In this document: positions 1 to 64,000 of the stretch, piece by piece
How the letters are laid out: each line of letters begins with the position of its first letter
Numbering within the stretch: position 1 is the stretch's first letter
Assembly (NCBI GenBank): GCA_028708425.1
Contig: JAQVYY010000008.1
Location: 7,799-71,798, forward strand
Origin: Bacteroidales bacterium
Lineage (GTDB): Bacteria; Bacteroidota; Bacteroidia; Bacteroidales; Tenuifilaceae
Length of the DNA: 64,000 bases
Reading direction: 5' to 3'
The notes under the pieces: model-generated
Seen by the model: only the letters and a program-made list of their open reading frames with translations
What the model was told of the DNA's origin: nothing
The model's database searches: none
Made by a program: the position numbers and the translations under genes

Positions 1-116
1 ACAAATGCAATGGCACCCACGCATGGAATAAAAGCTACCATAAGGGCAATTATCCCCATTACGATGCCAATAATTCCCGTTATCTGTCCTTCTGTCGATT
101 TTTTATATTCTTCCAT
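1..116 (-). CDS. Partial membrane protein running off the left edge (MEEYKKSTEGQITGIIGIVMGIIALMVAFIPCVGAIAF...), DUF4190-like
   Basis: Manual translation of the reverse strand from ATG at 116; hydrophobic helix follows a short polar N-terminus; not in the ORF track. Confidence 0.6.
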   Translation of the reverse strand, partial: MEEYKKSTEGQITGIIGIVMGIIALMVAFIPCVGAIAF

Positions 117-482
117 GTTACTCTATTGTTTGTGTGTAGTAAAGACGAGTTTTTCAATCCGAAATGCTGCAATTATTTTAATAGTTAGGTAAAAAGGTCG
201 CTTTTCTAATCACAAATATACACAACTTGTTTATTACTGAACGAAAGCACCTAACAAATTATGGGCTTTTCTATAGAATGCTTTTGCCCAAAAGGTAGCG
301 GTAAGAAGTGAAAAAACCTTAGTTTTGATGAGCAAGGGCGAAGCCAAATTGTTTATTTTATCCCGTGTATAGGCGAAGTGTCAACATTCTCATAGCTTAA
401 AAATGTGAAATGTTATTTGTAATGTAAGTGTTGTCAGGTTCTTTACACATAGGGTAGTTCCTGCCCGTTTTGTGGACGAATT

Positions 483-638
483 TAACCCACATTACTCATA
501 AAATTCGTTAAATAAAGATGAATGCAAATGCGGGTTACCCCGGCATAGTTGAGTCCAATTTTTTGGGAACAAAATTGGGTGTGAGACTTAGTCGCTACCG
601 GAGACAGTAATTATTCGAATGAATAATAATTGGGGTTA
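483..638 (+). mobile_element. MITE-like repeat family 1, copy 1 (full length)
   Basis: TAACCCAC...GATGAATGCAAATGCGGGTTACCCC...GAATAATAATTGGGGTTA; matches 14 other intergenic copies; TA at both ends. Confidence 0.85.
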
Positions 639-698
639 ATTTGCTTCTACTCTTCTTTTTGTATATTTACTAAAACACGTTATAAAACTATTTCAATC

Positions 699-1988
699 AT
701 GAAAAAAACAGCCTTTATTTCTTTAATGTTGCTTTTAAGCAGCCCTACCTTTGCTCAATTTACCGTGTCGGGTGAGTTGAGAGCCCGTGGGGAGTATCGC
801 AATGGTTACAAAACCATCCCTACATCTTTCACCAATTCGTTAATCATGGTAGGGCAGCGTACTCGGATAAACGCTACTTATAAAAGGGACAAACTTACCA
901 CCTATATCTCATTACAGGATGCCCGTATTTGGGGCGAAGATAAATGGAAGGCCGATAACAATGGGTTGGGCCTTTTTGAAGGGTGGGCCGAGTACAGGTT
1001 TAACCATAATATAGCCCTGAAAGCAGGGCGACAATCATTGATTTATGATGATCAGCGACTTTTTTGCTCTGGCGACTGGCGTACCTTTGCCGAAGCACAT
1101 GACTTAGCCCGCATGTTATTTACCTCTAACGACAAAACATTCCATTTTCACTTGGGTTATGCCATCAACAACAGTGGAGATATAGAGGGGGATGCTTTTT
1201 TAAGCGAATACTCCCTCAAGGCCACCCAGTATAAAAACATGGTTTACGGGCACCTGAATAAATCGTGGGCTAATGGTTTTAGTGCTTCTCTGGTAGGGGT
1301 CAGGGATGGGTTTCAGACAAGTCCCATTGGCACCTCACAACTCGATCCGTTGGGGGTTAATTACCGCACTACCTTTGGATCTTACCTTGAATACCAAACC
1401 CATGCATGGTTTTTTTCAGCCGCTGGCTACCTACAGCGCGGAACCGCTCGTGATAACCGGAATATAAAAGCTAACTTTTATTCAGCACGTGCAAAATATA
1501 TGTTCACACCCAAAAATACTCTCACGCTCGGGTACGACCATTATTCGGGCACCAATTTTTCTTCTGCCGATGCCCTTGCCGAAACCAGAACCTTTTCCAC
1601 CCTTTATGGGCCAGGTCATAAATTCCTGGGATATATGGATTATTTTGGGGTTCCCGAAAATCATGGTGCTGGCATTAACGACTTGCTACTACGTGTTAAT
1701 ATTGGAATTGGGGAAAAAGGAGGGTTGGAAGCTACCTTTCATCAGTTTAACCTACCTGAGGAGTACCTGAGAAATGGCACCCAGGTGGATAAGAATCTAG
1801 GACAGGAGTTAGATCTAGTTTACAGTTATAAACTCGATAATGTGGTGGCCATTAAGGCAGGGTTTTCCACATTTCTCTACACTGAGAGCATGGAGCAACT
1901 AAAAGGAAGGGCTCCTGGCCAGGGCGACAGCGCTCTGTTCGGATGGATTATGCTTGTGGTAAAGCCCACATTTTTCTCAACGAAATAA
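699..1988 (+). CDS. Alginate-export-family outer-membrane beta-barrel protein
   Basis: Signal peptide from ATG 699 (the TTG at 630 lies inside the repeat end); GELRARGEYRNGY, QRTRIN and SLQDARIWGE motifs; amphipathic beta strands. Confidence 0.7.
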   Translation: MKKTAFISLMLLLSSPTFAQFTVSGELRARGEYRNGYKTIPTSFTNSLIMVGQRTRINATYKRDKLTTYISLQDARIWGEDKWKADNNGLGLFEGWAEYRFNHNIALKAGRQSLIYDDQRLFCSGDWRTFAEAHDLARMLFTSNDKTFHFHLGYAINNSGDIEGDAFLSEYSLKATQYKNMVYGHLNKSWANGFSASLVGVRDGFQTSPIGTSQLDPLGVNYRTTFGSYLEYQTHAWFFSAAGYLQRGTARDNRNIKANFYSARAKYMFTPKNTLTLGYDHYSGTNFSSADALAETRTFSTLYGPGHKFLGYMDYFGVPENHGAGINDLLLRVNIGIGEKGGLEATFHQFNLPEEYLRNGTQVDKNLGQELDLVYSYKLDNVVAIKAGFSTFLYTESMEQLKGRAPGQGDSALFGWIMLVVKPTFFSTK

Positions 1989-2072
1989 AAAAATGAGTAA
2001 AGTTGTTGTATATAGCAAATACTACGCAATCATTGAGATTATAACCGATAAAACTTTATATGAGAAGTTTGC

Positions 2073-2615
2073 TTACTCTGTGGGAGGTTCAAACCCATAA
2101 ACAATTCCCTGAACAAAGTGGGTGGGTGTTTCGCCGTATCCACCTTTCGATTCGCGATTGGTAACTAGAATCACAAGGCCACCCATATTCACAGCGCGTT
2201 TTTTCATGCGAATGTCGGCACTACGTTTCGCTGCTTTAGCATTTCTACTCCTTGGTGACGACTTGGCTTCAACTTCACCTAAAGCGAAAAAACCTTCAAC
2301 ATCGTCCTTGTTGTCAGTAACGATTACCGTTTTCCAATCGCCCTCATCAATCATCTGAACTGCAACGGGGTTGAAATGCTCAATCCTACCATTCCGATAG
2401 ATAATTTGATGTATCTGTTTTCTGTCAACCTCTTTAACCTCAGTTTCACCATCTATCATATACGAAATCTTGCTTGATGAAACGCCCTGAACCATCACCG
2501 GTACTTTACGTCCACTTATAAGAACTACCGTATCCGAAAGCAGAGTGTCTTGTGCATACGTTCCCATAGCAAAAGCAAGGGGAAACCATATTACGAGAAA
2601 GAATATTTTTTTCAT
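2073..2615 (-). CDS. Hypothetical secreted protein
   Basis: 180-aa ORF with signal peptide; upstream TACCTTTG promoter motif. Confidence 0.7.
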   Translation of the reverse strand: MKKIFFLVIWFPLAFAMGTYAQDTLLSDTVVLISGRKVPVMVQGVSSSKISYMIDGETEVKEVDRKQIHQIIYRNGRIEHFNPVAVQMIDEGDWKTVIVTDNKDDVEGFFALGEVEAKSSPRSRNAKAAKRSADIRMKKRAVNMGGLVILVTNRESKGGYGETPTHFVQGIVYGFEPPTE

Positions 2616-2697
2616 AGTTTTAAAACTTCAAAGTTATGCTTGCGTTGTTAACGCAAACAAGATGCCAAAAATAGAGTGCCTTTAAATTTTAGTTTTA

Positions 2698-2705
2698 CAA
2701 AGGTA
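2698..2705 (-). promoter_or_regulatory. Bacteroidota -7 promoter element (TAnnTTTG)
   Basis: TACCTTTG on the minus strand ~80 bp upstream of the 2615 start. Confidence 0.5.
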
Positions 2706-2794
2706 TAAAAATAGAGCTTTTTTTGCAATTTTTATTTTTATTGTATTGGGGTAAAATTTAGCCAAATGCATCTATTAGCTAATATCTAAATCGC

Positions 2795-2802
2795 TAAATT
2801 TG
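2795..2802 (+). promoter_or_regulatory. Bacteroidota -7 promoter element (TAnnTTTG)
   Basis: TAAATTTG ~50 bp upstream of the plsC ATG. Confidence 0.5.
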
Positions 2803-2852
2803 CTCAAATAAATGTTTACGCTATTTTTGTAGAAAATTACTTGTCGTTTAGC

Positions 2853-3611
2853 ATGAAAAACTTTTTTACCCTTTACCTTGTTATGCCCATTGTATGGCTA
2901 CTATTTTTAGCTGTCTGCATTGTTTTTTTTATTGGCGATTTAATAGTCTGGCTTTTAACATTCTGGTGGGATAAAAGGCTCTACATCCTTCATAAGTATT
3001 CCATGGTGTGGGCATTGTTTCACGTTTGGGTGAACCCTTTTTGGAGAATTGATTTTGAGGGTGCTGAGAATGCGCAAAAAGACAAAACGTACATCATCGT
3101 TTCTAATCATCAGAGTGCCTTTGATATTGTTTTGCTTTATCGAATTAAGATGCATTTTAAGTGGGTTGCCAAACGCGAGCTGTTTCGAGTTCCCTTTATA
3201 GGTTGGAATTTGTGGTTAAATAAGCATATTGTAATTGATCGTGCAAGTATTAGTGGGGCTAAAAAGATGCTTTTGCAATCGCAAAAAAACATAAGTATGG
3301 GTAATTCTGTTCTGATTTTCCCCGAGGGCACCCGAAGTAAAGATGGGGCAATTAAGCGATTTAAGGACGGAGCCTTTGTATTGGCAAAAAAAACGAATAC
3401 CACCATGCTTCCCGTTGTTATTAATGGCGGCAAAGAGGTAGTTTTAAATAATGGGTATGCCCTAAAAGGTTCACAAACATTTAATGTAAAAATATTACCC
3501 GAGATTAGTCCCGAATCGTACAAGAATAAAAGTATTGATGAGCTGGGGAAAGATGTTCGCGATATTATGCGCTCGGAACATATGAAAATGGCACCCGAGT
3601 ACTATAAATAG
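2853..3611 (+). CDS. plsC: 1-acyl-sn-glycerol-3-phosphate acyltransferase
   Basis: NHQSAFD (HX4D) and IFPEGTRS motifs. Confidence 0.9.
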   Translation: MKNFFTLYLVMPIVWLLFLAVCIVFFIGDLIVWLLTFWWDKRLYILHKYSMVWALFHVWVNPFWRIDFEGAENAQKDKTYIIVSNHQSAFDIVLLYRIKMHFKWVAKRELFRVPFIGWNLWLNKHIVIDRASISGAKKMLLQSQKNISMGNSVLIFPEGTRSKDGAIKRFKDGAFVLAKKTNTTMLPVVINGGKEVVLNNGYALKGSQTFNVKILPEISPESYKNKSIDELGKDVRDIMRSEHMKMAPEYYK

Positions 3612-3694
3612 CAAGCTATGAAATTTAGGGTGGTTTTATTCAAATCTGGAGAACAATTATCTTATATTGCAAATCAAAATAAAAAGATACAGCT

Positions 3695-4213
3695 ATGAAT
3701 CCTAAGGTTAGTATAATTATGGGGAGTGCCTCCGACATGCCAGTAATGGAAGAGGCATGTAATATTTTAAACGATTTTAAAATCCCCTTTGAGGTTAATG
3801 CCCTTTCGGCTCACCGTACCCCCGACCAGGTTGCTGAACTTGCTCGGAATGCACACGAAAGAGGGATTAAGGTTATAATTGCTGGGGCTGGTGGTGCGGC
3901 ACATCTGCCTGGGGTTATTGCAGCCTTTACCCCAATACCCGTTATTGGCGTGCCAATAAAAGCATCAATTTCTATTGATGGGTGGGACTCAATACTGTCA
4001 ATTCTTCAAATGCCTGGTGGCATACCTGTTGCTACGGTTGCCCTAAACGGCGCGCGTAATGCAGGTATCCTCGCAGCACAAATTATTGCTACGGGCGAAA
4101 AGGATATTTTCGATAGGGTGGCATCGTTTAAGGTAAATTTAGCAAAGAAAGTAGTATCGGCTAACGCCGAGCTTGCGAGGTACAAATTCGAGTATAGAAC
4201 AAATGGAAAGTAA
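3695..4213 (+). CDS. purE: N5-carboxyaminoimidazole ribonucleotide mutase
   Basis: IIMGSASD, SAHRTP and AGAGGAAHLPG motifs. Confidence 0.97.
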   Translation: MNPKVSIIMGSASDMPVMEEACNILNDFKIPFEVNALSAHRTPDQVAELARNAHERGIKVIIAGAGGAAHLPGVIAAFTPIPVIGVPIKASISIDGWDSILSILQMPGGIPVATVALNGARNAGILAAQIIATGEKDIFDRVASFKVNLAKKVVSANAELARYKFEYRTNGK

Positions 4214-5109
4214 TGCCTAAATCCGCAAATAGTACTTGTGCAAAAAATAATTTTTGGAGGTTACTCTTTGTTACCTTTTTATTTGGAACTGTTTTTGCAC
4301 CAACGGCAACTGCCGATTTTCCCGAGGAGCAACCCGGAAGCAGGGCGGCATCTTTGGGTTATGGTACTACAGCTTTGGTCGATGGCTGGTCGGTTTTTTA
4401 TAACCAAGCTGCCATGGCGTACGCTACCAGTCCATGGGTAGGGGTGCACCACGAAAATAGGTTTATTACACCCGAGCTGGCCTTTAGCGCCTTAGGCGCT
4501 AGTATCCCAGTTAAAGTTGGAACCATAGGTTTGTCAATTAAGCGTTTGGGATTTAGCGAATTTAGCCAAACTAAAATAGGCTTAGCCTATGGTATGAAGC
4601 TCGCCCCAACATTTAGTGCTGGTGTTCAGCTAAATGGGCATCATGTGTTTATTGCTGGCGAGTATGGTAGCGCCATGGCTCTATCGGCTGAGGGCGGTAT
4701 ACTTTACAGCCCGTCGGAGAGTTTTAATGTTGGGTTTCGAGTTGTAAACCCAACCCGCAGTAAGTTTATTGAAGATCAACGCATTCCAACAACGTTCAAT
4801 CTTGGTATTGCATACCAAATTGGGCACATGGTTTTGTTAACCTCGGGAGTTGCTAAAACCCTGGATAGGCCATTCTCATTTAGCGCTGGAACAGAATTCT
4901 CGCCAATAAAACAGCTCTATATTAGGGCGGGTATGGCTACTGGTCCATCCATACTCTCATTTGGGGTAGGCTATAACGTTGCTAACTTTACTATTGATTT
5001 TGCATTTACCAGACACGAAATTTTAGGCTATACCCCTCATTTTTCGCTTGCCTACACCTTTGGTGGTATAAAAAACAGAAGCGACAAGATTGAAACAAAC
5101 CAGCTATGA
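4213..5109 (+). CDS. PorV/PorQ-family outer-membrane beta-barrel protein
   Basis: GSRAASLG...SVFYNQA N-terminal motif; alternating beta strands. Confidence 0.65.
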   Translation: MPKSANSTCAKNNFWRLLFVTFLFGTVFAPTATADFPEEQPGSRAASLGYGTTALVDGWSVFYNQAAMAYATSPWVGVHHENRFITPELAFSALGASIPVKVGTIGLSIKRLGFSEFSQTKIGLAYGMKLAPTFSAGVQLNGHHVFIAGEYGSAMALSAEGGILYSPSESFNVGFRVVNPTRSKFIEDQRIPTTFNLGIAYQIGHMVLLTSGVAKTLDRPFSFSAGTEFSPIKQLYIRAGMATGPSILSFGVGYNVANFTIDFAFTRHEILGYTPHFSLAYTFGGIKNRSDKIETNQL

Positions 5110-7178
5110 TTTGCAAAAGGCTTATAGCAACTGTTTTTATTTCTATTTTAGGTTCGTGGCTTTTAATGGGGCAGTCAACCGAGTCTGACATTCAGGGTAT
5201 TATTTCAAATATTATTGAAGATATTGTTGCTTCGAGCGAAGAGGATAATATCGATTTAGATGTATTGGTGGTGGATCTTATTTACTTTGCAGAAAACCCC
5301 ATAAATCTCAATACCACAACTTCCGAAGAGCTAGAGAAGCTGATTTTTTTATCCGATTTTCAGGTTAATGCCATAGTCGATTACCGTAAGAATAACGGTG
5401 CTTTCAAAACCAAATACGAGTTGCAAATGGTTATTGGGCTCGACCATTCAGATATCAATCGTCTCCTACCATTTGTTCGTATTGCCGATGCCGAGGAAAT
5501 TACCAAGCGCCGCCCCCTTTTTCAGTATGGCAAGCACGAGCTATTTGTCAGGGGGCATTCGCTAATCGAAAATCAGGTGGGATACACCCCTCCACCCGCC
5601 GATAATCCCGATGCAACACGCTTTGCGGGTAGTAAGTTGGGTTTGTATTCTCGCTATACGTACTCCACTAGGGGTGGTTTTCAGTTTGGTTTTGTAAGCG
5701 AAAAAGATCCGGGTGAAGAGTTTTTTAGGGGCTCAAATCCCTACGGGTTCGATCACTACTCGGCACATGTTCAGGTAAGCAATATAGGCGTGCTAAAAAA
5801 TTTGGTTGTAGGCGATTTTAATGCCGATTTTGGTCAGGGGCTCGCATTATGGACTAGCGCATCGTTTGGCAAGTCGCCCGACCCAATGGGCGTACGAAAA
5901 CGAGCCAAGGGGATTTTTCGATCTAGCTCAACCAACGAAAATAGGTTTTTACGAGGTGTTGGTGCCTCTGTTGCCATTGGTAAGTTTCAACTCTCTGCCT
6001 TTGGTTCATATAAAAAAATTGATGCAAACTTATCCGATTCGCTAGTTGATGGATCTTTTGAGTTTACCTCACTTCCTGTAAGTGGACTACACCGAACGCC
6101 CAGCGAAATAGCCAATAAGAAAAAGCTGAACGAATTTGTGGCAGGGGGGAATGTTTCGGTCTCGTTAAATAAGTTAAGAGCAGGCATTACCGGTTCGATT
6201 GTAAACCTAGATGGCGAATTCGATATGCCAAATCAACCCTACAGATACTTTGAACCACCGCTTACAAACCGAGTAAATTTGGGATTAGATGCTACCTATG
6301 GCATTGGTAACCATCTGGTTTTTGGCGAAGTGGCCAACACGGCCGGTTACGGTAGCGGAATTGTTTCGGGTGCGTTATTAAAAGTGCATCAACAGGTTAA
6401 CCTCTCGGTTGTGGGGCGATATTATGACAGGGATTTTAGTACGTATTACACATCTTCTTTTGCCGATGGGTCGTCGTCGTCAAACGAGCGTGGTGTTATG
6501 GTAGGGGTTAAAATATTGCCCTATCGCAACTGGCAAATCAATGGGTATGTCGATGCTTTTCAATCCGATTGGCTTAAGTTTGGCATTAATGCGCCCTCGC
6601 ACGGGCGCGATTACCTTCTCGAAGCAACCTATAGCCCCCGTTCACGATTAAGCTTTAATTTACGCTATAGGCTTAAACAAAAGGATAAGAATCAAATCGC
6701 AGAAAATGTGCAAATAAGACCAGTAGTGCCCTATGTGAAGCAAGGCATCAGATTCCATTTATCGTATAACCCAAGTAACGAAATATGGTTGAAAAGTCGT
6801 ATCGAGTTCTCGGCGTATAGCGAGGAGAGTAAGCCCAATGAGCATGGTGCCATGTTTTATCAGGATATATCGTACAGGCCGCAAAGAGTACCCATTGTGC
6901 TAACCGCACGTTTGGCAATTTTCGATACCGAATCGTGGAATACTAGAATTTATGCCTACGAGAATGATGTGCTGTACTACTTTTCGATACCTGCATACTA
7001 CTCGCAGGGCACAAGGGCATATCTTTTAGCTAAATATTCAGCGGGTAAAAATATTGATATTTGGCTTAGGGTTTCGCAAACTTTTTTTGCTAATATGGAG
7101 CAGCTGGGTACTGGGGTTACCCAAATAGATGGGCCTACCCGAAGCGATGCCCGTTTGCAGGTTAAGTTTAAGTTTTAG
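5106..7178 (+). CDS. Helix-hairpin-helix (ComEA-like) domain protein with C-terminal outer-membrane beta-barrel
   Basis: INLNTTTSEELEKL...NAIVDYRKNNGAFKTKYELQMVIGLD HhH motif; ends in ...LQVKFKF (C-terminal Phe beta-signal). Confidence 0.8.
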   Translation: MICKRLIATVFISILGSWLLMGQSTESDIQGIISNIIEDIVASSEEDNIDLDVLVVDLIYFAENPINLNTTTSEELEKLIFLSDFQVNAIVDYRKNNGAFKTKYELQMVIGLDHSDINRLLPFVRIADAEEITKRRPLFQYGKHELFVRGHSLIENQVGYTPPPADNPDATRFAGSKLGLYSRYTYSTRGGFQFGFVSEKDPGEEFFRGSNPYGFDHYSAHVQVSNIGVLKNLVVGDFNADFGQGLALWTSASFGKSPDPMGVRKRAKGIFRSSSTNENRFLRGVGASVAIGKFQLSAFGSYKKIDANLSDSLVDGSFEFTSLPVSGLHRTPSEIANKKKLNEFVAGGNVSVSLNKLRAGITGSIVNLDGEFDMPNQPYRYFEPPLTNRVNLGLDATYGIGNHLVFGEVANTAGYGSGIVSGALLKVHQQVNLSVVGRYYDRDFSTYYTSSFADGSSSSNERGVMVGVKILPYRNWQINGYVDAFQSDWLKFGINAPSHGRDYLLEATYSPRSRLSFNLRYRLKQKDKNQIAENVQIRPVVPYVKQGIRFHLSYNPSNEIWLKSRIEFSAYSEESKPNEHGAMFYQDISYRPQRVPIVLTARLAIFDTESWNTRIYAYENDVLYYFSIPAYYSQGTRAYLLAKYSAGKNIDIWLRVSQTFFANMEQLGTGVTQIDGPTRSDARLQVKFKF

Positions 7179-7240
7179 CAAAAAACCATATACATCCTCT
7201 TAGGGCTAAAAAAGGCAGGCATTATAATTAAACTAAACAG

Positions 7241-8038
7241 ATGGGAAAACAGCCAGATTTTATTCAAAAGGTACGACCTAAAAAGCAGCTCGGGCAGCAC
7301 TTTTTAACCGATACTAATATTGCCCAACGAATTGTTGATAGCCTTGATGCCTCGAATGTAGATGCAGTTCTAGAAATTGGGCCGGGCATGGGGGTGCTTA
7401 CCCAGTCGCTTTTAAACAGATTTGGTAAAAGGTTTTATGCTGCCGAAATTGATAGCGAATCTCTTTTTTACCTTAAATCGTTGCTGCCAGATTTAACCAG
7501 TAGGCTGCTTGAGGTCGACTTCCTTCGATACGATTTGTCGCAGATTACCACTGGCAAGCTGGCTATTATTGGAAATTTCCCTTACAATATTTCTTCCCAA
7601 ATTTTCTTTAAAGTCCTTAACGAGAGGGATTCGGTAACCGAAGTGGTGGGGATGCTTCAGCGTGAGGTTGCCCAACGTATTTGTGAGTCGCCTGGAACAA
7701 AAGTGTACGGAATCCTTAGCGTACTGCTGCAAGCATTTTATGATATCGAGTATCTGTTTACAGTAAATGAGGCTGTTTTTACACCGCCACCAAAGGTAAA
7801 ATCGGCGGTTATAAGGCTTACCCGAAACCAGACCGTGCGGTTAGGTTGCGATGAGGATATCTTCTTCCGATTGGTAAAAGCAGGGTTTAACCAACGGCGC
7901 AAAACCCTAAGGAATTCTGTTAAATCTGGATTTAATGGTTTTGTAGGCAATCACCCGTTGCTAAGTAAGCGTCCGGAGCAGCTGGGCGTTAATGAGTTTG
8001 TTGAGCTAACCAACTACATTGCAGGCGAAATATCCTAG
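7241..8038 (+). CDS. rsmA: 16S rRNA m6,2A dimethyltransferase (KsgA)
   Basis: KKQLGQHFL, LEIGPGMG and GNFPYNIS motifs. Confidence 0.97.
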   Translation: MGKQPDFIQKVRPKKQLGQHFLTDTNIAQRIVDSLDASNVDAVLEIGPGMGVLTQSLLNRFGKRFYAAEIDSESLFYLKSLLPDLTSRLLEVDFLRYDLSQITTGKLAIIGNFPYNISSQIFFKVLNERDSVTEVVGMLQREVAQRICESPGTKVYGILSVLLQAFYDIEYLFTVNEAVFTPPPKVKSAVIRLTRNQTVRLGCDEDIFFRLVKAGFNQRRKTLRNSVKSGFNGFVGNHPLLSKRPEQLGVNEFVELTNYIAGEIS

Positions 8039-9300
8039 GTCTTTGTATTTATTGCTTCAACAGGGTTTAATTTTGAGGCTTGCCAGGCAGGAGCAAAACC
8101 CGATAAAATACCGATTACTGCCGAGATGGTTATACCCAGAATTATATTGCTTAGCGATAGCGTAATGGTAAATTCCGAAACGCTGTTTACCAGTAACGAC
8201 CCGAGGAATATTAGCAGCAGTCCGATAGCACCCCCAATAATCGATAGTAAAACCGATTCGTAAAGGAATTGTACCAAAATGAATGTGTTTTTTGCGCCCA
8301 GCGCTTTTTGTATTCCAATTATGTTGGTGCGCTCCTTTACCGAAACAAACATAATATTTGCAATGCCAAAGCCACCAACAAGAATCGAGAAACCACCAAT
8401 AATCCAACCGGCCAAATTTATAGCCACAAAAATATTGTCAATGCCTTCCCTTAAAGTGCTAACCTGATTTAATGCAAAATCATCATCTTCAATAGGTTTT
8501 AACTTTCTAGCGGCCCGTAAAATACCCCGTAACTCATCCATAAGCTCTTCGGATGGAATTTCATCTTTGGCCTTTACCATTATGGTTGGCCCAGCATATC
8601 TGAAATCAATCATTAGTTTCGAAAAATTTGCAGGCACTACCACCAAAGGATCGTGACTTTCGCCGCCTCCAAATTGCGTACCCTCCTTTTTTATAACTCC
8701 TATTACCTCAACCAGATAGCCTCCAATTTTAATTGACTTACCAACGGGGTTTACATCAACAAATAGTTCGGTTGCAATATCATAACCCAGAACAGCTACC
8801 CTTCTCCCCATGGATAAGTCGAATGCCGAAAAATACCTTCCGCTTTCAATTTCAAAAGATCGAATATCTTCGTAGCTATCGGTTACCGCTAAAATAATTG
8901 TTTTGGGTGCAGAGCTCCTTTCATGTTCAACTAGCGAACGGAACGACAGCTGCAATGCGCTCGATTGCGCTGTAATGCTATTCGAGCGAATGATTTTTAA
9001 ATCATCGAGCGAGGGTTGAGGTCTATTCATATATTTCCACCAAGGATAGTTTCCACCCATAGACCATGGCCATTTTTGTACGTAAACAACGTTATCGCCT
9101 AACGAATCAAGACTTTGCCTAATGCTCTTTTCGAGCGAATCAAGTACAGTGAAAACCGAAACTATCGCAAAAATGCCTATGGTAATGCCAAATAGCGATA
9201 AAAACGTACGCATTTTATTTACCTTTATCGACTGGTATGCAAAACTCATACTCTCACGAATTAGTTTTACGTAGATAATAATGTTGGCAATGGGTTTCAT
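8035..9300 (-). CDS. ABC transporter permease (MacB/FtsX family)
   Basis: RTFLSLFGITIGI, GIANIMFVSVKERT..IGIQKALGA and ASKLNPVEA motifs. Confidence 0.9.
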   Translation of the reverse strand: MKPIANIIIYVKLIRESMSFAYQSIKVNKMRTFLSLFGITIGIFAIVSVFTVLDSLEKSIRQSLDSLGDNVVYVQKWPWSMGGNYPWWKYMNRPQPSLDDLKIIRSNSITAQSSALQLSFRSLVEHERSSAPKTIILAVTDSYEDIRSFEIESGRYFSAFDLSMGRRVAVLGYDIATELFVDVNPVGKSIKIGGYLVEVIGVIKKEGTQFGGGESHDPLVVVPANFSKLMIDFRYAGPTIMVKAKDEIPSEELMDELRGILRAARKLKPIEDDDFALNQVSTLREGIDNIFVAINLAGWIIGGFSILVGGFGIANIMFVSVKERTNIIGIQKALGAKNTFILVQFLYESVLLSIIGGAIGLLLIFLGSLLVNSVSEFTITLSLSNIILGITISAVIGILSGFAPAWQASKLNPVEAINTKT

Positions 9301-9332
9301 CTGTCTATTTATTTGTTTTTAAAGGAACACAT

Positions 9333-9390
9333 GGAACATCCATGGAGTAGCCATTCTCCTTTGTGTTAGCACCGCTAACATGAATGTTTC
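9333..9390. repeat. Repeat family 3, unit 1 (58 bp; GGAACATCCATG...CATGAATGTTTC inverted ends)
   Basis: Inverted ends shared with units at 9423-9480 and 24495-24552. Confidence 0.6.
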
Positions 9391-9422
9391 ATCTGTCTGT
9401 TTTTAGATTTTAAAGGTACAAA

Positions 9423-9480
9423 GGAACATCCATAGGCTGACTATTTTCGTAAGGGCTAAAATTATTATCATGGATGTTTC
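9423..9480. repeat. Repeat family 3, unit 2 (58 bp)
   Basis: GGAACATCCATA...CATGGATGTTTC, 90 bp downstream of unit 1. Confidence 0.6.
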
Positions 9481-9744
9481 ATAGTGTTTATCATTTGGTT
9501 CTCAATTGCCACACGGAGCTCGTTTTGTGTGTTTTTAGCAAGAGTAGTCCCTCGAATCTTAAGAATAGACTCCTAAACTTGTCAAAGGTAAAAAAAGGAA
9601 AATGAAAAAAACTATAACTATTTATTATTTTAAGACCATTTAAGAGTGAATAATTCAAAGGTTTTGGCCATTTTTGTATTCTAAAATAGCACTATTTTTT
9701 TTTACTACCCAACTTTTTATTTTATATCGTTGAATACTAGGTTA

Positions 9745-11262
9745 ATGAAGCAAATTAAGTCGGCACTAATTTCTGTGTACCATAAGGATGGACTCAACGA
9801 ACTTGTAGAAGAGCTTAGCAAGCATGGTGTTAAAATATTCTCAACTGGGGGAACGCTAAAATTTATCGAGGAATGTGGTGTTAAAGTCGAGGCTGTTGAA
9901 AATCTCACCAGCTACCCTTCAATACTTGGAGGCAGAGTAAAAACTTTACACCCCAAGGTGTTCGGAGGAATCCTGGCCCGCCGAGAAAATCAAGACGATC
10001 TTTCGCAGTTAAATCGGTATCAAATTCCTGAAATCGATTTGGTTGTCGTTGATCTGTATCCCTTTGAGGAGACGGTAGCTAGCAATGCGGATGAGTCGGC
10101 AATAATCGAAAAAATTGATATTGGTGGAGTAACCCTAATACGAGCAGCTGCTAAAAACTTTCGCGATGTGGCGATAGTGTCCAGCAGGTATCAGTATCAG
10201 GATTTTATTAGGTTGTATAAAGCGAATAATGGGTCAACAACCCTTGCCGAACGTAAACATCTGGCAAAGCAGGCGTTCAATATGTCTAGCCATTACGATA
10301 CCGCTATTTTCGAGTATTTTTCCGAAGAAATAACGCCCGAGGCGTTTAAGCAGAGCGTGCAGCACGCCAAAACCTTGCGATATGGAGAGAATCCACACCA
10401 GCAAGGTGTTTTTTATGGAGGTATCGATAAGCTGTTTGACCAGCTGCATGGGAAAGAAATTTCGTACAACAATCTGCTTGATATTGATGCTGCCATAAAT
10501 CTTATCAGTGAATTTACAGAGCCTACCATGGCTATACTAAAGCATAATAATGCTTGCGGATTGGCATCCCGATCAACTCTGGTTGATGCATGGAATGCTG
10601 CCCTTGCAGGCGATCCAATTTCAGCCTTTGGGGGGGTGATAATTTGCAATAGAGAGATTGATGTTGATACCGCCACCGAAATGAATAAGCTGTTTTTCGA
10701 AATAGTGTTGGCACCAGGTTTCAACGATGAAGCATTACAAACGCTAAAATCTAAAAAGAATAGAATTATTCTAGAATTAAAAGATTTTACGCTTCCTAAA
10801 ACTCAGTTTCGAAGCTTACTAAATGGTGTTTTACAGCAAGATAAGGATAGTAAAACAGAGGCTAAGGCTGATATGAAAACCGTTACTAACCAGGAACCAT
10901 CCCAAGAGGAGTATGGCGATATGGTATTTGCCAATATAGTTGTTAAGCACTCAAAATCCAATGCCATTGTTTTGGCGAAAAATAAGCAGCTAATCGCAAG
11001 CGGTGTTGGTCAAACCTCAAGAGTTGATGCCCTTAAACATGCCATTGATAAGGCGAAAAGTTTTAGCTTTACCCTCAATGGCGCAGTAATGGCTTCCGAT
11101 GCATTTTTCCCCTTTGCCGATTCGGTCGAAATAGCCCATAAGGAGGGTATTGCCGCTGTAATACAGCCAGGGGGGTCAATACGCGATCAGGAAACTATCG
11201 ATTATTGTAACCACCATTCGATGGCTATGGTTTTTACTGGAATAAGACACTTTAAACATTAA
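9745..11262 (+). CDS. purH: Bifunctional AICAR transformylase / IMP cyclohydrolase
   Basis: ALISVYHKDG, GRVKTLHP, LRYGENPHQ and ASDAFFPF motifs; ATG at 9745. Confidence 0.97.
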   Translation: MKQIKSALISVYHKDGLNELVEELSKHGVKIFSTGGTLKFIEECGVKVEAVENLTSYPSILGGRVKTLHPKVFGGILARRENQDDLSQLNRYQIPEIDLVVVDLYPFEETVASNADESAIIEKIDIGGVTLIRAAAKNFRDVAIVSSRYQYQDFIRLYKANNGSTTLAERKHLAKQAFNMSSHYDTAIFEYFSEEITPEAFKQSVQHAKTLRYGENPHQQGVFYGGIDKLFDQLHGKEISYNNLLDIDAAINLISEFTEPTMAILKHNNACGLASRSTLVDAWNAALAGDPISAFGGVIICNREIDVDTATEMNKLFFEIVLAPGFNDEALQTLKSKKNRIILELKDFTLPKTQFRSLLNGVLQQDKDSKTEAKADMKTVTNQEPSQEEYGDMVFANIVVKHSKSNAIVLAKNKQLIASGVGQTSRVDALKHAIDKAKSFSFTLNGAVMASDAFFPFADSVEIAHKEGIAAVIQPGGSIRDQETIDYCNHHSMAMVFTGIRHFKH

Positions 11263-11291
11263 ACAACACAACAAACAATATAAACTAGAAA

Positions 11292-12314
11292 ATGGGACTA
11301 TTTTCATTCTTTACTCAAGAGCTTGCCATTGATCTCGGTACTGCCAATACCATAATTATCTATAACGATAAAGTAGTGGTTGATGAACCCTCGATTGTAG
11401 CTCTAGATCAATCCACAGGTAAACTAATTGCCATTGGGGATAGGGCTCGCCAGATGCATGGCAAAACTCACCAGAATATTAGAACTATTCGTCCGCTTCG
11501 CGATGGGGTAATAGCCGATTTTAATGCAGCTGAGCAAATGATTAGGGGGATGATTAAGATGATTAAGACTAAAAACAGACTCTTTACTCCCTCATTACGC
11601 ATGGTGGTTTGTATCCCGAGTGGAAGTACTGAGGTAGAAATACGGGCTGTAAGAGACTCGGCTGAACATGCTGGAGGTAGAGACGTTTATTTGATTTACG
11701 AGCCGATGGCTGCCGCAATAGGTATTGGTCTCGATGTTGAGGAACCAAGAGGTAGTATGGTGGTAGATATAGGCGGTGGAACATCCGAGATTGCTGTAAT
11801 TGCTCTAGGTGGAATTGTTTGCAACAAGTCGGTTCGTATAGCAGGCGATGCATTTACAACCGATATTCAGTCGTACCTACGTCATCAGCACAACATTAAA
11901 ATTGGCGACAAAACGGGCGAGGATATCAAAATAGCGGTTGGTTCTGCACTGCCCGACCTGGAGAATCCCTCAGCAGATTTTATCGTTCGTGGGCCAAACC
12001 TTATGACCGCCTTACCAATTGAAATTCCGATATCTTACCAGGAAATTGCGCATTGTTTAGATAAATCAATATCAAAAATTGAAACTGGTATACTTAGCGT
12101 TCTAGAGCAAACTCCTCCCGAACTTTATGCCGATATAGTTCAAACAGGAATATATTTGGCGGGTGGTGGGGCCTTGCTTCGAGGCTTAGACAAGCGCCTA
12201 AGCGATAAAATAAATATTCCTTTTCATGTTGCCGAAGATCCTTTGCAAGCCGTGGCTCGTGGAACAGGCATTGCTCTTAAAAACGTAGAAAAATTTCAAT
12301 TCCTTATGCGGTAG
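11292..12314 (+). CDS. mreB: Rod shape-determining protein MreB
   Basis: AIDLGTANT, RPLRDGVIADF and DIGGGTSE motifs. Confidence 0.97.
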   Translation: MGLFSFFTQELAIDLGTANTIIIYNDKVVVDEPSIVALDQSTGKLIAIGDRARQMHGKTHQNIRTIRPLRDGVIADFNAAEQMIRGMIKMIKTKNRLFTPSLRMVVCIPSGSTEVEIRAVRDSAEHAGGRDVYLIYEPMAAAIGIGLDVEEPRGSMVVDIGGGTSEIAVIALGGIVCNKSVRIAGDAFTTDIQSYLRHQHNIKIGDKTGEDIKIAVGSALPDLENPSADFIVRGPNLMTALPIEIPISYQEIAHCLDKSISKIETGILSVLEQTPPELYADIVQTGIYLAGGGALLRGLDKRLSDKINIPFHVAEDPLQAVARGTGIALKNVEKFQFLMR

Positions 12315-12347
12315 GTTTAATTTTTGTACAGTATCTAAAATTGCTTC

Positions 12348-13172
12348 ATGAATACCATAGTTCGATTTATTGTAAGGTATCAATTCTTCTTGCTGTTTCT
12401 TGTGCTCGAAGCAATATCGTTTTGGATGCTTGGGAAACATACCTATTACCAGAACTCAAAATTCGAGGATGCTTACAGAGTGATGAGTGGGCATGCCAAT
12501 CAGTGCATTAGTAACGCAACAAGCTATTTTTCGCTTAAAGATGTTAACGACAATTTAGCTCAAGAAAACCTTGAATTAAAAAATAGATTGGCCATGCTAA
12601 ACGCTAAATACGATGCGCTTAGCAATTTACTTTACGATACCTTGGTTAGCCCAGGGCATAATTATACTCTGGCCCGTGTTGTTAATAATTCGGTTAATAA
12701 GCAGTACAACTACATCACACTAAATGTGGGGGCGAAAAATGGTATATGTAAAGAAATGGGAGTTATTACAAGCCAGGGTATTGTTGGGGTAGTTGTTGGC
12801 GTGTCCAACCATTTTTGTACCGTTATATCATTGCTAAATGTGGACCTGAAAATTTCGGCTAAGCTAAAGAGCACGAATCATTTTGGTTCGTTGTTTTGGA
12901 ATGGTACGAATTACCGAGAGGTGGTTTTAACCGATATACCCCAACACGCAAATATAAATTTAGGCGATACTATAGTTACAAGCGGGTATTCCTCAATCTT
13001 TCCGGCCGATATAGAGCTAGGTACTGTAAGTTCAATAGACAGTAAAGATTCAAATTTCCACTCGCTTACAGTAAAACTATTCTTGGATTTCAAGCAGCTG
13101 AATACCGTGTGGGCTGTGTCGCATAAGTTTGAGAATGAGCAAGGCAAGTTAGAAAGCATGCTAAATAATTAG
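12348..13172 (+). CDS. mreC: Rod shape-determining protein MreC
   Basis: N-terminal TM, coiled coil, GDTIVTSGYSSIFP; operon position. Confidence 0.93.
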   Translation: MNTIVRFIVRYQFFLLFLVLEAISFWMLGKHTYYQNSKFEDAYRVMSGHANQCISNATSYFSLKDVNDNLAQENLELKNRLAMLNAKYDALSNLLYDTLVSPGHNYTLARVVNNSVNKQYNYITLNVGAKNGICKEMGVITSQGIVGVVVGVSNHFCTVISLLNVDLKISAKLKSTNHFGSLFWNGTNYREVVLTDIPQHANINLGDTIVTSGYSSIFPADIELGTVSSIDSKDSNFHSLTVKLFLDFKQLNTVWAVSHKFENEQGKLESMLNN

Positions 13173-13175
13173 TAA

Positions 13176-13682
13176 ATGGCAAGAGATATTCTAAAATATA
13201 TAGGTTTATTTGTGCTACTGCTTTTCTTGCAGCTGTTTATATTTAATAATATACAGCTAAGTGGATACATCAATCCGTATATTTACATACTTTTTATACT
13301 GCTTTTGCCATACGAAATCTCGGGCTGGCTCTTGTTGGGACTAGCATTTATTACGGGTATTTGTGTAGACTCATTTATGAATACCTACGGAATGCATACG
13401 TCGGCAACGCTTTTATTAGCGTTTTTAAGGCCATACCTTTTAAGATTAATTTCGAGTAGGGAGGATGTTGATAAAAAAGGAAGCCCATCAATTTATTCCA
13501 ATGGTTTTACTTGGTTTCTCAAGTATGCCTTTTTTTTAACCCTTGCACATCATTTTATGCTCTTTTTTATCGAAAGTTTTACTTTTACAACTTTCTTTCA
13601 TACTTTGCTTAGGGTAGTTTTAAGCACAATAGTTACAACTAGTTTTATTCTGCTAAGCACTTTCCTGTTTAGTAAAAAGTAA
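13176..13682 (+). CDS. mreD: Rod shape-determining protein MreD
   Basis: Hydrophobic 168 aa, GYINPYIYILFILLLP; operon position. Confidence 0.9.
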   Translation: MARDILKYIGLFVLLLFLQLFIFNNIQLSGYINPYIYILFILLLPYEISGWLLLGLAFITGICVDSFMNTYGMHTSATLLLAFLRPYLLRLISSREDVDKKGSPSIYSNGFTWFLKYAFFLTLAHHFMLFFIESFTFTTFFHTLLRVVLSTIVTTSFILLSTFLFSKK

Positions 13683-13705
13683 ATATACAAATAGCCTTTT
13701 CTGAT

Positions 13706-15538
13706 TTGCAAACCGTAAGTACAGATAGACGTTATATTATAACTGGAATTGTTATTCTGGTTTTTGTTGCTATTGGTATACGCCTTTTTCATATTCAAAT
13801 TATCGACAGCTCGTATCGAATGTCAGCCAGCGGTAACGTGTTGCGCCATATTACTGAATATCCAGCCCGGGGGTTAATATTCGATCGTAATGGAAAGCTA
13901 TTGGTACACAATACTGTTGCGTACGATTTAATGGTGGTGCCGCATCAGGTGTCAGCTTTTGATACGGTTGAGTTTTGCTCGATCTTGGGGGTTTCGCAAG
14001 AATTTATAGAGAACGAACTGAAAAAGGCAAAAAAACATTCATCGTTCAGGCCCTCCATTCTTTTAAAACAGCTGTCGGCCGAGAACTATGCAGTACTTCA
14101 AGAAAAACTCTTTAAATACCCTGGGTTTTATGTGCAAACACGCTCATTGAGAGCCTATCCCGAAAAATCGGCAGCCCATATTTTAGGCTATGTTGGCGAA
14201 GTAGATGATAGGATAATTCACAGTAACCCATATTACAAGATGGGGGATTATATAGGAATATGTGGTTTAGAAAACACATACGAGGACGAGCTAAGAGGGA
14301 AAAAAGGGGTTAGCATTTACTTGGTAGATGTTCATAATAGGATAAAAGGTTCGTATGCTGATGGCCGGTTTGATACCCTTGCAGTGCTTGGAGAAAATTT
14401 ACATATCACAATTGATGCCGACCTGCAAAAGTATGGTGAAACGCTGATGCAAAATAAAATTGGAGGTATAGTTGCCATTGAGCCATCTACAGGCGAAATA
14501 CTTGCTGCCATTACGAGCCCTACGTATGATCCCAACCTGCTGGTAGGGCGTCCCCGAACCGAAAATTATCGAGTACTTGAAAGCGATACGGTAAAGCCAT
14601 TGTTTAATAGGGCGTTGATGGCGATGTATCCTCCTGGATCTACTTTTAAGGTTGTGAACGCTCTTATAGGGTTACAAGAGAATACAGTAACTCCACAAAC
14701 CCAATACGAATGCTATGGTCGTTATCCCATTGGTAGAGGTGTTGGGTGTCATAGCCATTTTTCGCCCACCAATTTGATCGAATCAATTCAGGTCTCGTGT
14801 AATACGTACTATTGCAATGTTTTTCGTAATATTATTGATAAACCTGCTTTTGGTGGGGTTGAGCAGGGGTTTACTGCTTGGAAAAACCATGTTGAATCGT
14901 TCGGATTTGGTAAAAAGTTGAACGTAGATCAGCCCAATGAGCTAGGTGGTATAGTACCAAGTATTGAGTTTTATAATCGTTATTTTAGAAAGGGAGGATG
15001 GAATTCACTCACCATATTGTCGTTAGCCATTGGGCAAGGAGAGCTGGGGGCAACGCCTCTTCAGATGGCAAATTTGGCAGCCACTATAGCTAACAGAGGA
15101 GAATACTATACACCTCACTACCTAAGGGGATTGGGGGATGGGAATTTTAAAGAGGCTCGTTTTTTAATGCCACACAGCACAACAATTGATTCGGTATGGT
15201 ACAGCTACATTGTTGAGGGAATGTATCGGGCTGTGAATGGGGGACAGGGTAGTACGGCCAGAATAGCTGCAATAAAAGGTATCGAAGTTTGTGGTAAAAC
15301 AGGAACTTCACAAAATCCACATGGTAAAGATCACTCGGTTTTTATAGCATTTGCTCCCAAGGAAAACCCTAAGATTGCCTTAGCTGTTTTTGTTGAAAAT
15401 GCGGGATTTGGTAGTACATGGGCTGCACCCATCGCTAGCCTTATGATTGAAAAATACTTAACAGGAGCGGTGAAACGAACCTGGCACGAGAATAGAATAC
15501 TTAATGCTAACTTATTAGATAGGCGTGAGGAGGAGTAG
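13706..15538 (+). CDS. mrdA: Penicillin-binding protein 2
   Basis: YPPGSTFK (SxxK), SCN (SxN) and KTGT motifs; start codon uncertain (TTG). Confidence 0.95.
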   Translation: MQTVSTDRRYIITGIVILVFVAIGIRLFHIQIIDSSYRMSASGNVLRHITEYPARGLIFDRNGKLLVHNTVAYDLMVVPHQVSAFDTVEFCSILGVSQEFIENELKKAKKHSSFRPSILLKQLSAENYAVLQEKLFKYPGFYVQTRSLRAYPEKSAAHILGYVGEVDDRIIHSNPYYKMGDYIGICGLENTYEDELRGKKGVSIYLVDVHNRIKGSYADGRFDTLAVLGENLHITIDADLQKYGETLMQNKIGGIVAIEPSTGEILAAITSPTYDPNLLVGRPRTENYRVLESDTVKPLFNRALMAMYPPGSTFKVVNALIGLQENTVTPQTQYECYGRYPIGRGVGCHSHFSPTNLIESIQVSCNTYYCNVFRNIIDKPAFGGVEQGFTAWKNHVESFGFGKKLNVDQPNELGGIVPSIEFYNRYFRKGGWNSLTILSLAIGQGELGATPLQMANLAATIANRGEYYTPHYLRGLGDGNFKEARFLMPHSTTIDSVWYSYIVEGMYRAVNGGQGSTARIAAIKGIEVCGKTGTSQNPHGKDHSVFIAFAPKENPKIALAVFVENAGFGSTWAAPIASLMIEKYLTGAVKRTWHENRILNANLLDRREEE

Positions 15539-16940
15539 CAACATAATAAAATGGCTCGATTGGCCAGCTGTAGTAATATATCTCCTGTTTGTTTTTATGG
15601 GCTGGATAAATATTTATGCAGCGGTTTTTTCGGAAGAGCATGTAAGTATATTCGATATTTCGCAACGGTACGGAAAGCAACTAATATGGATTGCTGCTGC
15701 CCTGCTTATTGGTATAATAATTCTTGCTATAGATGCCCGTTTTTACATAGTTTTTGCTAACTATTTCTATATAATATCAATCCTTTCATTACTCATAGTT
15801 TTTGTTTTTGGAGTTGAGGTAAATGCTTCAAAGTCGTGGATTCAACTTGGTGGGTTCAGAATTCAGCCAGCCGAGTTTGCCAAATTTGCTACAGTTCTTG
15901 CCTTGGCAAAGTATATGAGCGGTTATGGGTTTAAGCTGGGTTCACTAAAAAGTTACATTAAGCCTGTACTTATAGTATTACTTCCTGTAGCATTAATACT
16001 AATGCAAAATGATGCTGGCACAGCGTTGGTTTTTGCTTCGTTTGTATTCGTTTTTTACCGCGAGGGAATGCCTCATTGGGTAATGCTACTAATGGCTTCT
16101 CTTGTCCTACTGTTTATCTTGGTGTTAATTTACAGTAAGTTCATGGTTTTACTGCTAGTAATTTTGCTGTCGATTATTATATTTGCTCTTACAACAAAAA
16201 AAATTAAAGATGCCATTAGGTTTGCCCTCGTGCTAGGTGGGGTAATAGCTATTTTCTATGGTGTTTCAGAGTTTTTTAATTTAAGTATATCCCTTTACTA
16301 CATCGTATTGCTCCCCTTGGGCATGTTGCTCCCTCTCGTTTTTATTTACGCATACATCCATAAGTTAAAGCATGTTTTTTTACAGGTTCTGGTTTTTATT
16401 ATTGCAGTTGGGTTTAGTTTTAGTGTCGACTATATTTTCAATAATGTATTGCAGGTGCATCATAGGGATAGAATTAACGATTTGCTGGGAATTGAGTCAG
16501 ATCCGTTGGGTTGGGGGTATAATGTGAATCAATCGAAAATAGCCATTGGGTCGGGTGGTTTTTGGGGCAAGGGTTTTATGCAGGGAACCCAAACAAAGTA
16601 TAACTTTGTGCCTGAGCAGAGCACCGATTTTATTTTTTGTACAGTGGGCGAAGAGTGGGGTTTTCTGGGAACAGCTGTAGTTATTGCACTGTTCGTTCTG
16701 CTTTTGCTTCGACTTTTTAAAATTGCAGAAAGGCAAAAGGAGAGGTTCTCACGAATATATGGGTACGGCGTTATTTCGATACTGTTTTTTCATGCCAGTA
16801 TAAATATTGCCATGACCATTGGACTGTTTCCGGTTATAGGTATTCCTTTACCTTTTCTTAGCTACGGAGGCTCGTCGCTGTGGTCATTCACTATTCTCCT
16901 CTTTATTCTCCTTAAGCTCGATAGTGCCAGACTTGACTAG
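15525..16940 (+). CDS. rodA: Rod shape-determining protein RodA (SEDS family)
   Basis: IQPAEFAK, QSKIAIGSGG, PEQSTDFIF and PFLSYGGSS motifs. Confidence 0.95.
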   Translation: MRRSSNIIKWLDWPAVVIYLLFVFMGWINIYAAVFSEEHVSIFDISQRYGKQLIWIAAALLIGIIILAIDARFYIVFANYFYIISILSLLIVFVFGVEVNASKSWIQLGGFRIQPAEFAKFATVLALAKYMSGYGFKLGSLKSYIKPVLIVLLPVALILMQNDAGTALVFASFVFVFYREGMPHWVMLLMASLVLLFILVLIYSKFMVLLLVILLSIIIFALTTKKIKDAIRFALVLGGVIAIFYGVSEFFNLSISLYYIVLLPLGMLLPLVFIYAYIHKLKHVFLQVLVFIIAVGFSFSVDYIFNNVLQVHHRDRINDLLGIESDPLGWGYNVNQSKIAIGSGGFWGKGFMQGTQTKYNFVPEQSTDFIFCTVGEEWGFLGTAVVIALFVLLLLRLFKIAERQKERFSRIYGYGVISILFFHASINIAMTIGLFPVIGIPLPFLSYGGSSLWSFTILLFILLKLDSARLD

Positions 16941-17543
16941 ATCTTCCTCCCATCCCGAGGGGGTAATGTTGTAATCGACCTTTACAAAATTTATTATATC
17001 GGGGAAGAATATTAGGAATTGATCCCGAATATATGAGTAGTGGTACGTGAGCGTTTCAATTGCAAATTTTGTTTCATCGGGAAGCGAGGTTACCCTGCTC
17101 ATAATTTGGAGCGTATTTTCAACCCCTTCAATTTTATGATAAAAGTAAAGCCTGTCACTCTGAATTAGTAGAGGTAATAGGGAGCGCATTGCTTTCGGTA
17201 ACTCCCTGTAGCGCAAAATCATCTGGTAGTAAAATTTACGGGTAAACCCCCGGAGTGGGTATGGGGAAAATGTTCCCCAGTAACGAGCTAAAAAGTGGTC
17301 GAAAAACACATCTACCACAACACCAGCATATTTCCGATAGCCCTGCCGGAACAGCTTTCGTACCTCAGCCGTAGCAGGATGAGTATCGGTGTAAAAGTCG
17401 ATGGCTCTATGCAGGTAAATGCCTTTTTGTATGGTGTCGGGGTAGCGACCCAATGAGCGCCCTTTTACAAAATCGCCCATAAAATTACCCATCCTAATAT
17501 CTACGTCATCACCAGAAAGATACAAGTGGGCTAAAAAATTCAT
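16884..17543 (-). CDS. acpH: Acyl-carrier-protein phosphodiesterase (AcpH/DUF479 family)
   Basis: MNFLAHLYLS, GNFMGDFVKG, HRAIDFYTD and DVFFDHFLA motifs. Confidence 0.85.
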   Translation of the reverse strand: MNFLAHLYLSGDDVDIRMGNFMGDFVKGRSLGRYPDTIQKGIYLHRAIDFYTDTHPATAEVRKLFRQGYRKYAGVVVDVFFDHFLARYWGTFSPYPLRGFTRKFYYQMILRYRELPKAMRSLLPLLIQSDRLYFYHKIEGVENTLQIMSRVTSLPDETKFAIETLTYHYSYIRDQFLIFFPDIINFVKVDYNITPSGWEEDLVKSGTIELKENKEENSE

Positions 17544-17688
17544 AGTTTACAAATTTGCTCTTTTATAAAAGGGGGATATGTTTTTATTCTTACAAAAACC
17601 AGTCCATTATTATCTAATACGCTATTTACATAGGTTTAGTACATTAGTTTCACGTAAAATAGTGGTGTTTTATGGCATATTTTTAAAA

Positions 17689-17836
17689 TAACCCCAATTA
17701 TTCATCCAAATAATTGCTGTCTCCGACAGCAACTAGGCCTCACAACCAATCTAGTTGCCCAAAATTGGGCTCAACTAAGTCGGGGTAACCCGCATTTGCA
17801 TTTATCTTTACTAAATTTGATGAATAGTGCGGGTTA
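17689..17836 (-). mobile_element. MITE-like repeat family 1, copy 2 (full length)
   Basis: Reverse complement of the family consensus; TA at both ends. Confidence 0.9.
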
Positions 17837-17875
17837 AAAAGGTTGGCTATTGAATCAACAATTCTCTTACTATAA

Positions 17876-17917
17876 AAGGGCTGTTTAAAAACAATAATGG
17901 TTTTTTAAACAGCCCTT
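17876..17917. terminator. Probable intrinsic terminator downstream of sppA
   Basis: 16-bp stem AAGGGCTGTTTAAAAA / TTTTTAAACAGCCCTT. Confidence 0.7.
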
Positions 17918-17942
17918 ATTAAAGAGTTATGAAACCGATGTA

Positions 17943-19712
17943 CTAGTACATCTCTATATCGTAAGGCAAGCGCGCCTGAATACCCTTGTTATCGATAACG
18001 CTCTTAATCTTTTTATACGATTTATAGGGCATGTCGAATTCGCTCTGCAAAAGTCTTAATTTGGCTGAACCCGATAGCTCCTTCATCAAAGCTTCGAAGG
18101 GATCTTTAAGCTTGGGCAGCTCGGCAATACGATACTCCTCAAGGTTAGCCTTTTCGGCTGCCACCTCTATCGCCCTGTTAAGGCCTCCAAATTCATCAAT
18201 TAGGTTAATGTCTATGGCATTAATTCCACTCCATACTCTACCCTGTCCAATGGCGTCAACCTCTTCAACAGCCATACCTCTACCCTCTGCAACATGCCCA
18301 GTAAAGGTTGCGTAAACGTCTTCTACACCAAGCTGTATTAGCGCTTTTTCTTCAGCGGTTAAAGCCCTAAATACTGTCATCATGTCGGCACTTTTATTGG
18401 TCTTAACCACGTCTACATGTATGCCAAGCTTTTTATTTAGTGCATTTTTAACGTTTGGTATCATTCCAAAAACTCCAATTGACCCAGTTATGGTAGTGGG
18501 GTTTGCTAAGATATAGTCGGCTGGTGCTGCTATATAGTAACCTCCAGAGGCTGCCACATCACCCATTGATACAATCACAGGCTTAACCTCCTTAGCCAAT
18601 GTCATCTCGCGCCAAATAAGATCCGATGCCAATGCGCTGCCTCCAGGTGAGTTTACACGTAAAACGATAGCCTTAATTGTACTATCGCGACGAGCCTTGC
18701 GGATAACCTTAGCGAAGCCCTCTCCACCAATATCGCCCTCTGTATTGTTGCCCATTGTAATGCTTCCCGAAGCATAAATAACGGCAATCTTATCCTTGAT
18801 TAAACCCTTGGCCTTTCTGGTGGTAGGTATCTTTGAGTATTTTGCTATACCAATGCTGTTGATATCCTTTTCGGGCCCAGTTTCGGTTAGCTCTTTAAGC
18901 ATATCAATAACCTGATCTTTGTATAGCAAGCTGTCGATAAGATTATTTTCTAAAGCCGCTTTTACGTTGCGAATGGTTAGGTTATCGGCATAACGATTTA
19001 GGGTTTTAACATCAATATTGCGCGCTTCCGAAATTCCATCAACCCAATGATCCCAAATAGAGCCCATATAGGTTAAAATCTGCTCCCTGTTTTCGGGGCT
19101 CATCTTATCGTACATGAAGGGTTCAACCGCCGACTTAAACTTACCATGTCGAATAATCTGCATATCAATGCCGAGTTTCTCTAAAGCTGTTTTATAGAAC
19201 ATAATTTCGCTCCTAAGCCCAACCCACTCAAAGCCACCCTCGGGGTTTAGCATTACCTTATCGGCAATTGATGCCAGGTAATAACTTTTTTGGCTAAGGG
19301 TATTGCTGTAACTTACAACAAATTTGCCCGACTCCTTAAACTTGATAAGCGCATTTCTTATCTCCTCTAATGTGGCAAATCCTGCAGGAATACCTTCATT
19401 CTCAATATAAATACCTTTTATTTTAGGATCTTCAGCAGCATTTTCAATGGCTTTTAAAATGCTGTTCAATCCAATTTTGGGTTTGGATTTGAAACTGGTG
19501 AAATCGAAATTCTCCATAGGATTATTGCTTGCCCTATCAGTAATTTCGTTGTCAAACTTAACAATAAGCATCGAGTTGTCCTTAACCGTTACGGGTTTAT
19601 CAGATTTTGACACAATTGCTCCGGCAATGCCAAGAATCAGAAAGAAAACCAGTAGAAAAGATACGAAAATGCCTACTATGCTGGCTAGCGTGTACTTAAA
19701 AAAATCTTTCAT
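17943..19712 (-). CDS. sppA: Signal peptide peptidase SppA (67K long form)
   Basis: LRVNSPGGS, SMGDVAASGGYY and TGSIGV motifs. Confidence 0.95.
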   Translation of the reverse strand: MKDFFKYTLASIVGIFVSFLLVFFLILGIAGAIVSKSDKPVTVKDNSMLIVKFDNEITDRASNNPMENFDFTSFKSKPKIGLNSILKAIENAAEDPKIKGIYIENEGIPAGFATLEEIRNALIKFKESGKFVVSYSNTLSQKSYYLASIADKVMLNPEGGFEWVGLRSEIMFYKTALEKLGIDMQIIRHGKFKSAVEPFMYDKMSPENREQILTYMGSIWDHWVDGISEARNIDVKTLNRYADNLTIRNVKAALENNLIDSLLYKDQVIDMLKELTETGPEKDINSIGIAKYSKIPTTRKAKGLIKDKIAVIYASGSITMGNNTEGDIGGEGFAKVIRKARRDSTIKAIVLRVNSPGGSALASDLIWREMTLAKEVKPVIVSMGDVAASGGYYIAAPADYILANPTTITGSIGVFGMIPNVKNALNKKLGIHVDVVKTNKSADMMTVFRALTAEEKALIQLGVEDVYATFTGHVAEGRGMAVEEVDAIGQGRVWSGINAIDINLIDEFGGLNRAIEVAAEKANLEEYRIAELPKLKDPFEALMKELSGSAKLRLLQSEFDMPYKSYKKIKSVIDNKGIQARLPYDIEMY

Positions 19713-19837
19713 AAGGTAGTGTTTTAGATTAGATATTCGTAAAGATGCAATAAAAATGTGGAAATATAAATTTCCTATTTGTTTTTTCTGTTTTTTTTAG
19801 GCAAACTTTGGACTTCATAAAAGCTATAGAGTTTAAT

Positions 19838-20368
19838 ATGACCAATAATTTGAGCAGCGAAGTGGATTTACATAGGGTGTTTTTGTGTATTGGCGGCAAC
19901 TTGGGCGATAGAGAGCTGTATCTTGAAGAAACGGTTAAACTTATTGAGGGAAAGGTAGGGCCAATTATACGGAAATCATCGGTGTTTGAGTCGGAATCCT
20001 GGGGGTTTAATCATTCTGTATCTTTTCTTAATCAGGTGGTTGAGGTTGAAACGAAGTTGTCGGCACTTTACCTACTCGATGTATGCCAAAAAATTGAGAT
20101 TACGCTTGGGCGACAACACCCTAAGGATGCTGATGTTTATTCGGCTCGAACAGCTGATGTCGACATCCTTTTTTTCGATAATTGTACATACACACTTCCC
20201 CAGCTTACTGTGCCACACCCAAGGTTGCACGAACGGCTCTTTGTGCTTGAACCGCTTACCGAAATTGCGCCTAATTTACTACACCCCAAATATGGAAAAA
20301 CAGCCATGGAGCTTAAAAAGAGTTGTCTCGATAGGGGCAATGTATGGAAGTACAAACAAATTGCTTGA
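19838..20368 (+). CDS. folK: 2-amino-4-hydroxy-6-hydroxymethyldihydropteridine diphosphokinase
   Basis: IGGNLGDR, FLNQV, RTADVDIL and PHPRLHERLFVLEPL motifs; start ATG 19838 or TTG 19808. Confidence 0.93.
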   Translation: MTNNLSSEVDLHRVFLCIGGNLGDRELYLEETVKLIEGKVGPIIRKSSVFESESWGFNHSVSFLNQVVEVETKLSALYLLDVCQKIEITLGRQHPKDADVYSARTADVDILFFDNCTYTLPQLTVPHPRLHERLFVLEPLTEIAPNLLHPKYGKTAMELKKSCLDRGNVWKYKQIA

Positions 20369-20430
20369 AAAGCGATGCCCTAAAAATAATTTAGCTGAAA
20401 TGAGGCGTATTTAATCAATCACTTTAAGTA

Positions 20431-21330
20431 ATGATAACAATATGTATTCCTGTATATAATTATGATGTTACTTCATTGGTAAACGAATTGTCGAGCCAAG
20501 CGAAGCTTTTGGGCGTGCAGCACGAAATTATAATTATTGATGATTGTTCCGATAGTTTTAAAGAGTTAAATAAAAGGGTATGCGAAAAACATACCTACAT
20601 AGAGCTATCGGAAAATATAGGAAGAGCAAGGATCCGGAATTTATTTTTAAAATATGCTAAATATGAATACTTGCTTTTTCTTGATTGCGATTCGCTTATA
20701 GGGGCAGCAGATTTTTTATCCAAATATATTGATATTATTACCGACGCACCTAGTGTGGTATGTGGTGGAAGGGTATATAATGAAAAGCGACCAAAAAGGG
20801 AGAGGTTATTAAGCTGGAAATATGGAGTATTAAGAGAGAGCCAACCTTATCTTGTAAGGCAAGAGTACCCCAATAAATCATTTATGACAAATAATTTTCT
20901 AATAAAAAGAACGATACTAGATACCATCCGATTCGATGAACGGATAGTAAAATATGGTCATGAAGACACCCTCTTCGGCTTTTCGCTAAAAAAAGAGAAT
21001 ATCATTATTACACATATTGACAACCCTGTTATTAATGGGGATGTTGAGCTAAATGGCGAGTATCTTAAAAAGACGCGAGAGGGTATCGTTAACCTGCTTA
21101 ATATTTTGAAATATACAGAGTATAAGGATGATTTAATTAGTGATATTACCCTGTTGAAATTTTACGAAAAAGTAAAAAAATCAGAAGCGTTTATTTATTT
21201 TACATTTATTCTTTTTAAACCGCTCATCACTTTTCTTTTAGCTAAAGGATACGTTAATTTATACTTGTTCGATTACTATAAGCTAGGTGTACTTATTGAG
21301 AATTTAAGGGTTTCGTCTCGTAAGAGTTGA
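20431..21330 (+). CDS. Glycosyltransferase family 2
   Basis: ICIPVYN, IIDDCS, FLDCD and YGHED motifs. Confidence 0.9.
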   Translation: MITICIPVYNYDVTSLVNELSSQAKLLGVQHEIIIIDDCSDSFKELNKRVCEKHTYIELSENIGRARIRNLFLKYAKYEYLLFLDCDSLIGAADFLSKYIDIITDAPSVVCGGRVYNEKRPKRERLLSWKYGVLRESQPYLVRQEYPNKSFMTNNFLIKRTILDTIRFDERIVKYGHEDTLFGFSLKKENIIITHIDNPVINGDVELNGEYLKKTREGIVNLLNILKYTEYKDDLISDITLLKFYEKVKKSEAFIYFTFILFKPLITFLLAKGYVNLYLFDYYKLGVLIENLRVSSRKS

Positions 21331-21341
21331 TATGGTATTAT

Positions 21342-22325
21342 CTACTTTTTTACCATGTACCCTTTTTGTAAATCCAACTTTTGTTTTCTAAAAAAAGGGC
21401 TCCAAACCCCTATCGTACCCGGTAGGGCAACATTTATTACCCAAAGCGATAATATGGCAAGCGCAATTGCTGTTGGGTTGGCCCACAGTGTTCCAATAAA
21501 AATTATGGCAAAACCCGACCTAACACCCGCCTCAGCCATGGCAAACGTGGGGATAACACTTGCGAACATGTAGGTTAGAAAGATGGCTGGGTATAGCGAT
21601 GCGCAGCTGCCATTATATCCAAATAGGAGCAGCATAAGCAGCAGCTGCGTAGAGAATACGGCATACCGGAGGATGCTAAATAGCACGATGGGCATGGTTT
21701 TTCCTGCGGGAGCATTTAACGATAGGTTTAATTGGTTTAGCCAGCGTTGAGCAGGCTTTATACGCTGAAGCCAAGATGCTAACTTCTCATATTTAAAAAC
21801 TACTACCAAGGTAAAAAGCGATATTCCAGCCACAAAGAGTATCGCAATGCCTGAGATTACCCCAACGGCAGGCAATGTGCCGTACATATATGTTAGCAGA
21901 AAACCCGCACCCCCAAACAGTATTGTGGCTAGCTGCTGGCTCATGGCACAAACCGCTGCCATTACCGCCCCTTGACCCCTGTTTACGGGGTTTAGCATTG
22001 CAACCCTGGCAATAGGATCGCCAATGCGATTTGGCGTGAACAGTCCAGCTCCAATGCCATACCAAACAATTTTTAGCGCGCTAAAAACACTTGTTGGTTC
22101 AAATTTCGTGATGGCAGTTTGCCATTTGTACGCTTCAATTATCCAGTTTATAGGTGCCAGCAGTAGTATTAGATATAGGTGAAAAACTCTCTCTTGCATC
22201 TCCCCAAGCTGCGATAACGTAAAAAAACCGTTGTCCCACTGCTCTCCTATCCTCCACACAACGAATCCGAAAACCATAACGGCAACGAGAATTTTTGCAA
22301 TAAGATGTACTTTTGCTCTGGGCAT
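21342..22325 (-). CDS. Lysylphosphatidylglycerol-synthase-like (UPF0104) membrane protein
   Basis: INWIIEAYKWQ, FTPNRIGDPIAR and WVINVALP motifs; multiple TM helices. Confidence 0.8.
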   Translation of the reverse strand: MPRAKVHLIAKILVAVMVFGFVVWRIGEQWDNGFFTLSQLGEMQERVFHLYLILLLAPINWIIEAYKWQTAITKFEPTSVFSALKIVWYGIGAGLFTPNRIGDPIARVAMLNPVNRGQGAVMAAVCAMSQQLATILFGGAGFLLTYMYGTLPAVGVISGIAILFVAGISLFTLVVVFKYEKLASWLQRIKPAQRWLNQLNLSLNAPAGKTMPIVLFSILRYAVFSTQLLLMLLLFGYNGSCASLYPAIFLTYMFASVIPTFAMAEAGVRSGFAIIFIGTLWANPTAIALAILSLWVINVALPGTIGVWSPFFRKQKLDLQKGYMVKK

Positions 22326-22388
22326 TTACCAACTAATTTATTACGAAATTAGTATTTATACCCTAAAATGTAAGGGTAGCAAGCAATT

Positions 22389-22536
22389 TAACCCGCATTA
22401 TTCATCAAATTTGTTAAAGATGAATGCAAATGCGGGTTACCCTAGCTTAGTGGAGCCTAATTTTGGGCAACTAAATTGGTTGTGAAACTTAGTCGCTGTC
22501 GGCGACAGCAATTATTCGAATGAATAATTGGGGTTA
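22389..22536 (+). mobile_element. MITE-like repeat family 1, copy 3 (full length)
   Basis: TTAACCCGCATTATTCATC...GAATAATTGGGGTTAA. Confidence 0.9.
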
Positions 22537-22696
22537 ATATAATTTTAATATATTTACACTGCTTTAATGTGAAGTGATGAAGTACTTGCATGCTAATATC
22601 TAGTCAGGGTTATATTTCATCATAAAAAAGGAGCAAAGGAGTTGAGCAAATTTTTTTTTAGTTTTAAAGTCCGAATCGTCATAAAATCATATAACA

Positions 22697-24049
22697 ATGA
22701 TTACAGCCAAAAAAAAGAAATTTAACCTGCCTGAATATATTAATAAGGTAAGGCATTTCCTTACAAAAGGAATTTGGAGCGTACAGCTACAACACTGCAG
22801 CCCCATGCATCGGCTTGGGATTCAAATTTTACGAATAGTAATGCTAGCGTACAGGGGGTTTGTTGAGGATAGGGTGCTGCTCAGGGGCTCGGCGTTAACT
22901 TACTACACATTAATGGCTATTGTTCCTGTGCTGGCCATGATTTTTGGTGTTGCAAAAGGATTTGGATTTGAGAAATATTTAGAGAAACAGCTGTACAGAA
23001 GTTTTCAGAACCAGCAGGCTGTTTTAGAGCAGCTGCTCGACTTTACAACACGGCTGCTCGAAAATACTGGGGGTGGCCTTATCGCTGGTATTGGTGTTGC
23101 GGTGCTGTTTTGGTCGGTAATAAAAGTTTTTGGGCAAATTGAGCATTCGTTTAACGATATATGGCGGATACGCTCGGCTCGTCCCTTTTCGCGAAAGTTT
23201 GCCGATTACCTTTCAATGATGGTAGTTGCCCCAGTATTGCTATTAGTGGGGAGCGGTATGAATGTTTTTATTACAACCCAATTTGATAGGCTAACTGATA
23301 AAATTGAGCTGCTAAACTATGTTACCCCGCTTGTTATGTTTTCGTTAAAGCTTTTGCCTTACGTTATTATATGGGTTGTGTTTGCCATGCTGTATATTGT
23401 GATGCCCAACACGAAAGTGAAATTTTTGCCAGGTATTATTGGTGGAATTATAGCAGGTTCGGCCTTTATGGTTATTCAATGGGTTTACATTGAGTTTCAG
23501 ATAGGTGTATCAAAGTACAATGCTATTTATGGTAGCTTCGCAGCGCTGCCGCTCTTGTTAATATGGCTGCGGGTAAGCTGGCTAATTGTTCTTTTGGGCG
23601 CCGAAATTGCGTTTTCGCACCAGAATCAGAACCTGTACGAATTCGAAATGGAAACCGACAATATAGGCGACGAGCTAAGTAAGTCGCTGTCGTTACTAAT
23701 ACTCAACACTATTTTAAATCGATTTGTGGATGGTAAGCCGGCCCTAACCGCCCAAGAGCTGTCGAAAGAGGTAAAGCTTCCCATTCGGTTGGTAAGGACG
23801 TTACTCGATGGGCTGGTCAGCTGCAACATACTTTCCAAGGCGTATACCCGTGAGCCAAAAACCCCTGCATTTCAACCAGCACAGTCAGTCGATAAATTAA
23901 CCGTTGCATATGTAATCCAGGCCATTGAACAACATGGAGCGCATATTGAGCTCTCCAATCCTATTTTGGATAGAATAGAAAGAATACACCAAGAGTTTGC
24001 AGAGAGTATGGAGTCACTTCCAGCTAACGTGTTGGTAAAAGATATTTAG
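22697..24049 (+). CDS. YihY/BrkB-family membrane protein with C-terminal HTH region
   Basis: GSALTYYTLMAIVP and YNAIYGSFAALPLLLIWL motifs. Confidence 0.88.
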   Translation: MITAKKKKFNLPEYINKVRHFLTKGIWSVQLQHCSPMHRLGIQILRIVMLAYRGFVEDRVLLRGSALTYYTLMAIVPVLAMIFGVAKGFGFEKYLEKQLYRSFQNQQAVLEQLLDFTTRLLENTGGGLIAGIGVAVLFWSVIKVFGQIEHSFNDIWRIRSARPFSRKFADYLSMMVVAPVLLLVGSGMNVFITTQFDRLTDKIELLNYVTPLVMFSLKLLPYVIIWVVFAMLYIVMPNTKVKFLPGIIGGIIAGSAFMVIQWVYIEFQIGVSKYNAIYGSFAALPLLLIWLRVSWLIVLLGAEIAFSHQNQNLYEFEMETDNIGDELSKSLSLLILNTILNRFVDGKPALTAQELSKEVKLPIRLVRTLLDGLVSCNILSKAYTREPKTPAFQPAQSVDKLTVAYVIQAIEQHGAHIELSNPILDRIERIHQEFAESMESLPANVLVKDI

Positions 24050-24087
24050 CAAGCCTTATCTTGTGGGTTGAAAAAATTATCGCTTAT

Positions 24088-24232
24088 TATCACGCATTAT
24101 TCATCAAATTGTAAAGATGAATGCAAATGCGGGTTACCCCAACCTAGTAAAACCCAATTTTCGGCAATAAAATATGTGTGAGGTTTAGTCGTTGCTACAA
24201 ACGGCTATTATTCGGACGAATAATTGGGGCTA
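24088..24232 (+). mobile_element. MITE-like repeat family 1, copy 4 (degenerate)
   Basis: CGCATTATTCATCAAATT...GCGGGTTACCCC...GAATAATTGGGGCTA with many substitutions. Confidence 0.8.
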
Positions 24233-24334
24233 AGCATCTATACCAACACATATTCATACCAAACCTTACGTCATAGATTTTTCAAGTTTTAGAAATACTG
24301 GCTCCCAATGGTTTTTTGGTTAACTTTGTACCAC

Positions 24335-24482
24335 TAAACCCGCATTATTCATCAAATTTAGTAAAGATAAATGCAAATGCGCGTTACCCCGACTTAGTTG
24401 AGCCCAATTTTGGGCAACTAGATTGGTTGTGAAACCTAGTCGCTGTCGGAGACAGCAATTATTCGAATGAATAATTGGGGTA
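24335..24482 (+). mobile_element. MITE-like repeat family 1, copy 5 (full length)
   Basis: Near-consensus copy. Confidence 0.9.
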
Positions 24483-24494
24483 AAGAACTGTTAT

Positions 24495-24552
24495 GAGCCA
24501 TCCATGGCAATATCGTTACCACACACGGCAACGGCTATTACATGGATGTTCC
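24495..24552. repeat. Repeat family 3, unit 3 (58 bp, reverse orientation)
   Basis: GAGCCATCCATG...CATGGATGTTCC followed by ATCTGTACCTT, the reverse complement of the flanks at 9321-9332 and 9412-9422. Confidence 0.6.
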
Positions 24553-24585
24553 ATCTGTACCTTATGAAAATAAAAAAACAGACAG

Positions 24586-25948
24586 ATGAAAATTCATTTT
24601 ATAGCCATAGGTGGAAGTGCCATGCACAGCTTGGCTATTGCCATTAAGCAAAAAGGGTACTGTGTATCGGGTTCCGACGACGAGATTTTTGACCCCTCAC
24701 GTAGCCGACTGCAGAATCATGGGTTGCTGCCCAATAAGATAGGTTGGTTTCCAGATAAGCTAGATATAAGGTGTTGATGCCGTTGTTCTCGGCATGCATG
24801 CCCGTGCCGATAATCCCGAGCTAGCCCGTGCAAAAGAGCTAGCAATTAAAATATACTCGTATCCCGAGTACCTGTATGAGCAAACCAAAAGTAAAACCAG
24901 GGTGGTAATTGGAGGGAGTCACGGCAAAACTACCATTACATCAATGGTTATGCACGTGCTAAAGGATGCAGGCCGAAAATTCGACTATATGGTAGGTGCT
25001 CACATTGATGGGTTTGAGAATATGGTGGGGCTATCTGAAAGTGCTAACATTGCAATTTTTGAGGGCGATGAGTATTTAACATCTCCCATTGACCCCCGCC
25101 CAAAGTTCCATTTATACAAGCCCCATATTGCCATTATTTCTGGTATTTCGTGGGATCATATCAACGTGTTTCCTACTTTTGAGCAGTATCTAATGCAATT
25201 CGAGCTATTTACCCATACCATTGAGCCCCATGGGCATCTAATTTACTGTGCTAGCGATAAGTTTACAGCTGAGGTGGGTGCCAAAGCATCCGAAAGTACT
25301 AATACTGTATCCTACGTTGCCCATGCCCATAAAATTAGCAATAGTAAGATGTATTTAGACACGGAGAACGGGGAGGTTGAGCTTAATGTTTTTGGAACTC
25401 ATAATATGGAGAATATATCGGCAGCCAAAGAGGCTTGTAAGCTCTTGGGTATAAGTGATAAACAGTTCTATAAATCCATATCAACTTTTAAAGGGGCGGC
25501 CAGGCGGTTGCAGCTAATAAAAAAAGGTGCCACAACCGATGTTTTTCTCGATTTTGCGCATGCGCCATCAAAAGTAAGGGCAACCGTAAAAGCTTTGAAA
25601 GAAACCTATCCCCACCGAAAACTTGTGGCGTGTTTAGAGTTGCACACCTTTAGTAGTTTAAATAAAAACTTTTTAAAGGAGTATGCCGAAACTTTAGACG
25701 ATGCTACACAGCCCCTAGTGTACTACAATCCGAGAACGCTTGAACATAAAAAGCTGCCTCCCATAAACAGCGAAATGGTAGCTGATAGCTTTAGGAATGG
25801 CAACCTAAGGGTTTTCGATAATGGATTAGATTTGTTTCAGTATCTTTTTGATATGGAGTGGAGTAATACTAACCTATTGCTGATGTCGTCGGGTAATTTT
25901 GCTAACCTAAACGTAAATCAGCTAGCCGAAACTATTGCTGGTGGTTAA
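24586..25948 (+). pseudogene. Mur ligase (Mpl/MurC-like), split by a one-base frameshift near 24766-24770
   Basis: ORF 24586-24777 (HFIAIGGSAMHSLA...GSD) continues in another frame as GVDAVVLGMHARADNPEL...GSHGKTT; true lesion or sequencing error. Confidence 0.8.
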
Positions 25949-25995
25949 AAACTAAATAAAACCGAACCCTAAATTTGTTAACCAAATCATAAGCC

Positions 25996-26571
25996 ATGAG
26001 AGTAGTAACCACACGACTTGAAATAAAGCCTTTAAATCTCGAAGAGTTTAAGGCGATTATCGAATCGAGAGCCAAGTTCGAGAGGATGGCAAAATGCAAT
26101 ATCTCAGGATTTAGCTTGCCAGATAGTTACTGTGCCGAGGTAACCGAAATGCTGGAGAAGAGGCAAGGCCTTTGGTCAGAAAAGTCTAACGATTACCTCT
26201 TTTATACCCTATGGACTATGATTGATACCGATATTAAATCAATTGTAGGTTTGTTTACTTTTAATGGAAAGCCTAATGCTCAGGGCGAGGTCGAAGTTTA
26301 TTTTAGTATCGAATCGCCGTATCGTCGTAAGGGTTATGGTTACGAAGCTATGCGGGGTATGCTAAAATGGGCATCGGGAAGCGAACTATTTAAAAGGTTG
26401 CTGGTCGAGGCCGATTTCGACAATAAGGCGGCCATGGCTTCATTAAAAAAACTAGGTTTTAAACCTATTCCTGTATACGATTATGAGGGAACGACGGGTA
26501 CATCAACGAAGTACTATATTAGTACTGCAAAACCCAAAGATATCGACAGTGAAGAGTTAGATTTTGACTAG
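25996..26571 (+). CDS. GNAT N-acetyltransferase (RimJ/RimL-like)
   Basis: YRRKGYGYEA acetyl-CoA motif; NKAAMASLKKLGF. Confidence 0.8.
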   Translation: MRVVTTRLEIKPLNLEEFKAIIESRAKFERMAKCNISGFSLPDSYCAEVTEMLEKRQGLWSEKSNDYLFYTLWTMIDTDIKSIVGLFTFNGKPNAQGEVEVYFSIESPYRRKGYGYEAMRGMLKWASGSELFKRLLVEADFDNKAAMASLKKLGFKPIPVYDYEGTTGTSTKYYISTAKPKDIDSEELDFD

Positions 26572-26585
26572 CCGCCAGCTAGCCC

Positions 26586-26666
26586 CCCTCTTCTTATAAA
26601 TCCTGTTAAGGGTTCGTCATTTTGAGCGTTAGCGAAGAATCTCAAAAGATTTACCGGATAACAGTG
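26586..26666 (+). mobile_element. MITE-like repeat family 2, left-truncated copy
   Basis: Collinear with 53756-53836 (CCCTCTTCTTATAAA...GTCATT.TGAGC..TAGCGAAGAATCTCAAAAGATTTACCGGA.AACAGTG); left TIR missing. Confidence 0.75.
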
Positions 26667-26727
26667 ATTCTAAATGTTAATTTAGATGAAAATGTACATG
26701 GTTAAATCCATAATAATATATTAGTGC

Positions 26728-26735
26728 TACCTTTG
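26728..26735 (+). promoter_or_regulatory. Bacteroidota -7 promoter element
   Basis: TACCTTTG ~90 bp upstream of 26822. Confidence 0.5.
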
Positions 26736-26821
26736 CAGACAAAATGTGGCGATACGATATCACGCAAAATAAGGCGAAACCGAAAAGCCATACGAGTAGG
26801 AGAAATTTAATTTATTGAAAA

Positions 26822-27316
26822 ATGAAAAAAGTTATCGTAATTTTATGTTTTATTTTAGGTACAGGACTTGCCTTACAAGCGCAGGTTCACCCTCGTGCAA
26901 TTGGTTTGAGATTTGGTGGAGGTTCTGTTTTTGGCGGAGAAATTTCTTATCAGCATGGATTAAGTGAAACAAACAGGCTTGAGTTTGATCTTGGGTTTGG
27001 CGGGAGTGAAAATTACAGTAACCTTTTTGTTTCTGGAACATACCAATGGAATTGGAATATAACCGAAGGCCTAAACTGGTATACTGGCCCTGGTGCTGCA
27101 GTTGGTTTCTATAGCCGGACTAATGATGACAATAAAATTAAATCAGGATTAACCCTTGGAATTGGTGGTCAAATAGGGTTAGAGTACGATTTTAATCACC
27201 TTAATGCGCCAATTTTACTGAGCTTAGATACTCGCCCAATATTCGATTTTATTGGATATAATGATGGTGGTTTTGGTTGGGGAGTTTCACTAGGTGTTAG
27301 ATATACTTGGCAATAA
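26822..27316 (+). CDS. Small outer-membrane beta-barrel protein
   Basis: Signal peptide, AIGLRFG, beta-strand pattern, ends in VRYTWQ. Confidence 0.75.
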   Translation: MKKVIVILCFILGTGLALQAQVHPRAIGLRFGGGSVFGGEISYQHGLSETNRLEFDLGFGGSENYSNLFVSGTYQWNWNITEGLNWYTGPGAAVGFYSRTNDDNKIKSGLTLGIGGQIGLEYDFNHLNAPILLSLDTRPIFDFIGYNDGGFGWGVSLGVRYTWQ

Positions 27317-27426
27317 AAACTTGTCTGTAACAAGAGAGTTTAAATAATGATGGGTTATGGATAAATAAATATTTTAGCTTAGCCCGCCATGTTAATACAC
27401 CAACCCGTGTAATGTTGAATTCGTTT

Positions 27427-27572
27427 TAACCTGCATTATTCGTCAAATTTGTTAATGAATGTAAATGCGGGTTACCGCAACATATTGGAGGTCAATTTTG
27501 GGTAACAAAATTGGTTGTGAGACTTAGTCGCTGTCGGAGACCCCCAATTATTCGAATGAATAGTTGGGGTTA
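27427..27572 (+). mobile_element. MITE-like repeat family 1, copy 6
   Basis: TAACCTGC...GAATAGTTGGGGTTA. Confidence 0.85.
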
Positions 27573-27669
27573 AGTATTGGATATTCAGGTTTTTTGGATG
27601 CGAAGCAATATTTCCTTAAATATTTTTACATTTTACCTTGCTTTTTTTTGTATAAAATATTTTTTCAGT

Positions 27670-27677
27670 TACCTTTG
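27670..27677 (+). promoter_or_regulatory. Bacteroidota -7 promoter for tRNA-Glu/rpsT
   Basis: TACCTTTG ~40 bp upstream of the tRNA. Confidence 0.65.
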
Positions 27678-27718
27678 CACCCGCTTAACAATGGTAAGGC
27701 GATAATAAGTGAAATAAT

Positions 27719-27790
27719 GGCCCGTTCGTCTAGGGGTTAGGACGCCAGGTTTTCATCCTGGTAACAGGGGTTCGATTCCCCTACGGGCTA
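27719..27790 (+). tRNA. tRNA-Glu (anticodon TTC), CCA not encoded
   Basis: Acceptor stem GGCCCGT/ACGGGCT, anticodon arm CCAGG-TTTTCAT-CCTGG, T-loop GTTCGATT. Confidence 0.96.
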
Positions 27791-27816
27791 CAATTTTTTT
27801 TAATAAAAATAGTATA

Positions 27817-28068
27817 ATGGCAAATCATAAGTCAGCACTAAAAAGAGTTCGTCATTCGGGAACTGTAAGACTTCAGAATAGGTATGCTGCACGTACAACA
27901 CGTAATGCATATAAAATTTTAAAGGAAACTACCGATAAAGAGGCAGCAAGCGAAATGTTACCCAAGGTAACATCTATGCTAGATAAGTTGTCTAAAAGGA
28001 ATATCATACATAAGAATAAAGCGGCCAATCTCAAGCGTTCTATCTCTTTGCATGTTAACTCTTTATAG
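27817..28068 (+). CDS. rpsT: 30S ribosomal protein S20
   Basis: MANHKSALKR, LDKLSKRNIIHKNKAANLK. Confidence 0.96.
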   Translation: MANHKSALKRVRHSGTVRLQNRYAARTTRNAYKILKETTDKEAASEMLPKVTSMLDKLSKRNIIHKNKAANLKRSISLHVNSL

Positions 28069-28095
28069 TAAAAGTATTGGATGTATTTAGGGTTT

Positions 28096-28121
28096 AGCTC
28101 GCCATTGGCGAGCTTTTTTTA
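28096..28121 (+). terminator. Intrinsic terminator after rpsT
   Basis: AGCTCGCC-ATT-GGCGAGCT followed by a T run. Confidence 0.8.
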
Positions 28122-28186
28122 TGCAAAAATTTTTTGCTAACACTATTTCTTTGTAATTTCCCTGTAGCAAACAACCGGTATTTTCA

Positions 28187-28885
28187 ATGCAGGAAAATTC
28201 AAAACCGCTTACCATCAAAGAATGGGCTGAAGACGACCGCCCTCGTGAAAAAATGATTAGTAAAGGTGTTGCAGCCCTTAGCGATGCCGAGTTAATGGCA
28301 ATACTAATTGGATCGGGTACAAAAAATGAGACAGCCGTAGGTATCTCGCAGCGTATTTTAAATAGCGCGAATAATAACCTTAACGAGCTAGGCCGGTTCT
28401 CGTTGAAAGAGCTAACCAAAACAAAAGGTATTGGCGTGGCAAAAGGGGTTACCATAATGGCTGCCCTTGAGCTGGGGCGTAGGCGAAAAATTAGCGAGGC
28501 AATTAACCGCAAACAGATTACCTCAAGTAATGATGTGATTGATGTGTTTCAGCCACTTTTGGCGGATATCCCTCACGAAGAGTTCTGGTTGCTTTTACTG
28601 AATCGCTCAAATAAAATAATCGATAAGGTTCGAATTAGCGAGGGAGGCTTTACGGCAACCATAGTTGATGTTCGGAAAATAATGCGTGCCGCATTACTAA
28701 ACCATGCCATTGGACTGATATTGTGTCACAATCATCCTTCGGGAAATCACTCTCCCAGCGATGACGATATTCGTATCACAAAAAAAATTAAGCAGGCAGC
28801 TAGCACCCTCGATATCACCCTCCTCGATCACGTAATTGTAACTAACCAGAAATGCTACTCTTTTGCCGATAATTCAGTACTGTAG
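28187..28885 (+). CDS. radC: RadC family protein (JAB domain)
   Basis: EDDRPREK, LSDAELMAILIGSG, HNHPSG and LLDHVIV motifs. Confidence 0.95.
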   Translation: MQENSKPLTIKEWAEDDRPREKMISKGVAALSDAELMAILIGSGTKNETAVGISQRILNSANNNLNELGRFSLKELTKTKGIGVAKGVTIMAALELGRRRKISEAINRKQITSSNDVIDVFQPLLADIPHEEFWLLLLNRSNKIIDKVRISEGGFTATIVDVRKIMRAALLNHAIGLILCHNHPSGNHSPSDDDIRITKKIKQAASTLDITLLDHVIVTNQKCYSFADNSVL

Positions 28886-28964
28886 GGGATACATACTATT
28901 GTAGGCATAATTTTTTATTCTTAACACTTTTTATTGCTACTTTAGCAACCTACAAATTTATATT

Positions 28965-29615
28965 ATGGTGAAAATACTAGGAGACTCGAATACTTTGCTG
29001 AATAAATTTTTGTACGAATTGAGGAGCGTTTCGATACAGAATGATACCCTGAGGTTTAGGCGAAACTTGGAGCGGATTAGCGAAGTTTTTGCTTACGAGA
29101 TAAGTAAAACCTTTAGCTATAAACCGGTGCAGGCTCAAACCCCACTAGGCATAGCCGATATGATGATACCTGATGACGATATAGTTATTGCATCGATAAT
29201 GCGAGCTGGAATGCCAATGCACAATGGATTTCTAAACTATTTTGATGGTGCCGAAAATGCTTTCATCTCCGCTTATCGCAAGTATGGAAAGGATGGGGCG
29301 TTCAAAATTGCATTTGAGCACCTCTCGTGCCCATCAATTGATGGTAAGGTTTTAATACTTGCAGACCCAATGCTTGCAACTGGTGCGTCAATGGTGTTGT
29401 CGTACAATGAGCTGGTTAAGCGAGGAACCCCTAAGCACACTCATATAGTGTCAATAGTAGCATCGAAAGAAGGGGTTGAATACGCTCAAAAAAACTTGCC
29501 TAGCAAAAATGTAACTATTTGGCTGGGTGCTTTAGATGACGAACTTACCGTTAAGTCGTATATTGTTCCAGGACTGGGCGATGCGGGCGATTTGGCCTAT
29601 GGTAGTAAGGAATAA
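28965..29615 (+). CDS. upp: Uracil phosphoribosyltransferase
   Basis: LADPMLATGAS and YIVPGLGDAGD motifs. Confidence 0.95.
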   Translation: MVKILGDSNTLLNKFLYELRSVSIQNDTLRFRRNLERISEVFAYEISKTFSYKPVQAQTPLGIADMMIPDDDIVIASIMRAGMPMHNGFLNYFDGAENAFISAYRKYGKDGAFKIAFEHLSCPSIDGKVLILADPMLATGASMVLSYNELVKRGTPKHTHIVSIVASKEGVEYAQKNLPSKNVTIWLGALDDELTVKSYIVPGLGDAGDLAYGSKE

Positions 29616-29633
29616 CTTATGGTATGGGTTCAG

Positions 29634-29682
29634 CTAAGTCGCTGTCGGAGACAGCAATTATTTGAATGAATAATTGGGGCTA
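29634..29682 (+). mobile_element. MITE-like repeat family 1, copy 7 (right-end fragment)
   Basis: CTAAGTCGCTGTCGGAGACAGCAATTATTTGAATGAATAATTGGGGCTA. Confidence 0.8.
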
Positions 29683-30318
29683 ATGCAGCTTTGTGCCAAT
29701 TAGGTTTATAAACTCCTCACGGGTTTTGCTTTGCGATAGGAATATTCCGGTGAATGCCGAGGTTGTGGTAACCGAATTCTGTTTCTGAATACCACGCATT
29801 TGCATGCACATATGCCCTGCCTCAACTACCACTGCAACACCTAGCGGTTTTAGGTTTTCTTCAATACAATCGCGAATTTGAACGGTTAGCCGTTCTTGAA
29901 TCTGAAGCCTGCGAGCGTATGCCTCAACAACCCGGGCAATTTTGCTAAGCCCAGTGATATACCCATTAGGAATATACCCTACGTGGGCCTTGCCATAAAA
30001 GGGGATCATATGGTGTTCGCACATTGAGTATATCTCAATATCCTTTACTATAACCATTTGCTTGTAGTCTTCCTTAAACTTAGCCGATTGGATAATTTTT
30101 GCAGGGTCTACCGAAGAGCCATGGGTTAAAAATTGTACCGCTTTGGCTACGCGTATTGGCGTGTCAACCAGCCCCTCGCGCTCTACATCTTCACCTAGTA
30201 ATTTAAGAGCCTCCTTGTAATGGTAAGCTAATTTCTCCGTCTTTTTAGTATTCCATCTCTCCACCTTTTTATACCCTTCGTTTTCGGGAATAAAGGCACC
30301 ATCGTTAATTGTTTCCAT
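29680..30318 (-). CDS. folE: GTP cyclohydrolase I
   Basis: [26 protein letters not shown] and HMCMQMRG motifs. Confidence 0.97.
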
Positions 30319-30523
30319 AGTAAAATAAATATGTGTTAGCGTAACTAAGAGCGCAAAATTAGAATAAATCAGCTAGAAACACTAATCGAAATTCGTTATA
30401 CTTAAAATACTTACATGAAATGTTTGTAGTGTTTTTTCAGTCTATACAGGTAGGGAGTGAATAAACTGACTGAAAACCTGCGGGCTATTGCTTCATATTT
30501 TTATTAATTGCTATAATGTTTTT

Positions 30524-30577
30524 TAGCCCCCCCCATTATTCATCAAATTTGTAAAAGATGAATACAAATGCGGGTTA
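30524..30577 (+). mobile_element. MITE-like repeat family 1, copy 8 (left hairpin module only)
   Basis: TAGCCCCCCCCATTATTCATCAAATTTGTAAAAGATGAATACAAATGCGGGTTA. Confidence 0.75.
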
Positions 30578-30661
30578 AATTCAAAATGTCGAGATATATT
30601 GGTTTAATTTCCTATTTTTGATTAATTTTATTCACAAAACCATATAATCATATCTCTCTTA

Positions 30662-32725
30662 ATGAAAAAGCGAATTAAACTCCCCTTTAAAAACGCTGTA
30701 GGTATGCTTGGTGGCTATGCTAAGGATCGCATAGTTGAGCAAATTAAACTAATTGCGTTTATTATATTTTATTTAGTTGCCTTTCAGGTAGTCATCCTAA
30801 GAGTGCCACTTGCCGATGCGTGGTCTATTGCAGGTGGTATTGGTTTGGTGGTTTTGGGTTTGGCGCTATTTCTCGAGGGGCTTATATTGGGGCTTATGCC
30901 TCTGGGCGAAAGGGTAGGTGTTAAGATGCCCGTAAAATTCGGAATTCTCTTTATTTCGATATTTGGAGTATTCCTCGGTTTTGGTTCAACCATTGCAGAG
31001 CCTGCAATTAGCTCATTGCGTACAGCCGGTGCTGGGGTTACCGCTTGGGATGCCCCCATGCTTTATATGCTTCTTGAGCGCCATACACAGGCTCTGGTTT
31101 ATACCATAGGTGCAGGTGTTGGGATAGCAGTGGTTATAGGTATGGTTAGATTCTACTACGAATTTTCAATAAAGCCCTTTATTTTTATTCTTATCCCTGC
31201 TGCCCTGGTTTTTACGTTTTTCTTGTCTTTTGATGAAAAATTAAATTCAATTATTGCATTGGCATGGGACTCGGGAGCAGTAACAACCGGAGCGGTAACG
31301 GTTCCCCTTGTGCTAGCTTTGGGTATTGGTGTTTCAAGGGCTGCGAGTAAGAATAAGGCGACGGGTGGGGGGTTTGGTATTATTTTACTTGCCTCAATCC
31401 TCCCAGTTTTTAGCGTGCTAATTCTGGGTTTAGCTCTCCGTTCATCGTCGCCAGATACAACAACCGAAGCTCATTTCTTTTCGGAAGAGAACAGGGAGAA
31501 TGCGCTTAAACTTTTCGATGATGAAGCCGCTCTTCTAAATCATGCTTTTACTCGAGGAAGTGAGGTTGGTCGCAAATCGTTTTTTGCCGATGAAGCGCTC
31601 TATCTTGAAAACCTTAACCAGCTTGCCAATAATCCCACGGTGTTAAAAGATATGCTTGGCGAAATGTCGTTTGATGCCTGGCTTAGCAAAAGAGCCTCCG
31701 AGAGCGAACGAAAATATATCGCCTCAGTAAAAACCGAACCCTTAGATGTTGCATCGGGGATTCCTGTTTCTAAAGTATTTAAAGAGGAATCGAAAATTGC
31801 ACTGCAGGCAGTTATACCATTAACATTACTGCTGCTTATTGTACTCCTTTTATTCCTTCGCGAAAAATTACGCTTCAAAGATGAGTTTGCACTGGGTATA
31901 GCGTTTACTTTGGTTGGTATGATACTTCTAACTTCAGGAATTCGTTTGGGTTTAGGCCCATTAGGAGGTCAGGTTGGTGCACAGCTACCCAGGGCATTCA
32001 GCAAGGAGGCCAAATTTATTGATAGTAAAATGATTGCCCCATTTGATACCACGGTTGTTTTTAGCACAATAGCGGTTGATGGTTCTAAAGCACAATTTTT
32101 TAACCTTACGCAGGATGGTAAAAATGAGGTGGTCGAATTTATACCAGATAATTACGATAAGGAGAATAATATATACGAGCATGTGATAAAGCGAGCGCCT
32201 TTGCTGGGGCCAAACCTTACTATTTTAGGTGTTCTTCTTGTTCTGCTTTTTGCTTTCGGAATGGGATTTGGTGCAACAATGGCCGAGCCTGCCCTTAATG
32301 CCCTTGGTATAACGGTGGAGGAGATGACGGTTGGTGCCGTGAAACGCTCCCAAATAGTGTCTGTCGTTTCGCTGGGGGTTGGCATTGGTCTTGTTCTGGG
32401 TGTGCTAAGAATACTCTACGATATACCGCTTATTTGGCTTATTTTTCCAGGTTACTTTATTCTTTTGTTGTTAACCTATTTTAGTGAGGACGAATTTACC
32501 TCCATGGCGTGGGATTGTGGTGGTGTTACCACTGGCCCCGTTACCGTGCCATTAGTACTGGCAATGGGGTTGAGTATTGGTGGCGAACTTTTCGTTGTTG
32601 ACGGGTTTGGAATTTTAGCCTGTGCATCCTTTTCGCCAGTACTTACGGTGCTTATCTTTGGGCTAATAACCCGTGCACGTCAAAAACGAATTGTTAACGT
32701 ATCAACCGAGCATGATGATGAATAG
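30662..32725 (+). CDS. Fused double-DUF1538 membrane protein (putative transporter)
   Basis: Two copies of the AEPA...AWD(S/C)G(A/G)VTTG(A/P)VTVPLVLA(L/M)G motif set, separated by a soluble linker. Confidence 0.8.
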   Translation: MKKRIKLPFKNAVGMLGGYAKDRIVEQIKLIAFIIFYLVAFQVVILRVPLADAWSIAGGIGLVVLGLALFLEGLILGLMPLGERVGVKMPVKFGILFISIFGVFLGFGSTIAEPAISSLRTAGAGVTAWDAPMLYMLLERHTQALVYTIGAGVGIAVVIGMVRFYYEFSIKPFIFILIPAALVFTFFLSFDEKLNSIIALAWDSGAVTTGAVTVPLVLALGIGVSRAASKNKATGGGFGIILLASILPVFSVLILGLALRSSSPDTTTEAHFFSEENRENALKLFDDEAALLNHAFTRGSEVGRKSFFADEALYLENLNQLANNPTVLKDMLGEMSFDAWLSKRASESERKYIASVKTEPLDVASGIPVSKVFKEESKIALQAVIPLTLLLLIVLLLFLREKLRFKDEFALGIAFTLVGMILLTSGIRLGLGPLGGQVGAQLPRAFSKEAKFIDSKMIAPFDTTVVFSTIAVDGSKAQFFNLTQDGKNEVVEFIPDNYDKENNIYEHVIKRAPLLGPNLTILGVLLVLLFAFGMGFGATMAEPALNALGITVEEMTVGAVKRSQIVSVVSLGVGIGLVLGVLRILYDIPLIWLIFPGYFILLLLTYFSEDEFTSMAWDCGGVTTGPVTVPLVLAMGLSIGGELFVVDGFGILACASFSPVLTVLIFGLITRARQKRIVNVSTEHDDE

Positions 32726-33923
32726 AGATAATACCACATCGCAAAAGAATTTTTCCCCCTCGAGGGCTGTTTGGAAAACACAACTCGACAAGGGAGTCCA
32801 CTCTCCGCATAGGGTGAGCAGAATAACCTGTATTGCTAACAAGATGTTTAGCGATAAGATTGTTGAGCAGGTTTTTAAGCTGGGCATAAATACTATATTT
32901 GGTGAAACTGGACGAACGGCTAGAGAGTTTATTACTCCCCGAAACCTTGGCCTGCCGGGTTCAACTGCTAAGCTCCAAAGTACTCCTGTTGATGTTTTTC
33001 GGTTTACAGTACAGCGAAAGCAAGCCCGAACGGTTATGGATTACCTTGTGAAGGTAGGTGGATTTAATACACCTGGCAGGGGAACAGTATTCTCGCAAGA
33101 TTTGATAGAGTTCACAAAAAAAGAGCCAATATTTATTGATTTTGATGAGATTAAGAGTGATGTTCCCCACGATATACCCTATCTAAAGAAATTATCCTAC
33201 GTTATTTGCGTGCTTTCCGTTCCGGGTAGCGGCGAGAAAATGGCAAAGGTTGCTCTTGACCTGGGGATATGTGTACCCCTAATTACGCATGGTATTAGTA
33301 ACGATTTGCGCGACCAAATGGGGCTTATTAGAATCACCATCTCTCCAGAAAAAGAGGTGGTGCATCTTATTATGCCAGAGCAGGATACGGAAAGTATTAT
33401 TAAGCTTCTTCTCGAGGAGGGAAGGCTTGATAAACCTGGCCGAGGTTTTATATACCAAACCCCAATAAGCTTCGGATTGATTGATACTCGCATGCGTGTA
33501 GGTAGGCAGCAGTACGCTGCTAGTATGGAGCAAATAATTGCAGCCGTTGACCAGCTAAAGGGTAGTACCTCTTGGCGTAAACGCCTCGATACTGATGGTG
33601 TAGATACTATTGATAAGCAGCTTTGGCTACCCAACGATAACTGCGAAATTTCGGTTGTTACCGAAGAGGATGCCGAGGAACAGTTGAAAGTGGCAGGGAT
33701 GGAGGCAGGTGCCACAGGTTCTACCGTATCGCGTTTAAAGATGATTGTATCTAGGTCTAAGGACAGAAAAGCATCCTCGTTGGTGCAGAGTACTTTTAGC
33801 GTTGCAGCAGAAAAAACCAACGACGTAGTTGATGCCCTGCTTAAGAATAGTGCTGTGGGTGTTAAAAGTTCAGAAAGAGTTCAGGTTTTGGATTCACCCG
33901 CTGCGTATATTCATACATTCTAG
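32712..33923 (+). CDS. Protein with three tandem PII (GlnB)-like domains
   Basis: Repeats ending NTPGRGTVF and LDKPGRGFIYQTPI (with PEKEVV), plus a degenerate third with AGATGST; overlaps the DUF1538 stop; start ATG 32712 or 32673. Confidence 0.65.
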   Translation: MMMNRDNTTSQKNFSPSRAVWKTQLDKGVHSPHRVSRITCIANKMFSDKIVEQVFKLGINTIFGETGRTAREFITPRNLGLPGSTAKLQSTPVDVFRFTVQRKQARTVMDYLVKVGGFNTPGRGTVFSQDLIEFTKKEPIFIDFDEIKSDVPHDIPYLKKLSYVICVLSVPGSGEKMAKVALDLGICVPLITHGISNDLRDQMGLIRITISPEKEVVHLIMPEQDTESIIKLLLEEGRLDKPGRGFIYQTPISFGLIDTRMRVGRQQYAASMEQIIAAVDQLKGSTSWRKRLDTDGVDTIDKQLWLPNDNCEISVVTEEDAEEQLKVAGMEAGATGSTVSRLKMIVSRSKDRKASSLVQSTFSVAAEKTNDVVDALLKNSAVGVKSSERVQVLDSPAAYIHTF

Positions 33924-33929
33924 TGCCAT

Positions 33930-34035
33930 TAACCCGCATTATTCATCAAATTTAGTGAAGATGAATACAAATGCGGGTTATCCCAACATAGTCGCTGCCG
34001 AAGACAGCAATTATTCGAATGAATAGTTGGGGTTA
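33930..34035 (+). mobile_element. MITE-like repeat family 1, copy 9 (central deletion)
   Basis: Both termini intact; the GCCCAATTTTGGGC hairpin region is absent. Confidence 0.85.
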
Positions 34036-34048
34036 AAATACATTTAAG

Positions 34049-34080
34049 CCGACTAGGTTACCGACCTTGGTCGGTTTTTA
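34049..34080 (+). terminator. Probable intrinsic terminator of the DUF1538/PII operon
   Basis: CCGACTAGG...CCTTGGTCGG followed by TTTTT. Confidence 0.6.
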
Positions 34081-34286
34081 TTTTGAATGAAGTGCGAAGC
34101 GGAACCTAATACCCGTTTGGTTTAGGCATAGCCTGTTCGAATATACAACGTATAGCTCCGAAGGAGCGATATTTCTATAACCGCGGGCGAACCCCACGAT
34201 TATTGATATTTTGCCATTTACTATTATCGATCATGTTTCATTTTCTACCCATTACTCATTAACTTTGGGGTTTAATATTAAACTTG

Positions 34287-35429
34287 ATGAGTAAACCTGC
34301 AATCAAGCCACAGGGCTCCTACATAAGCCATTTTAGTAATCTGGTAAAACAGCACGGAGGAATAAATCTGGCACAGGGAATTCCTGGATTTCAGCCGCCA
34401 AAGGAATTACTCGATGCATTACGCTCTGTAATTAGCGATGATGTTCACCAGTATGCCCCCAGCATTGGAAATCATAATCTTATTGATGCAATACATAAGC
34501 AATACGCCAGCAGCTATGCTGTTGAGCGTGATAATTTTTTGGTTGTGCAGGGTGCAACCGAGGCGCTATCGCTTATTTACAGCTATTTCAACAAGATTTT
34601 AGGCGATGATTTTTGCACCCTGAGTTTTGAGCCTGCATATGAGAGTTACAGCCAGCTGCCCTCAATATTTGGCATGCGTTTTATTAGCTACCCCCTCAAT
34701 CAAGATTTTTCTTTTTCTGTAGACGAATTACGAAATACCATTACCAGTAAAGGGGTGAAGGTTATTTTTCTTTCATCGCCCGGAAATCCCTACGGAAAGG
34801 TTTGGAGTAAGGAGGAAGTTGGAATTTTAATAGATTTAGCCAATGAGCTGAACTTTTATTTAGTTTTTGATGCCGTTTACAATGGTTTGTATTTCGATAA
34901 TCCATCCTACATTCCTTTGGACGAGATTTCGCCAAACGTGTTTTATGTCAATAGCTTTTCGAAGATGCTTTGCATCACGGGTTGGCGTATAGGTTACCTT
35001 TACGCTCACCAGCAGCATAGGGTAGGGCTAAGAGCTATCCACGATTACATAGGCCTTTGTGCACCTTCGGTTCAGCAGGTGGCGTTGGCTAGCTACTTGG
35101 CAACGTATAATTATGGTAATGATTTTGTAGCCAACTTTAGAGAGAAAGTTAAAGCTAATTTCAATAACCTTTCGGCAACATTAAGTAAGCTAGGTTTTTA
35201 TATTCCGCCTACCAACGGAGGATGCTTTATATGGGCAAAATTACCCAAGGGCATTACCGATGGATTTCAGTTTGCCAGCGAGTTGTACAACAAGGCCGGT
35301 GTGGCTATTATTCCGGGTGAGCATTTTAGTAAGAACCATACAGGCTGGGTGCGCCTAAACATTGCTAGTCCAGCTCACGAGATAAAGCAAGCCGAGGAGC
35401 GGATTACCCAATTCCTTTCAACCAAGTAG
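34287..35429 (+). CDS. Class I/II PLP-dependent aminotransferase
   Basis: INLAQGIPGF, SPGNPYG, FDAVY and SFSKMLCITGWRIG motifs. Confidence 0.9.
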   Translation: MSKPAIKPQGSYISHFSNLVKQHGGINLAQGIPGFQPPKELLDALRSVISDDVHQYAPSIGNHNLIDAIHKQYASSYAVERDNFLVVQGATEALSLIYSYFNKILGDDFCTLSFEPAYESYSQLPSIFGMRFISYPLNQDFSFSVDELRNTITSKGVKVIFLSSPGNPYGKVWSKEEVGILIDLANELNFYLVFDAVYNGLYFDNPSYIPLDEISPNVFYVNSFSKMLCITGWRIGYLYAHQQHRVGLRAIHDYIGLCAPSVQQVALASYLATYNYGNDFVANFREKVKANFNNLSATLSKLGFYIPPTNGGCFIWAKLPKGITDGFQFASELYNKAGVAIIPGEHFSKNHTGWVRLNIASPAHEIKQAEERITQFLSTK

Positions 35430-35432
35430 ACT

Positions 35433-36560
35433 ATGTGCATTTTTCAGGTTGCTTTTGGTGCTATTTGCTTGCTTTACTTCACTATAATTGCCCTTTTTGC
35501 ATTGGGTCTGTTTTTTAAGCAAAAGCATGGCGTCAAACCAAGCCTTAGCATACCCATTTCAATAGTTGTGGCGGTTCGTAACGAGGAGCAGGTTATTGAC
35601 CGATTGTTGAGGTCGATATTTGGGCAACATTACCCCTTGCAACGCTTCGAGTTGGTGCTGATAAACGACCATTCTGACGATGCAACTAGTGATATTGTAA
35701 CCCAATGGGCAAAGCAATACCCTAATATTTCACTGGTTCAACTTCCTGCCGATTTAGCGGGTAAGAAACAGGCCGTTGCCTTGGGTATTAAACTTGCAAA
35801 AAACGATATTATTGTCCTAACCGATGCCGATTGCACGCACCCAAAGGATTGGCTACGCACTATCTCGTCACAGTATAAAGCGTTAAAAGTAGATATGCTT
35901 ATTGGGCCTGTAATGATTTCGACAGGTAACTCTATTTTTAGCAACATTCAAGCCCTTGAGCATGCTAGTCTGACTGCCAGTAGTATCGGGGCATGTGGCC
36001 TGGGTATTCCATTTATGGCCAGCTCGGCCAACCTTTCGTTTAGTAAAAGTCGATTGGGTTTCGATGTGCAGATGCTTAATCCAAATCAAGCATCGGGCGA
36101 CGATGTTTTTCTGTTGCATAGTGCCAAGCGCAAAAAGGATTTCAAAATATCTAGCTTAACAGGTAAGGATGGATTGGTTTTTACGCAGCCAGCCAAAAAT
36201 GTGAAAGCATTTTTCAATCAGCGTGCCCGCTGGGCTTCAAAATCAACTAAATATACCGATTTTACTGCCATATCGGTTGGTTTTATAGTATTGCTATTTA
36301 ACTTGATGCTTGTTTGCTTAATGTTTCTTTCACTTTGGAATCCTATCTACTTAAAAATGCTTGCCGTTGGGTTTGTGGTTAAATCGGTAGCCGATATTCT
36401 GATGCTTTTCCCCTATTTAAAGCGATACCATAAACTATCGCTACTGAATGTTTTTGTACTTTTACAGTTGATCTACCCGATATATATAGTCGTGGCCTTT
36501 GGTATGGCTATCTTTACTAGCAACACGTGGAAAGGAAGAAGCGGAAATGGCAACAAATGA
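35433..36560 (+). CDS. Membrane glycosyltransferase family 2
   Basis: VRNEE, NDHSDD, TDAD, GDD and QRARW motifs. Confidence 0.9.
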   Translation: MCIFQVAFGAICLLYFTIIALFALGLFFKQKHGVKPSLSIPISIVVAVRNEEQVIDRLLRSIFGQHYPLQRFELVLINDHSDDATSDIVTQWAKQYPNISLVQLPADLAGKKQAVALGIKLAKNDIIVLTDADCTHPKDWLRTISSQYKALKVDMLIGPVMISTGNSIFSNIQALEHASLTASSIGACGLGIPFMASSANLSFSKSRLGFDVQMLNPNQASGDDVFLLHSAKRKKDFKISSLTGKDGLVFTQPAKNVKAFFNQRARWASKSTKYTDFTAISVGFIVLLFNLMLVCLMFLSLWNPIYLKMLAVGFVVKSVADILMLFPYLKRYHKLSLLNVFVLLQLIYPIYIVVAFGMAIFTSNTWKGRSGNGNK

Positions 36561-37774
36561 ATGTTTCTACTAGCAGAAGCGGATCTCCGTGGCGAGTGGC
36601 ATTCCGAAAGTTTTTCGGTAATAGGCTCTCGCTCTACTCCTCATTGTTTGTAGGAGCAGTTGCCCTAATGGCTTTTCTCGGTTACCTAATTGCACCCGAT
36701 TCAACTCCCTGGGCAAATAATCAACATCTAGAAATTGCGACTAAAAAACCAGGATTTAAGGCCGATTTCTTCCTAATCCCCAATAAAACGAAGGGTGAAA
36801 AACGGGGGTTTTTTAGTGGTCTTTTTATGGGTTGGCCAAGCAGCTGTAGGGAAGTGCCAATGCTATCCTATCGTCTAGAAGACTGGAACATCATTCTTAC
36901 CGAATATACCGAACCCGAGGATAGCCTTACCATTGAGAGCACCTATTCGGTTCAGGAAATTCTGTTCCCAAATCAAAAGCCAGAAAATATCCATCACATG
37001 CCAAACCTAATTACCATAGTTGATTATAATGGAATAACGGAAGAACACTCGGCTGCCGATATAGAATTGATTATTGAAAGAGATTTTATTAAAACCCAGC
37101 GGTTTTGGTTGGGCACCGATAGGTTTGGGCGCGATATGCTTAGTAGGCTAATTATTGGAGCCCGCATATCGCTGGCAGTGGGGTTTATAGCCGTTGCCAT
37201 ATCGTTGATAATTGGTATTATACTGGGTGCGCTTGCAGGTTACGTTCGGGGGTGGTTCAACGATTTTATAATGTGGTTTGTTAACGTGGTGTGGTCAATC
37301 CCCACGCTGCTTATGGTAATTGCATTAACCATGGTTTTGGGCAAGGGCTTTTGGCAAATTTTTGTGGCTGTTGGCCTAACCATGTGGGTAGAGGTGGCTA
37401 GGGTTGTACGCGGTCAGGTAATGAGTTTAAGAGAGAAAGAATTTGTTGAGGCTGCCCAGGTGCTAGGCTTTGGTAAAATGCGAATTATTTTCCGGCATAT
37501 CCTGCCCAACGTAATGGGCCCCGTTGCAATAATCTCGGCCGGAAACTTTGCCACTGCCATACTGCTTGAGGCCGGATTGAGTTTTCTTGGTATTGGTGTT
37601 CAGCCGCCAGTTCCCTCGTGGGGAACAATGATAAAAGACCACTACGGATTTCTTATAATGGATAAAGCCTTTTTGGCCATTATGCCAGGGGTAGCCATTA
37701 TGCTTTTGGTGCTGGCTTTTACGCTTATTGGCAACGGGTTACGCGATGCGCTTGATCCTAGAGAGTTGGAGTAG
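36557..37774 (+). CDS. Peptide ABC transporter permease (DppC/OppC-like)
   Basis: LGTDRFGRDMLSR, EFVEAAQVLG and LSFLGIG motifs; likely ATG 36557 overlapping the GT stop. Confidence 0.9.
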   Translation: MNVSTSRSGSPWRVAFRKFFGNRLSLYSSLFVGAVALMAFLGYLIAPDSTPWANNQHLEIATKKPGFKADFFLIPNKTKGEKRGFFSGLFMGWPSSCREVPMLSYRLEDWNIILTEYTEPEDSLTIESTYSVQEILFPNQKPENIHHMPNLITIVDYNGITEEHSAADIELIIERDFIKTQRFWLGTDRFGRDMLSRLIIGARISLAVGFIAVAISLIIGIILGALAGYVRGWFNDFIMWFVNVVWSIPTLLMVIALTMVLGKGFWQIFVAVGLTMWVEVARVVRGQVMSLREKEFVEAAQVLGFGKMRIIFRHILPNVMGPVAIISAGNFATAILLEAGLSFLGIGVQPPVPSWGTMIKDHYGFLIMDKAFLAIMPGVAIMLLVLAFTLIGNGLRDALDPRELE

Positions 37775-37776
37775 CC

Positions 37777-39291
37777 TTACTCCTTTTCTCTTAAAGGATA
37801 CTTATCGGCTTCGGTAGCAATATCGGTTATTAATACAAACATTGCCTTTAGTACGTTTGCCATATTTCTGAAGTTAATCTTATCGGGTGTATCGGTTGAC
37901 TTGTGGTAGTCAGCATGTGTGCCGGTAGTTACAATGAGTGCTGGAATTCCTTTTCTGTGAAAAGGGAAATGGTCTGAGCCCATTAGCCACATTATATTTT
38001 CAGGAAAATCTTGCTTTAGGTAGAACTCCGTGTTGCTCATCTGCCTATCTACCTTACGAAGTAGCCGTTTGGTTGGGCGTTTTACCTTACCAAACCCTAT
38101 TGGCGTGGTGTAAGCATAGCCCGGTTTGTTGGGGCGGTTGTCAGGGCGACCAATCATATCCATGTTAATTATCATAACCGTTTTATCAAGCGGGAAAACG
38201 GGATTATTCGCATAGTACATTGAGCCGTTAAGCCCAGATTCCTCGGCACAAAAGGCCATGAAAACTATCGACCTTCTAAATTCAAACCCGTTGCTTTGAG
38301 CCTGGGCACACATTCGTGCTAGTTCCATAACCCCAGCTGTTCCCGATGCGTTATCGTCAGCACCAAGGCAATAACCATCGGGCATTCGTCCTAAATGGTC
38401 GTAGTGTCCGCCAATAATAATCACCTCATCCTTAAGGTCGGTACCCTCGATATACCCAATTACATTTTTATCAAATAGCGTATCGGTTTTAATAAAGAAA
38501 TCTGTTTTGTAGGTTACTTGGGATATTGGGAAGCTGGTTGAGCGATTCTCTTTACCTACTTTTGCCGACGCTTTATTTAGAGATTTAATAGATTTTTCAA
38601 AAAAATCCCCCGTCAATTCTTTATTAAACATAAATACCCTAAGCGTATCATCCGTTTTAGGTAGATGATGATAGAGCCATTCGGATGAGCTGCGGATCAA
38701 CATGCTATTTGGGTAGCTATATCGCGAAGCGGTTAGCTCTCTCCGAATAAATCGTTTATTTCGTTTTGTGGGTAAGCTAATGGCAAACGATTTTGCATCG
38801 GTTTTTGATGCAATTTCCTCCAGATGTGCCATTGCATCATCCATTGTTTTGCCGTAAATATGCACAATGGTATCGCCAAGGTTATGGTGCGGCGGCGTGC
38901 TCTTGCCCCAGTACTTAATGGGTTGTGTAAGGCTGTCGGAAATGGGTTTTGTGGCTGCAAACGAGTAGTAAAAGCCCGCAACAGGTGGTATTTTGTTGGC
39001 AAAAATCCGTGTTTCGCCCTTGTCGAGTTTGGTAACGGGCATTTCTTGAAAATACGCTTTAGGGTTATTGGGAATGGGCTTTAGGTTAATAGCCTCAAAT
39101 TCCGAGGCGATATATTCGGCTGCTATCTGGCTCCCTTTATGGGGGAATTTTCGTCCCCCAAGGCTATCGGATGCTAAAAAGTATACATCGCGCACAAGCC
39201 TTTTTGTTGAAATCTCAACTTCTAAATTGTTCTGAGCAAAAGCTGAAACGCTTATTATAAATAGGAGGAATAGGTTAATTGTGCTTTTCAC
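37777..39291 (-). CDS. M28 family metallopeptidase
   Basis: GGHYDH, GADDNASG, AEESGL, NMDMIG and SDH motifs; signal peptide. Confidence 0.9.
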   Translation of the reverse strand: MKSTINLFLLFIISVSAFAQNNLEVEISTKRLVRDVYFLASDSLGGRKFPHKGSQIAAEYIASEFEAINLKPIPNNPKAYFQEMPVTKLDKGETRIFANKIPPVAGFYYSFAATKPISDSLTQPIKYWGKSTPPHHNLGDTIVHIYGKTMDDAMAHLEEIASKTDAKSFAISLPTKRNKRFIRRELTASRYSYPNSMLIRSSSEWLYHHLPKTDDTLRVFMFNKELTGDFFEKSIKSLNKASAKVGKENRSTSFPISQVTYKTDFFIKTDTLFDKNVIGYIEGTDLKDEVIIIGGHYDHLGRMPDGYCLGADDNASGTAGVMELARMCAQAQSNGFEFRRSIVFMAFCAEESGLNGSMYYANNPVFPLDKTVMIINMDMIGRPDNRPNKPGYAYTTPIGFGKVKRPTKRLLRKVDRQMSNTEFYLKQDFPENIMWLMGSDHFPFHRKGIPALIVTTGTHADYHKSTDTPDKINFRNMANVLKAMFVLITDIATEADKYPLREKE

Positions 39292-39447
39292 TTCACGAAA
39301 TTTAGGGTTAGAATATCCGAAGGCTTTTCTGTGAAATTTTAGTAAGCCAAAAGTAACTATATGTTAAACTTTTATCAATAGGGGGAGTGGTTTTTATGAA
39401 ATTTTAAAACTCACTCCGAACGTATTATGACTAAAGTATTTTATATT

Positions 39448-40191
39448 TTAGTTAAAGTACCTGTAATAGTTTGGTCTTAAATGTTTTGGTTTTTTATTAT
39501 TCCTCTCAAACCGCATTTTTAGTTTCAGCTCCAAACAGTTGTAATTTGTTGTTGGCGAGCCAGCGTGCCCCCAATCACTTTTTGTTGACAACCTATATCC
39601 AAGGTTAAGTCCAAGGTAATGGTCCATATTTGAAATCATCATTTTATGGTCTATTCCTATGCCTATGTTAGCAAATATAAGTGGTTCTTTATTGTATAAG
39701 TATTTCTCGTTTTTTTCTTCCAAAGAGATATCTGTGAGAACTTGGTCGAAAGTTAAATCTGTTAAGGTCTCAGTAAGTTTTAGTCTGCTGTAACTAATCC
39801 CGATACCCGAATACGGGTATATCAGCCATTTTGAACTCTTTGAAATAACCCAATGCATTTCGGTGGCTAGTTCAATCATTATAATGCCTGCTTTTTTATT
39901 AATGTTTTCAGAGTTTGGAACATCTGTTTCTAGTAGGGTTACAAAATATGAGCCGTAGGAATTCTTATCAGTGAACCTCGATGTGTGTCCCATCGAAAAC
40001 CCAATAGCATTATTTTCTACTCCGCTAAACCCTGCATTTTTCAATACTTTATTAAGCGGGCTAAAGTTATAGAACCTGCCACTCGGCTCAAAAAGAAATC
40101 CTGCCTTATAACCTGTAATTGTGTCATTGTGAGAGTGTACAGAAAGGAATGAGGCGAATAGAATCAGCAAACACGTCAGTTTTTTCTTCAT
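39448..40191 (-). CDS. Hypothetical exported (probably outer-membrane) protein
   Basis: 247-aa ORF with signal peptide and beta-strand pattern. Confidence 0.65.
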   Translation of the reverse strand: MKKKLTCLLILFASFLSVHSHNDTITGYKAGFLFEPSGRFYNFSPLNKVLKNAGFSGVENNAIGFSMGHTSRFTDKNSYGSYFVTLLETDVPNSENINKKAGIIMIELATEMHWVISKSSKWLIYPYSGIGISYSRLKLTETLTDLTFDQVLTDISLEEKNEKYLYNKEPLIFANIGIGIDHKMMISNMDHYLGLNLGYRLSTKSDWGHAGSPTTNYNCLELKLKMRFERNNKKPKHLRPNYYRYFN

Positions 40192-40236
40192 AATTTACTT
40201 GCAATTTTTACTAAAAATATAATTCTAAACTACACC

Positions 40237-40655
40237 TTAAACTACCTTTGCTATACTAATAGCCTTGTCTTTATTTGTGAAGTAATAATCAGTTGCCCAC
40301 GCAACAATCAGAATTGCAATAGCAGCAACTAATATTTTCACCCAGTAGGTTTCAGTATTATGCAGAGCTATTACAAGGAATGGGAAAAGAAACCCAACCA
40401 CCATTGGGTTATATAATCTCTTAGTTATAACTATTTCCAGCTCTGTTTTTCTTCTAGCTCCATTATGACTTTAGCACTACCACCAAAACCATTCGATTTT
40501 GCTTTAACTTCTATATTGCTGCCTTCAACTGTTATTTCTTTCGTTTCGTTTTGCCCAAGTTTCTCAATAAGTTCACCATTAATATAAATTTTGAAATTGC
40601 TTTCGTCGTAGTATTTTTCCTTGTCCTTTGGTTGCTTAATAATTAGGGTGCTCAT
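40237..40655 (-). pseudogene. Hypothetical two-TM membrane protein split by a one-base frameshift in an A5 run near 40445-40450
   Basis: ORF ends EEKQSWK*; adding one A gives EEKTELEIVITKRLYNPMVVGFLFPFLVIAL...ILVAAIAILIVAWATDYYF...KVV* (139 aa). Confidence 0.6.
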
Positions 40656-40771
40656 TTTTACTTTTTTTAATCTGTAGTCAAAGGCATTAATATCAATATA
40701 TTAATTAAAATAACTCATATTTTGGCACATTGCAAAATAAACTTCACGGTTTTTTTTGAACAAAGTTGTTG

Positions 40772-40810
40772 AAAAAAGCGGGGGAGTTTGGCATCGCCAA
40801 ACTCCCCCGC
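40772..40810 (-). terminator. Intrinsic terminator of the methylmalonyl-CoA mutase operon
   Basis: 15-bp stem GCGGGGGAGTTTGGC/GCCAAACTCCCCCGC with a T run on the minus strand. Confidence 0.85.
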
Positions 40811-40836
40811 ATATATAGACCTATTGTTATGTTAAA

Positions 40837-42972
40837 TTAGTCTTCAAACTTCTGAAGTAGCAGCTCAATAATTTGCTTTCCGGCAAGAGCCACCGATGTG
40901 CCTGGGCCAAAAATGGCGGCTACACCCTCATCGTATAGGTACTGATAGTCTTGTGATGGAATTACACCACCGCAAATTACCATAATATCCTCACGACCAA
41001 GTTTTTTTAGCTCAGCCATTACCTGAGGAACAAGCGTTTTGTGCCCTGCTGCCAAGCTGGATACTCCAAGAATGTGAACGTCGTTCTCAACGGCTTGTTT
41101 AGCCGCTTCGGCGGGGGTTTGGAATAGAGGCCCTATATCCACGTCGAAACCTATATCGGCGTAACCTGTGGCCACAACTTTTGCACCACGGTCGTGTCCA
41201 TCCTGTCCCATTTTCGCAATCATTATGCGGGGCTGACGACCCTCTAGCTTTGCGAACTTATCGCATAGTTCACGGGCTTCTGCAAATACTTTATCATCCA
41301 TAGCTTCTGCTGAATAAACTCCTGAAATTGAACGAATAACGGCCTTGTAACGGCCAGCAACCTTCTCACATACATCCGAAATTTCGCCTAAGGTAGCGCG
41401 TAGTCTGGCAGCTTCAACCGATAGCTCGAGTAGGTTGCCCTCACCCGTTTTGGCGCAGTGCTCAATGGCTGCAAGTGCTTTTTGAACTTTGGCCTCATCG
41501 CGGTTGGCTTTTAGCTCTTTAAGCCTTTTTAGCTGACTTTCGCGTACTGCCGTATTATCAACATCGAGAATTTCTATTGGATCCTCTTTGTCTAGGCGAT
41601 ACTCATTTATTCCAACAATTTTATCTCTTCCCGAATCGATACGAGCCTGCTTGCGTGCTGCCGCTTCCTCAATTCTCATCTTTGGAATACCGGTCTCAAT
41701 GGCTTTTGCCATGCCGCCGAGCTCTTCAACTTCCTGTATAAGTGCCCAAGCCTTGTGTGTAATTTCGTGTGTTAACTTCTCAACGTAGTAAGAGCCAGCC
41801 CATGGGTCAACCGCACGGGTAATATCTGTCTCTTGCTGAAGATATAGCTGCGTGTTACGTGCAATGCGCGCCGAGAAGTCGGTTGGTAGAGCAATGGCCT
41901 CATCCAATGCATTGGTGTGCAAACTTTGGGTGTGGCCAAGCGCAGCAGCCATGGCTTCAATACAAGTACGCGCCACGTTGTTAAACGGATCCTGCTCGGT
42001 TAAGCTCCATCCCGATGTTTGGCTATGCGTACGTAATGCTAGCGATTTTGGATTTTTAGGATTGAATTGCTTCACAATTTTGGCCCAGAGTATACGTGCT
42101 GCGCGCATCTTGGCAATCTCCATAAAATGGTTCATGCCAATGGCCCAGAAGAACGATAGGCGAGGAGCAAATGCATCGACATCTAATCCCGAATTTATTC
42201 CAGTACGTAGGTACTCAAGCCCATCGGCTAGGGTATAAGCTAGCTCAATGTCGGCTGTGGCGCCAGCTTCCTGCATATGGTATCCCGAAATTGAGATGCT
42301 GTTGAATTTAGGCATATGCTTAGCGGCATACTGAAAAATATCGGCAATAATCCTCATTGAGAATTCGGGTGGGTAAATGTATGTATTACGCACCATAAAC
42401 TCTTTCAGGATATCGTTCTGAATTGTACCGGCTAGCTGCTCGAGGGTAGCTCCCTGCTCAAGCGCAGCACCTATGTAGAATGCCATTATGGGTAGTACCG
42501 CACCATTCATGGTCATTGATACCGACATCTTATCCAATGGAATATCATCGAAAAGAATTTTCATGTCCTCAATCGAGTCGATGGCTACACCAGCCTTACC
42601 CACATCACCTTCAACGCGTGGATGATCGCTATCGTATCCACGGTGTGTTGCTAGGTCGAAAGCAACTGATAGCCCTTTTTGCCCCGCAGCGAGGTTGCGA
42701 CGGTAAAAAGCATTCGACTCTTGGGCTGTTGAGAAACCTGCATACTGGCGAACGGTCCATGGCCTCATTACGTACATGGTGCTGTATGGTCCGCGAAGGA
42801 ATGGGGCTAGACCTGCTGCATAGTTTAGGTGCTCCATTTTCTCCAAATCGTTCTTGGTATAAACAGGTTTTACAGTAATCTTTTCAGGCGTCTCAAATCC
42901 CGCTTGCTGCGATTTTACCTTTTGGGCAGCGTACTCCTGATTTATGTTTATTTGTTTGAAATCTGGTTTCAT
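40837..42972 (-). CDS. scpA: Methylmalonyl-CoA mutase, large (catalytic, B12-binding) subunit
   Basis: [20 protein letters not shown] and MGQDGHDRG (DxHxxG) motifs. Confidence 0.97.
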
Positions 42973-43016
42973 TTGTATTTCGTTTTAATAATTTAGTTAA
43001 CGCTGAGGCACTGAGG

Positions 43017-43142
43017 TTATAATTTTTCGAAAAGGCAATGCTGATAAACCGACTCCAACAGCCCAGGTCCTAACTCCCTGTGCACATCTATGGCCGCTGT
43101 AATTACCTTTTCTGTTAACCTATTGTATTCTTCTGAAGACAT
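43017..43142 (-). pseudogene. Truncated GxxExxY-family gene (41 aa)
   Basis: MSSEEYNRLTEKVITAAIDVHRELGPGLLESVYQHCLFEKL*; contains the GLLESVY signature; below the ORF-track cutoff. Confidence 0.8.
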
Positions 43143-43188
43143 ATCTTCCTTTTCTCTGTGTCTTTGTGTCTCTATATTCCTCTTACCC

Positions 43189-45066
43189 TTAAATTATCCC
43201 CAGCTGTTTTTGATAACCTTTTAATGTTTCAAGCACATTGCTTTTAACGCTAATGAAATTAGTTATGCCTTTGGCCTCGAGAGCAGGTTGGCTGGCAGGT
43301 GCGCCAGCAACCACAAAAATGGCTTTGCCATTAATCTTTTCGAAAGCCTCAGTAGCAAGAGTTTCGTACTCATCATCGGATGAGCAGATAACCACAATGT
43401 CGCTGTTGTCATCAAGCGCAGCTTTTACGCCTTCTTCAACGGTTTTGAAACCAATGTTATCAACTACCTCAAAGCCTGCACAGGCAAAAAAGTTGCTGCT
43501 AAATTGTGCACGAGCACGACGGAAAGTAAGGTTTCCAACGGTTAGCATAAATACTTTTGGCCGCTTGCCCGAAGCATCGGTTTTGAATCTTAGCTCTTCC
43601 ATTGCTTGCGATTGGCGGTACAGGTTAAGTGGTTCGCAAGTAGCACCTTCGGCCTTCTTAACGGTTGGCTTGGTTACGGTATCAAGGGTTACCACTTTTT
43701 GGTCGGCCACCTCGTTAAAGTTTGGAAACTGATTTGTTCCCAGTACGGTTTTACGACGAGTGGCAACATTCGATTCGTGTTTGCTAGCAACCGCATTTAC
43801 CTCGTTCTGTATAAAACCTTTGGTGAACGCTTCGGTGTATCCGCCCATATCCTGAACCTTATTAAATAGGTTCCATGCATGGGTTATGATAGATTGGGTT
43901 AACGTTTCAACATAGTAACTTCCCGCAGCAGGGTCGGCAACCTTGTCGAGGTACGACTCCTCACGGAGGATAATCTGTTGATTTCGAGCAATCCTTTCAG
44001 CGAATGGAGTTTGTTCTTCGTATGGAGCATTGAATGGTAAAACATTCAAACTATGAATACCACCAAGTACTGCCGACATGGCTTCGGTTGTAGTGCGAAG
44101 CATATTTACGTAGGGGTCGTAAACGGTTTTGTTCCATGTTACGTTCTCGGCGTGGATACAAATAGCCGCTTGCTGTTTGCAACCGTATGCTTCTGCAATT
44201 TTTGCCCAGAGGTAACGTGCTGCTCTAAATTTAGCTATTTCCATAAAGTAGCTGGAACCAATACCTAAGGTAAATTTTATTTTCGAAAGTGCCTCTGCGG
44301 GCTTAATTTGCTGTTCTGTTAGCCAGTTAATATACTCAACACCCATTGAAAGGGCAAAGGCCAACTCTTGTACCACGGACGAACCGGCATTGCGGAATAT
44401 GTCGCCTCTAACGGCCAGCAACTTGAACATTGGAAGCTCGCGACCCGCTTCTATAACTTCTTTTGTGCGATTGGCAATGGTTTTTGTATCAGCGCAAAAT
44501 TTACCGTTTAGGCTTAGCGCGGTTAGCGGGCTATAGTTGAATGAGCCCTTGGCTTTTTTCGCATCAATTTTAGCCTCTTTTAAGTAGCTAATAAGCGCTG
44601 GTAGCAGCTTGCATGAGGTGCAATCCGATAAAAAGTTCACCTCGGTTTGGGTTAGGTCGATACCTTTTAGTAGGGTTGCAAGATCCTTGGTTGTAACTTT
44701 TTCGTCGAATTTGGTTCTAAACCCAACCGACTCAACACCCCTTAGATTAATAGCATCAACTGCTCGGGTGTTTGCCACCTGTAGATTTGATGCCTCAAAA
44801 TCTTGCCTAACGAGCCAATTGTTTTTTGTTGGTTGTGTACCCCTAACAAATGGAAATTCGCCCGGCAACGCATGGGCATTTTTAATTGCCTCTAGGTCCT
44901 CGGCTCGGTAGTAGGGCTTCACGCTGAAGCCCTCTATGGTTTTCCAAACCAGCTTTTTGTCGTAATCAGCGCCTTTTAGATCCTTGGTAATCGCCTCTTC
45001 CCACGCCTGCGTGCTTACTGGCGGAAATTCGTCGAATAGTTTAGAATCATTTTTCTTTTCTGCCAT
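43189..45066 (-). CDS. mutA: Methylmalonyl-CoA mutase, small subunit
   Basis: DLKGADYDKKLVW, NMLRTTTEAMSA and DPAAGSYYVE motifs; lacks the B12 His motif. Confidence 0.93.
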   Translation of the reverse strand: MAEKKNDSKLFDEFPPVSTQAWEEAITKDLKGADYDKKLVWKTIEGFSVKPYYRAEDLEAIKNAHALPGEFPFVRGTQPTKNNWLVRQDFEASNLQVANTRAVDAINLRGVESVGFRTKFDEKVTTKDLATLLKGIDLTQTEVNFLSDCTSCKLLPALISYLKEAKIDAKKAKGSFNYSPLTALSLNGKFCADTKTIANRTKEVIEAGRELPMFKLLAVRGDIFRNAGSSVVQELAFALSMGVEYINWLTEQQIKPAEALSKIKFTLGIGSSYFMEIAKFRAARYLWAKIAEAYGCKQQAAICIHAENVTWNKTVYDPYVNMLRTTTEAMSAVLGGIHSLNVLPFNAPYEEQTPFAERIARNQQIILREESYLDKVADPAAGSYYVETLTQSIITHAWNLFNKVQDMGGYTEAFTKGFIQNEVNAVASKHESNVATRRKTVLGTNQFPNFNEVADQKVVTLDTVTKPTVKKAEGATCEPLNLYRQSQAMEELRFKTDASGKRPKVFMLTVGNLTFRRARAQFSSNFFACAGFEVVDNIGFKTVEEGVKAALDDNSDIVVICSSDDEYETLATEAFEKINGKAIFVVAGAPASQPALEAKGITNFISVKSNVLETLKGYQKQLGII

Positions 45067-45336
45067 AACGTATTTTTGTTTGATTTAAAATCGTTTTGCA
45101 AATTTACTAACTATTAGCATTGTAACGATTAATAACCCTCAATAAAAGCTTCAGGGTGTTGTGAAGCATATTATTAGGGTTATCAAATACTAGAAATTGT
45201 TGTTTTCGCTTCAGCTCCGTAAATGTACTCTATAGTTTAGCTGCATGCCATTTTATTTTAACTGTTTGAATACAAAGTGGTTTAATTTAAAAAAGGGCAA
45301 ACAAACCGTTCGCCCTTTTTATGGATTGCAAATTTC

Positions 45337-46380
45337 TTACTGTATTTCAACAATGCGTCTGCTAATCTCTTTGCCATTCGCCTTTAGTTTAACAATGTAA
45401 GCCCCATCACTCAAGCTAATTTCTTTAGCTGAAAATTTAAAGGTTCTCTCCCCAGCATTTTCTGTTCCAGCGTAAATAACCTTTACAAGTTTTCCCGTGA
45501 TATCGTATACCGATAGGTTTACCTTGCTCTCTTCGGTTAGCCGGTATCTTATGTTAACAAAATCGTGGTATGGATTAGGATAAGCTTCGAGGGTTGCCTC
45601 GTTAAAGCGTTCGATATCGAGAGGTTTGGCACCCTCTTTAATGGCTATGGGGTTGTATGCGGCTTGGTTTGATGTAAAACTGCGTCCATCCTGATAGGTA
45701 GTAATTGATTCGATTAGTACCAGAATAGGGAATCGGTGCTCGTTTACGTACCAACGGTATGTTGTGGTTTCGATATTGTAGTTACGGTCATTAATTGTTT
45801 GGTCAAACGATTTTATCTCTTTCACCCTAAGGGCCTTTTCGTACACCATATTGTCTGGCAGCATAAGCGTTCCTAATCCGTCGGCTTCAACATCATAGGT
45901 GCCATTAATTACACCTAGCTGTTTTTGAGTTGTATTGTACGTACCGCTAAAATTCCCACTAAACGAATTGTTGTATGCGAAAGGGTACTTCATCTTAACA
46001 AAAGGCTTATTATAAACAATATAGGTGTTTCCGCTGGCGGTCATGTAGCCGTGTTGTTCAATCGATTTTTTTGTTGTTAAGAAGAAGAAGCTATTCCCGA
46101 ACTCTTCGAGGCGAGTATTTGATTTTGAAAATATATTTTGGCCTTTCGAATTCACGGGGCTGTCAAGTGTTCCCACGAAATTTTCGTTTAGCTTTAAGCT
46201 ACGAAAATCCCAAACCACATTCTTGCCCGATTGACCCGGTTCGGTGTAGTCGGTAATTTTCATTTCGTTAGTGTGATTTGCTACCAACCCATGTGTTTGT
46301 TGGCGAAGTACGGTTTGTGCGCTAAGGGTTACCGAGAGCGCTATACATACTAAGGTTAAGTAAAGTTGTCTCATAGTCAC
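45337..46380 (-). CDS. Secreted protein with T9SS type A C-terminal sorting domain
   Basis: Signal peptide; C-terminal YPNP...LSVYDITGKLV...GAYIVKL motif. Confidence 0.85.
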   Translation of the reverse strand: MTMRQLYLTLVCIALSVTLSAQTVLRQQTHGLVANHTNEMKITDYTEPGQSGKNVVWDFRSLKLNENFVGTLDSPVNSKGQNIFSKSNTRLEEFGNSFFFLTTKKSIEQHGYMTASGNTYIVYNKPFVKMKYPFAYNNSFSGNFSGTYNTTQKQLGVINGTYDVEADGLGTLMLPDNMVYEKALRVKEIKSFDQTINDRNYNIETTTYRWYVNEHRFPILVLIESITTYQDGRSFTSNQAAYNPIAIKEGAKPLDIERFNEATLEAYPNPYHDFVNIRYRLTEESKVNLSVYDITGKLVKVIYAGTENAGERTFKFSAKEISLSDGAYIVKLKANGKEISRRIVEIQ

Positions 46381-46462
46381 ATTTTTTTAGATTAGTAAAA
46401 CATCAAATTTTAGTGATAGTAAAAATACCAAATTCTTATGATAATTGCAAGTAAAGGTAATT

Positions 46463-46869
46463 TAACCCGCATTATTCATTAATTTTCATTGGTGTCCGGT
46501 TAATATTTATAGATTCCTCCCTACGGTTGGAATGACAGGGCGTTGAGTTGTATTTGAGAGGGGAGGGCTTGGCTAGCGGCGAAGCCGCTAGCCAAGCCCT
46601 CCCCTAAAAACTAAACATTTGTCATTGACAAAGCCATTTCTATTTTCAACGGTTTTGTCGAACATACGTTTCAGAGCAAAACGCAGTGAAGCGAAGAATC
46701 TATAATGTTTAACTTTATTTTTACCGGACAATAGTGATTAATTTTATTAAAGATGAATGCAAATGCGGGTTACCCCGACTTAGTTGAGCCCAATTTTGGG
46801 TAACAAAATTGGTTGAGAAACTTAGTCGCTGCCGGAGACAGCAATTATTCGGATGAATAGTTGGGGTTA
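46463..46869 (+). mobile_element. MITE-like repeat family 1, copy 10, interrupted by a family-2 insertion
   Basis: Left end 46463-46486; resumes at 46746 to GGGGTTA at 46869. Confidence 0.85.
46487..46736 (+). mobile_element. MITE-like repeat family 2, long 250-bp copy with 9-bp TSD ATTAATTTT
   Basis: TIRs CATTGGTGTCCGG / CCGGACAATAGTG; identical 9-mers at 46478-46486 and 46737-46745; internal inverted REP-like motifs and a perfect 22-bp hairpin at 46559-46605. Confidence 0.88.
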
Positions 46870-46897
46870 TGAGTAGTTTGGCGTTTTCGTACAAAGG

Positions 46898-49102
46898 CTA
46901 GTTACCCAAATCGGAAATGAATTTTATACGGATTAGCCTAATCTCCTCCTCTTCAAAGTCATCTTCTCCAAGGTATTCCATTGCCTCATCTATTGATTCC
47001 GTTTCGGCCTCCTCTTTAAAGTAATCATAAATTTCATCAATCTTATCCTCTTCAATATTTTGATTGATGTAGTAATCGAGGTTAATACGTGTTCCCGAGT
47101 TTACAATGGCCTCTATTTCGGTTAAAAGTTCAGAGGAATCAAGCCCTTTCGCATTCGCTATATCCTCCAAATCCATCTTACGGTCGATACTTTGTATGAT
47201 GAAAACCTTGAGGAGTGACTTGTTGGCAATGGATTTTACGATCATGTCCTGAGGCCTTATAATTTCCTTGTCTTCAACATAAACTTTGATAAGTTCGATA
47301 AACTCTTTACCGTATCGTTTGGCTTTTCCGATGCCTACCCCTGTTATATTTTGAAGTTCCTCCATGTTGGTAGGATACTGGATAGCCATATCCTCTAGTG
47401 AGGGGTCCTGAAAAACCACGAATGGCGGAAGGTTTTTCTTTTTTGCAATCTTCTTCCGCAGGTCTTTAAGCATGGCCATTAGCTCCTCGTCGTGCGACTC
47501 GCCTTTGCCTGTTTGCCCGAGGGTAATATCATCATCATCCGATTCTTCGTAGTCGTGGTCTTGGGTAAACATAATGTCGAAAGGCTCTTCAATAAACTGT
47601 CTCCCTTTTTCGGTTAGCATTAGCAACCCATAGTTCTCAATGTCCTTATCGATAAATTTCTCAACAAGGGCTTGGCGGCTAATTGCGTTCCAGAATTTTA
47701 TATCTTTTTCGGCTCCTTCGCCAAAAAATTCGAGCTTATTGTGTTTATATGATTTTATAGAGGTTGTAAGGTTTCCGCAAAGTATATTGGCGATGTGTTC
47801 TGCTTTAAACTTCTCTTTAACAGCATCAATTGTTTCGAGAAATAGTTGTAAATACTCTTTGCCCTCGAATTGGGTTTTTGGATGCAGGCAGTTGTCGCAT
47901 GAGCTACAATTTTTTTCGTGGTACTCCTCGCCGAAGTAGTGCAGAAGCATTTTTCGTCGGCATACCGATGTTTCGGCATACGATACGGTTTCGAGTAGCA
48001 GCTGTTTGCCAATTTCTTGTTCGGCAACTGGTTTACCCTGCATAAATTTTTCGAGCTTTTGAATGTCTTTATAGCTGTAAAACGTTATGCATTTGCCTTC
48101 GCCTCCATCACGTCCAGCTCTGCCTGTTTCCTGATAATATCCCTCAAGGCTTTTAGGTATATCATAGTGTATTACAAACCTCACATCGGGCTTGTCAATA
48201 CCCATGCCGAATGCAATTGTAGCAACAATCACATCAACCTCTTCCATAAGAAACTTATCCTGATTTCCGCTGCGGGTTTTTGAGTCCATCCCGGCATGAT
48301 AGGGGAGCGCCTTTATATCGTTAACCTGGAGGGTTTCAGCAACCTCTTCAACCTTTTTGCGACTTAAGCAGTATATAATGCCCGATTTTCCGGAGTTATT
48401 TTTTATAAACTTAATAATTTCGCGGGTGGTATTTACTTTGGGGCGAACCTCGTAGTATAAATTAGACCTGTTGAATGATGATTTGAATACATTGGCATCG
48501 AGCATTCCCAGGTTTTTTTGTATATCGTGCTGTACCTTAGGGGTTGCGGTTGCCGTAAGGGCAATTATTGGAGCGTTCCCTATTTCGTTAATGATGGGCC
48601 TTATGCGTCGGTATTCTGGTCTAAAATCGTGACCCCATTCCGATATACAGTGCGCCTCGTCGACTGCGTAAAAAGAAATTGTAACCTGTTTTAAGAACTC
48701 TATATTCTCTTCTTTGGTAAGCGATTCGGGTGCAACGTATAGTAACTTGGTTTGGCCGCTAAGCATGTCCTGCTTAACTTTTTGAACCTGAGTTTTGTTT
48801 AACGATGAGTTGAGGAAATGGGCTATCCCATCCTCCGAGCTAAACCCTCGCATGGCGTCAACCTGGTTTTTCATTAGGGCAATTAGCGGCGATATTATTA
48901 TGGCAGTACCCTCGCTTATTAGTGCGGGTAGCTGGTAGCAAAGAGATTTTCCTCCCCCTGTAGGCATAAGCACAAAGGTATCATTTCCGGCAAGCACATT
49001 ACGGATTATAACCTCCTGATTGCCCTTAAAACTACCAAAACCGAAATACTTGCTAAGATGTTTTGATAACGATATTTCCGATTCAAATTTTACTGTTGAC
49101 AT
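46898..49102 (-). CDS. recQ: ATP-dependent DNA helicase RecQ
   Basis: MPTGGGKSLCYQ, DEAHCISEWGHDFRP and QETGRAGRDG motifs; HRDC domain. Confidence 0.97.
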   Translation of the reverse strand: MSTVKFESEISLSKHLSKYFGFGSFKGNQEVIIRNVLAGNDTFVLMPTGGGKSLCYQLPALISEGTAIIISPLIALMKNQVDAMRGFSSEDGIAHFLNSSLNKTQVQKVKQDMLSGQTKLLYVAPESLTKEENIEFLKQVTISFYAVDEAHCISEWGHDFRPEYRRIRPIINEIGNAPIIALTATATPKVQHDIQKNLGMLDANVFKSSFNRSNLYYEVRPKVNTTREIIKFIKNNSGKSGIIYCLSRKKVEEVAETLQVNDIKALPYHAGMDSKTRSGNQDKFLMEEVDVIVATIAFGMGIDKPDVRFVIHYDIPKSLEGYYQETGRAGRDGGEGKCITFYSYKDIQKLEKFMQGKPVAEQEIGKQLLLETVSYAETSVCRRKMLLHYFGEEYHEKNCSSCDNCLHPKTQFEGKEYLQLFLETIDAVKEKFKAEHIANILCGNLTTSIKSYKHNKLEFFGEGAEKDIKFWNAISRQALVEKFIDKDIENYGLLMLTEKGRQFIEEPFDIMFTQDHDYEESDDDDITLGQTGKGESHDEELMAMLKDLRKKIAKKKNLPPFVVFQDPSLEDMAIQYPTNMEELQNITGVGIGKAKRYGKEFIELIKVYVEDKEIIRPQDMIVKSIANKSLLKVFIIQSIDRKMDLEDIANAKGLDSSELLTEIEAIVNSGTRINLDYYINQNIEEDKIDEIYDYFKEEAETESIDEAMEYLGEDDFEEEEIRLIRIKFISDLGN

Positions 49103-49323
49103 TCTCCTGCTGTAATTATTCCTTTTTAATTTTATGTACCCATAAATTGATGTTTTTGCCCGAGTACGATTAATGTTGTTTCTGTATTTATAAAGGTAAC
49201 AAATCTTAACCGATTTATCTATTCATTTGCCCAATCTTTTTAGTTTGTGTGAAACTTGTGTTGTTATATATGAATAAACGAGTAGTTGTTAACTACACGC
49301 TTTCAGGGTTGCTAACCTACTAT

Positions 49324-49472
49324 TAACCCGCATTATTCATCAGCTTTGTTAAAGAATGAATGCAAATGTGGGTTACCCCGACTTAGTTGAGCCCAATTTT
49401 TGGTAACAAAATAGGTAGTGAAGCATAGTCGCTGTCGGTAACAGCAATTGTTCGAATGAATAATTTGGGTTA
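49324..49472 (+). mobile_element. MITE-like repeat family 1, copy 11
   Basis: TTAACCCGCATTATTCATC...GAATAATTTGGGTTAA. Confidence 0.88.
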
Positions 49473-49734
49473 ATAGTACAAAGCTGACGCAAAATGCTGT
49501 TTCTTAATTGCATTATTTGATTTTTTCTTTGTTTATAGAATTTCTTAAATACGCCAAAACGCATTGTACTGTAAAAAGGTTCGTTAACCTTAACCCATAA
49601 ACATGTGTAAAATTATAAATAAATTAGTTCTTTTAGGGTTACGTTGATATAAATCACCCTATTTTCGAAGGCAGCTAAACAACAATTGATTTAAGTGGGT
49701 GTTTTGCCTAGCTTAGTGGTTGAAGTGGATGTGG

Positions 49735-50616
49735 TTAGCCAATTTTCTTTACTTCTATGGCAACTTTTTCCATTAGCCATAACGGGGTAGAAGTTGCCCC
49801 GCAAATGCCAACCGTTTTGGTGTTTTTAAACCAGTAAGCTTTTAACTCGCTGGGCGTGCTTACGAGGTATGTTTTGGGGTTAATCTCTTTACAAATTCGA
49901 TATAGCATTTTGCCATTTGAACTATTTTTACCGCTAACAAAAAGGATAACATCGTGATTCCTTGAAAATTTCATCAGCTCCTTTTTTCTGTTGGCAACCT
50001 GGCCACAAATAGAGTTGTGTACTTTAAATGGTATCGATTTTACTTTTAACTTTTGCCCAATTTCACTGGCAATTGCGTTATATTCATCTGAACTCATAGT
50101 TGTTTGGGCAAAAAGCTCTGTGGGCTTCGAAAAATCTATTGAGGTTAGCTTGTTAATGCTTTCTATTACAATGGCATTGCCGTTTGTTTGCCCGAGTAGG
50201 CCAACAACCTCGGCATGACCTTTTTTGCCAAATATAATAACCTGTCCGCCTATCTTACTCATTGCCTCCCAACCCAGCCTTACCTTTGTCTGTAATCTAA
50301 GTACCACGGGGCATGATGCGTCAATAAGGGCTATGCCCTTTTCAATCGCTTTTTTGTAGGTTGATGGTGGTTCGCCGTGTGCTCTTAGTAGTACTTTTTC
50401 GCCATGTAGATTATCTAAATCACTGTGCGAAATTACTTTAAGTCCTAGCGACTGTAGTCGTTGTTCCTCCTCACTGTTGTGAACGATCTGTCCTAGGCAG
50501 TATAATCTCCCGTTTTTAGCCAGCTCCTCTTCTGCTCGCGATATGGCATTTACTACGCCAAAGCAAAACCCCGAGTGGTTATCTATTTCAACGTGTATTT
50601 TAGGTTCTTTTGGCAT
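49735..50616 (-). CDS. ispH: 4-hydroxy-3-methylbut-2-enyl diphosphate reductase
   Basis: GFCFGV, RAHG, DASCP, SICGQV and GATSTP motifs. Confidence 0.96.
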   Translation of the reverse strand: MPKEPKIHVEIDNHSGFCFGVVNAISRAEEELAKNGRLYCLGQIVHNSEEEQRLQSLGLKVISHSDLDNLHGEKVLLRAHGEPPSTYKKAIEKGIALIDASCPVVLRLQTKVRLGWEAMSKIGGQVIIFGKKGHAEVVGLLGQTNGNAIVIESINKLTSIDFSKPTELFAQTTMSSDEYNAIASEIGQKLKVKSIPFKVHNSICGQVANRKKELMKFSRNHDVILFVSGKNSSNGKMLYRICKEINPKTYLVSTPSELKAYWFKNTKTVGICGATSTPLWLMEKVAIEVKKIG

Positions 50617-50665
50617 CGTCTTGTTTTTGCTTAGGCGAAAAAATGTTTCGTGTTCTTAGTGAAAG

Positions 50666-51397
50666 CTAAAGAATATCCTCAATAATTTTTTTAAACCAAA
50701 CCATTTGCTCTTCAACGGTCATATGCGAGTTGTCGAGTACTATGGCATCCTCGGCCTGGCGTAGCGGGGCAATGGCCCGGTTTTGATCAATGTAATCGCG
50801 CTCTTCAATATTCATAAGCACCTCATCCAGGGTTGCTTTTTGCCCTTTTTGTTCCATCTCTTTTAATCGGCGTTTCGCTCTGACTACTGGGTCGGCTGTC
50901 ATAAATATTTTGAGCTCAGCATCGGGAAACACAACGGTTCCAATATCTCGACCGTCCATAACCGTTCCTTTTTTTTTGCCCATTTCTTGCTGTAGCTGGG
51001 TCATTTTTTTACGAACCAAGGGAATTGTTGAAACGGGGCTAACCATATTCGAGACCTCAAGGGATCGGATTTTATCCTCAACTATTTCGCCGTTAAGGGT
51101 TGTGAACCAGCCGCTTTTGTTGGGGATATTAGCCAACCCTACCTCAATGTTGCTTAGTAGGTTTTGCAGCTGATTTTCATTGGCATCGTCGATTGAAGTT
51201 ATTCCTGCACGGATAAGGGCGAGGGTTACAGCTCTGTACATTGCGCCGCTATCTATATATAGGTAGTTTAGATGTTCTGCTATTTGCTTGGCAAATGTGC
51301 TTTTCCCGCACGATGAGTACCCGTCAACTGCTATGGTGATTCGTTTCTTTTCCACAAATTTTAGTTTTTTGAATGTAATGCAACAAAGATAATTCAA
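50666..51397 (-). CDS. cmk: Cytidylate kinase
   Basis: IAVDGYSSCGKST, DSGAMYR and DGRDIGTVVFPDA motifs; start uncertain. Confidence 0.96.
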   Translation of the reverse strand: MNYLCCITFKKLKFVEKKRITIAVDGYSSCGKSTFAKQIAEHLNYLYIDSGAMYRAVTLALIRAGITSIDDANENQLQNLLSNIEVGLANIPNKSGWFTTLNGEIVEDKIRSLEVSNMVSPVSTIPLVRKKMTQLQQEMGKKKGTVMDGRDIGTVVFPDAELKIFMTADPVVRAKRRLKEMEQKGQKATLDEVLMNIEERDYIDQNRAIAPLRQAEDAIVLDNSHMTVEEQMVWFKKIIEDIL

Positions 51398-51427
51398 AAA
51401 AACGAGTAGGCATTACTCCTTTTTTCT

Positions 51428-52468
51428 TTATAAGAAGTTGTTTAGGTTTGTGCTTATTGAGAAAAGGTTTGAAGAGCCTGCCAAATGATAGGTGGCTCGG
51501 CTATAGTTAATGCTTAACTTTTTTAGTTTGATACCTACTCCCCAGCTAAAACCCACAAGAGAGGCGCGCTCCTCTATTTTTAGCTCGTTCCTACGCTGAA
51601 AATTATAGCCTCCTCTTACGTAAAAACTTTCTACTGGAACAAACTCAATCCCTAAAATAAGGTGGCTTATCATTTCACTTCCTATTTTCTCAAAGGTTGA
51701 GGGCGTAACCTGAGTTTCCTCACCAAAAAAGGTTGTATTATTATCGGGTCGACTATAGTAAAGGTTAACCGTTTGCAGCTGTTGAAAGGTGCCAACAAAA
51801 CGGAATGGGGCATGTTTTAATTTTTGACTTACGCTTGCAATAACTTCAAATGGCAATTTCTCGGGAGTGTTTGGGGTGTAAGGTTTTAGCATTGTTCCAA
51901 TATTACGGGCAACCATAGCGACTGAAAAAAGTTTTGTTCTGTTGGTAAACGATACGCCAATATCAGCACAAATCCCGAACGAATTGTATGCCTCTAAATG
52001 CGAGTAAATTGGCTTTAGATTAACTCCAACTGTTATTAGGCTGTCGAAGGTTTTAGCGTAAATTAGGTTTAGCGCCATATCGGAGCCCGAAAAATTTCCT
52101 GTGATTTGCCCCGTAGGATCGGCCTCGATAAACTTGCCATAGTTTACATACTGAATACCTACACCGAATGTACCAATCTTTCCCATATCCCTGAAATACG
52201 AGGCCACTCCGTATTGAATATCGGCAAAGTATGATGTATACGATAGCTTAACGTGATTGTGTAGCTCATGGTTTAGGTGTGCGGGATTGGTTAGCACTAT
52301 TCCGGGGTCAATTTCATCCAAAGTAGCCGTTTTACCACCCAGAGCAGCACTTCGAGGAGAAAAGGTTAGGTTAAGAAAATCGTATGTACCCTGTCCTCCA
52401 ATTTGGCTATTAGCCATTTTAGATACTGTAGACAGGATCAGTAGTACTAAAACGATACGTTTTTTCAT
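51428..52468 (-). CDS. porQ: Type IX secretion system protein PorQ
   Basis: QIGGQGTYDFLNL..SPRSAALGG, YNFQRRNELK; located next to cmk. Confidence 0.8.
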   Translation of the reverse strand: MKKRIVLVLLILSTVSKMANSQIGGQGTYDFLNLTFSPRSAALGGKTATLDEIDPGIVLTNPAHLNHELHNHVKLSYTSYFADIQYGVASYFRDMGKIGTFGVGIQYVNYGKFIEADPTGQITGNFSGSDMALNLIYAKTFDSLITVGVNLKPIYSHLEAYNSFGICADIGVSFTNRTKLFSVAMVARNIGTMLKPYTPNTPEKLPFEVIASVSQKLKHAPFRFVGTFQQLQTVNLYYSRPDNNTTFFGEETQVTPSTFEKIGSEMISHLILGIEFVPVESFYVRGGYNFQRRNELKIEERASLVGFSWGVGIKLKKLSINYSRATYHLAGSSNLFSISTNLNNFL

Positions 52469-52612
52469 TAGAATAATCTAGTGATTGCAAATATATAAGC
52501 AAAACTAATAAATGCTGAAAATATTGCTAATTATTAATGTAAATTGTACTTAGGGGTGTTATAAGGGTTGATTTATAGGACTTTTTTCTATGTAGTTGCA
52601 GCTATAGATAAG

Positions 52613-53521
52613 CTACCATTTCTTGTTTCGGCTAAAAGTGCCTTTTTTTAGCTGAGATAGTAATAGCCCGAAGAACACAACCAGTATACCAATTATTTTC
52701 AGAATAGTAAGTTTTTCATCAAGCACAAAGTAAGCAAAAATTGCCGTTACTGCAGGGATGCCATTGGTAAAGATACTTGCCTTAGAAACCCCCAAATGTT
52801 TTATGGCGTGGGTAAAGAATATGAACGCAAGGGTTGATGCAAAAACACCCAGGTTTAGCAGCGGTATAATAACATCCCAGGTAGGCGTAACCTGAACGAA
52901 CTCTTTGTAATCGAGGATAAAGAAAAGGGGCAAAAAGTAGAATATACCAATAAGGTTTTGGTAGGCTACAATTGAAAATGCGTTATGCTTTTTCGTGAGC
53001 TTTTTTATTATCAGCGATGCCGCTATGGCCGAAACAACCGCCAACGACAAAAAGGCAATGCCAAGAGGATTAATATCGCTAAAATTTAACCCCTGATGGA
53101 AAATTACCAATCCAACCCCTATAACCGATACAATAATACCGAAAAAGTTCATCACCGTAATGCGCTCATTTGCAAGGTAAAAGGCAACTAGTGGGGTAAA
53201 TAGCGGGATGGTTGCAATGATTACTGCCGAAAGTGTTGATGATGTTAGGCTTACGCCGTAACTCTCGCCTAGGAAGTATAAAAAAGGCTGAAAAAGGCCC
53301 AGCAAAAGGTATGGTTTTATATCCTTACGTTTTATCTTATTAAGCTTGCCAATTGCTGCGGCAACTGTAAAAAGTAGGATGCTTGATATTACCAGCCGCA
53401 TTAGCACCAACGAAATGGGCTTGTACAGCACCAGTACCTCTTTATACCACACAAAGGAGAACGCCCAAAAAATAGTGGCGAATATTATGCTTAGGTAAAC
53501 CCCAACAAGTTTTTTATTCAT
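52613..53521 (-). CDS. EamA/DMT family transporter
   Basis: Ten-TM repeat pattern; FWAFSF and GLFQPFLYF motifs. Confidence 0.9.
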   Translation of the reverse strand: MNKKLVGVYLSIIFATIFWAFSFVWYKEVLVLYKPISLVLMRLVISSILLFTVAAAIGKLNKIKRKDIKPYLLLGLFQPFLYFLGESYGVSLTSSTLSAVIIATIPLFTPLVAFYLANERITVMNFFGIIVSVIGVGLVIFHQGLNFSDINPLGIAFLSLAVVSAIAASLIIKKLTKKHNAFSIVAYQNLIGIFYFLPLFFILDYKEFVQVTPTWDVIIPLLNLGVFASTLAFIFFTHAIKHLGVSKASIFTNGIPAVTAIFAYFVLDEKLTILKIIGILVVFFGLLLSQLKKGTFSRNKKW

Positions 53522-53574
53522 TGTAATGTGCTTTCTGCCCTTTTAGACTGGCAAAATTAAAAAGGTTTGGTTAC

Positions 53575-53724
53575 TAACCCCAAATTATTCATTCGAATAA
53601 TTGGGGTATCTGGCGGCGATTAGGTTTCACAACCAGTTTTTTTTAACCAAAATTGGGTTTTACTAGGTCGGGGCAACCCGCATTTGCATTTACCTTTTAT
53701 AAATTTGATGAATAATGCGGGCTA
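53575..53724 (-). mobile_element. MITE-like repeat family 1, copy 12
   Basis: Reverse-complement copy; TA at both ends. Confidence 0.85.
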
Positions 53725-53737
53725 AATTATATAAAAT

Positions 53738-53836
53738 CACTATTGTCCAGAGAATCCCTCTTCTTATAAAACCTGTTAAAATTTTGTCATTCTGAGCATT
53801 AGCGAAGAATCTCAAAAGATTTACCGGACAACAGTG
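53738..53836 (+). mobile_element. MITE-like repeat family 2, 99-bp copy with 9-bp TSD ATATAAAAT
   Basis: TIRs CACTATTGTCC / GGACAACAGTG; identical 9-mers at 53729-53737 and 53837-53845. Confidence 0.88.
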
Positions 53837-53920
53837 ATATAAAATGAAGTAAAGCCGTTTGTTTTTTATTAAAAGTAGCTGAATGTATGTGGTTACCAAC
53901 TAAAATTTTTAATTTTACAG

Positions 53921-55063
53921 ATGCGAAAAAGCGTTACTATGGATGAACTAATTCGCCTAAGGCACGAGTTGCACAGGAATCCTGAACTTTCGGGTCACGA
54001 AAGGGCTACTGGGAAAAGGTTACGATTTTATCTAAAAAAATATAAACCCAACGAGCTTATTACGGGAATTGCAGGGAGGGGTATGGCTGCTGTTTTTAAT
54101 GGTAGCGAGCCTGGCCCAACGGTATTAATTCGTTGCGATTTAGATGCTGTTCCCATACAAGAAACTAGCGGTAAGCCACATTCTTCGGTAGCTAATGGGG
54201 CGTCACATGCCTGTGGGCACGATGGGCACATGGTTATGGTATCGGGATTGGCTTCGCAGCTCAACACCAATCCACCAAAACGGGGTAGGGTAATTCTTTT
54301 TTATCAACCCGAGGAGGAGAATGGTCGGGGTGCTAAAAATTCTATTGAGCATTTAAGAAGGTTAAACCTTTTCCCCGACTTTGCCTTCGCGCTACATAAT
54401 ATGCCAAAATACCCTATTGGAAGCATAGTATTAGCTAAGCATACTTTTGCTGCAGCATCTAAGGGCATGATAATAAAATTAATTGGAAAAAATTCACATG
54501 CAGCATTTCCAGAGAAAGGAATTAATCCGGCATTGGCTATTGCAGAGATTACTCAGGAGCTGTGCTTACTAGCGAACAAAAGCGATTTTGACGATTTTGT
54601 GCTTACCACCGTAATCCATATAAGACTTGGCGATGTGGCATTCGGAACATCACCAGGCTATGGCGAGCTGATGCTTACGCTTCGATCATTCGATAATGAG
54701 GATATGGAGAAGCTGACGGCTAAAACCGTACAAATTGCAGAGCATATTGGAATAAAACATGGGCTGTCTATCGAAACCCATATTACCGATGATTATCCAG
54801 CAGCAGTAAATCATCCCGAGCTTAAATTGCTTGTAAAAGAGTTGGCTAGCAAACAGGATAGAGTGGTGGTTAGACTTAAAGAGCCCAACCGATGGTCTGA
54901 TGATTTTGCCCATTTTGCTCAGGAGGTACCCTCAATTATATTTGGGTTGGGAGTAGGTGAGGATGCTCCCGATTTGCATAGCCCCGATTACGATTTTCCC
55001 GATGAGGCGATTGAGCATGGGATAGAAATTTTCGACAGCATTGTTTCTCATTATCTAAGATGA
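53921..55063 (+). CDS. M20D family amidohydrolase
   Basis: RHELHRNPELS, HACGHDGH, QPEEE, SDDFA and LHSPDYDF motifs. Confidence 0.9.
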   Translation: MRKSVTMDELIRLRHELHRNPELSGHERATGKRLRFYLKKYKPNELITGIAGRGMAAVFNGSEPGPTVLIRCDLDAVPIQETSGKPHSSVANGASHACGHDGHMVMVSGLASQLNTNPPKRGRVILFYQPEEENGRGAKNSIEHLRRLNLFPDFAFALHNMPKYPIGSIVLAKHTFAAASKGMIIKLIGKNSHAAFPEKGINPALAIAEITQELCLLANKSDFDDFVLTTVIHIRLGDVAFGTSPGYGELMLTLRSFDNEDMEKLTAKTVQIAEHIGIKHGLSIETHITDDYPAAVNHPELKLLVKELASKQDRVVVRLKEPNRWSDDFAHFAQEVPSIIFGLGVGEDAPDLHSPDYDFPDEAIEHGIEIFDSIVSHYLR

Positions 55064-55081
55064 TAGCCCGCACATAGGATT

Positions 55082-55229
55082 CAGCCCCAATTATTCATTC
55101 AAATAATTGTCGTCTCCGGCAATAACTAATGCTCACAACCAGCTTTGTTGCCCAAAATTGGGCTTCACTAGGTCGGGGTAACCCGCATTTGTATTCATCT
55201 TTAATAAATTTGATGAATAATGCGGGTTA
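55082..55229 (-). mobile_element. MITE-like repeat family 1, copy 13
   Basis: Reverse-complement copy. Confidence 0.88.
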
Positions 55230-55248
55230 ACATTCACACATATTTTAC

Positions 55249-55256
55249 TACTTTTG
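55249..55256 (+). promoter_or_regulatory. Bacteroidota -7 promoter of hpt-adk-obgE
   Basis: TACTTTTG ~45 bp upstream of the hpt ATG. Confidence 0.55.
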
Positions 55257-55301
55257 CCCAAAGTTTAGTGTAACATTGGGTAAATGTAATAACGCGAAAT
55301 C

Positions 55302-55838
55302 ATGAAAAATGTAAAGCTTTGGGACAAGGAGTTTAGGATAAGCTATCCGGCCAATGAGATTAAAAAAGATGTTGAGGCGATGGCTCAGGATCTTAGCCGC
55401 GATTTGGCAAATGAAGAAAATCCGTTGTTTCTTAGCGTTTTAAATGGTTCGTTCGTATTTACTGCCGATTTTGTACGAAACCTAAAGTTCCCCTGCGAGA
55501 TATCATTCGTGAAGCTCGCTTCGTACCAAGGGACTAAAACAACCGGAACGGTAAATCAGCTAATTGGACTTACCGAGAATATCGAGGGGCGTACCGTGGT
55601 TATTCTCGAGGATATTGTTGATACAGGTATTACTCTCGGAAAGCTTGTTGATACGCTTAATAGCTTTAACCCTAAGGCTGTAAAAATAGCTACGTTACTT
55701 TTTAAACCCGATTCGTACAAGGGAAAAGTTAAGATAGATTATGTTGGGAGGAACATTCCTAACGAGTTTATTGTTGGGTATGGTTTGGATTATGACGGTT
55801 TAGGTAGAAATTTAGCCGATATTTATACGCTTGTGTAG
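55302..55838 (+). CDS. hpt: Hypoxanthine phosphoribosyltransferase
   Basis: VLNGSFVF, ILEDIVDTG and FIVGYGLDY motifs. Confidence 0.95.
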   Translation: MKNVKLWDKEFRISYPANEIKKDVEAMAQDLSRDLANEENPLFLSVLNGSFVFTADFVRNLKFPCEISFVKLASYQGTKTTGTVNQLIGLTENIEGRTVVILEDIVDTGITLGKLVDTLNSFNPKAVKIATLLFKPDSYKGKVKIDYVGRNIPNEFIVGYGLDYDGLGRNLADIYTLV

Positions 55839-55868
55839 CGTACACAGAAAATAATTTTTGATGCAACC

Positions 55869-56453
55869 ATGCTGAATATTGTTTTGTTTGGCCCTCCTGG
55901 CGCGGGGAAAGGCACCCATTCGCAAAGATTAGTAAGTAGGTATAACCTAAAACATCTCTCAACTGGCGATATACTCCGGAGTGCCATTCAGGAGCAAACC
56001 GAAGAAGGTATTGAGGCAGCAAAGTTTATGGATAGAGGCGAGTTGGCACCCGATAGAATTGCTTTAAAAATTATTGGGCAGTGTCTCGATGAATTTAATG
56101 GAACGACGAATGGTTTTGTGTTCGATGGCTTTCCAAGAACTACAGTCCAAGCTGCCGAATTTGATGTTTTGATGAAAAATCGAAATACTGCCGTATCGCT
56201 AATGCTTAGCTTGGAGGTTGAGTACGATGAGCTTATTTTGCGACTTGAAAAACGGGCTCAGCATAGTGGCAGAATCGATGATGGTGATATCTCCATAATA
56301 AAAAATCGTATCCAAGTGTATAACCAACAAACTCGCCCAGTGAAGGAGTACTACAAGAAGCAGGGTAAATATGTTGAAATACATGGGATGGGCACTGTGG
56401 ATGAGATTTTTCAGAAAATTTGTAATGTGGTTGAACTTATCGAAAGTCGATAA
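55869..56453 (+). CDS. adk: Adenylate kinase
   Basis: GPPGAGKGT, STGDILR and DGFPRT motifs. Confidence 0.95.
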   Translation: MLNIVLFGPPGAGKGTHSQRLVSRYNLKHLSTGDILRSAIQEQTEEGIEAAKFMDRGELAPDRIALKIIGQCLDEFNGTTNGFVFDGFPRTTVQAAEFDVLMKNRNTAVSLMLSLEVEYDELILRLEKRAQHSGRIDDGDISIIKNRIQVYNQQTRPVKEYYKKQGKYVEIHGMGTVDEIFQKICNVVELIESR

Positions 56454-56503
56454 TGATATAGCAGATGGTAATTGTGACACTATTGTAAACATAAGAATGA
56501 CCT

Positions 56504-57493
56504 ATGGCCTCGATGAATTTTGTTGATTATGTGAAGATCTTTTGCCGGTCGGGAAAAGGGGGTGCGGGTAGTACGCATCTTAGACGAGAAAAGTTTGTGC
56601 CTAAAGGTGGCCCCGATGGGGGCGACGGTGGGCGAGGAGGGCATGTTTACCTAAAGGGGAACGACCAGCTGTGGACTCTTATCCATTTAAAGTACCAACG
56701 ACACATTTTTGCTGGGCATGGGGCTGCTGGAAGTGGCAGCCGAAGCACAGGTGCCGATGGTAAGGATGTTACCATTGAGGTGCCTTTGGGAACCGTGGCT
56801 GTTGATGCTGAAACCAAGGAGGTGGTATGCGAAATTACCGAGCACGGACAGGAAATTGTTTTAAAGAAAGGCGGTAGGGGTGGCCTTGGAAACTGGCATT
56901 TTAAATCGTCCACCATGCAAACCCCCAGATTTGCGCAACCCGGTGAGGATAGTGTGGAGGGTTGGGTTATTCTTGAGCTGAAAATATTGGCCGACATTGG
57001 TTTGGTTGGCCTTCCGAATGCTGGTAAATCAACCCTGCTATCTACCATAACTGCTGCCAAACCCAAAATTGCCGACTATCCCTTTACAACGCTAGTCCCC
57101 AATCTAGGTATTGTACCCTATCGCAACGGCCGCTCGTTTGTTATTGCCGATATCCCTGGAATTATTGAGGGTGCTCACGAGGGTAAAGGGCTTGGGATCC
57201 GTTTTTTGCGACATATAGAGCGAAACTCGATGCTGCTTTTTATGATACCCATTGATAGCCCCAACATTATTGAGGAGTATAACACATTGATTAACGAGTT
57301 GAGCCAGTTTAATGTTGAGCTGCTCGATAAGCAGCGTATGCTAGCCATAACAAAGTGCGATATGGCCGATGATGAGATAAAAGCTGCGGTTGAAAAAGAG
57401 CTGCCCGACGTAAAAAGTGTTTTTATCTCATCGGTATCGGGCGAAGGGATTACTGAGCTAAAGGATATGCTTTGGGATGAGCTGAATGGTTGA
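56504..57493 (+). CDS. obgE: GTPase ObgE/CgtA
   Basis: [26 protein letters not shown] and DIPG motifs. Confidence 0.97.
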
Positions 57494-57504
57494 GACAGTT
57501 GATG

Positions 57505-57513
57505 GTTGAGTGC
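57505..57513 (+). other. Putative cassette core site GTTGAGTGC (GTTRRRY)
   Basis: Fits GTTRRRY and is nearly complementary (7/9) to GCACACAGC at the start of the downstream palindrome. Confidence 0.45.
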
Positions 57514-57585
57514 AAGCCTAAAAAAGACAGCAAAGCGACAGGAAACCAAAAAAACAGAGATAAAATAAACCTGTAGGTTGATTAA

Positions 57586-58110
57586 GTGAAAATAGTTCGT
57601 ATCTTTGCAGACCAATTATTTGCTTTTCATTATGAAACTGAGGCTGATAATGTGTTGCGTAAATTATTATCGTTATGGAACGATATAGCGCATTTACACC
57701 AGTTTGTCATGCGGCACAAAGCCGATGTGCCTCAAAACCTACCCATACCAACATTAATCAGTCAACTTATTGATAATGCAAACCACATTGATGATACGCT
57801 CAATGAAATATCAACAGCCCCACACAGGAGTTTGGAAGAATTTTTCAACCCCCTGAATAATCAAGAATACCACATTGTGGAACTATCGAAGCAGAAAGGA
57901 AGAAAGAACTATTTGAGATTATATGCGATTAGAATTGACAAGAACTGCTTTGTGATTACAGGTGGTGCAATAAAATTTCACCACTTAAACAGAGACCGGC
58001 CGCATACACAACAGGAAATGAAAAAAATAGACAAATGCCGAAATTACTTAAAAGACAATGGCGTATTTGATGTAGATTCATTTCATGAATTTTTAAAAGA
58101 ACAACAATGA
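57586..58110 (+). CDS. Putative HigB/RelE-superfamily toxin with N-terminal extension (TAC toxin)
   Basis: C-terminal LRLYAIRIDKNCFVITGGAIK...QEMKKIDKCRNYL resembles the Gp49/HigB pattern; first gene of a coupled trio. Confidence 0.6.
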   Translation: MKIVRIFADQLFAFHYETEADNVLRKLLSLWNDIAHLHQFVMRHKADVPQNLPIPTLISQLIDNANHIDDTLNEISTAPHRSLEEFFNPLNNQEYHIVELSKQKGRKNYLRLYAIRIDKNCFVITGGAIKFHHLNRDRPHTQQEMKKIDKCRNYLKDNGVFDVDSFHEFLKEQQ

Positions 58111-58568
58111 CAAACAAGGAGAAATTACTTCAGCTAGTTTCAGGAGAAGACACCAAAACAATCGCTGAGGTAAAGCAGCGAATAAAAAGCCGTGCAATGT
58201 TGCATGAATCGCAACAAATTGCCATAAAGGTGTTTATGAAATTAGACGAATTAGGTTGGTCGCAAAAAGACTTAGCGAAAGAAATGGGAGTCTCTCCACA
58301 ACAAATCACAAAAATCGTAAGCGGTAAAGAAAACCTAACCATTGAAACGCAAATCAAGTTGCAGCATATTTTGAATATCCCTGTATTGGCAAGCTACTAC
58401 GAAAACAAAATGGCTGAAATGGAAGAATGGATTCTAACTATTGAAAAGCGGGTAGAAAGCATAGCTGCACAAACGTTACACATCAGCGACAATTATCAGG
58501 CTACTAAAACCGTGAGATTGGAAACTTATCATTATTCACAAGAGTTCTATCAACTTCTAGCTGTATAA
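58107..58568 (+). CDS. XRE-family HTH antitoxin (HigA-like) with C-terminal tail
   Basis: WSQKDLAKEMGVSPQQITKIVSGKENLTIETQIKLQHILN helix-turn-helix; ATGA overlap with the toxin. Confidence 0.85.
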   Translation: MTNKEKLLQLVSGEDTKTIAEVKQRIKSRAMLHESQQIAIKVFMKLDELGWSQKDLAKEMGVSPQQITKIVSGKENLTIETQIKLQHILNIPVLASYYENKMAEMEEWILTIEKRVESIAAQTLHISDNYQATKTVRLETYHYSQEFYQLLAV

Positions 58569-59014
58569 TGAAAAAAAATAACACACAAGTAGAGTTTGCA
58601 TTGCAAGGAATAAAAACCGAGCAATTCGCCATTTTTGAAGAAAACTATGCCTCTAAAAAAGAAACAGGTTTAAGCACTGAATTACAGTTTAAACTAGACC
58701 AAAAAAACAAACAGATTGGAGTGTTTCTTGGGTTTGAATTTATTCAGGGAAAAAAGATTTTTCTGAAGATTCAAGTTAGCTGCCATTTTAAGATTAAAGA
58801 AAATTCTTGGACACATTTTATTCAGGAAGAGAGCAACAAACTAGTTGTACCCAAAATATTTTTGGCACATTTAGCAATGATAACCACAGGTACAACAAGG
58901 GGTGTATTATTTGCAAAAACAGAGTCAACACCATTTTATAAATTTATCGTTCCAACATTAAATGTAGCTGAAATGATTAAAGAAGATGCTACGTTTGATA
59001 TGGTTGTTGAATAA
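58568..59014 (+). CDS. SecB-like chaperone (TAC chaperone)
   Basis: 148 aa, four-strand then helix pattern; C-terminal FLAHLAMITTGTTRGVLFAKTESTPFYKFIVPTLNV parallels the SecB helix and LP.xN motif; TAATG overlap. Confidence 0.7.
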   Translation: MKKNNTQVEFALQGIKTEQFAIFEENYASKKETGLSTELQFKLDQKNKQIGVFLGFEFIQGKKIFLKIQVSCHFKIKENSWTHFIQEESNKLVVPKIFLAHLAMITTGTTRGVLFAKTESTPFYKFIVPTLNVAEMIKEDATFDMVVE

Positions 59015-59040
59015 TGGACGAATTATAAAACAGAACGCCA

Positions 59041-59175
59041 GCACACAGCATGGGTTTTGCTTTAGGCGGTGGGACGTGCAAACTTGATGTTTTGCGCTTC
59101 TATTTAAATTTTTTGCTGGCTCACAGTCTTGTGTTCCGAAACCCGCCCGAGCGTAAAACCCGGAAACCGTTAGTT
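59041..59175 (+). other. attC-like imperfect palindrome (135 bp)
   Basis: GCACACAGC...GGGTTTTGCTTTAGGCGG / CCGCCCGAGCGTAAAACCC...GTTAGTT; begins 27 bp after the chaperone stop. Confidence 0.55.
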
Positions 59176-59215
59176 TAACAACATATTGAAACTCTAATTC
59201 CGTAAACCTAGTACT

Positions 59216-59785
59216 ATGCTCGAGTGGATTTTGAATTTAGATACGCAGCTTTTCCTTTTCTTAAACGCGCTGCACACCCCTTTTTTCGACCCCATAATGA
59301 TTTTTATGTCGGGTAAGTTAACGTGGTTACCCCTTTACCTAATCATTGTGCTATTTATGTATAAGCGCTTTGGGTGGCGATTTGTTTGGCCCCTGCTGGG
59401 GATAGCGTTGGTTGTTGTTTTGGCCGATCAAAGCTCGGTACATCTATTTAAGGATGTTTTTCAGCGTTTGCGCCCTTGTCGTAATCCTGATATTAAGGAC
59501 TTAATTTACTTGCCAACTGGGCGCTGTGCTGGTGGTAGGTTTGGTTTTGTATCATCGCATGCAGCTAATGTATTTGGTGTGGCAACTTGCTTGGCGTTGC
59601 TGATAAAAAAACGCTGGTTTTCCATTCTTATATTGATTTGGGCTGCCCTAGTTTCGTATAGCCGCATTTATCTTGGGGCGCACTACCCCGGCGATGTGAT
59701 CTTTGGCGCCATCCTAGGCGCTATTGTTGGCTACTCGGTATGGAATTTGCTCTATGGTATAAACCGCGTAAAGCCAATACTGTAG
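59216..59785 (+). CDS. PAP2 family phosphatase
   Basis: KDVFQRLRP, FVSSHAAN and SRIYLGAHYPGD motifs. Confidence 0.92.
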   Translation: MLEWILNLDTQLFLFLNALHTPFFDPIMIFMSGKLTWLPLYLIIVLFMYKRFGWRFVWPLLGIALVVVLADQSSVHLFKDVFQRLRPCRNPDIKDLIYLPTGRCAGGRFGFVSSHAANVFGVATCLALLIKKRWFSILILIWAALVSYSRIYLGAHYPGDVIFGAILGAIVGYSVWNLLYGINRVKPIL

Positions 59786-59802
59786 GGCAAAATATTGTTT
59801 TG

Positions 59803-59893
59803 TTAGTCGAGCCCAATTTTGGGTAACAAGATTTGGGTAAGAGGTTTACTTGCTGTTGGAAATCCCAATTATTCGAATTAATAATTGGGGTTA
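59803..59893 (+). mobile_element. MITE-like repeat family 1, copy 14 (right module only, degenerate)
   Basis: TTAGTCGAGCCCAATTTTGGG...AATAATTGGGGTTA. Confidence 0.75.
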
Positions 59894-60033
59894 AAGTAAC
59901 CCTGGAGTTGTTTCATTCCCAAAACATGTAGGTAAGTTAGTAGTTAATTGTTTATATTTGCATAGTACGCAACGCATAGCAACTTATGTAAATTTTTTGT
60001 ATAGTTACCGAGAATCTTTAACTTTCCAAGCAT

Positions 60034-61251
60034 ATGGCTCGCATGTCCTCAACAAAGGAGTTCCCTTTTTCAAAGGGATTACTTCCTCAGGAAGAAACCC
60101 TAGAAATTGGCAGGCAAAATAAGAAGTTGATTATTGGTATCCCTAAGGAGACCGATGAAACCGAGAGTAGGATTCCTCTTACCCCCGAAGCGGTTGAGCT
60201 TCTTGTAAATTGTGGGCACGAAATTATCATTGAAAGAGGAGCCGGTAACTTGGCAAACTATTCGGACCGCGAGTATAGCGAAAAGGGTGCGCGAATTGTT
60301 GAATCGAGCCGTGAAGTGTTTCAGGCAGAAATAGTTTTAAAAATTTCACCCCTTTTACCCTCAGAAATTAATATGCTCACCGAGAATCAGGTGGTAATCA
60401 CATCGTTACTTTTAACCCCAGCTGCTGGGCAGCAAATTAAGGGGCTTATTAGCAAGAAAGCCACAGCCATAGCCTTTGAAAGCATACGCGATGCCGATGG
60501 CGATTACCCGGTGGTGCGAGCCATGAGTTCAATTGCCGGAAGCACCTCAATTCTTGTGGCGGCAGAGTACCTTAGCAATGTGAATAAGGGTAAGGGTGTA
60601 ATGCTGGGCGGCGTGTCGGGGATAACCCCAACCGAGGTGGTTATTTTGGGTGCAGGTTGGGCTGGTGAGTTTGCCGCCCGTGCAGCAATTGGACTGGGGG
60701 CAAACGTGAAACTTTTCGACGATTCCATAAGGCGCCTTATGGAGGTGCAGGATATTTTGGGGCAGCGTTTGTATACCTCAATTTTTCACCAGCAGGTGCT
60801 TGAGCGTGTGCTAAAAACTGCCGATGTGGTAATTGGGGCAATACAACCTCAGGAAACCAAGGGTAGGCTTATTATTACCGAAGAGCAGGTTAAGCTGATG
60901 AAGAAAGGGGCTGTTATAGTTGACCTTAGCATTGATAAGGGGGGATGTTTCGAAACATCGGAGGTGCGAAATCATAAGAACCCAGCTTATGAAAAGTATG
61001 GGGTAATTCATTACTGCGTACCCAATATCACTGCAAGGGTGGCACGTACCTCATCCATTGCCATGAGCAATGTTTTTAATCCAATTATTTCCGAGATAGC
61101 CGAAACGGGAGGTGTAAAGCAGCACCTAAAAGAGGATGCAGGGTTGCGACATGGCGTGTATGTTTACAATGGAATTCTAACCAATAGCTATTTGGGCGGG
61201 CTTTACAATATCCCATCAAGGGATATTAATTTACTGATGGCCGCTTTTTAG
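60034..61251 (+). CDS. ald: Alanine dehydrogenase (Bacteroidota type)
   Basis: IGIPKE...RIPLTP, VDLSIDKGGCFETS and IHYCVPN motifs. Confidence 0.9.
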   Translation: MARMSSTKEFPFSKGLLPQEETLEIGRQNKKLIIGIPKETDETESRIPLTPEAVELLVNCGHEIIIERGAGNLANYSDREYSEKGARIVESSREVFQAEIVLKISPLLPSEINMLTENQVVITSLLLTPAAGQQIKGLISKKATAIAFESIRDADGDYPVVRAMSSIAGSTSILVAAEYLSNVNKGKGVMLGGVSGITPTEVVILGAGWAGEFAARAAIGLGANVKLFDDSIRRLMEVQDILGQRLYTSIFHQQVLERVLKTADVVIGAIQPQETKGRLIITEEQVKLMKKGAVIVDLSIDKGGCFETSEVRNHKNPAYEKYGVIHYCVPNITARVARTSSIAMSNVFNPIISEIAETGGVKQHLKEDAGLRHGVYVYNGILTNSYLGGLYNIPSRDINLLMAAF

Positions 61252-62052
61252 CTAGTATTGCGGAACAAAAAGGTAGGTAATACTCCCCTTTTGCCGCGAC
61301 GGGGCAATACCCGATACGGTGAAAATGCTTTTTTTTGCAGCTGCAATGGCTGCTCTGTTTATACAATCATCAATTACTGAACTTGCAGCATCAATGCTAG
61401 CATGGCTAACCGTGCCATTGCGAAGAACTTCAATGTCAACAACCACACGACCGCCATTCTCGCATTTGTACGATGGCACCGGTAAGCGCATGGCTTTTCT
61501 ATCTTTCAGAAAGTAGCTGATAACCGATGGCCCTTTAAATTGCGTTTCGTCCTGTTCGGGTATAATCTTTTCTTCAACATTTGGAATTTCTTCGGTTAGC
61601 ACATCCTGTTCCTCTTCCCATCTTTGTCGGTTTTCTTCCATTTGTTCCCTAATACGCTCGGCTTCTTGGTACAGCTCGTCAGCATCAATATTTTTTTCAT
61701 CGGTAAGCCCCGCGTTTAGGTCGTCTTTGGTAGCATCAATGGCAATGTTTTTTATTGCCTCGTACTCTTTTGTGGGGTCGAGAGCATCATCGGGAAGTAG
61801 AGGTTCTTTCTCTTCGGGTGGTGGCTCGGGTAGTATTTCGTACTGTCTTTCGAAGTCAACGTTAACCTCTGCGTAGCGTATGTTCGAACTTCCGCTTAGC
61901 TCTAGGATGAAGAACAGAATGGCGAGCACAAGGTTAAACGCAATGGTGCCAAGTATTCCAACTTTATGTTTATTCCAAAACACAAAAAAGCGATGTGCAA
62001 CAGCATCGAGCCATATCTCGAAACGGTCAAACTTGTTGGACGTGTTGGTCAT
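61252..62052 (-). CDS. TonB-like energy-transducer protein (single TM, acidic linker, TonB_C-like domain)
   Basis: N-terminal TM, PEPPPEE linker, GGRVVVDIEV..NG and QKGSITYLF motifs. Confidence 0.65.
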   Translation of the reverse strand: MTNTSNKFDRFEIWLDAVAHRFFVFWNKHKVGILGTIAFNLVLAILFFILELSGSSNIRYAEVNVDFERQYEILPEPPPEEKEPLLPDDALDPTKEYEAIKNIAIDATKDDLNAGLTDEKNIDADELYQEAERIREQMEENRQRWEEEQDVLTEEIPNVEEKIIPEQDETQFKGPSVISYFLKDRKAMRLPVPSYKCENGGRVVVDIEVLRNGTVSHASIDAASSVIDDCINRAAIAAAKKSIFTVSGIAPSRQKGSITYLFVPQY

Positions 62053-62080
62053 TAACTCAATTTCTGTTTAGTACAAAAAT

Positions 62081-62113
62081 AGTAAACCCAAGGTTAAATC
62101 CCTTAGGTTTACT
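62081..62113. terminator. Probable bidirectional intrinsic terminator
   Basis: AGTAAACCCAAGG / CCTTAGGTTTACT flanked by A and T runs. Confidence 0.55.
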
Positions 62114-62185
62114 GTTTTTTTGGTTGCGTACGGTAAGGTGTAGGCTTTAATGTTAACCTACTCTAGGTAAGTTATGGTATCTACC

Positions 62186-62333
62186 TAACCCCAATTATTC
62201 ATTCAAATAATTGCTGTCTCCAACAGCGACTAAGTCTCACAACCAATCTAGTTGTCCAAAATTGGGCTCGACTATGTCGGGGTAACCCGCATTTGTATTC
62301 ATCTTTTACAAATTTGATGAATAATGCGGGCTA
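62186..62333 (-). mobile_element. MITE-like repeat family 1, copy 15
   Basis: Reverse-complement near-consensus copy; TA at both ends. Confidence 0.9.
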
Positions 62334-62352
62334 AATTGTGGCGCTTGCTTTA

Positions 62353-63192
62353 TTATTGATAACCCTTTACAATTTGCTCGGCAAAGCTGTCGATAGTTTT
62401 TGAGTCGGTGGCACCGTAAAAATCGTAGTAGTACTCAATAAGATACTTCTTAATCTCGTTATCCTCCATTTTTTGTCGTTTTAGGATGGGGATAATGGTA
62501 TTAAACTCTTTTACCAATTCATCCTTATCAACAAAAACAAGGGTAAAGCGGGTAATTTCATTTCCTTGTTTAGTAGTGTTTTCGTACTCGTAAACGGCAA
62601 GGTTCGATATTTCGTTTCCACTTATTGAGCCAACGCTGCTGGTAAAAAGTTGATCCTTTTCAACTAGAAGTGTTTGCTCGTTGTGTCCAATCTTTTTTGA
62701 AACCGGGCTGTTATCAACCCTGTAATAAAAAACGATAAATTTATCGTCAGTCAAGGGGTATTTCTTGTCGTTAAGCGGTACGTTAACCGCATCGCCAATA
62801 ACCGAGAACTTGTCGTTGCCAAAGTACTGTCGCAAATCCGAGATTTCTTGTTCTGCTGGGTTAAAATGGGCAAGCATAAGGCTACGCATACGGGTAGGTT
62901 TTGCTGCTTGTTTAACCGTTGAGGTTAGCATTTGTGGGTCGGCTGATAGCTGCGAGTCTTGAATTTTAATTTGGTATCTGTTTAAGTCGCTGCCAATGGT
63001 AATTACGTAACTTTCAAGGCTTTCGAAAAGCAGGAATTCATCGGGATTCAGAACGTCTCCGGCAACCACATTCTCGCCAGAGCCCAGAATTGTAACGTTA
63101 CCATTAACGCGGGTAACGTTGTAAACGTCCTGTGCATAAGTATTTATGCTCAGGAATAGTAGCATCGAGATAATGATTTTTGCTGTTTTCAT
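62353..63192 (-). CDS. Hypothetical secreted protein
   Basis: 279-aa ORF with signal peptide. Confidence 0.7.
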   Translation of the reverse strand: MKTAKIIISMLLFLSINTYAQDVYNVTRVNGNVTILGSGENVVAGDVLNPDEFLLFESLESYVITIGSDLNRYQIKIQDSQLSADPQMLTSTVKQAAKPTRMRSLMLAHFNPAEQEISDLRQYFGNDKFSVIGDAVNVPLNDKKYPLTDDKFIVFYYRVDNSPVSKKIGHNEQTLLVEKDQLFTSSVGSISGNEISNLAVYEYENTTKQGNEITRFTLVFVDKDELVKEFNTIIPILKRQKMEDNEIKKYLIEYYYDFYGATDSKTIDSFAEQIVKGYQ

Positions 63193-63262
63193 ATTTGTGT
63201 ATTTTTAGTTTCCACTTTCAAATAGTTTTCTTACAAGACTTGTACCAAAGTAGTAAAGATCA

Positions 63263-63613
63263 CTAATTATAAAGCTCTTTTTGCTTGTATTTTGGGAGTG
63301 ATGAAATAGTTAGGTTGTACGATTGGAGTATCCATTCTTTTAAAACGCCGGGTTTAATGCTTCCATCAATAAGTACCGTGTTCCAGTGTTTTTTATTCAT
63401 GTGATAACCTGGGGTGACGGAGTCGAACTCTTCTCTTAGTTCCAGCGCTTGCTTGGGGTTACATTTTAAGTTAATGGAGTGGGGTTTTTCTAGGTTAAGC
63501 AAGGCGTATATTTTATTACCAACCTTAAATACCAGTGTTGTCTCGTTAAACGGAAAGCCTTCCGTTGTATGCTTAAGCGATATGCAGAAGGCGCGTATAT
63601 CTTCTACATTCAT
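63263..63613 (-). CDS. MmcQ/YjbR family protein
   Basis: FPFNETTLVFKVGNK, NLKCNP and PGYHMNKKHWNT motifs. Confidence 0.93.
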   Translation of the reverse strand: MNVEDIRAFCISLKHTTEGFPFNETTLVFKVGNKIYALLNLEKPHSINLKCNPKQALELREEFDSVTPGYHMNKKHWNTVLIDGSIKPGVLKEWILQSYNLTISSLPKYKQKELYN

Positions 63614-63625
63614 TATGTGCCTTTG

Positions 63626-64000
63626 TTAAAGGGTTGGGGTAAAAGCATCGGGAATATGCTCGAGCTTATAATTTTTACCGTTATATGTAAGGCTAATTAC
63701 ATCGAACTGTACTTCAAAGTTTAGGTCGTATTGCTGAACGTAAGCGTCGGCGGCATCAATAATATTACGTTGCTTTCGCATTTTTACTGCATCTTTTGGC
63801 TCTTCCCAGCTATTATAAAATCGGGTTTTTACCTCAAAAACAGTAAGAGTACTATTTTTTAGGGCAACAATATCAAGCTCTTTTCGGTTGTAAAACCAGT
63901 TGGTATGCAGAATTCTATACCCATTGGCCTTGATGTACTCCTGAGCGTACGCCTCGCCATCCTTGCCAAGTTTATAATGTGGGGATATATTGCTATTCTT
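63626..64000 (-). CDS. YraN (UPF0102) family protein, 5'-partial at the window edge
   Basis: Manual translation: ...LGKDGEAYA...GYRILHTNW...ELDIVA...FEVKTR...QFDVI...HIPDAFTPTL*; not in the ORF track. Confidence 0.88.
   Translation of the reverse strand, partial: KNSNISPHYKLGKDGEAYAQEYIKANGYRILHTNWFYNRKELDIVALKNSTLTVFEVKTRFYNSWEEPKDAVKMRKQRNIIDAADAYVQQYDLNFEVQFDVISLTYNGKNYKLEHIPDAFTPTL

Follow-up and report, generated by a model that had tools for sequence, protein, structure and literature searches.

A very abundant, TTAA-flanked MITE family in a Bacteroidales genome shares its termini with IS1380-family insertion sequences

Results

The repeat family in the window and in the genome

The window, as we call the whole 64,000-nucleotide stretch of DNA analysed here, belongs to an uncultured Bacteroidales MAG, a 3.5-Mb draft genome in 112 contigs. 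The original prediction, made from the letters of the window, had placed copies of a multi-hairpin MITE at 15 intergenic positions and in both orientations. By BLASTN and nhmmer, every one of the 15 positions is occupied by a member of one repeat family, and both the two orientations and the intergenic placement were confirmed for all of them (Table 1). Ten copies are full length (139-150 nt), one is full but split, and four are partial. In the split copy, an unrelated element of ~257 nt (about 46481-46737) with the direct repeat TTAATTTT sits within the left hairpin loop.

Table 1. Members of the repeat family in the window, with their flanking tetranucleotides.
Feature	Position	Strand	Flanks (left / right)
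Full-length copy, 150 nt, small internal insertions	486..635	+	TTAA / TTAA
Full-length copy	17692..17833	-	ATAA / TTAA
Full-length copy	22392..22533	+	TTAA / TTAA
Diverged full-length copy, 78% identity to copy 22392	24091..24229	+	TTAT / CTAA
Full-length copy	24339..24480	+	TAAA / TAAA
Full-length copy, ~150 nt 5' of a tRNA gene (27719-27790)	27430..27569	+	TTAA / TTAA
Right-end fragment, model positions 105-157	29632..29680	+	then CTAA
Solo 48-nt left hairpin (terminal repeat and its internal inverted copy)	30527..30574	+	TTAG / TTAA
100-nt internal-deletion derivative, both ends retained	33933..34032	+	TTAA / TTAA
Full copy, divided by a second element nested in it	46466..46866	+	outer flanks TTAA / TTAT
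Full-length copy	49327..49469	+	TTAA / TTAA
Full-length copy; a contig from run X14 passes straight through	53578..53721	-	CTAA / CTAA
Full-length copy	55085..55226	-	TCAG / TTAA
5'-truncated copy, model positions 67-156	59804..59890	+	then TTAA
Full-length copy	62189..62330	-	CTAA / CTAA

An nhmmer search of the whole draft genome returned 574 matches, 310 of them near full length, which merge into 561 non-overlapping loci with 308 full-length copies; the hundreds of genomic copies that had been anticipated are indeed present. These loci are dispersed over most of the 112 contigs, at a density of ~160 copies per Mb, and make up 1.85% of the DNA. The unit, with a consensus length of 142 bp, is non-coding. 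Open reading frames that read across copies are short and incidental. Although 84% of the genome is coding, ORFs of at least 100 aa enclose just 2 of the 308 full copies. This is a genuine and very abundant family of mobile elements without a transposase gene.

Termini, target duplication and empty sites

The element is bounded by CCC...GGG and has duplicated 4 bp of its target, which is mostly TTAA and more rarely CTAA, TTAT, TTAG or ATAA. The flank profile of the family is T76 T93 A97 A75 / CCC...GGG / T73 T92 A92 A74. The imperfect terminal inverted repeats noted earlier are present and are 14-16 bp long, left CCCGCATTATTCATC and right CCCCAATTATTCATTC matching at 14 of 16 positions. The family is well sampled, with two empty sites and 263 full copies anchored at their ends. 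The 4-mers on its two sides vary together as direct repeats do: 61 pairs other than TTAA are identical, against the 8.7 expected by shuffling (maximum 18 among 2000 shuffles), and only 3 pairs are identical as reverse complements. The two sides agree 209 times at flank position 1 and 202 times at position 4, where ~154 would be expected. Such covariation of the outer T and A shows that A...T are not the terminal bases of the element itself; the ends, previously read as ACCC...GGGT, are CCC...GGG, and the flanking A belongs to the duplication.

Sister species supplied two pairs of orthologous sites, one filled and one empty in each (G007:C15 filled and G000:C76 empty; G003:C198 filled and G000:C84 empty, G000 being the genome studied here). 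A single TTAA is found at each of the two empty sites and two TTAA at the filled ones; in such a comparison, a site that was never inserted and one that was precisely excised look alike. The duplication of TA that had been proposed must be replaced by one of 4 bp, as all four flanking positions are duplicated and the empty sites have one TTAA. For the window copies, the intergenic DNA of the sister species was too diverged (genes are 66-86% identical) for a base-precise comparison of their own empty sites; G007 is without the element at the 55085 site, where the spacer is not alignable.

Fold and mini-derivatives

The consensus folds with an MFE of -55.6 kcal/mol (z = -6.4 vs shuffles), which bears out the multi-hairpin fold predicted for it. 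At both ends the terminal repeat recurs inward as an inverted copy, and this produces the hairpins. These internal copies may be usable as alternative ends, which would account for the mini-derivatives of 48 nt and 28 nt that have TTAA flanks of their own; solo 48-nt left hairpin modules number 102 genome-wide. Changes in the stems are breaking in 1477 cases and compensatory in 182. Double changes amount to 293 vs 219 expected and are concentrated in one subfamily-defining pair, and the covariation test of the hairpins gave no convincing support. By direct reading of the sequence, no hairpin is followed by a U-run. Rfam has nothing on the element, either over the whole window at the gathering score or for one copy at E up to 1, so that no known structured RNA family is matched even at that threshold. 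CTTAGTCGCTGTCGGAGACAG, an invariant core noticed in a distant relative, was set aside: it is not specially conserved in the genome studied here and is absent from the insertion sequences described below.

Insertion sequences with the same ends

Metagenome contigs contain insertion sequences of 1.6-1.75 kb that have the 14-bp ends of the MITE, CCCG[C/A]ATTATTCAT, together with TTAA flanks, and that encode IS1380-family transposases. The element at L123:10404-12150 (1747 bp, TTAA/CCCGCATTATTCAT...ATGAATAATCCGGG/TTAA) has an ORF of 435 aa, whose product matches NF033539 with 323 bits (cut-off 180) and PF13701 with 391 bits. The Pfam scan of this transposase gave PF13701 and PF01609 only and no piggyBac model, and a sequence search against solved structures gave no match. 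Counting L123 there are six such elements, the same ends with TTAA-type flanks being found also in L142, L070, L154, L157 and L090. The left end of L123 continues, as in the MITE, with an internal inverted repeat and then CCCCGAC, and the left subterminal block AATGCGGG..CCCCGAC matches L123 at 16 of 18 positions; the rest of the MITE interior, beyond the 14-bp repeat and this one block, is unlike any insertion sequence found. The CCYSNATTATKCAY end motif is carried by IS1380 homologues in Bacteroidales and on a Pseudanabaena plasmid, where the copy is flanked by TTAG/CTAG. With L123 and the five others, transposase-bearing relatives have been found and the reading of the repeat as a MITE survives: it is short, non-coding and multicopy, has terminal inverted repeats, a target duplication and empty sites, and shares its termini with autonomous insertion sequences. 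The suggested parentage in IS630 or IS982 is not supported, as all autonomous elements found with these ends encode IS1380 transposases.

A tblastn search of the draft genome with the L123, L142, L070 and L154 transposases detected none of that clade, no contig end of the MAG resembles such an IS end, and neither this genome nor any of the three MITE-bearing sister species yielded an autonomous copy with MITE termini; the 112-contig MAG drops repeat interiors, and the absence of the transposase may be technical. An NF033539 search across the genus yielded no element with the MITE's ends. Its matches are another IS1380 clade (in G008 and G009, and as a remnant on contig C70 of the draft genome), an IS1634-like element and one unrelated small contig. 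Pairing of terminal repeats 0.4-4 kb apart in the draft genome was swamped by the density of the MITE and left one clean candidate, C70:20468-22070, which proved to be a response-regulator gene of NtrC type with a MITE remnant on either side. Metagenome contigs aligned on L123 and L142 showed that the communities of the host also contain related IS1380 contigs, among them one of 1596 nt in run X14 that ends in TTAACCCGCATTATTCAT. These contigs could not be assigned to the host, as their depth is not proportional to that of its genome (ratios of about 10.6, 1.0 and 1.4).

Divergence and distribution

Mean identity of the copies to the consensus is 88.7% (~11% divergence) and mean pairwise identity is 81%; near-identical pairs of copies are almost absent. 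No insertion polymorphism was seen in the Logan contigs of five metagenomes, where all window sites examined are filled and the contigs break within or pass through the same copies; Logan contigs drop rare variants, and rare empty alleles could be missed. Of the 15 species in the genus, 4 have the family and the host species alone shows the burst, as the suggested restriction to one lineage would have it. Among 400 other genomes from the order, 4 contain diverged relatives. A copy in the sister species G003 is 98% identical to our consensus, whereas the genes are only 66-80% identical, and when 185,579 species genomes were scanned for exact 25-mers, this species alone matched. A BLASTN search of a plasmid collection with the consensus gave no match. 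Small elements with the same ends are present on many environmental contigs and on two phage contigs, and kindred MITE families measure 175, 188 and 219 nt on soil and sediment contigs and 226 nt on phage contigs.

Orientation relative to genes

When copies lie between co-directional genes, 116 of 159 (73%) are co-oriented with them (p = 6e-9), and the median distance is 63 nt to the upstream stop codon vs 110 nt to the next start codon. The G-rich strand carries 153 of 235 copies. The replication strand is equally able to explain the orientation bias, because the effects of the G-rich strand and of gene direction are confounded. At copy 55085..55226, a metatranscriptome contig from the upstream gene reaches 90 nt inside the element.

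Discussion

The MITE very probably derives from an IS1380-family insertion sequence, inserts at TTAA and is the remainder of an old, stranded burst. An IS1380-type DDE transposase supplied in trans would bind the two MITE ends and insert the element at TTAA, or more loosely at NTAN, and repair of the 4-bp staggered cut would duplicate the target. We infer mobilisation in trans because the ends are common to elements on unrelated metagenome contigs. An old burst, now stranded, is the most likely history, and the family is probably immobile at present, because the assembly holds no transposase of the matching clade, the copies have drifted by ~11% and the window insertions are filled in five metagenomes. 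Copies would persist in intergenic DNA, carried along in 3' untranslated regions.

The draft genome does have a resident IS1380-family IS, in an estimated 15-25 copies, which could be moving the MITE still. This IS is visible in the MAG only as contig ends (~20 of them) and reaches 15-25x genome depth in three metagenomes; it is of the right family, as its remnant on C70 indicates, and its ends, CCTAAATTGAGCGAT as at locus L011 of G008, begin with CC and have AATT at positions 5-8 like those of the MITE. By eye, however, only about 8-10 of 21 positions of the two terminal repeats match, the flanks of the resident IS are of NNTA type and not TTAA, and BLASTP at 1e-5 finds no similarity between its transposase and the TTAA/CCCG clade. 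The divergence of the copies, the near absence of near-identical pairs and the fact that no insertion polymorphism was seen also argue against continued mobility, and we regard this explanation as improbable. Still less probable, to the point that we would be surprised by it, is a TA-duplicating MITE with ACCC...GGGT ends moved by an IS630/Tc1-mariner- or IS982-type transposase. Within the flanks, TA is the best-conserved dinucleotide (93-97%), and the well-known bacterial MITEs Correia and RUP duplicate TA and are linked to IS630-type partners; against this stand the direct-repeat covariation of the outer T/A at positions 1 and 4, the single TTAA of the empty sites where filled sites have two, and the IS1380 transposase in every autonomous element found with these ends. 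To a REP/BIME-like palindromic repeat spread by a RAYT/IS200-type tyrosine (HUH) transposase, which the hairpins, intergenic location, high copy number and bias toward the G-rich strand might recall, we give practically no credence: such elements make no target duplication, while one of 4 bp is present here, and the ends are true inverted repeats common to elements with a DDE transposase.

A different kind of explanation holds that selection keeps the element because it works, or has come to work, as a structured RNA or DNA module, such as a 3'-UTR stabiliser, a terminator or a protein-binding site. This would fit the stable fold, the co-orientation of 116 of 159 copies and their position closer to the upstream stop codon, the metatranscriptome contigs that extend from genes into copies, and the G003 copy, which is far closer to the consensus than the genes of the two species are to each other. 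The stems, on the other hand, decay mainly by unpaired single changes, double changes exceed expectation modestly and mostly in one subfamily-defining pair, Rfam gives no match even at E = 1, the hairpins are without a trailing U-run, and the orientation bias may equally stem from the replication strand. We therefore consider a selected module unlikely, and prefer the stranded IS1380-derived burst. The 73% co-orientation is not what a purely neutral fossil would predict.

The family is new, while the type of element and its mechanism are familiar. Ends starting with CC and duplications of 4-5 bp are traits of the IS1380 family. With this family (IS1380, ISEcp1, IS942; NF033539, PF13701) the MITE has in common the 14-bp terminal repeat and the TTAA flanks; it differs in its length of 142 bp, in having no transposase gene and in an interior that is unrelated except for the left subterminal block, and the sole IS1380 element resident in its own genome is of another clade with different ends. 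Correia (NEMIS, Neisseria), RUP (Streptococcus pneumoniae) and ERIC elements likewise occur in hundreds of intergenic, hairpin-forming copies; they are about 100-160 bp long and are co-transcribed with neighbouring genes (PMC3184786, which lists these families; PMC10969869). Our MITE differs from them in its 4-bp duplication and its IS1380 partner family, and has no sequence similarity to them. In load it is comparable to the MaeMITEs of Microcystis aeruginosa, with 517 copies and 1.8% of the genome (PMC2779907) against 1.85% here, and ~160 copies per Mb is among the denser bacterial MITE loads. Like Nezha of Anabaena/Nostoc, for which the matching IS is absent from MITE-bearing genomes and mobility was inferred from filled and empty orthologous sites (PMC3184786), it is without a matching IS in its host assembly and has filled and empty orthologous sites; phylum, termini and partner family all differ from those of the MaeMITEs and Nezha.

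A TTAA duplication, CCC...GGG termini and subterminal inverted repeats are found likewise in eukaryotic piggyBac and its MITEs, and the relationship of piggyBac to IS1380 is accepted in the literature (PMC5718144; bioRxiv 10.1101/2021.09.26.461848). The element described here, in contrast, is prokaryotic, its target is less strict, with CTAA, TTAT, TTAG and ATAA used too, and the partner transposase matches PF13701 and PF01609, not the piggyBac models. Among the papers searched, none connects IS1380 to TTAA in bacteria or reports IS1380-derived MITEs. The family shows that the two hallmarks of eukaryotic piggyBac, a TTAA duplication and CCC/GGG ends, are also those of one IS1380 clade. It is conceivable, although we hold it with considerable doubt, that the CCCG[C/A]ATTATTCAT-ended IS1380 clade and its MITE families form a widespread prokaryotic system with the target and end chemistry and the ancestry of piggyBac, possibly with seamless excision, and, as an independent part of this proposal, that the co-orientation reflects selection on the role of the element in transcripts. 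If this is true, TTAA specificity would have arisen before the piggyBac lineage of eukaryotes, and bacteria would possess a compact TTAA-specific transposase of about 435 aa.

The family accounts for ~2% of the genome and can be masked when Bacteroidales MAGs of landfill, manure or wastewater origin are annotated. The marked bias in the orientation of its copies hints, in a testable way, at some importance of such elements for transcripts or replication.

Copy Number, Placement, and Fold

With one copy as BLASTN query, all 15 sites originally reported in the window, in both orientations, were matched, and separate repeat finding, independent of BLASTN, also grouped the window copies. The repeat family is real and the observation confirmed. 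A profile built from ten full-length window copies gave 574 matches, 310 of them near full length, in the genome that contains the window (G000, a draft MAG of 3.51 Mb in 112 contigs, ~40% G+C). With overlapping palindromic double matches merged, the family comprises 561 loci (65.1 kb, 1.85% of the genome, or ~160 loci per Mb), in keeping with the predicted hundreds of copies. Only 2 of 308 full copies lie within an ORF of at least 100 aa, by crude ORF calls that make 84% of the genome coding.

When folded, the 142-nt consensus gives a left hairpin of 45 nt and a right domain with three arms, at -55.6 kcal/mol (z = -6.4 versus dinucleotide shuffles). Stem changes in 309 copies gave no evidence of selection on the fold itself: breaking single changes number 1477 versus 182 compensatory changes, and most of the double changes (293 versus 219 expected) trace to a single pair that marks a subfamily. 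A search of Rfam, a check proposed with the original prediction, found no known RNA family that matches the MITE.

Target Duplication

The flanks of 262 end-anchored copies have the profile (percent) T76 T93 A97 A75 to the left of CCC...GGG and T73 T92 A92 A74 to its right. Two models fit this profile: duplication of TA by an element whose last bases are A...T, as originally proposed, and a 4-bp duplication with CCC...GGG ends. Only under the latter should left and right 4-mers other than TTAA be identical as direct repeats. Such pairs were found at 61 of 263 copies (CTAA 22, TTAT 12, TTAG 10, ATAA 7, plus others), versus a mean of 8.7 and a maximum of 18 across 2000 shuffled trials, and only 3 pairs were identical as reverse complements. 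Since the flanking 4-mers match as direct repeats far above shuffles, the duplication is 4 bp, with a strong preference for TTAA. Empty sites in relatives were also found, as two orthologous filled/empty pairs with other species of the genus. G000 contig C76 reads ...AAACTTTAAAAATATCG..., with one TTAA, where G007 C15 is filled, and C84 reads ...CATATTAAGCAAAAAT... where G003 C198 is filled; at both filled sites TTAA-type 4-mers flank the CCC...GGG element on both sides. The 4-mer identity and the single-TTAA empty sites together contradict TA duplication.

Parent Family and Partner Search

A scan of metagenome contigs with TTAACCCSMATTATTCAT gave at least 120 loci. In L123 an element reads TTAA-CCCGCATTATTCAT...ATGAATAATCCGGG-TTAA, and its ORF matches both the IS1380-family model NCBIfam NF033539 (323 bits against a cut-off of 180) and Pfam PF13701 (391 bits). 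Homologous transposases adjoin the same ends in five more loci (see table), with TTAA-type flanks wherever both ends are present; pairwise identity among the transposases is 34-74%. The proposed search for an autonomous IS with the same termini thus succeeded in metagenome contigs, and the elements found encode IS1380 transposases, against the suggested IS630 or IS982 parentage. Judged by sequence, the repeat has every feature of a MITE, the class originally predicted, and is assigned to IS1380, not IS630 or IS982, as its parent family. More distant IS1380 members retain the end motif CCYSNATTATKCAY; these relatives occur on Pseudanabaena and alphaproteobacterial plasmids (transposases ~33% identical; TTAG/CTAG flanks in the plasmid copy examined) and among Bacteroidales in 11 of 301 genomes (32-51% identical).

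Among prokaryotic elements, IS1380 is accepted as piggyBac's relative (PMC5718144; bioRxiv 10.1101/2021.09.26.461848), and TTAA duplication and CCC/GGG ends are common to piggyBac and the MITE's IS1380 clade. In the literature searched, no paper links IS1380 with TTAA in bacteria or treats MITEs derived from IS1380, and both topics are missing from a 2024 review of MITEs in prokaryotes. Notable in the G000 family are its load per Mb, its clean duplication statistics, and its orientation bias.

The left end of L123 has an internal inverted repeat followed by CCCCGAC, as in the MITE (16 of 18 positions). The MITE's look of two fused modules is therefore probably an inherited IS-end architecture rather than a fusion of two MITEs. 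Within G000, no qualifying partner was found. Pairing terminal repeats 0.4-4 kb apart returned ordinary genes between MITEs. A resident high-copy IS, at 15-25x genome depth in three metagenomes, is visible only as ~20 contig ends (CCTAAATTGAGCGAT...), its interior missing from the MAG. It ends in CCTAAATTGAGCGATTTGTGC, with the same sequence at all contig ends, and is of the IS1380 family since its C70 remnant matches L011, an IS1380 element of G008, another species of the genus. It is an unlikely partner, since the MITE would need other ends, flanks of another type than its NNTA, and a transposase of another clade. In metagenomes with the G000 species there are also contigs with blocks ~80% identical to the L142-type transposase; one such contig, 1596 nt long, ends exactly in TTAACCCGCATTATTCAT. 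Since their depth does not track that of G000 (ratios ~10.6, 1.0, and 1.4), these contigs could not be attributed to it.

Elements with MITE-type ends and other repeats discussed in the text (C-numbers, contigs; L-numbers, extracted loci)
Feature	Location	Length	Remarks
IS1380 element	L123	1747 bp	435-aa ORF
IS1380 transposase locus with MITE-type ends	L142	1598 bp	
IS1380 transposase locus with MITE-type ends	L070	1599 bp	
IS1380 transposase locus with MITE-type ends	L154	1656 bp	
Homologous transposase beside same ends	L157		
Homologous transposase beside same ends	L090		
High-copy IS, contig ends	e.g. C45:39790-39915; both ends of C58; C110:1-126	121-127 nt	
High-copy IS, remnant	C70:18890-19409		92% identical to L011:301-3008
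Putative IS1634-like IS	C64:50854-52495 and C64:63972-65613 (L014, L015)	1642 bp	two identical copies; 522-aa transposase, read from sequence
Phage element	L046:2146-2376; L047:~140-160 (IMG/VR contigs)	226 nt	
Long MITE variant, array	L009 (G000:C45:20001-39915), ~2140-10900 and 17211-17459	~245 nt	seven copies
Nested small element	window 46481-46737	~257 nt	in loop of MITE's left hairpin
Same small element	window 26586-26676 and 53756-53846		
MITE homologue	L182 (G179:C78:10725-10870)		73% identical; another family of the order
Conserved repeat	window 24492-24592	~100 nt	directly downstream of MITE 24339-24480

Related, Shortened, and Nested Forms

Of the at least 120 metagenome loci, 29 contain other elements, of 47-404 nt, that match the motif at both ends, with size classes clustering at ~175, 188, and 219 nt and TTAA-type flanks. 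The phage element, in two related contigs, is flanked by TTAA at either end, and its ends match CCCGCATTATTCAT perfectly; inside, it is unrelated to the Bacteroidales MITE. Such phage contigs are a possible route for the spread of these elements.

Shortened forms of the family in G000 include 102 solo left hairpins of ~48 nt, each a terminal repeat with its internal inverted copy; 48 pieces of the right end; 100-nt forms with an internal deletion; and 28 palindromes of ~28 nt (TTAA-CCCCAATTATTCnnnnGAATAATTGGGG-TTAA, essentially two ends back to back). A long variant of 245 nt also occurs, represented by 12 left ends. TTAA bounds the short forms as well, so internal inverted copies of the terminal repeat have probably acted as alternative ends.

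In L009, six of the seven long-variant copies share one orientation, spaced 1.4-2.1 kb apart with small cassettes between them, and ~94 nt upstream of the MITE are common to four units. One cassette, present twice, encodes a putative XRE-type HTH protein and two small proteins like a ParE/RelE-type toxin pair; others encode a second putative toxin pair, a Fic-like 346-aa protein, and further products (all names read from translations). The layout resembles an array of cassettes that the MITE has either built or come to punctuate. One copy of the putative IS1634-like IS sits inside a MITE copy. The ~257-nt element, unrelated to the MITE, has ends CATTGGTGTCCGGTTAA / TTACCGGACAATAGTG, an 8-9-bp direct repeat TTAATTTT, and an internal 43-nt G+C-rich palindrome (GGGGAGGGCTTGGCTAGCGG..CCGCTAGCCAAGCCCTCCCC) that was found on C45 and C92 too.

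Host Range and Age

Among 185,579 species genomes scanned, an exact 25-mer from the MITE occurred in one other species only, the sister G003. Similarity search places the family in 4 of the 15 species in the genus (~570 candidates in G000, ~7 copies in G007, ~6 in G003, and 2 in G011); it was absent from a first sample of 26 further genera from the same family and order. When 400 genomes of the order were sampled, diverged, clearly homologous copies (73-85% identity) appeared in four other families. In the homologue L182 the two arms of the left hairpin have changed together (CCTGAACT... / ...AGTTCAGG), and the block CTTAGTCGCTGTCGGAGACAG is retained without any change; within G000, that block is not specially conserved.

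Near-identical DNA of the G000 species is present in landfill, manure, sediment, sludge, and wastewater metagenomes. At all the window sites examined, Logan contigs from five metagenomes, each of different origin, end inside or pass through the same copies, with no empty allele seen there. Mean identity is 88.7% to the consensus and 81% between copies, with a single pair reaching 98% or more. One G003 copy, at a site empty in G000, has 98% identity to the G000 consensus, despite genes only 66-80% identical between the two species. The family therefore still had an active source long after these species diverged, either through a conserved master kept in both lineages or through horizontal movement of the source.

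The ~100-nt stretch beside one window copy recurs several times, at 72-83% identity, in most of the genus's genomes, MITE-free ones among them, and matched nothing in Rfam up to E = 1 except chance miRNA matches. It is a candidate for a separate, older conserved repeat or small RNA.

Orientation

Full copies between co-directional genes are co-oriented with them in 116 of 159 cases (116:43, p = 6e-9), as are 197 of 292 when partial copies are included, and 153 of 235 copies lie on the G-rich strand (153:82). The gene and strand effects are confounded (64:20 with genes on the G-rich strand, 20:20 otherwise), transcription and replication being inseparable in the fragmented G000 assembly, and the bias could reflect selection on transcript effects or a replication-linked insertion bias. 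A metatranscriptome contig, from a run that may contain DNA, starts in the gene upstream of copy 55085 and reaches 90 nt into that copy, a hint that the two are co-transcribed.

Follow-up and report, generated by a model that had tools for sequence, protein, structure and literature searches.

Two overlapping genes on the plus strand of a Bacteroidales genome probably encode an undescribed sensor-controlled ion transporter, because the two lie next to each other in all related genomes checked. The upstream gene (gene 1) encodes a membrane protein in which two DUF1538 halves are fused, and the downstream gene (gene 2) encodes three tandem PII-like domains; we think it somewhat likelier true than false that this co-transcribed two-gene module is a cation/proton-type transporter gated by its own dedicated single-chain PII-like sensor. 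When searching the available papers (for DUF1538, UmpAB, tandem or fused PII, and pseudo-trimer), we found no description of the pairing of DUF1538 with a triple-PII protein. The features discussed below are numbered from the first base of the 64,000-nt stretch of DNA that was analyzed (the window):

30530-30577, plus strand: upstream copy of a 48-nt palindromic repeat (repeat search of the window)
30613-30620, plus strand: putative Bacteroidota-type -7 promoter box TATTTTTG (TAnnTTTG; read from the sequence)
30662-32725, plus strand: gene 1, open reading frame of 687 aa, fused double-DUF1538 membrane protein made up of an UmpA-like half, a linker and an UmpB-like half (ORF, PF07556, NCBIfam, AF2)
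30737-31432, plus strand: N-terminal DUF1538 half, aa 26-257, UmpA-like (NCBIfam UmpA stretch, hydropathy, K/R bias)
31448-31765, plus strand: predicted helical linker domain, aa 263-368, ~105 aa (AF2 secondary structure, linker HMM)
31823-32668, plus strand: C-terminal DUF1538 half, aa 388-669, UmpB-like (best Pfam stretch, NCBIfam UmpB, K/R bias, motifs)
32012-32194, plus strand: loop 2'-3' insert of the C-terminal half, aa 451-511, predicted to be rich in beta strands (AF2 strands)
32712-33923, plus strand: gene 2, predicted cytoplasmic protein of 403 aa with three tandem PII-like domains (ORF, homologs, AF2, Foldseek, hhalign, profile)
32805-33113, plus strand: PII-like domain 1, aa 32-134, with the B-loop-like PGRGTVFSQ (AF2, profile, hhalign)
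33183-33479, plus strand: PII-like domain 2, aa 158-256, with the B-loop-like PGRGFIYQTP, the most conserved domain (profile, hhalign, alignment)
33513-33590, plus strand: connector between domains 2 and 3, highly conserved (alignment of 40 diverse members; low-confidence AF2)
33639-33908, plus strand: PII-like domain 3, aa 310-399, divergent and without the PGxG B-loop motif (AF2, hhalign, profile)
33933-33980, plus strand: downstream copy of the 48-nt palindromic repeat (repeat search, fold energy, RNA contig)
34046-34077, plus strand: intrinsic-terminator-like hairpin followed by UUUUUAUUUU (scan, fold energy, RNA depth)

The open reading frame first listed for gene 2 spans 32673-33923 and begins with a GTG codon. 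Since its homologs, which are 399-404 aa long, start at a position matching the ATG triplet at 32712, we set the start there, and 32712-33923 is most likely the true extent of the gene judging from this alignment. With that start, gene 2 overlaps gene 1 by 14 nt (stop codon included), in line with an earlier interpretation made from the DNA by itself (the sequence-only reading), which had the genes overlapping.

Linkage of the two genes was assessed in 80 related GTDB loci spanning four phyla (Bacteroidota, Spirochaetota, Kiritimatiellota/PVC and Planctomycetota). The fused DUF1538 gene is directly upstream of the triple-PII gene in 79 of these, and the 80th ends at a contig edge; an order-level sample of 101 genomes had the pair linked in 5 of 5 genomes. 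At other DUF1538 loci, the genes that follow immediately in the same direction encode between one and three PII-like domains, in 12 of 12 cases from Bacteroidota and 20 of 20 inspected from Spirochaetota, a phylum in which 21% of the sampled genomes have a DUF1538 locus. The sequence-only reading had stated that DUF1538 genes commonly adjoin PII-like genes and that homologs usually lying apart would speak against it; linkage in 79/80 and 32/32 loci is far beyond chance and clearly contradicts that condition. No conserved third gene occurs near the pair in the 80 loci, which agrees with the self-contained system that had been suggested. The largest cluster of neighbors, a PD-(D/E)XK nuclease-family protein, is found in 13 loci, with the side of the module varying. 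When an empty site was sought in the same-family genome G033, which is without the module, the flanking folE and aminotransferase genes turned out to be on different contigs.

This distribution bears on a reversed flow of signal, in which the membrane protein would be a sensor or anchor (a transceptor) that captures and releases the triple-PII protein for other targets, as AmtB-bound GlnK does for DraG and further partners. PII proteins often have multiple targets and are sequestered at membranes, GlnZ-DraG structures are among the fold matches of gene 2, and the source genome contains only one other P-II gene, a weak one. Even so, we regard the scheme as very improbable, given that the 80 loci hold neither a conserved third gene nor a candidate target, that the two genes travel together, as one unit, between phyla, and that the membrane partner retains transporter-like invariant carboxylates.

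Metatranscriptomic data show that the two genes are co-transcribed, with a single RNA contig crossing their junction. RNA contig depth is 63-76 over 30643-34040 versus 2.5-8 in the flanks, making the RNA of the pair ~10-25 times deeper than its surroundings, and DNA depth in the same sample is flat at ~190. The RNA contig of run X16 starts at 30643, which is 19 nt 5' of the ATG and 23 nt 3' of the TATTTTTG box; this box at 30613 is a possible promoter element, by its resemblance to the Bacteroidota -7 consensus TAnnTTTG. At the other end, an intergenic hairpin of 12 pairs with a U-run (-17.9 kcal/mol, z -4.2) coincides with a fall in RNA depth from 76 to 3-7 (~20-fold), although the number of terminator-like sites in the region (6 versus 4.9 expected) is not above chance. 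The terminator that the sequence-only reading gave the operon can thus be placed at 34046-34077, beyond 30662-33923. The 48-nt palindrome has 8 copies in the window versus 0 expected by chance. Its downstream copy begins 10 nt past the stop codon, within the transcript and covered by the RNA contig, with a predicted hairpin of -22.2 kcal/mol (z -6.8). We considered these direct repeats as ends of a mobile cassette and ruled this out, as they are copies of a genome-wide intergenic palindrome not specific to the operon; the joints in DNA contigs that skip the operon have a short side of only 25-26 nt, as repeat copies predict.

The gene 1 protein matches PF07556 (DUF1538) in two stretches with 343 bits in total (E 4.8e-103; gathering score 22.6 bits), and in the whole-genome scan its two halves score 181 and 172 bits, so the two DUF1538 repeats recognized earlier are well supported. 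Scores against the NCBIfam models place an UmpA-like half first (NF041627, 208.5 bits) and an UmpB-like half second (NF041628, 132.6 bits), neither reaching half its equivalog cut-off (490 and 500 bits, respectively), and by these profiles gene 1 is assigned to a distant subfamily of DUF1538 and not to the UmpA/UmpB equivalogs. The AF2 model, a confident one (pLDDT 79, pTM 0.78), gave no meaningful Foldseek match in the PDB (best E 0.034, TM at most 0.16), and the comparison with transporter folds that had been proposed therefore returned no related PDB fold. When comparing homologous loops between A and B halves (n=17 each), we found opposite lysine/arginine biases, 0.47 versus 3.18 for loop 1-2 and 2.0 versus 0.35 for loop 6-7, which argues for an inverted repeat with the two halves predicted in opposite membrane orientations; the N-terminal half is predicted N-in/C-out from hydropathy and K/R bias. 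The motif residues are E113 (AEPA), R163 and D203 (WDSGAVTTG) in the N-terminal half and E542 (AEPA) and D618 (WDCGGVTTG) in the C-terminal half. Across 34 half-domains, drawn from all sampled architectures and both halves of gene 1 (UmpAB itself was left out), the Glu, Pro and Asp of the AEP and [WFY]DxGxVTTG motifs are invariant (34/34) and the Arg is present in 32, and the conserved Glu, Asp and Arg of each half fall at predicted helix breaks.

The linker contains no hydrophobic segment and is predicted on the non-cytoplasmic side, opposite the K/R-rich loops beside TM7 and TM1'. Its HMM was found again in nearly all triple-PII loci, in several phyla. Perfect co-variation links this long linker to the third PII domain, even though the two are predicted on opposite sides of the membrane, which counts against the gated-transporter reading.

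The sequence-only reading had described DUF1538 as lacking an assigned function, which is outdated: UmpAB, the DUF1538 pair from Halomonas zhaodongensis reported in 2017, catalyzes pH-dependent Na+(Li+,K+)/H+ antiport in everted vesicles (PMC5484666), and NCBIfam now has UmpA and UmpB models. Other parts of that interpretation, namely the two-gene unit, the fusions, the linkage and co-transcription, stood. UmpAB homologs also mark saltwater cable bacteria. UmpAB and gene 1 belong to the same Pfam family and share seven hydrophobic segments per half and the order of an A-type followed by a B-type part with a longer loop II-III, the beta-rich insert of gene 1 being the counterpart of this loop in UmpB (PMC5484666). 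Both systems consist of overlapping, co-expressed genes. They differ in that UmpAB has two separate subunits whereas in gene 1 the parts are joined in one chain, a putative functional equivalent of a covalent UmpA/UmpB heterodimer judging from its sequence, and in that a PII partner is mentioned nowhere in the UmpAB paper (PMC5484666) whereas the present locus has a dedicated triple-PII gene.

The same architecture and regulation could serve another cargo, such as bicarbonate, ammonium, a divalent cation or an organic acid, with the triple-PII protein signaling the corresponding state of metabolism, in the way that GlnK signals for ammonium and SbtB for bicarbonate. In keeping with this are the low scores of gene 1 against the equivalog models, the lack of a solved fold relative to constrain its substrate, the absence of a conserved neighbor indicating one, the fact that known PII-transporter pairs move nitrogen or carbon compounds, and the origin of the UmpAB assignment in one heterologous, complementation-based study in E. 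coli KNabc without a PII partner (PMC5484666). However, cation/proton antiport is the sole experimental datum for the family, and the Glu, Asp and Arg common to all sampled architectures, in an alignment that did not contain UmpAB, argue at least for a common coupling ion. Furthermore, the only recurrent transporter neighbor is a CPA-type Na+/H+ exchanger with a TrkA_C domain (9 of 80 loci), and nitrogen or carbon assimilation genes were not found nearby. We therefore consider a different cargo possible and rather unlikely, and cation/proton-type transport remains our preferred reading.

Identification of gene 2 was less direct. Pfam applied to gene 2 by itself gives P-II at 14.9 bits (E 0.034), under the 25-bit gathering score, and a family model for this regulator is missing from both Pfam and NCBIfam. 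CpaD and EMC1, which also appeared as candidate identities, were dismissed as sub-threshold noise in these databases. As all such matches are sub-threshold, the PII identity is drawn from profiles and structure. PF00543 is matched at E<=0.01 by 11 of 40 diverse family members (best 6.5e-7), and from the PDB sequences the family profile retrieves nothing but PII chains, with all three domains matching: domain 1 aligns over its full length to GlnK of C. glutamicum (E 2e-5), the B-loop region of domain 2 aligns to GlnK1, and domain 3 aligns to GlnZ and Synechococcus PII (residues 12-100). The AF2 model (pLDDT 74, pTM 0.76) has three beta-alpha-beta-beta-alpha-beta domains and GlnK/GlnB as its top Foldseek matches (probability 1.0, TM 0.6-0.68 per domain), and by its pTM the domains are predicted to be confidently packed against each other, not arranged as beads on a string. 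By hhalign, the three domains share homology with each other (D1-D2 E 7e-13, D2-D3 4e-8, D1-D3 4e-5) and with the single-domain PII-like proteins beside unfused DUF1538 pairs (D2 9e-9, D1 1e-6, D3 3e-4). Domain 3 was not linked to domains 1 and 2 with a shallow alignment (A1), and its homology emerged only with a more diverse one (A3). The multi-PII protein of the sequence-only reading is thus confirmed, Pfam alone being insufficient to see it, and so is the architecture it gave, with membrane subunits fused in one chain and regulator domains in another. The family comprises 486 clusters at 50% identity, nearly all of 365-400 aa. On the strength of the pTM and by analogy, gene 2 may be an asymmetric single-chain pseudo-trimer.

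In domains 1 and 2, the canonical B-loop GDGK is replaced by P-G-R-G-F/T/S, which keeps both Gly residues and changes Asp to Arg and Lys to Phe, Ser or Thr, and in domain 3 the motif is absent. With neither the B-loop Asp nor the phosphate-binding Lys retained, sensing of ATP, ADP or 2-oxoglutarate cannot be assumed. Conservation in the family is strongest around the inter-domain clefts and in the part of domain 2 that corresponds to the T-loop (consensus GTGxRDxLGLLRITIPxEKE). The connector between domains 2 and 3 (consensus AASxEQIIAAIDxLKxxTxWRKR) has A270, D280, W288 and R289 invariant among the 40 diverse members, and the AF2 model has pLDDT <50 at aa 261-299; we infer it to be a candidate partner-binding element.

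With the B-loop residues gone from domains 1 and 2 and no such motif in domain 3, the PII-like fold could be a mere scaffold, and the triple-PII protein an obligatory structural or catalytic subunit comparable to the RCK rings of Ktr/Trk. The absolute co-occurrence of the two genes would fit this, as would their overlap, which suggests a fixed stoichiometry. On the other hand, UmpAB is active by itself in E. coli (PMC5484666), making a regulator unneeded for basal activity, the best-conserved parts of gene 2 are those that respond to ligand or target in PII proteins, and unfused relatives have an additional CBS-pair protein in the operon, of a kind well known for sensing adenosyl ligands. A purely structural or catalytic role thus appears improbable.

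For the preferred reading, a gated cation/proton-type transporter, we propose that gene 1 would be a single-chain version of an UmpA/UmpB-type heterodimer, its halves in opposite membrane orientations, with the invariant Glu, Asp and Arg of each half forming the ion path of a secondary transporter of the monovalent-cation/proton antiporter type. Gene 2 would be its cytoplasmic regulator, in which the three subunits of a canonical PII trimer are fused into an asymmetric pseudo-trimer of pseudo-threefold geometry, binding the transporter 1:1 from the cytoplasmic side. Transport would be opened or blocked by a small ligand held between the domains, and gating may work via the conserved domain-2 loop and the connector, much as GlnK plugs AmtB and SbtB controls SbtA.

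As with GlnK and AmtB, a PII-fold gene adjoins and is co-transcribed with a membrane protein that is its putative control target, and the most conserved element is the loop at the T-loop position. GlnK and AmtB are both homotrimers matched 3:3, whereas here a pseudo-dimeric inverted-repeat transporter would meet a putative single-chain pseudo-trimer, such that symmetry would be broken on both sides; in addition, the GDGK B-loop is not kept, the transporter family is unrelated and there is no nitrogen context. Similar to SbtB and SbtA, the pair combines a non-canonical PII-like protein with one dedicated transporter (putatively so here) in one operon, and by analogy its ligand repertoire may depart from that of canonical PII. 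SbtB, which has a redox R-loop, assembles as a homotrimer from single-domain subunits, unlike gene 2 with its three domains in one chain, and SbtA is unrelated to DUF1538. Among the 50 Foldseek matches listed for gene 2, the clear ones are all GlnK/GlnB and none is named SbtB.

PII proteins belong to the most widespread signaling proteins, but to our knowledge the transporters they control are understood in just a few cases (AmtB, SbtA, and the nitrate and urea ABC systems of cyanobacteria). The DUF1538-triple-PII module is a putative further dedicated pair. A single-chain pseudo-trimer would break the threefold symmetry that defines PII and would thus offer a natural experiment on the number of ligand sites and effector loops that a PII protein needs. 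Gene 1 appears to have the hallmarks of antiparallel dual topology frozen by fusion, which is helpful for the evolution of inverted-repeat transporters. The sole activity assigned to the family, cation/proton antiport in salt and alkali tolerance, could be a regulated one, of relevance to alkaliphiles and to rumen and wastewater bacteria. More tentatively, and more probably wrong than right, the module may add a third major PII-transporter partnership, one that spans phyla, to GlnK-AmtB and SbtB-SbtA, with one asymmetric chain, three non-equivalent ligand clefts, one dominant effector loop and 1:1 docking on an inverted-repeat transporter whose fold lacks a solved relative. It might sense an adenine nucleotide or a c-di-AMP-type second messenger, which would couple it to Na+/K+/H+ homeostasis. 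If true, the series of one, two and three PII domains beside unfused, short-fused and long-fused transporters would record a stepwise path from a symmetric complex to a two-chain machine. A c-di-AMP link to the pair is speculation; the source genome has a diadenylate cyclase, as do 11 of 14 control genomes, and neither DarA nor PstA is named among the 50 fold matches listed for gene 2.

Other DUF1538 operons, unfused or only partly fused, forms for which we found no description in the searchable literature, consist of A, B, PII-like and CBS genes; of A, B and two PII-like genes; or of a fused A-B gene with a di-PII gene. They share the invariant motifs, the opposite K/R bias and the PII-like gene immediately downstream, and differ in having one or two PII-like domains and no long linker, some with a CBS-pair protein. 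The di-PII relatives are unable to form a single-chain trimer, thus the rule of assembly is not a simple one. The triple-PII form is present in no fewer than 219 species representatives. Judging from sample codes, many carriers are presumably MAGs from soda lakes or alkaliphiles (Alkalispirochaeta alkalica and Perlabentimonas gracilis, for instance), in keeping with a cation/proton substrate.

Gene 1 (the fused double-DUF1538 membrane protein) and gene 2 (the triple-PII protein) fill, as two plus-strand ORFs, the coordinates of the PII-gated transporter operon proposed in the sequence-only reading (30662-33923), and they are very probably functional partners. The locus comprises the following features:

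30530-30577, 48-nt palindrome, upstream copy of the two that bracket the operon
30613-30620, TAnnTTTG-type box TATTTTTG, with the RNA contig starting 23 nt further downstream
30662-32725, plus strand, gene 1, an ORF of 687 aa
32712-33923, plus strand, gene 2, 403 aa (the ORF listing has a GTG start at 32673)
33933-33980, 48-nt palindrome, downstream copy, within the transcript (fold -22.2 kcal/mol, z -6.8)
34046-34077, terminator-like hairpin of 12 pairs, then UUUUUAUUUU (-17.9 kcal/mol, z -4.2)

Gene 2 most likely spans 32712-33923, because the ATG triplet at 32712 corresponds to the start of its 399-404-aa homologues; from there it runs across the gene 1 stop codon, giving an overlap of 14 nt. 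Upstream lie rpsT, radC, upp and a divergent GTP cyclohydrolase I gene, and downstream an aminotransferase and a glycosyltransferase, so that neither flank carries transport-related genes. We considered the 48-nt palindrome (REP/MITE-like) as a cassette boundary and rejected it, since the window's 64 kb hold eight copies of it against 0 predicted by chance (the others at 17789, 22396, 24343, 53677, 55182 and 62286), which marks it as a genome-wide intergenic repeat. Metagenome contig depth rises 40-80-fold in spikes at these copies.

Five of 101 sampled genomes of the order carry the triple-PII gene, and in all five it is immediately preceded on its own strand by a fused DUF1538 gene encoding about 690 aa. 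More widely, 219 GTDB species representatives encode a triple-PII relative, and among the best 80 loci, from Bacteroidota, Spirochaetota, Kiritimatiellota/PVC and Planctomycetota, a fused double-DUF1538 gene lies immediately upstream in 79, the 80th being cut by a contig end. Carriers include the cultured relative Perlabentimonas gracilis, 80% identical in gene 1 and 84% in gene 2, and Alkalispirochaeta alkalica. No other neighbour is conserved across the 80 loci, the largest neighbour cluster covering 13. The two genes, first coupled from the window's sequence, are therefore clearly linked, and PII-like genes also lie directly downstream in every other sampled DUF1538 locus. A CPA-type Na+/H+ exchanger with TrkA_C (PF00999 + PF02080) occurs nearby in 9 of the 80 loci, in both Bacteroidales and Cytophagales, with a median upstream distance from the module of about 0.7 kb (compared loci L008, L010, L011, L015, L022, L024, L058, L059 and L069), a weak hint of cation/proton homeostasis.

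Gene 2 alone barely touches the PII family model PF00543 (E 0.034) and fails its threshold. The description of it as a multi-PII protein was nevertheless borne out by several comparisons. An AF2 model built with 39 homologues contains three beta-alpha-beta-beta-alpha-beta domains (D1, 32-134; D2, 158-256; D3, 310-399), modelled as one packed body as judged by a pTM of 0.76, in which they may adopt a pseudo-threefold geometry. Its clear Foldseek matches are GlnK/GlnB (probability 1.0, TM 0.6-0.68 over ~100 residues), and a family profile of 40 diverse members, 11 of which match PF00543 individually, matches no PDB sequences other than PII chains: D1 aligns end to end with Corynebacterium glutamicum GlnK (E 2e-5), D2 with the GlnK1 B-loop, and D3 with GlnZ and Synechococcus PII. 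By hhalign the domains are homologous to one another (D1-D2 E 7e-13, D2-D3 4e-8, D1-D3 4e-5) and to the PII-like proteins of 114 aa whose genes adjoin unfused DUF1538 pairs. An exhaustive search gave 486 clusters at 50% identity, nearly all of 365-400 aa, making the three-domain chain an established and diverse family, for which neither Pfam-A nor NCBIfam holds a model. Gene 2 thus shares the fold of canonical PII, yet the B-loop GDGK is replaced by PGRG[F/T/S] in D1 and D2 and is absent from D3; with the B-loop Asp and the phosphate-binding Lys lost, the usual ligand cannot be assumed. Conservation peaks in the T-loop region of D2 (consensus GTGxRDxLGLLRITIPxEKE) and in the D2-D3 connector (AASxEQIIAAIDxLKxxTxWRKR). 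The connector has a pLDDT below 50 in the AF2 model, and it may bind a partner, as is typical of elements that are strongly conserved but poorly modelled in the monomer.

Gene 1 contains two DUF1538 domains (Pfam, E 4.8e-103). The statement in the sequence-only reading that DUF1538 lacks an assigned function has been superseded: a 2017 study identified UmpAB of Halomonas zhaodongensis as a heterodimeric Na+(Li+,K+)/H+ antiporter whose activity depends on pH (PMC5484666), and UmpAB homologues later served as salt-adaptation markers in cable bacteria. In NCBIfam the N-terminal half of gene 1 is nearest UmpA (208 bits against a cut-off of 490) and the C-terminal half nearest UmpB (133 against 500), so gene 1 shares DUF1538 membership with this pair but belongs to a distant subfamily rather than being an equivalog. 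Its AF2 model is confident (pLDDT 79, pTM 0.78), and a PDB search with it returned nothing meaningful (best hit E 0.034, TM <= 0.16), indicating a fold without a solved relative. Seven hydrophobic segments occur in each half, two of them modelled as helix-break-helix elements centred on AEPA and [WFY]DxGxVTTG. Of 34 half-domains compared, which cover all architectures and four phyla, every one keeps the Glu, Pro and Asp of the two motifs, and 32 have an Arg in TM4; buried invariant carboxylates at helix breaks would be expected of an ion-coupled transporter.

Homologous loops of the two halves bear opposite lysine/arginine loads. In 40 fused homologues these are 0.2 in the N-terminal versus 4.0 in the C-terminal half for the loop between TM segments 1 and 2, and 2.7 versus 0.1 for loop 6-7. 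The same inversion separates A-type (UmpA-like) from B-type (UmpB-like) subunits when unfused and fused forms are taken together (0.47 versus 3.18 for loop 1-2 and 2.0 versus 0.35 for loop 6-7; n = 17 each). As the linker of gene 1 lacks a hydrophobic segment and each half crosses the membrane an odd number of times, an antiparallel arrangement of the halves is expected. By the positive-inside rule, both termini are predicted to lie inside, and the helical linker (aa 263-368) and a beta insert (aa 451-511) outside.

Other DUF1538 loci differ in architecture. In Bacteroidota, where PII-like genes follow in 12/12, unfused forms are arranged as A, B, PII and CBS-pair genes or as A, B and two PII-like genes, and fused forms either as a 480-498-aa fusion with two PII-like genes or a fused di-PII (two PII-like domains in one chain), or as a 630-aa fusion with a triple-PII gene. 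At the unfused compared loci L004/L086-L090 and L005, the PII-like (114-115 aa) and CBS-pair (128-133 aa) genes place two different adenosyl-ligand-sensor folds within one transporter operon. DUF1538 is present in 63 of 301 Spirochaetota genomes, and a PII-like gene follows it in all 20 loci sampled there: 12 of 13 short fusions are paired with a di-PII of 215-235 aa (the remaining one precedes a 312-aa ORF in which one PII-like domain was detected), and all six fusions of 638-717 aa with a triple-PII. One locus with a 1094-aa fusion (L139; genome G536, contig C92:1000-9500) has its DUF1538 halves split by an insert of about 1.7 kb and two consecutive triple-PII genes next (399 and 403 aa), an expanded module. 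The di-PII proteins are collinear with D1-D2 of the triple form, and in two-gene systems the distal PII-like gene matches D2 best. Across all sampled DUF1538 loci, a long helical linker strictly accompanies three PII domains, and a short linker or separate subunits accompany one or two. Since the linker is predicted to lie on the far side of the membrane from the regulator, the covariation would reflect a single origin and later spread of the long form, or else the predicted topology is wrong. With two domains, the di-PII relatives cannot complete a trimer within one chain, and no simple oligomeric rule covers the family.

The operon sequence is present in metagenomes from landfill, sediment, manure and wastewater, and expression was compared in one wastewater sample that had been sequenced as DNA and as metatranscriptome. 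The DNA contigs had a flat depth of about 180-200 over 29.6-35.5 kb, and the RNA contigs a depth of 63-76 over 30643-34040 versus 2.5-8 at the flanking genes; such depths are a rough measure, and the 'FAIRE-seq' library label makes DNA carry-over possible. A single RNA contig (32528-34040) crosses the gene 1/gene 2 junction, and the contrast between RNA and DNA depth supports one transcription unit of exactly these two genes. Taking TAnnTTTG as the consensus, the box at 30613-30620 is presumably a candidate promoter element. The contig over gene 2 stops at 34040 with an Illumina adapter attached, 5 nt past a repeat element and 6 nt before the terminator hairpin, which suggests a discrete RNA end; it may have arisen by 3' processing or from the assembly.

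By analogy, the module would work like GlnK-AmtB and SbtB-SbtA, both PII-regulated transporters, yet it lies outside either family. In the literature searched, which covered DUF1538 and UmpAB as well as PII-like pseudo-trimers and PII domains in tandem or fused form, we found neither a DUF1538-PII pairing nor a triple-PII chain. Gene 1 would be a secondary transporter of the UmpAB kind with its two antiparallel halves fused in a single chain; monovalent cations/protons are the leading candidate substrate, an assignment we hold tentatively. A dedicated PII-like sensor, its three subunits likewise fused, would control it from the cytoplasm, and this regulation is probably ligand-dependent. On the model of GlnK-AmtB and SbtB-SbtA, the D2 loop and D2-D3 connector would change conformation according to ligand occupancy of the clefts between domains, and would accordingly dock on the transporter's cytoplasmic face and block it, or release it. 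Taken together, we lean slightly towards a cation/proton transporter under ligand-responsive, single-chain PII-like control. UmpAB is active in Escherichia coli without a PII partner (PMC5484666), which argues that the regulator would modulate transport rather than enable it. Besides the triple-PII gene, a single weak P-II match is present in the window's own genome (G000), a 101-aa frame scoring 38.6 bits (contig C62:92865-93155). A diadenylate cyclase is encoded there as well (148 bits, contig C77:11730-12083), so that c-di-AMP signalling is available.

Follow-up and report, generated by a model that had tools for sequence, protein, structure and literature searches.

An open reading frame in the window (the whole 64,000-nucleotide stretch of DNA analysed here) encodes three PII-like repeats, R1, R2 and R3, in a single chain, most likely as a dedicated single-chain PII-like regulator of the DUF1538 transporter encoded next to it. 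On balance, we lean towards a cytoplasmic three-domain protein of GlnB fold, belonging to a DUF1538-linked PII clade, that would form a pseudo-trimer within its own chain and regulate the adjacent transporter. Since three diverged PII copies were always paired with DUF1538, the protein is probably a built-in asymmetric form of the three-subunit PII switch. Few signal integrators are as widespread as PII proteins, which are understood as symmetric homotrimers with three equal clefts. With a natural and widely conserved single-chain PII, it could readily be asked what number of sites and T-loops the switch needs, and the family offers a handle on DUF1538/Ump transporters. The features of the locus are summarized in Table 1.

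Table 1. Features of the DUF1538-PII locus (positions in the window; residues of the triple PII-like protein)
Feature	Residues	Positions	Strand	Characteristics
Fused 2xDUF1538 (UmpA/UmpB-like) membrane protein		30662..32725	+	687 aa; Pfam PF07556, E 4.8e-103, 343 bits, two stretches
Triple PII-like protein		32712..33923	+	403 aa; three beta-alpha-beta-beta-alpha-beta units (R1, R2, R3)
N-terminal extension	1-31	32712..32804	+	Helix 16-27; SPSRxVWRTQ..KG..PHR motif
Repeat 1 (R1)	32-134	32805..33113	+	PII-like; pLDDT 87-97
Repeat 2 (R2)	158-256	33183..33479	+	Most canonical PII-like domain
Linker helix	269-292	33516..33587	+	AAS.EQIIAA.DQLK..T.WR.R; between R2 and R3
Repeat 3 (R3)	310-399	33639..33908	+	Degenerate PII-like; contains the Pfam P-II stretch 312-343
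Terminator-like hairpin, then T run		34046..34077	+	Likely end of a two-gene operon

Detection of three PII-like repeats

An earlier note on this DNA had proposed three tandem PII-like domains from a few motifs, all of which were located in the predicted product: FNTPGRGTVFSQDL (residues 118-131), PEKEVV (212-217), LDKPGRGFIYQTPI (239-252), SMEQIIAAVDQLKG (271-284) and AGATGST (332-338). Three folds, not one or two only, were found in the chain, both in structure models (see below) and with per-repeat profiles, and the repeats exceeded chance. In PDB searches, PII proteins were the best matches of the R1, R2 and R3 profiles (E = 3e-3, 1e-4 and 9e-5, respectively) and made up 15 of 15 matches for R1 and 24 of 25 for R2. 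Against a Pfam-positive DUF1538-linked PII repeat from another genome, the same profiles reached probabilities of 95.5, 98.4 and 94.0%, respectively, over 91-94 columns. Comparable values were obtained by hhalign against four single-domain DUF1538-linked PII proteins and repeat 2 of the relative G023 (88-96% for R1, 97-98% for R2 and 85-94% for R3), alignments with single and double DUF1538-linked PII proteins covering 76-94 columns. Matches to a degenerate 120-aa paralogue from Balneolales and to repeat 1 of G023 were weaker. Direct hhalign comparison, based on a shallow alignment, gave 83% for R1 and R2 (E 9e-6, 34 columns) and noise level only for R1-R3 and R2-R3, which is why homology of R3 was shown through third-party profiles.

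Pfam PF00543 (P-II) matched the whole protein with 15.1 bits for a cut-off of 25 (E 0.03, residues 312-343 only), single repeats scored no better, and an NCBIfam scan of the whole protein recorded P-II below threshold only. A CpaD match in the Pfam and NCBIfam whole-protein scans was spurious. Single-sequence phmmer against the PDB was marginal (E 0.04). The family itself is large: 271 matches were recorded in the word index and 483 clusters (50% identity) at E<=1e-3, more than 200 such clusters, from several phyla, being retained at E<=1e-30. No curated family was found for the DUF1538-associated PII-like clade. Likewise, no description of the single-chain triple architecture was found in the searched literature, which covered DUF1538 with PII, pseudo-trimeric, tandem or fused PII and surveys of PII gene neighbourhoods, an absence that is not proof.

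Characteristics of the individual repeats

The N-terminal extension was specific to the Bacteroidota clade (approximately 70% gaps across the family alignment). In this region, alignment A1 displayed invariant S15, P16, S17, V20, W21, G28, P32, H33 and R34, and the helix was present in both AlphaFold2 runs. In R1, the place of the T-loop is taken by a hairpin of two long beta-strands (61-76 and 84-101), rigid and with PRxxGLPG at its tip; the B-loop is kept as PGRG and GxxGxT is lost. R2 displayed a short and flexible T-loop of about 14 residues (approximately 198-212). Its family consensus comprises G194, G196, G198, R200, D201, K214 (the K58 equivalent) and the B-loop P242-G243-R244-G245, from which the R2 of the window departs by S196 and D198; P189, R200, K214 and G245 are 100% conserved. 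R3 had previously been described as degenerate, in agreement with its lack of B-loop glycines, of a T-loop and of a lysine at the K58 position. It keeps G333-x-x-G336-x-T338, and its loop is short and variable. None of the three repeats has the long and flexible type of T-loop in which Tyr51 or Ser49 can be modified.

The repeats are separated by linkers of 23 and 53 residues. No segment of the family was better conserved than the linker helix between R2 and R3 (mean conservation 0.70), with A270, D280, W288 and R289 conserved at 100% and Q274 at 98%. Yet, its pLDDT was just 40-50 and it remained unplaced in the monomer model, as expected of a partner-binding element.

Division of the ligand-site motifs among the repeats

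None of the repeats carried the full nucleotide-site set of a PII subunit (GxxGxT, R38/Q39 T-loop base, K58, B-loop GDGK and R101/R103). Instead, GxxGxT occurred in R3 only (family conservation of 98, 97 and 87% for G, G and T), the B-loop GxG in R1 and R2 only (97-100%), and the equivalents of G35/G37/R39/D40 and K58 in R2 only (74-100%). Intact half-sites borne by separate repeats are sensible only with unlike repeats as neighbours, and this distribution agrees with interfaces between different repeats, of which no more than one would form a canonical nucleotide site. The previously proposed non-equivalence of the sites is supported at the sequence level, half-site motifs being retained on different repeats. 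The accompanying idea that these sites might integrate different signals is not supported, the pattern suggesting site loss (one canonical, one divergent and one dead cleft) rather than several competent sensors.

Predicted packing

AlphaFold2 modelling of the single chain yielded three beta-alpha-beta-beta-alpha-beta units in both runs, with a pTM of 0.75 and, with a more diverse alignment, of 0.83, which implies a single predicted rigid body. Foldseek retrieved mostly GlnK/GlnB from the PDB (probability 1.00, TM on target 0.6-0.72, rmsd 2-4 A), its output being silent on which repeat each match covers. The ferredoxin-like double beta-alpha-beta fold of the GlnB/GlnK domain (about 110 aa) was found for the three units in both models. 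Long low-TM matches (sulfur oxygenase reductase, designed cages, aspartate kinase) were meaningless, with rmsd values of 15-20 A. Foldseek was unable to report a pseudo-trimer since the PDB library is chain-wise. From the models, we infer a PII-like triangular packing of the three domains within one chain, and an intramolecular pseudo-trimer is consistent with both the pTM of 0.83 and the complementary retention of half-sites.

Coevolution was analysed by mean-field DCA on 341 sequences (Neff about 200), after removal of gap columns, which had swamped a first pass. Sensible intra-domain pairs were recovered, together with a small cluster of R1-R2 couplings whose positions correspond to the cleft between PII subunits. 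The pre-defined interface enrichment reached significance for none of the interfaces (p = 0.09 for R1-R2, background for the other two), and the DCA is not counted in favour of the pseudo-trimer.

Alternatively, each repeat could trimerise with its counterparts in two further chains, giving three linked homotrimeric PII rings or a domain-swapped assembly. To our knowledge, all characterised PII proteins are trimers, and the 263-aa double-PII relatives, unable to close a trimer in one chain, must trimerise through inter-chain contacts, so that other assemblies exist in the clade. Furthermore, a monomer AlphaFold run may fold inter-chain contacts into a single chain and cannot separate the two kinds. 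Yet, a ring of R3 only would have GxxGxT without B-loop, and a ring of R1 or R2 only a B-loop without GxxGxT; same-repeat rings would therefore lack a complete site, despite half-motifs conserved at 87-100%. Moreover, the pTM of 0.83 describes a confident single-chain body and the two linkers suffice for closure within the chain. Such a conventional oligomer is considered unlikely.

Proposed mode of action

In the single-chain pseudo-trimer that we favour, the three domains would pack as the subunits of a PII trimer do. A single canonical cleft at most would be formed, where the T-loop base, K58 equivalent and B-loop of R2 would be joined with GxxGxT of R3; of the two other clefts, one would be divergent and one dead. 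Binding of an adenine nucleotide (ATP, ADP or AMP, or a cyclic one, e.g. c-di-AMP) would move the R2 T-loop, the R1 hairpin and the linker helix, which would contact the transporter in a 1:1 complex. By analogy with GlnK-AmtB and SbtB-SbtA, this contact may gate cation/proton exchange. A diadenylate cyclase is encoded in the same genome, which makes c-di-AMP a conceivable ligand but no more than that.

A more elaborate version is put forward tentatively and is rather doubtful: an obligately asymmetric PII with one working cleft (R2/R3), where the rigid R1 hairpin and the flexible R2 T-loop, as two unequal arms, would each engage one DUF1538 repeat and the armless R3 would only complete the site. 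If true, it would show the remodelling of a threefold sensor to suit a transporter with twofold pseudosymmetry. A structural matching of three PII domains to two membrane repeats is no more than a hypothesis.

Nucleotide binding is not assured, given that an equivalent of the phosphate-binding K90 occurred in no repeat of the family alignment (S/T, F and R were found instead). The protein might accordingly have lost ligand binding and serve solely as a cytoplasmic cap or scaffold that the DUF1538 transporter needs in order to assemble or remain stable. Besides the missing K90, the family alignment displayed no conservation of the R101/R103 equivalents, R1 and R3 are degenerate and Pfam P-II stays under threshold. 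A precedent exists in the lid domains of NIF3, PII-like domains reported to have a structural role (PMC1779786). However, the residues that are invariant over several phyla are those at PII nucleotide-site positions (R200, K214, G243 and G245 in R2; G333, G336 and T338 in R3), and a non-sensing structural subunit seems decidedly improbable.

Partner transporter and conservation of the pairing

The membrane partner was, as previously suggested, a fused two-repeat DUF1538 protein: Pfam recognised two stretches, and its N- and C-terminal halves shared 36% identity (E 8e-25). Two soluble stretches (approximately residues 265-385 and 445-520) are inserted relative to the 478-aa homologue from G023. 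The protein fell far short of the equivalog cut-offs of UmpA (NF041627, 208.5 vs 490 bits) or UmpB (NF041628, 132.6 vs 500 bits), and its cargo is therefore uncertain. The PII and DUF1538 genes are translationally coupled, the PII start codon (ATG 32712) lying before the DUF1538 stop codon (TAG, 32723-32725), so that the genes overlap by 14 nt; with ATG 32718 as the start, the overlap is 8 nt.

This arrangement was conserved among relatives. A fused DUF1538 gene (approximately 690 aa) lay directly upstream in 82 of the 82 related loci having upstream DNA, which span Bacteroidota, Spirochaetota, PVC/Victivallales, Riflebacteria and others. Relatives further displayed a fusion series: two DUF1538 genes with one or two PII genes, a fused DUF1538 with two PII genes, and a fused DUF1538 with a double PII.

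The single and double P-II proteins linked to DUF1538 (for example those of Bacillus sp. FJAT-45350, Pseudodesulfovibrio sp. F-1 and Balneolales; 105-263 aa) belong to the same clade and occupy the same gene position, directly after the DUF1538 genes. They differ from the triple fusion by carrying both half-sites in each domain (AGAEGGT, GRGTGI, EPEKE, KPGKG), motifs that are divided in the latter, whose DUF1538 partner also displays about 200 extra soluble residues.

Comparison with known systems

GlnK is a PII trimer that plugs the trimeric ammonium channel AmtB. As in GlnK-AmtB, the PII-fold gene described here adjoins that of a membrane transporter to which its product presumably binds, T-loop-type protrusions are the likely contacts, and the nucleotide cleft would lie between neighbouring PII units. 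GlnK is, however, homotrimeric, its 112-aa subunits forming three equal sites and acting on a threefold-symmetric channel. The triple PII unites three unlike domains in a single polypeptide that would have one canonical site at most, its partner is a two-repeat DUF1538 protein, and it has no link to nitrogen genes.

In SbtB-SbtA, the cyanobacterial carbon sensor and bicarbonate transporter, a dedicated PII-like regulator is likewise co-transcribed with its transporter. SbtB is reported to sense adenine nucleotides, including cAMP and c-di-AMP (PMC9974498, PMC8654305). SbtB differs in being homotrimeric, in its additional R-loop at the C-terminus and in its trimeric partner, SbtA, and the triple PII is not a member of that group at the sequence level. 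If the tentative reading as an obligately asymmetric PII is true, DUF1538-PII would join GlnK-AmtB and SbtB-SbtA as the third ancient system of a PII protein and a transporter.

A PII assembly of unlike subunits is also encountered in NifI1/NifI2 of methanogen nitrogenase. The R1 and R3 profiles both had chains of its structure (PDB 9p1x, in which two P-II proteins are present as 12 and 6 chains) as their best PDB matches, and such chains also occurred among the R2 matches. NifI1 and NifI2 are, however, separate polypeptides that regulate nitrogenase, with no link to a transporter, whereas the triple PII is one chain beside a transporter.

On the transporter side, we know of no solved structure in the DUF1538/Ump family, and the only functional paper found on it in the searched literature is that on UmpAB of Halomonas zhaodongensis, a Na+(Li+,K+)/H+ antiporter (PMC5484666). 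UmpAB, the only characterised DUF1538 pair, belongs to the same family as the partner and has two homologous 7-TM halves acting together; these are two separate proteins, whereas the DUF1538 protein of the window is fused. The text of that paper (PMC5484666) does not mention PII.

A triplicated classical nitrogen regulator of GlnB/GlnK type was rejected as hardly credible: some sources name homologues 'nitrogen regulatory protein PII', but amtB, glnA and other nitrogen genes are absent nearby, DUF1538 being the sole conserved neighbour, no repeat has a long T-loop carrying a Tyr51-like modification site, Pfam P-II does not reach its threshold, and E. coli GlnB is far more distant from the profiles than DUF1538-linked PII proteins are.

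Many members of the triple-PII family occurred in soda-lake MAGs or in organisms named in the manner of haloalkaliphiles (Alkalispirochaeta alkalica, Perlabentimonas gracilis), which we take them to be.

Evidence for three PII folds

ORF 32712-33923 was described in an earlier note as three tandem PII-like domains (hereafter R1, R2 and R3 of triple PII), and the motifs quoted from it were all found at their places in the ORF. These three folds would escape standard annotation. Pfam P-II matched residues 312-343 only, and with 15.1 bits the whole protein stayed below the cut-off of 25; a PDB search with the single sequence was marginal. Triple PII is nevertheless a member of a well-conserved family, with 271 matches of ~400 aa in a word-index search and 483 clusters at 50% identity (E<=1e-3), 204 of which at E<=1e-30; nearly all of the 150 matches listed were full length (345-440 aa).

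AlphaFold2 modelling with 44 homologues (mean pLDDT 73.8, pTM 0.75) displayed three successive PII-type units (see table), and the topology was unchanged with 69 more diverse sequences (pLDDT 82.9, pTM 0.83). When the model was submitted to Foldseek against the PDB, mainly GlnK/GlnB chains were recovered with probability 1.00 (TM on target <=0.72, rmsd 2-4 A, 83-107 columns). The diverse family alignment was also split into R1, R2 and R3 profiles, each run against PDB sequences. PII proteins accounted for 15 of the 15 matches of R1 (best E 3e-3) and for 24 of the 25 of R2 (best E 1e-4), while R3 (best E 9e-5) gave near full-length PII alignments. Likewise, the R1, R2 and R3 profiles matched repeat 2 of a 263-aa double PII from another Bacteroidota genome, itself clearing Pfam P-II at 48 bits, with probabilities of 95.5%, 98.4% and 94.0% over 91-94 columns. 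Against P-II family proteins with a single domain, from Bacillus, Pseudodesulfovibrio and Balneolales, the three profiles reached 85-98%. Model, structural matches and repeat profiles thus confirm three PII folds in one chain, and not only one or two.

Features of the two-gene unit and of the triple-PII protein
Feature	Position	Strand	Description
Fused double DUF1538 gene	30662-32725	+	Pfam PF07556, E 4.8e-103, two stretches
Triple-PII ORF	32712-33923	+	403 aa
Terminator-like hairpin	34046-34077		downstream of triple-PII gene
R1	residues 32-134		beta-alpha-beta-beta-alpha-beta unit (AlphaFold2)
R2	residues 158-256		beta-alpha-beta-beta-alpha-beta unit (AlphaFold2)
R3	residues 310-399		beta-alpha-beta-beta-alpha-beta unit (AlphaFold2)

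Asymmetry and arrangement of the repeats

Repeats were placed on E. coli GlnB numbering and weighted conservation was calculated over 341 family members; the GlnB sequence served for numbering and one row of the hhalign comparison only. The GxxGxT motif, the half-site that a PII subunit contributes to its neighbour's cleft, was retained in R3 only (G 98%, G 97%, T 87%). B-loop glycines were retained in R1 and R2 only (97-100%) and lost in R3. The T-loop base (G 94%, G 74%, R 100%, D 87%) and the K58 equivalent (100%) were retained in R2 only, and K90 was substituted in all three repeats. Since each domain of single-domain DUF1538-linked relatives carries the whole motif set, the triple fusion has partitioned the ligand motifs among its repeats. 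Half-sites intact on different repeats would be functional only if unlike repeats adjoin in the PII manner; judging from the motifs, at most one cleft would then be fully canonical and at least one dead, whichever the ring order.

Protrusions also differed. In R1 a long beta-hairpin, modelled with confidence, ends in a conserved PRxxGLPG tip; R2 has a T-loop that is short, flexible and almost invariant, and R3 has neither. The linker helix (residues 269-292) is the most conserved segment of the protein (A270, D280, W288 and R289 at 100%, Q274 at 98%), yet AlphaFold left it unplaced (pLDDT 40-50), which suggests that it contacts a partner.

The pTM of 0.83 over 403 residues was reached although ~90 residues have pLDDT <70, so the model confidently fixes the three domains relative to one another as one body; pTM does not prove that their arrangement is triangular. 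Mean-field DCA (Neff ~200) recovered plausible within-domain strand pairings and an R1-to-R2 coupling cluster (GlnB-equivalent 33/34/37/86/90 versus 64/96/97/99/102), at positions that make up the PII inter-subunit cleft. Enrichment in this interface was not significant (p = 0.09; reverse direction 0.95), and couplings at the other two repeat interfaces were at background level. On balance, triple PII is probably an intramolecular pseudo-trimer, its repeats packing like the three subunits of a PII homotrimer; assembly as a homo-oligomer instead seems unlikely.

Genomic organization and distribution

The ATG triplet run of the triple-PII gene (32712-32720) falls within the final codons of the DUF1538 gene, whose TAG stop lies at 32723-32725, an overlap of 14 nt (8 nt if translation starts at ATG 32718). 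Given this overlap and the terminator-like hairpin that follows, the two genes form an operon.

Two repeat families flank this operon on both sides. Copies of a 48-nt element (90% identical) lie at 30530-30577, just 5' of the DUF1538 gene, and at 33933-33980, starting 10 nt past the triple-PII stop; those of a 70-nt element (80% identical) lie at 29637-29706 and 33990-34059. Both look as if they belong to an interspersed intergenic (MITE/REP-like) repeat family.

Among 80 genome loci together with further metagenome contigs, a ~690-aa fused DUF1538 gene occurred immediately 5' of the triple-PII gene in all 82 loci retaining upstream DNA. The two genes mostly overlapped and the remaining neighbours varied. 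Hosts included Bacteroidales (Perlabentimonas gracilis, 84% identity), Spirochaetaceae (Alkalispirochaeta alkalica), PVC/Victivallales, Riflebacteria, Ozemobacteraceae and Vecturithrix, many being soda-lake sediment MAGs. Within a Bacteroidota sample DUF1538 is rare, occurring in 2 of 121 genomes. A 2.1-kb contig labelled Candidatus Micrarchaeota (JBDRIM010000049.1, L025) carries a Bacteroidales-type pair (55% identity), more likely a binning error than a true archaeal occurrence.

Relatives of the pair compose a fusion series: two DUF1538 and two PII genes in Bacillus sp. FJAT-45350, a split DUF1538 pair with a single PII gene in Pseudodesulfovibrio sp. F-1 (GCA_009729555.1, L093), a fused DUF1538 with two PII genes in Balneolales, and a fused 478-aa DUF1538 with the double PII in the other Bacteroidota genome (G023). 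Compared with this 478-aa form, the 687-aa partner displays two extra soluble insertions (residues ~265-385 and ~445-520), which have no Pfam matches and were seen only alongside triple PII, the short form being represented by two loci. They are candidate docking domains for triple PII.

Putative function

If it works like GlnK-AmtB and SbtB-SbtA, triple PII would be a dedicated regulator binding 1:1 to the fused DUF1538 transporter. The R2/R3 cleft may sense a nucleotide of the adenine type, and the signal would be passed on via the linker helix, the R1 arm and the T-loop of R2. One candidate ligand is c-di-AMP, given that a diadenylate cyclase is encoded in the genome.

The partner probably exchanges monovalent cations for protons. 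This reading is based on UmpAB (PMC5484666), on the many family members that come from soda lakes and on the Pseudodesulfovibrio locus, where a KhtT-like gene and a Na_H_Exchanger-family (Pfam) protein on one side and a TrkA-domain K+ channel on the other support a role in cation homeostasis. The cargo is uncertain, as the protein resembles UmpA and UmpB yet scores far under both equivalog cut-offs. No description of a DUF1538-PII pair or of a single-chain multi-PII protein was found in the searched literature.

Other PII genes in the genome

The window's own assembly (96% complete) gave no GlnB/GlnK-type match. Only one match passes the cut-off of Pfam P-II, with 38.6 bits (G000:C62:92865-93155, L095:3366-3659); it is a 97-aa gene directly 3' of one for a 1061-aa protein that, by eye and by adjacency, looks like an RND efflux pump. 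The 97-aa gene resembles the 'PII-NG' group, which is tied to metal-efflux pumps.

Follow-up and report, generated by a model that had tools for sequence, protein, structure and literature searches.

The region at positions 46462-46869 of the DNA studied here raises a simple question: how did one small non-coding repeat come to lie inside another, and what kind of transposase carried it there? The window, that is, the whole stretch of 64,000 nucleotides under analysis, corresponds to positions 7799-71798 of contig C68 in a Bacteroidales metagenome-assembled genome (assembly G000), which comprises 3.51 Mb in 112 contigs, all of them at least 2.5 kb long, and has a GC content of 40.5%. Two families of MITEs meet at the locus. 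Family 1 (F1) is a 149-bp MITE, and family 2 (F2) occurs in a main form of 250 bp.

Read from left to right, the locus begins with positions 1-16 of F1 copy 10 (46462-46477, + strand, placed by consensus alignment), which carry the left terminal inverted repeat (TIR) TTAACCCGCATTATTC including the 3-bp TTA duplication of F1. A 9-bp target-site duplication (TSD), ATTAATTTT, follows at 46478-46486, where it takes up F1 positions 17-25 at the tip of the left hairpin. The F2 element occupies 46487-46736 on the - strand; it is 250 bp long, belongs to subfamily A, is 98% identical to the family consensus, and contains no ORF. As read 5' to 3', it starts with CATTGGTGTCCGG and finishes with CCGGACAATAGTG. 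The IRR-type end, CATTGGTGTCCGG, lies at 46487-46499 and the IRL-type end, the reverse complement of which is CACTATTGTCCGG, at 46724-46736. The two termini are imperfect inverted repeats: over their outermost 13 bases, CACTATTGTCCGG and CATTGGTGTCCGG agree at 10/13, and another block common to both, TATAGATTC, lies further inward. A perfect palindrome with 22-bp arms (AGGGGAGGGCTTGGCTAGCGGC) and a 3-nt centre lies inside the element at 46559-46605 and is present in the family consensus. The right TSD, again ATTAATTTT, is found at 46737-46745, and F1 copy 10 then resumes with positions 26-149 (46746-46869, + strand), which complete the left hairpin and supply the central hairpins and the right TIR, ending in GATGAATAGTTGGGGTTA.

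When F2 is removed and one TSD is kept, the empty site is 149 bp long, matches the F1 consensus at 140/149 positions, and is gapless at the junction, which about 450 other F1 copies span uninterrupted (BLAST). In the fold of the restored site (-14.6 kcal/mol), the duplicated 9-mer is again the tip of the F1 left hairpin. Because the restored F1 is gapless, the other copies cross the junction, and the 9-mer returns to the hairpin tip, the nested insertion is real. An earlier reading of this DNA from its letters alone (the sequence-only reading) had described F2 as nested in F1 copy 10 with a perfect 9-bp TSD; the insertion is confirmed, and the coordinates agree.

The F2 element of the window is one of about 97 F2 loci in the assembly (BLAST with ten F2 variants), which together amount to 19.6 kb. 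With at most one mismatch allowed, the 13-mer F2 terminus CACTRTTGTCCGG has 93 matches genome-wide, whereas its reversed control has 1-5. Lengths range from 99 to 257 bp, with a dominant 250-bp form in two subfamilies and shorter variants (99, 114-117, and about 190-207 bp) built with the same end modules. By crude ORF calls, 99.7% of F2 bases are intergenic. The sequence-only reading had staked its case on finding 9-bp duplications at other copies as well, and they are present: among the 75 internal F2 loci, defined as those not touching a contig end, 48 are flanked by a perfect 9-bp TSD and 10 more by an 8/9 match. Chance is excluded by the excess of termini over the control together with the 9/9 flank match in 48/75 copies. 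Together, 56 sites define an AT-rich, palindromic target logo, A-T-W-n-n-n-W-A-T, with A1 at 79%, T2 at 69%, W3, W7, A8 at 69%, and T9 at 79%. F2 thus behaves as one transposon family that makes a 9-bp staggered cut. With its ends CACTRTTGTCCGGTAAAA / CATTGKTGTCCGGT, which are conserved throughout the roughly 97 loci, it shows the features of a MITE, namely TIRs, mostly a 9-bp TSD, small size, many copies, and no transposase ORF.

The internal palindrome of F2 shows compensatory arm changes among copies, and its centre is found in both orientations. It was considered as a separate nested element and rejected, since it is part of the family consensus, and also as a terminator and rejected, since no T-run follows it on either strand. 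In Rfam, no family matches F2 at threshold, and only microRNA look-alikes appear below it.

Two further F2 sequences lie in the window. The first is a short, modular 99-bp form, which with its two ATATAAAAT TSDs extends over 53729-53845 on the + strand; the element itself, CACTATTGTCCAG...CCGGACAACAGTG, is at 53738-53836, and the duplications are at 53729-37 and 53837-45. Its neighbour is the full-length F1 copy 12 (F1 positions 1-149; 53575-53725, - strand; C68:61373-61523), the end of which is 3 bp away, or 12 bp with the TSD counted, much as the sequence-only reading had stated (about 13 bp). The second is a fragment at 26570-26666 (- strand) that the earlier reading does not contain. It is the terminal half of a roughly 207-bp form ending in CCGGATAACAGTG, truncated on its left side and lacking an intact duplication.

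The nested copy and the close neighbour had suggested that F2 is drawn to F1 or to structured sites in general, and this part of the proposal did not hold. Proximity was evaluated on the F2-excised genome, with 85% called as coding and 522 kb as intergenic by crude ORF prediction. Random intergenic 9-mers lie within 0, 10, 30, and 100 bp of F1 in 13.4%, 15.2%, 18.5%, and 26.9% of cases, which for the 68 scorable F2 insertions predicts 9.1, 10.3, 12.6, and 18.3; the observed numbers are 2, 8, 14, and 25. The count inside F1 rises from 2 to 4 after correction for two arms missed by the mask, and these 4 compare with 9.1 under the uniform null and 4.0 under a null weighted by the F2 target motif, which was learned without the nested sites. 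Under either comparison, F2 shows no general enrichment near F1, contrary to the expectation of the sequence-only reading, and therefore the position of the second F2 copy 12 bp from F1 is unremarkable. Nor do restored F2 targets fold better than motif-matched controls (MFE of -3.77 versus -3.85 kcal/mol, P = 0.46).

What survives of shared targeting is a single 9-mer. Three of the four nested F2 copies were inserted in one register, with a TSD corresponding to F1 positions 17-25 at the hairpin apex: the window copy (C68:54285, TSD ATTAATTTT), a copy at C12:37547 in the opposite relative orientation (TSD ATAAAATTT), and a copy at C39:10803 (TSD ATTAAATTT). These insertions are independent, because the TSD halves are identical within copies and different between copies. 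The F1 loop consensus is ATCAAATTT (266 copies), and all three hits fell in rare C-less variants, which carry ATT or ATA where the consensus has ATC. Over about 490 F1 loops, the motif-weighted expectation is 0.13 F2 hits against the 3 seen (P = 3e-4), a statistic that rests on three to four events and was framed post hoc; with the discovery copy omitted, it becomes 2/67 against about 0.13 expected. These three 9-mers carry an insertion in 3/13 of their F1-loop occurrences and in 0/169 of their other intergenic ones (Fisher P = 2.9e-4), and A/T-only 9-mers of the motif class are occupied in 3/15 cases in F1 loops versus 13/2424 elsewhere.

A second IS4-like element, IS-X, has been at this 9-mer as well. 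About 125 bp of IS-X is found on each of ten contig ends in the assembly: an IRL, CAGTAGTGACCGAGTAAATTTT, followed by ATG AGC AAA GAT..., on C31, C39, C62, C92, and C112, and an IRR, CACTATTAACCGACTAAATTTT, on C11, C26, C39, C57, and C80. The ten ends can be paired into five copies through the perfect 9-bp TSDs ATTAAATTT, AATTATAAT, ACTTATTAT, ATAAAAATT, and ATCAGTTTT. On C39, the F2 copy is followed by an IS-X IRR, and next to the partner IRL on C92 come ATTAAATTT and, after it, F1 from position 26 onward. This arrangement indicates that IS-X and the C39 F2 element inserted at one and the same 9-mer of a single F1 copy. The 9-mer at F1 positions 17-25 has thus been hit at least four times in this genome, three times by F2 and once by a full-length IS.

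An alternative to a true context effect is that the nesting carries no targeting information, the two repeats overlapping by chance in AT-rich non-coding DNA and the hotspot being a fluke or a plain 9-mer preference. The share of F2 inside F1 lies at the motif-weighted expectation, 14 insertions within 30 bp compare with 12.6 expected, real sites fold no better than matched controls, and the C-less loops that were hit fit the motif, all of which this explanation accommodates. It accommodates less readily that the hotspot exceeds its expectation with the motif already accounted for, that no identical 9-mer away from F1 loops holds an insertion, and that a different IS used the same 9-mer. We regard chance nesting as quite possible, while leaning away from it, and judge it somewhat probable that the F1 hairpin apex is preferred beyond its 9-mer sequence, a real context effect. 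The stronger proposal, that the apex of the 53-nt left hairpin of F1 is a context-dependent landing pad for IS4-type transposases and a genomic 'safe harbour', is put forward tentatively; the cause would perhaps be cruciform formation, DNA bending, or an extended motif. If the landing pad is true, the abundant F1 family would channel later insertions into itself, and single-base changes in the loop, ATC to ATT/ATA, would switch it on. The hotspot would be of no wider consequence unless it is structure-dependent, yet the reuse of one F1 9-mer by two IS4-type elements provides a testable case of context-dependent target choice.

Nesting implies an order of events, and the two families differ both in mechanism and in average age. 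F1 is represented by 564-603 nhmmer hits in the assembly, 332 of them near full length, which occupy about 63 kb or 1.8% of the genome; its TIRs are ACCCGCATTATTCAT / CCCCAATTATTCAT. In 182/249 copies, against 135 expected, the same 3 bp, mostly TTA, flank the element at either end, and the flank pairs co-vary (CTA/CTA, ATA/ATA, TAA/TAA). These identical and co-varying flanks establish a 3-bp NTA duplication, which is a hallmark of IS5/Harbinger-type elements. By this TNA-type duplication and its TIRs, F1 has the character of an IS5/Harbinger-like (Tourist-type) MITE. No autonomous parent of F1 was found in the assembly, where an IS5-like relic on C25 and a 1642-bp IS on C64 have unrelated ends. 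Since F1 duplicates 3 bp and F2 duplicates 9 bp, the two families use different transposases, as the sequence-only reading had supposed.

The 250-bp F2 copies are 94% identical to their consensus (92% pairwise), versus 89% for F1 (83% pairwise), and four F2-in-F1 nestings stand against no clean F1-in-F2 case. Sequence divergence and nesting together support the view that F2 is the younger family on average. The earlier claim of a younger F2 therefore holds as an average and fails as a strict order, because at two loci (C60:2557 and C32:69567) a truncated F2 copy stops precisely at the terminus of an F1 element. At C60:2557, an insertion of F1 inside F2 was considered and found ambiguous, as the second half of F2 is missing and the 3-bp flanks of F1 disagree (TAA versus TTA); at C32:69567-69579, a 13-bp F2 terminus abuts F1 and is likewise ambiguous as a reverse nesting. 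In addition, an IS-X-like relic with an internal deletion (C84:149-846) has an F1 copy within it. The activity periods of F1 and F2 probably overlapped.

A candidate transposase for F2-type ends is encoded by full-length elements in relatives of this bacterium. In the congener G007, a DUF4372-type transposase begins about 100 bp beyond the terminus CACTGTTGTCCGA, and the N-terminus of this protein served as the query for a parent search in the genus. Two complete copies of an IS of about 1.4 kb are present on contig C151 of G011 (Bacteroidales bacterium STCSWMC_95), a member of the same genus, so that an IS with F2-type ends is present in both congeners. The G011-type IS has the ends CACTGTTGTCCGATAAAAA and CATTACCGTCCGATAAAAA and a single ORF for a 399-aa transposase with the Pfam domains DUF4372 and DDE_Tnp_1 (PF01609, 69.4 bits). 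This protein scores 206.8 bits against the IS4 family equivalog NF033592 of NCBIfam (cut-off 115), and a Y-2-R-3-E-6-K signature can be read in it (YKLRWQIELLFKQLK). A scan of GTDB genomes with the transposase gave 80 loci at 69-100% protein identity, nearly all in Bacteroidota, with hosts that include Bacteroidales MAGs, Flavobacterium, Myroides, Pedobacter, and Gelidibacter. Among these, 46 full-length relatives with both flanks are 1384-1419 bp long and have the ends CAYTnnTGTCCGrTAAAA. Perfect 9-bp AT-rich TSDs flank about 20 of the 46, and their target logo (A1 70%, T2 88%, A8 88%, T9 70%) matches that of F2.

The ends of F2 agree with the closest parent ends at 17/19 positions for IRL and 13/20 for IRR, and TGTCCGrTAAAA is shared by the two. 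F2 thereby has an autonomous element with matching ends, in congeners and more widely in Bacteroidota, and the parent shows the CACT/CATT...T9 ends and 9-bp direct repeats of the IS4 family, in which such repeats measure about 9-12 bp. Because ends, TSD length, and target logo are common to F2 and these full-length IS4-family elements, F2 can be read as an IS4-family MITE. We consider it very probable that the F2 element of the window is a non-autonomous miniature (MITE) of an IS4-family IS of the IS4Sa-like, DUF4372 plus DDE type, which was mobilised in trans into an older F1.

No IS with F2-type ends is present in G000 itself, where searches with the transposase N-terminus and the full protein returned only a relic of 33% identity (C76:19094-19600, matching the N-terminus of the G011-type transposase). 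Likewise, no transposase gene in the assembly is bounded by F2 termini, and all contig ends with F2 termini continue as MITE, none into the interior of an IS. The genome search proposed by the sequence-only reading was hence successful for F2, with its roughly 97 loci, and found the parent in congeners rather than in this assembly. The absence of the parent from G000 is weak evidence, because the assembly has no contigs below 2.5 kb and demonstrably lacks the body of the five-copy IS-X; elsewhere, MAGs often carry the G011-type IS as a separate contig of 1.3-1.5 kb, a size that this assembly would have discarded. Three candidates in the assembly were rejected. A 1642-bp IS with PF01609, present in two copies on C64 with ends TCCTGTTTTCCGC, and a frameshifted IS5-like relic with PF01609 at C25:42842-43920 both have ends unrelated to those of F2, and a 1715-bp interval between F2-like termini on C80 is merely a 250-bp copy plus a chance terminus. 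An autonomous partner in the same genome would be required for present mobility, though MITE status does not depend on it. We infer that an IS of the G011 type may have mobilised F2 in trans here and that it would since have been lost from the genome or be missing in the assembly.

The resident IS-X (ends CAGTAGTGACCGAG / CACTATTAACCGAC) might instead have moved F2 in place of the G011-type IS. It looks recently active, its five copies being paired by perfect 9-bp AT-rich TSDs; it has in common with F2 a CACTATT start, a 9-bp stagger, the target type, and one target 9-mer, and its 5' leader is 84% identical to that of the G011-type IS over 44 bp. The core of the IS-X end, however, is (G/A)ACCGA where F2 has GTCCGG, the ends are alike at only 10/14 positions, and TGTCCGrTAAAA is common to F2 and the G011-type IS; this comparison covers the ends, the IS-X body being unassembled. 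Mobilisation by IS-X is on this evidence unlikely.

The sequence-only reading had left the choice of DDE transposase between IS4 and IS256 types, and the ends, TSD, and target logo of the full-length parent favour the former. IS256-type (Mutator-like) movement, to which the 8-9 bp duplications of IS256 elements would be suited, or movement as a REP/REPIN-type element by a Y1 (RAYT) transposase, which the REP-like hairpins and long GC-rich palindrome of F2 bring to mind, is highly improbable, since the full-length elements bounded by F2-type ends carry the gene of an IS4-family DDE transposase (DUF4372 plus DDE_Tnp_1) and not that of Transposase_mut, and elements moved by Y1/RAYT are without the TIR-bounded 9-bp duplications that F2 has in 48/75 loci. 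The parentage of F2, to judge from these end and domain comparisons, is that of the IS4 family and not of IS256.

With an IS4-family parent, the nested locus can be explained by a short series of steps. A transposase supplied in trans would bind the F2 ends (CACTATTGTCCGGTAAAA and CATTGGTGTCCGGT), and F2 would be excised and joined to a target cut with a 9-bp stagger, the repair of which would leave the two ATTAATTTT copies. The target would have been the AT-rich apex of the left hairpin of an already resident 149-bp F1, which itself would have been moved by another transposase, as its 3-bp NTA duplication suggests.

The parent IS can be compared with named groups of the IS4 family. Elements of the IS4Sa subgroup have CA------T ends and generate direct repeats of 8-10 bp (De Palmenaer, Siguier and Mahillon 2008, PMC2266710). 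The parent resembles them in its size of 1.38-1.42 kb, its 5'-CA------T ends, its transposase with DDE and YREK residues, and its 9-bp repeats; the assignment to IS4Sa rests on ends, size, and repeats rather than on a phylogeny. It differs in that the Bacteroidota clade has a DUF4372 N-terminal domain and only about 33% identity to named rhizobial elements, the nearest named relative in the plasmid collection being an ISRm16 family transposase at 33% identity.

Bacterial MITEs derived from IS elements have been reviewed (PMC3184786), and F2 is like them in being small, non-coding, high-copy, and intergenic, with TIRs, a fixed TSD, and the ends of an autonomous IS. It is unlike other MITEs in its confinement to one uncultured Bacteroidales lineage, its modular forms, and the lack of a parent in the same assembly. 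One MITE within another, as with F2 in F1, is also like the situation in plants. Nested MITE insertions reportedly were described there by Jiang and Wessler in 2001 for Tourist and Stowaway elements.

Several ISs target repeated palindromes, among them IS1397 and ISKpn1 of the IS3 family and IS621 and ISPpu9 of the IS110 family (PMC1525189), and in S. meliloti every copy of the IS4-family element ISRm22 is situated in a REP element (Tobes and Pareja 2006, PMC1525189). The present case is similar to that of ISRm22 insofar as IS4-type insertions recur at a fixed point within an abundant intergenic palindromic repeat. It differs in being a soft hotspot, with 3 of about 68 F2 insertions and one of five IS-X insertions rather than near-exclusive targeting, and in that the target is a TIR-bounded MITE and not a REP, of which only the rare C-less loops are hit.

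The expansion of both families is huge only in this species. F2-type termini number 93 in G000 versus 10-23 in the congeners G002, G007, and G008, and F1 candidates number about 568 versus about 20 in G003, G007, and G011. F2 provides a clean, documented burst of an IS4-family MITE in an uncultured Bacteroidales, for which ends, TSD, target, and a parent IS widespread in Bacteroidota are all described. For annotation, two MITE families that will escape gene callers and repeat libraries make up about 2.4% of the genome.

At the nested locus, the upstream neighbour is a RecQ helicase gene (46898-49102, - strand; DEAD, Helicase_C, RQC, HRDC, and RecQ_Zn_bind domains), whose stop codon lies about 30 bp from the right end of F1 copy 10. 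The downstream neighbour (45337-46380, - strand) encodes a secreted protein with a T9SS C-terminal sorting domain (PF18962, 47.5 bits). Its start codon is about 80 bp from the F1/F2 composite, which accordingly lies in the upstream region of this gene. The second F2 copy is located between divergent genes for an EamA transporter and an M20 peptidase, and effects on expression are conceivable.

In the Bacteroidales MAG under study (G000), F1, the 149-bp MITE, was active after the formation of an internally deleted relic of about 700 bp on contig C84 (149-846). The relic resembles IS-X, a second IS4-like insertion sequence carried by this genome, has the ends CACTACTGACCGAC and CACTTTTAACCGAC and retains the transposase start MGKEKGIHFVGQPILKQ; a full F1 copy at 346-495 lies within it, which shows that F1 activity postdates its formation. 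Two truncated copies of F2, the IS4-type MITE, retain 51 bp (C60:2557-2607) and 13 bp (C32:69567-69579) of the F2 terminus, and both stop exactly at an F1 terminus, the F1 copy being full-length in each case. These truncations fit either F1 insertion or an F1-associated deletion after F2 insertion, and at C60 the F1 flanks are mismatched (TAA versus TTA).

F1 is itself a site of insertion. A 1642-bp IS with the ends TCCTGTTTTCCGC, which encodes a 522-aa DDE_Tnp_1 transposase, is present in two identical copies (C64:50854-52495 and C64:63972-65613). One of these has split an F1 element, apparently duplicating 3 bp (ATT), and F1 is thus host to a third kind of IS as well. At C99:42078-42129, 27 bp from an F2 copy, the left hairpin of F1 (52 bp) stands by itself, in keeping with an F1 made up of modules that are found on their own as well. 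The ends of an IS5-like transposase relic with a frameshift (DDE_Tnp_1; C25:42842-43920) bear no resemblance to the F1 TIRs, so this relic is not an obvious parent of F1.

The internal palindrome of F2, with 22-bp arms, carries compensatory arm changes between copies, as seen at window 46559-46605 and in all 250-bp copies. Its centre is found in both orientations, CTTCG in 12 copies and CGAAG in six, as if it flips, and no terminator-like T-run follows the palindrome on either strand. The window contains one more F2-related sequence, its third (26570-26666): this fragment is the terminal half of the approximately 207-bp form, begins directly behind a stop codon and lacks an intact duplication. 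Elsewhere in G000, another DUF4372/IS4-type transposase survives as an N-terminal relic (C76:19094-19600) that is 33% identical to the enzyme of congener G011; an F2 copy (C76:18722-18959) lies some 135 bp away from it.

In congener G007, a 760-bp segment is present twice with 97.6% identity (C2:1-780 and C2:20500-21314; loci L014 and L015). It contains the IS end, the first ~100 transposase codons and part of a neighbouring gene, which indicates that a truncated IS fragment was copied together with host DNA.

IS-X has five copies in G000, and its body is absent from the assembly. Its IRL ends are at C31:11709-11833, C39:1-120, C62:1-126, C92:1-125 and C112:15750-15875, and its IRR ends at C11:1-125, C26:48116-end, C39:11062-end, C80:1-125 and C57:8703-end. 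Five perfect 9-bp AT-rich duplications pair up all ten of these ends, located at contig ends, and the pairings also yield five contig joins: C39-C92, C26-C62, C11-C112, C80-C39 and C57-C31.
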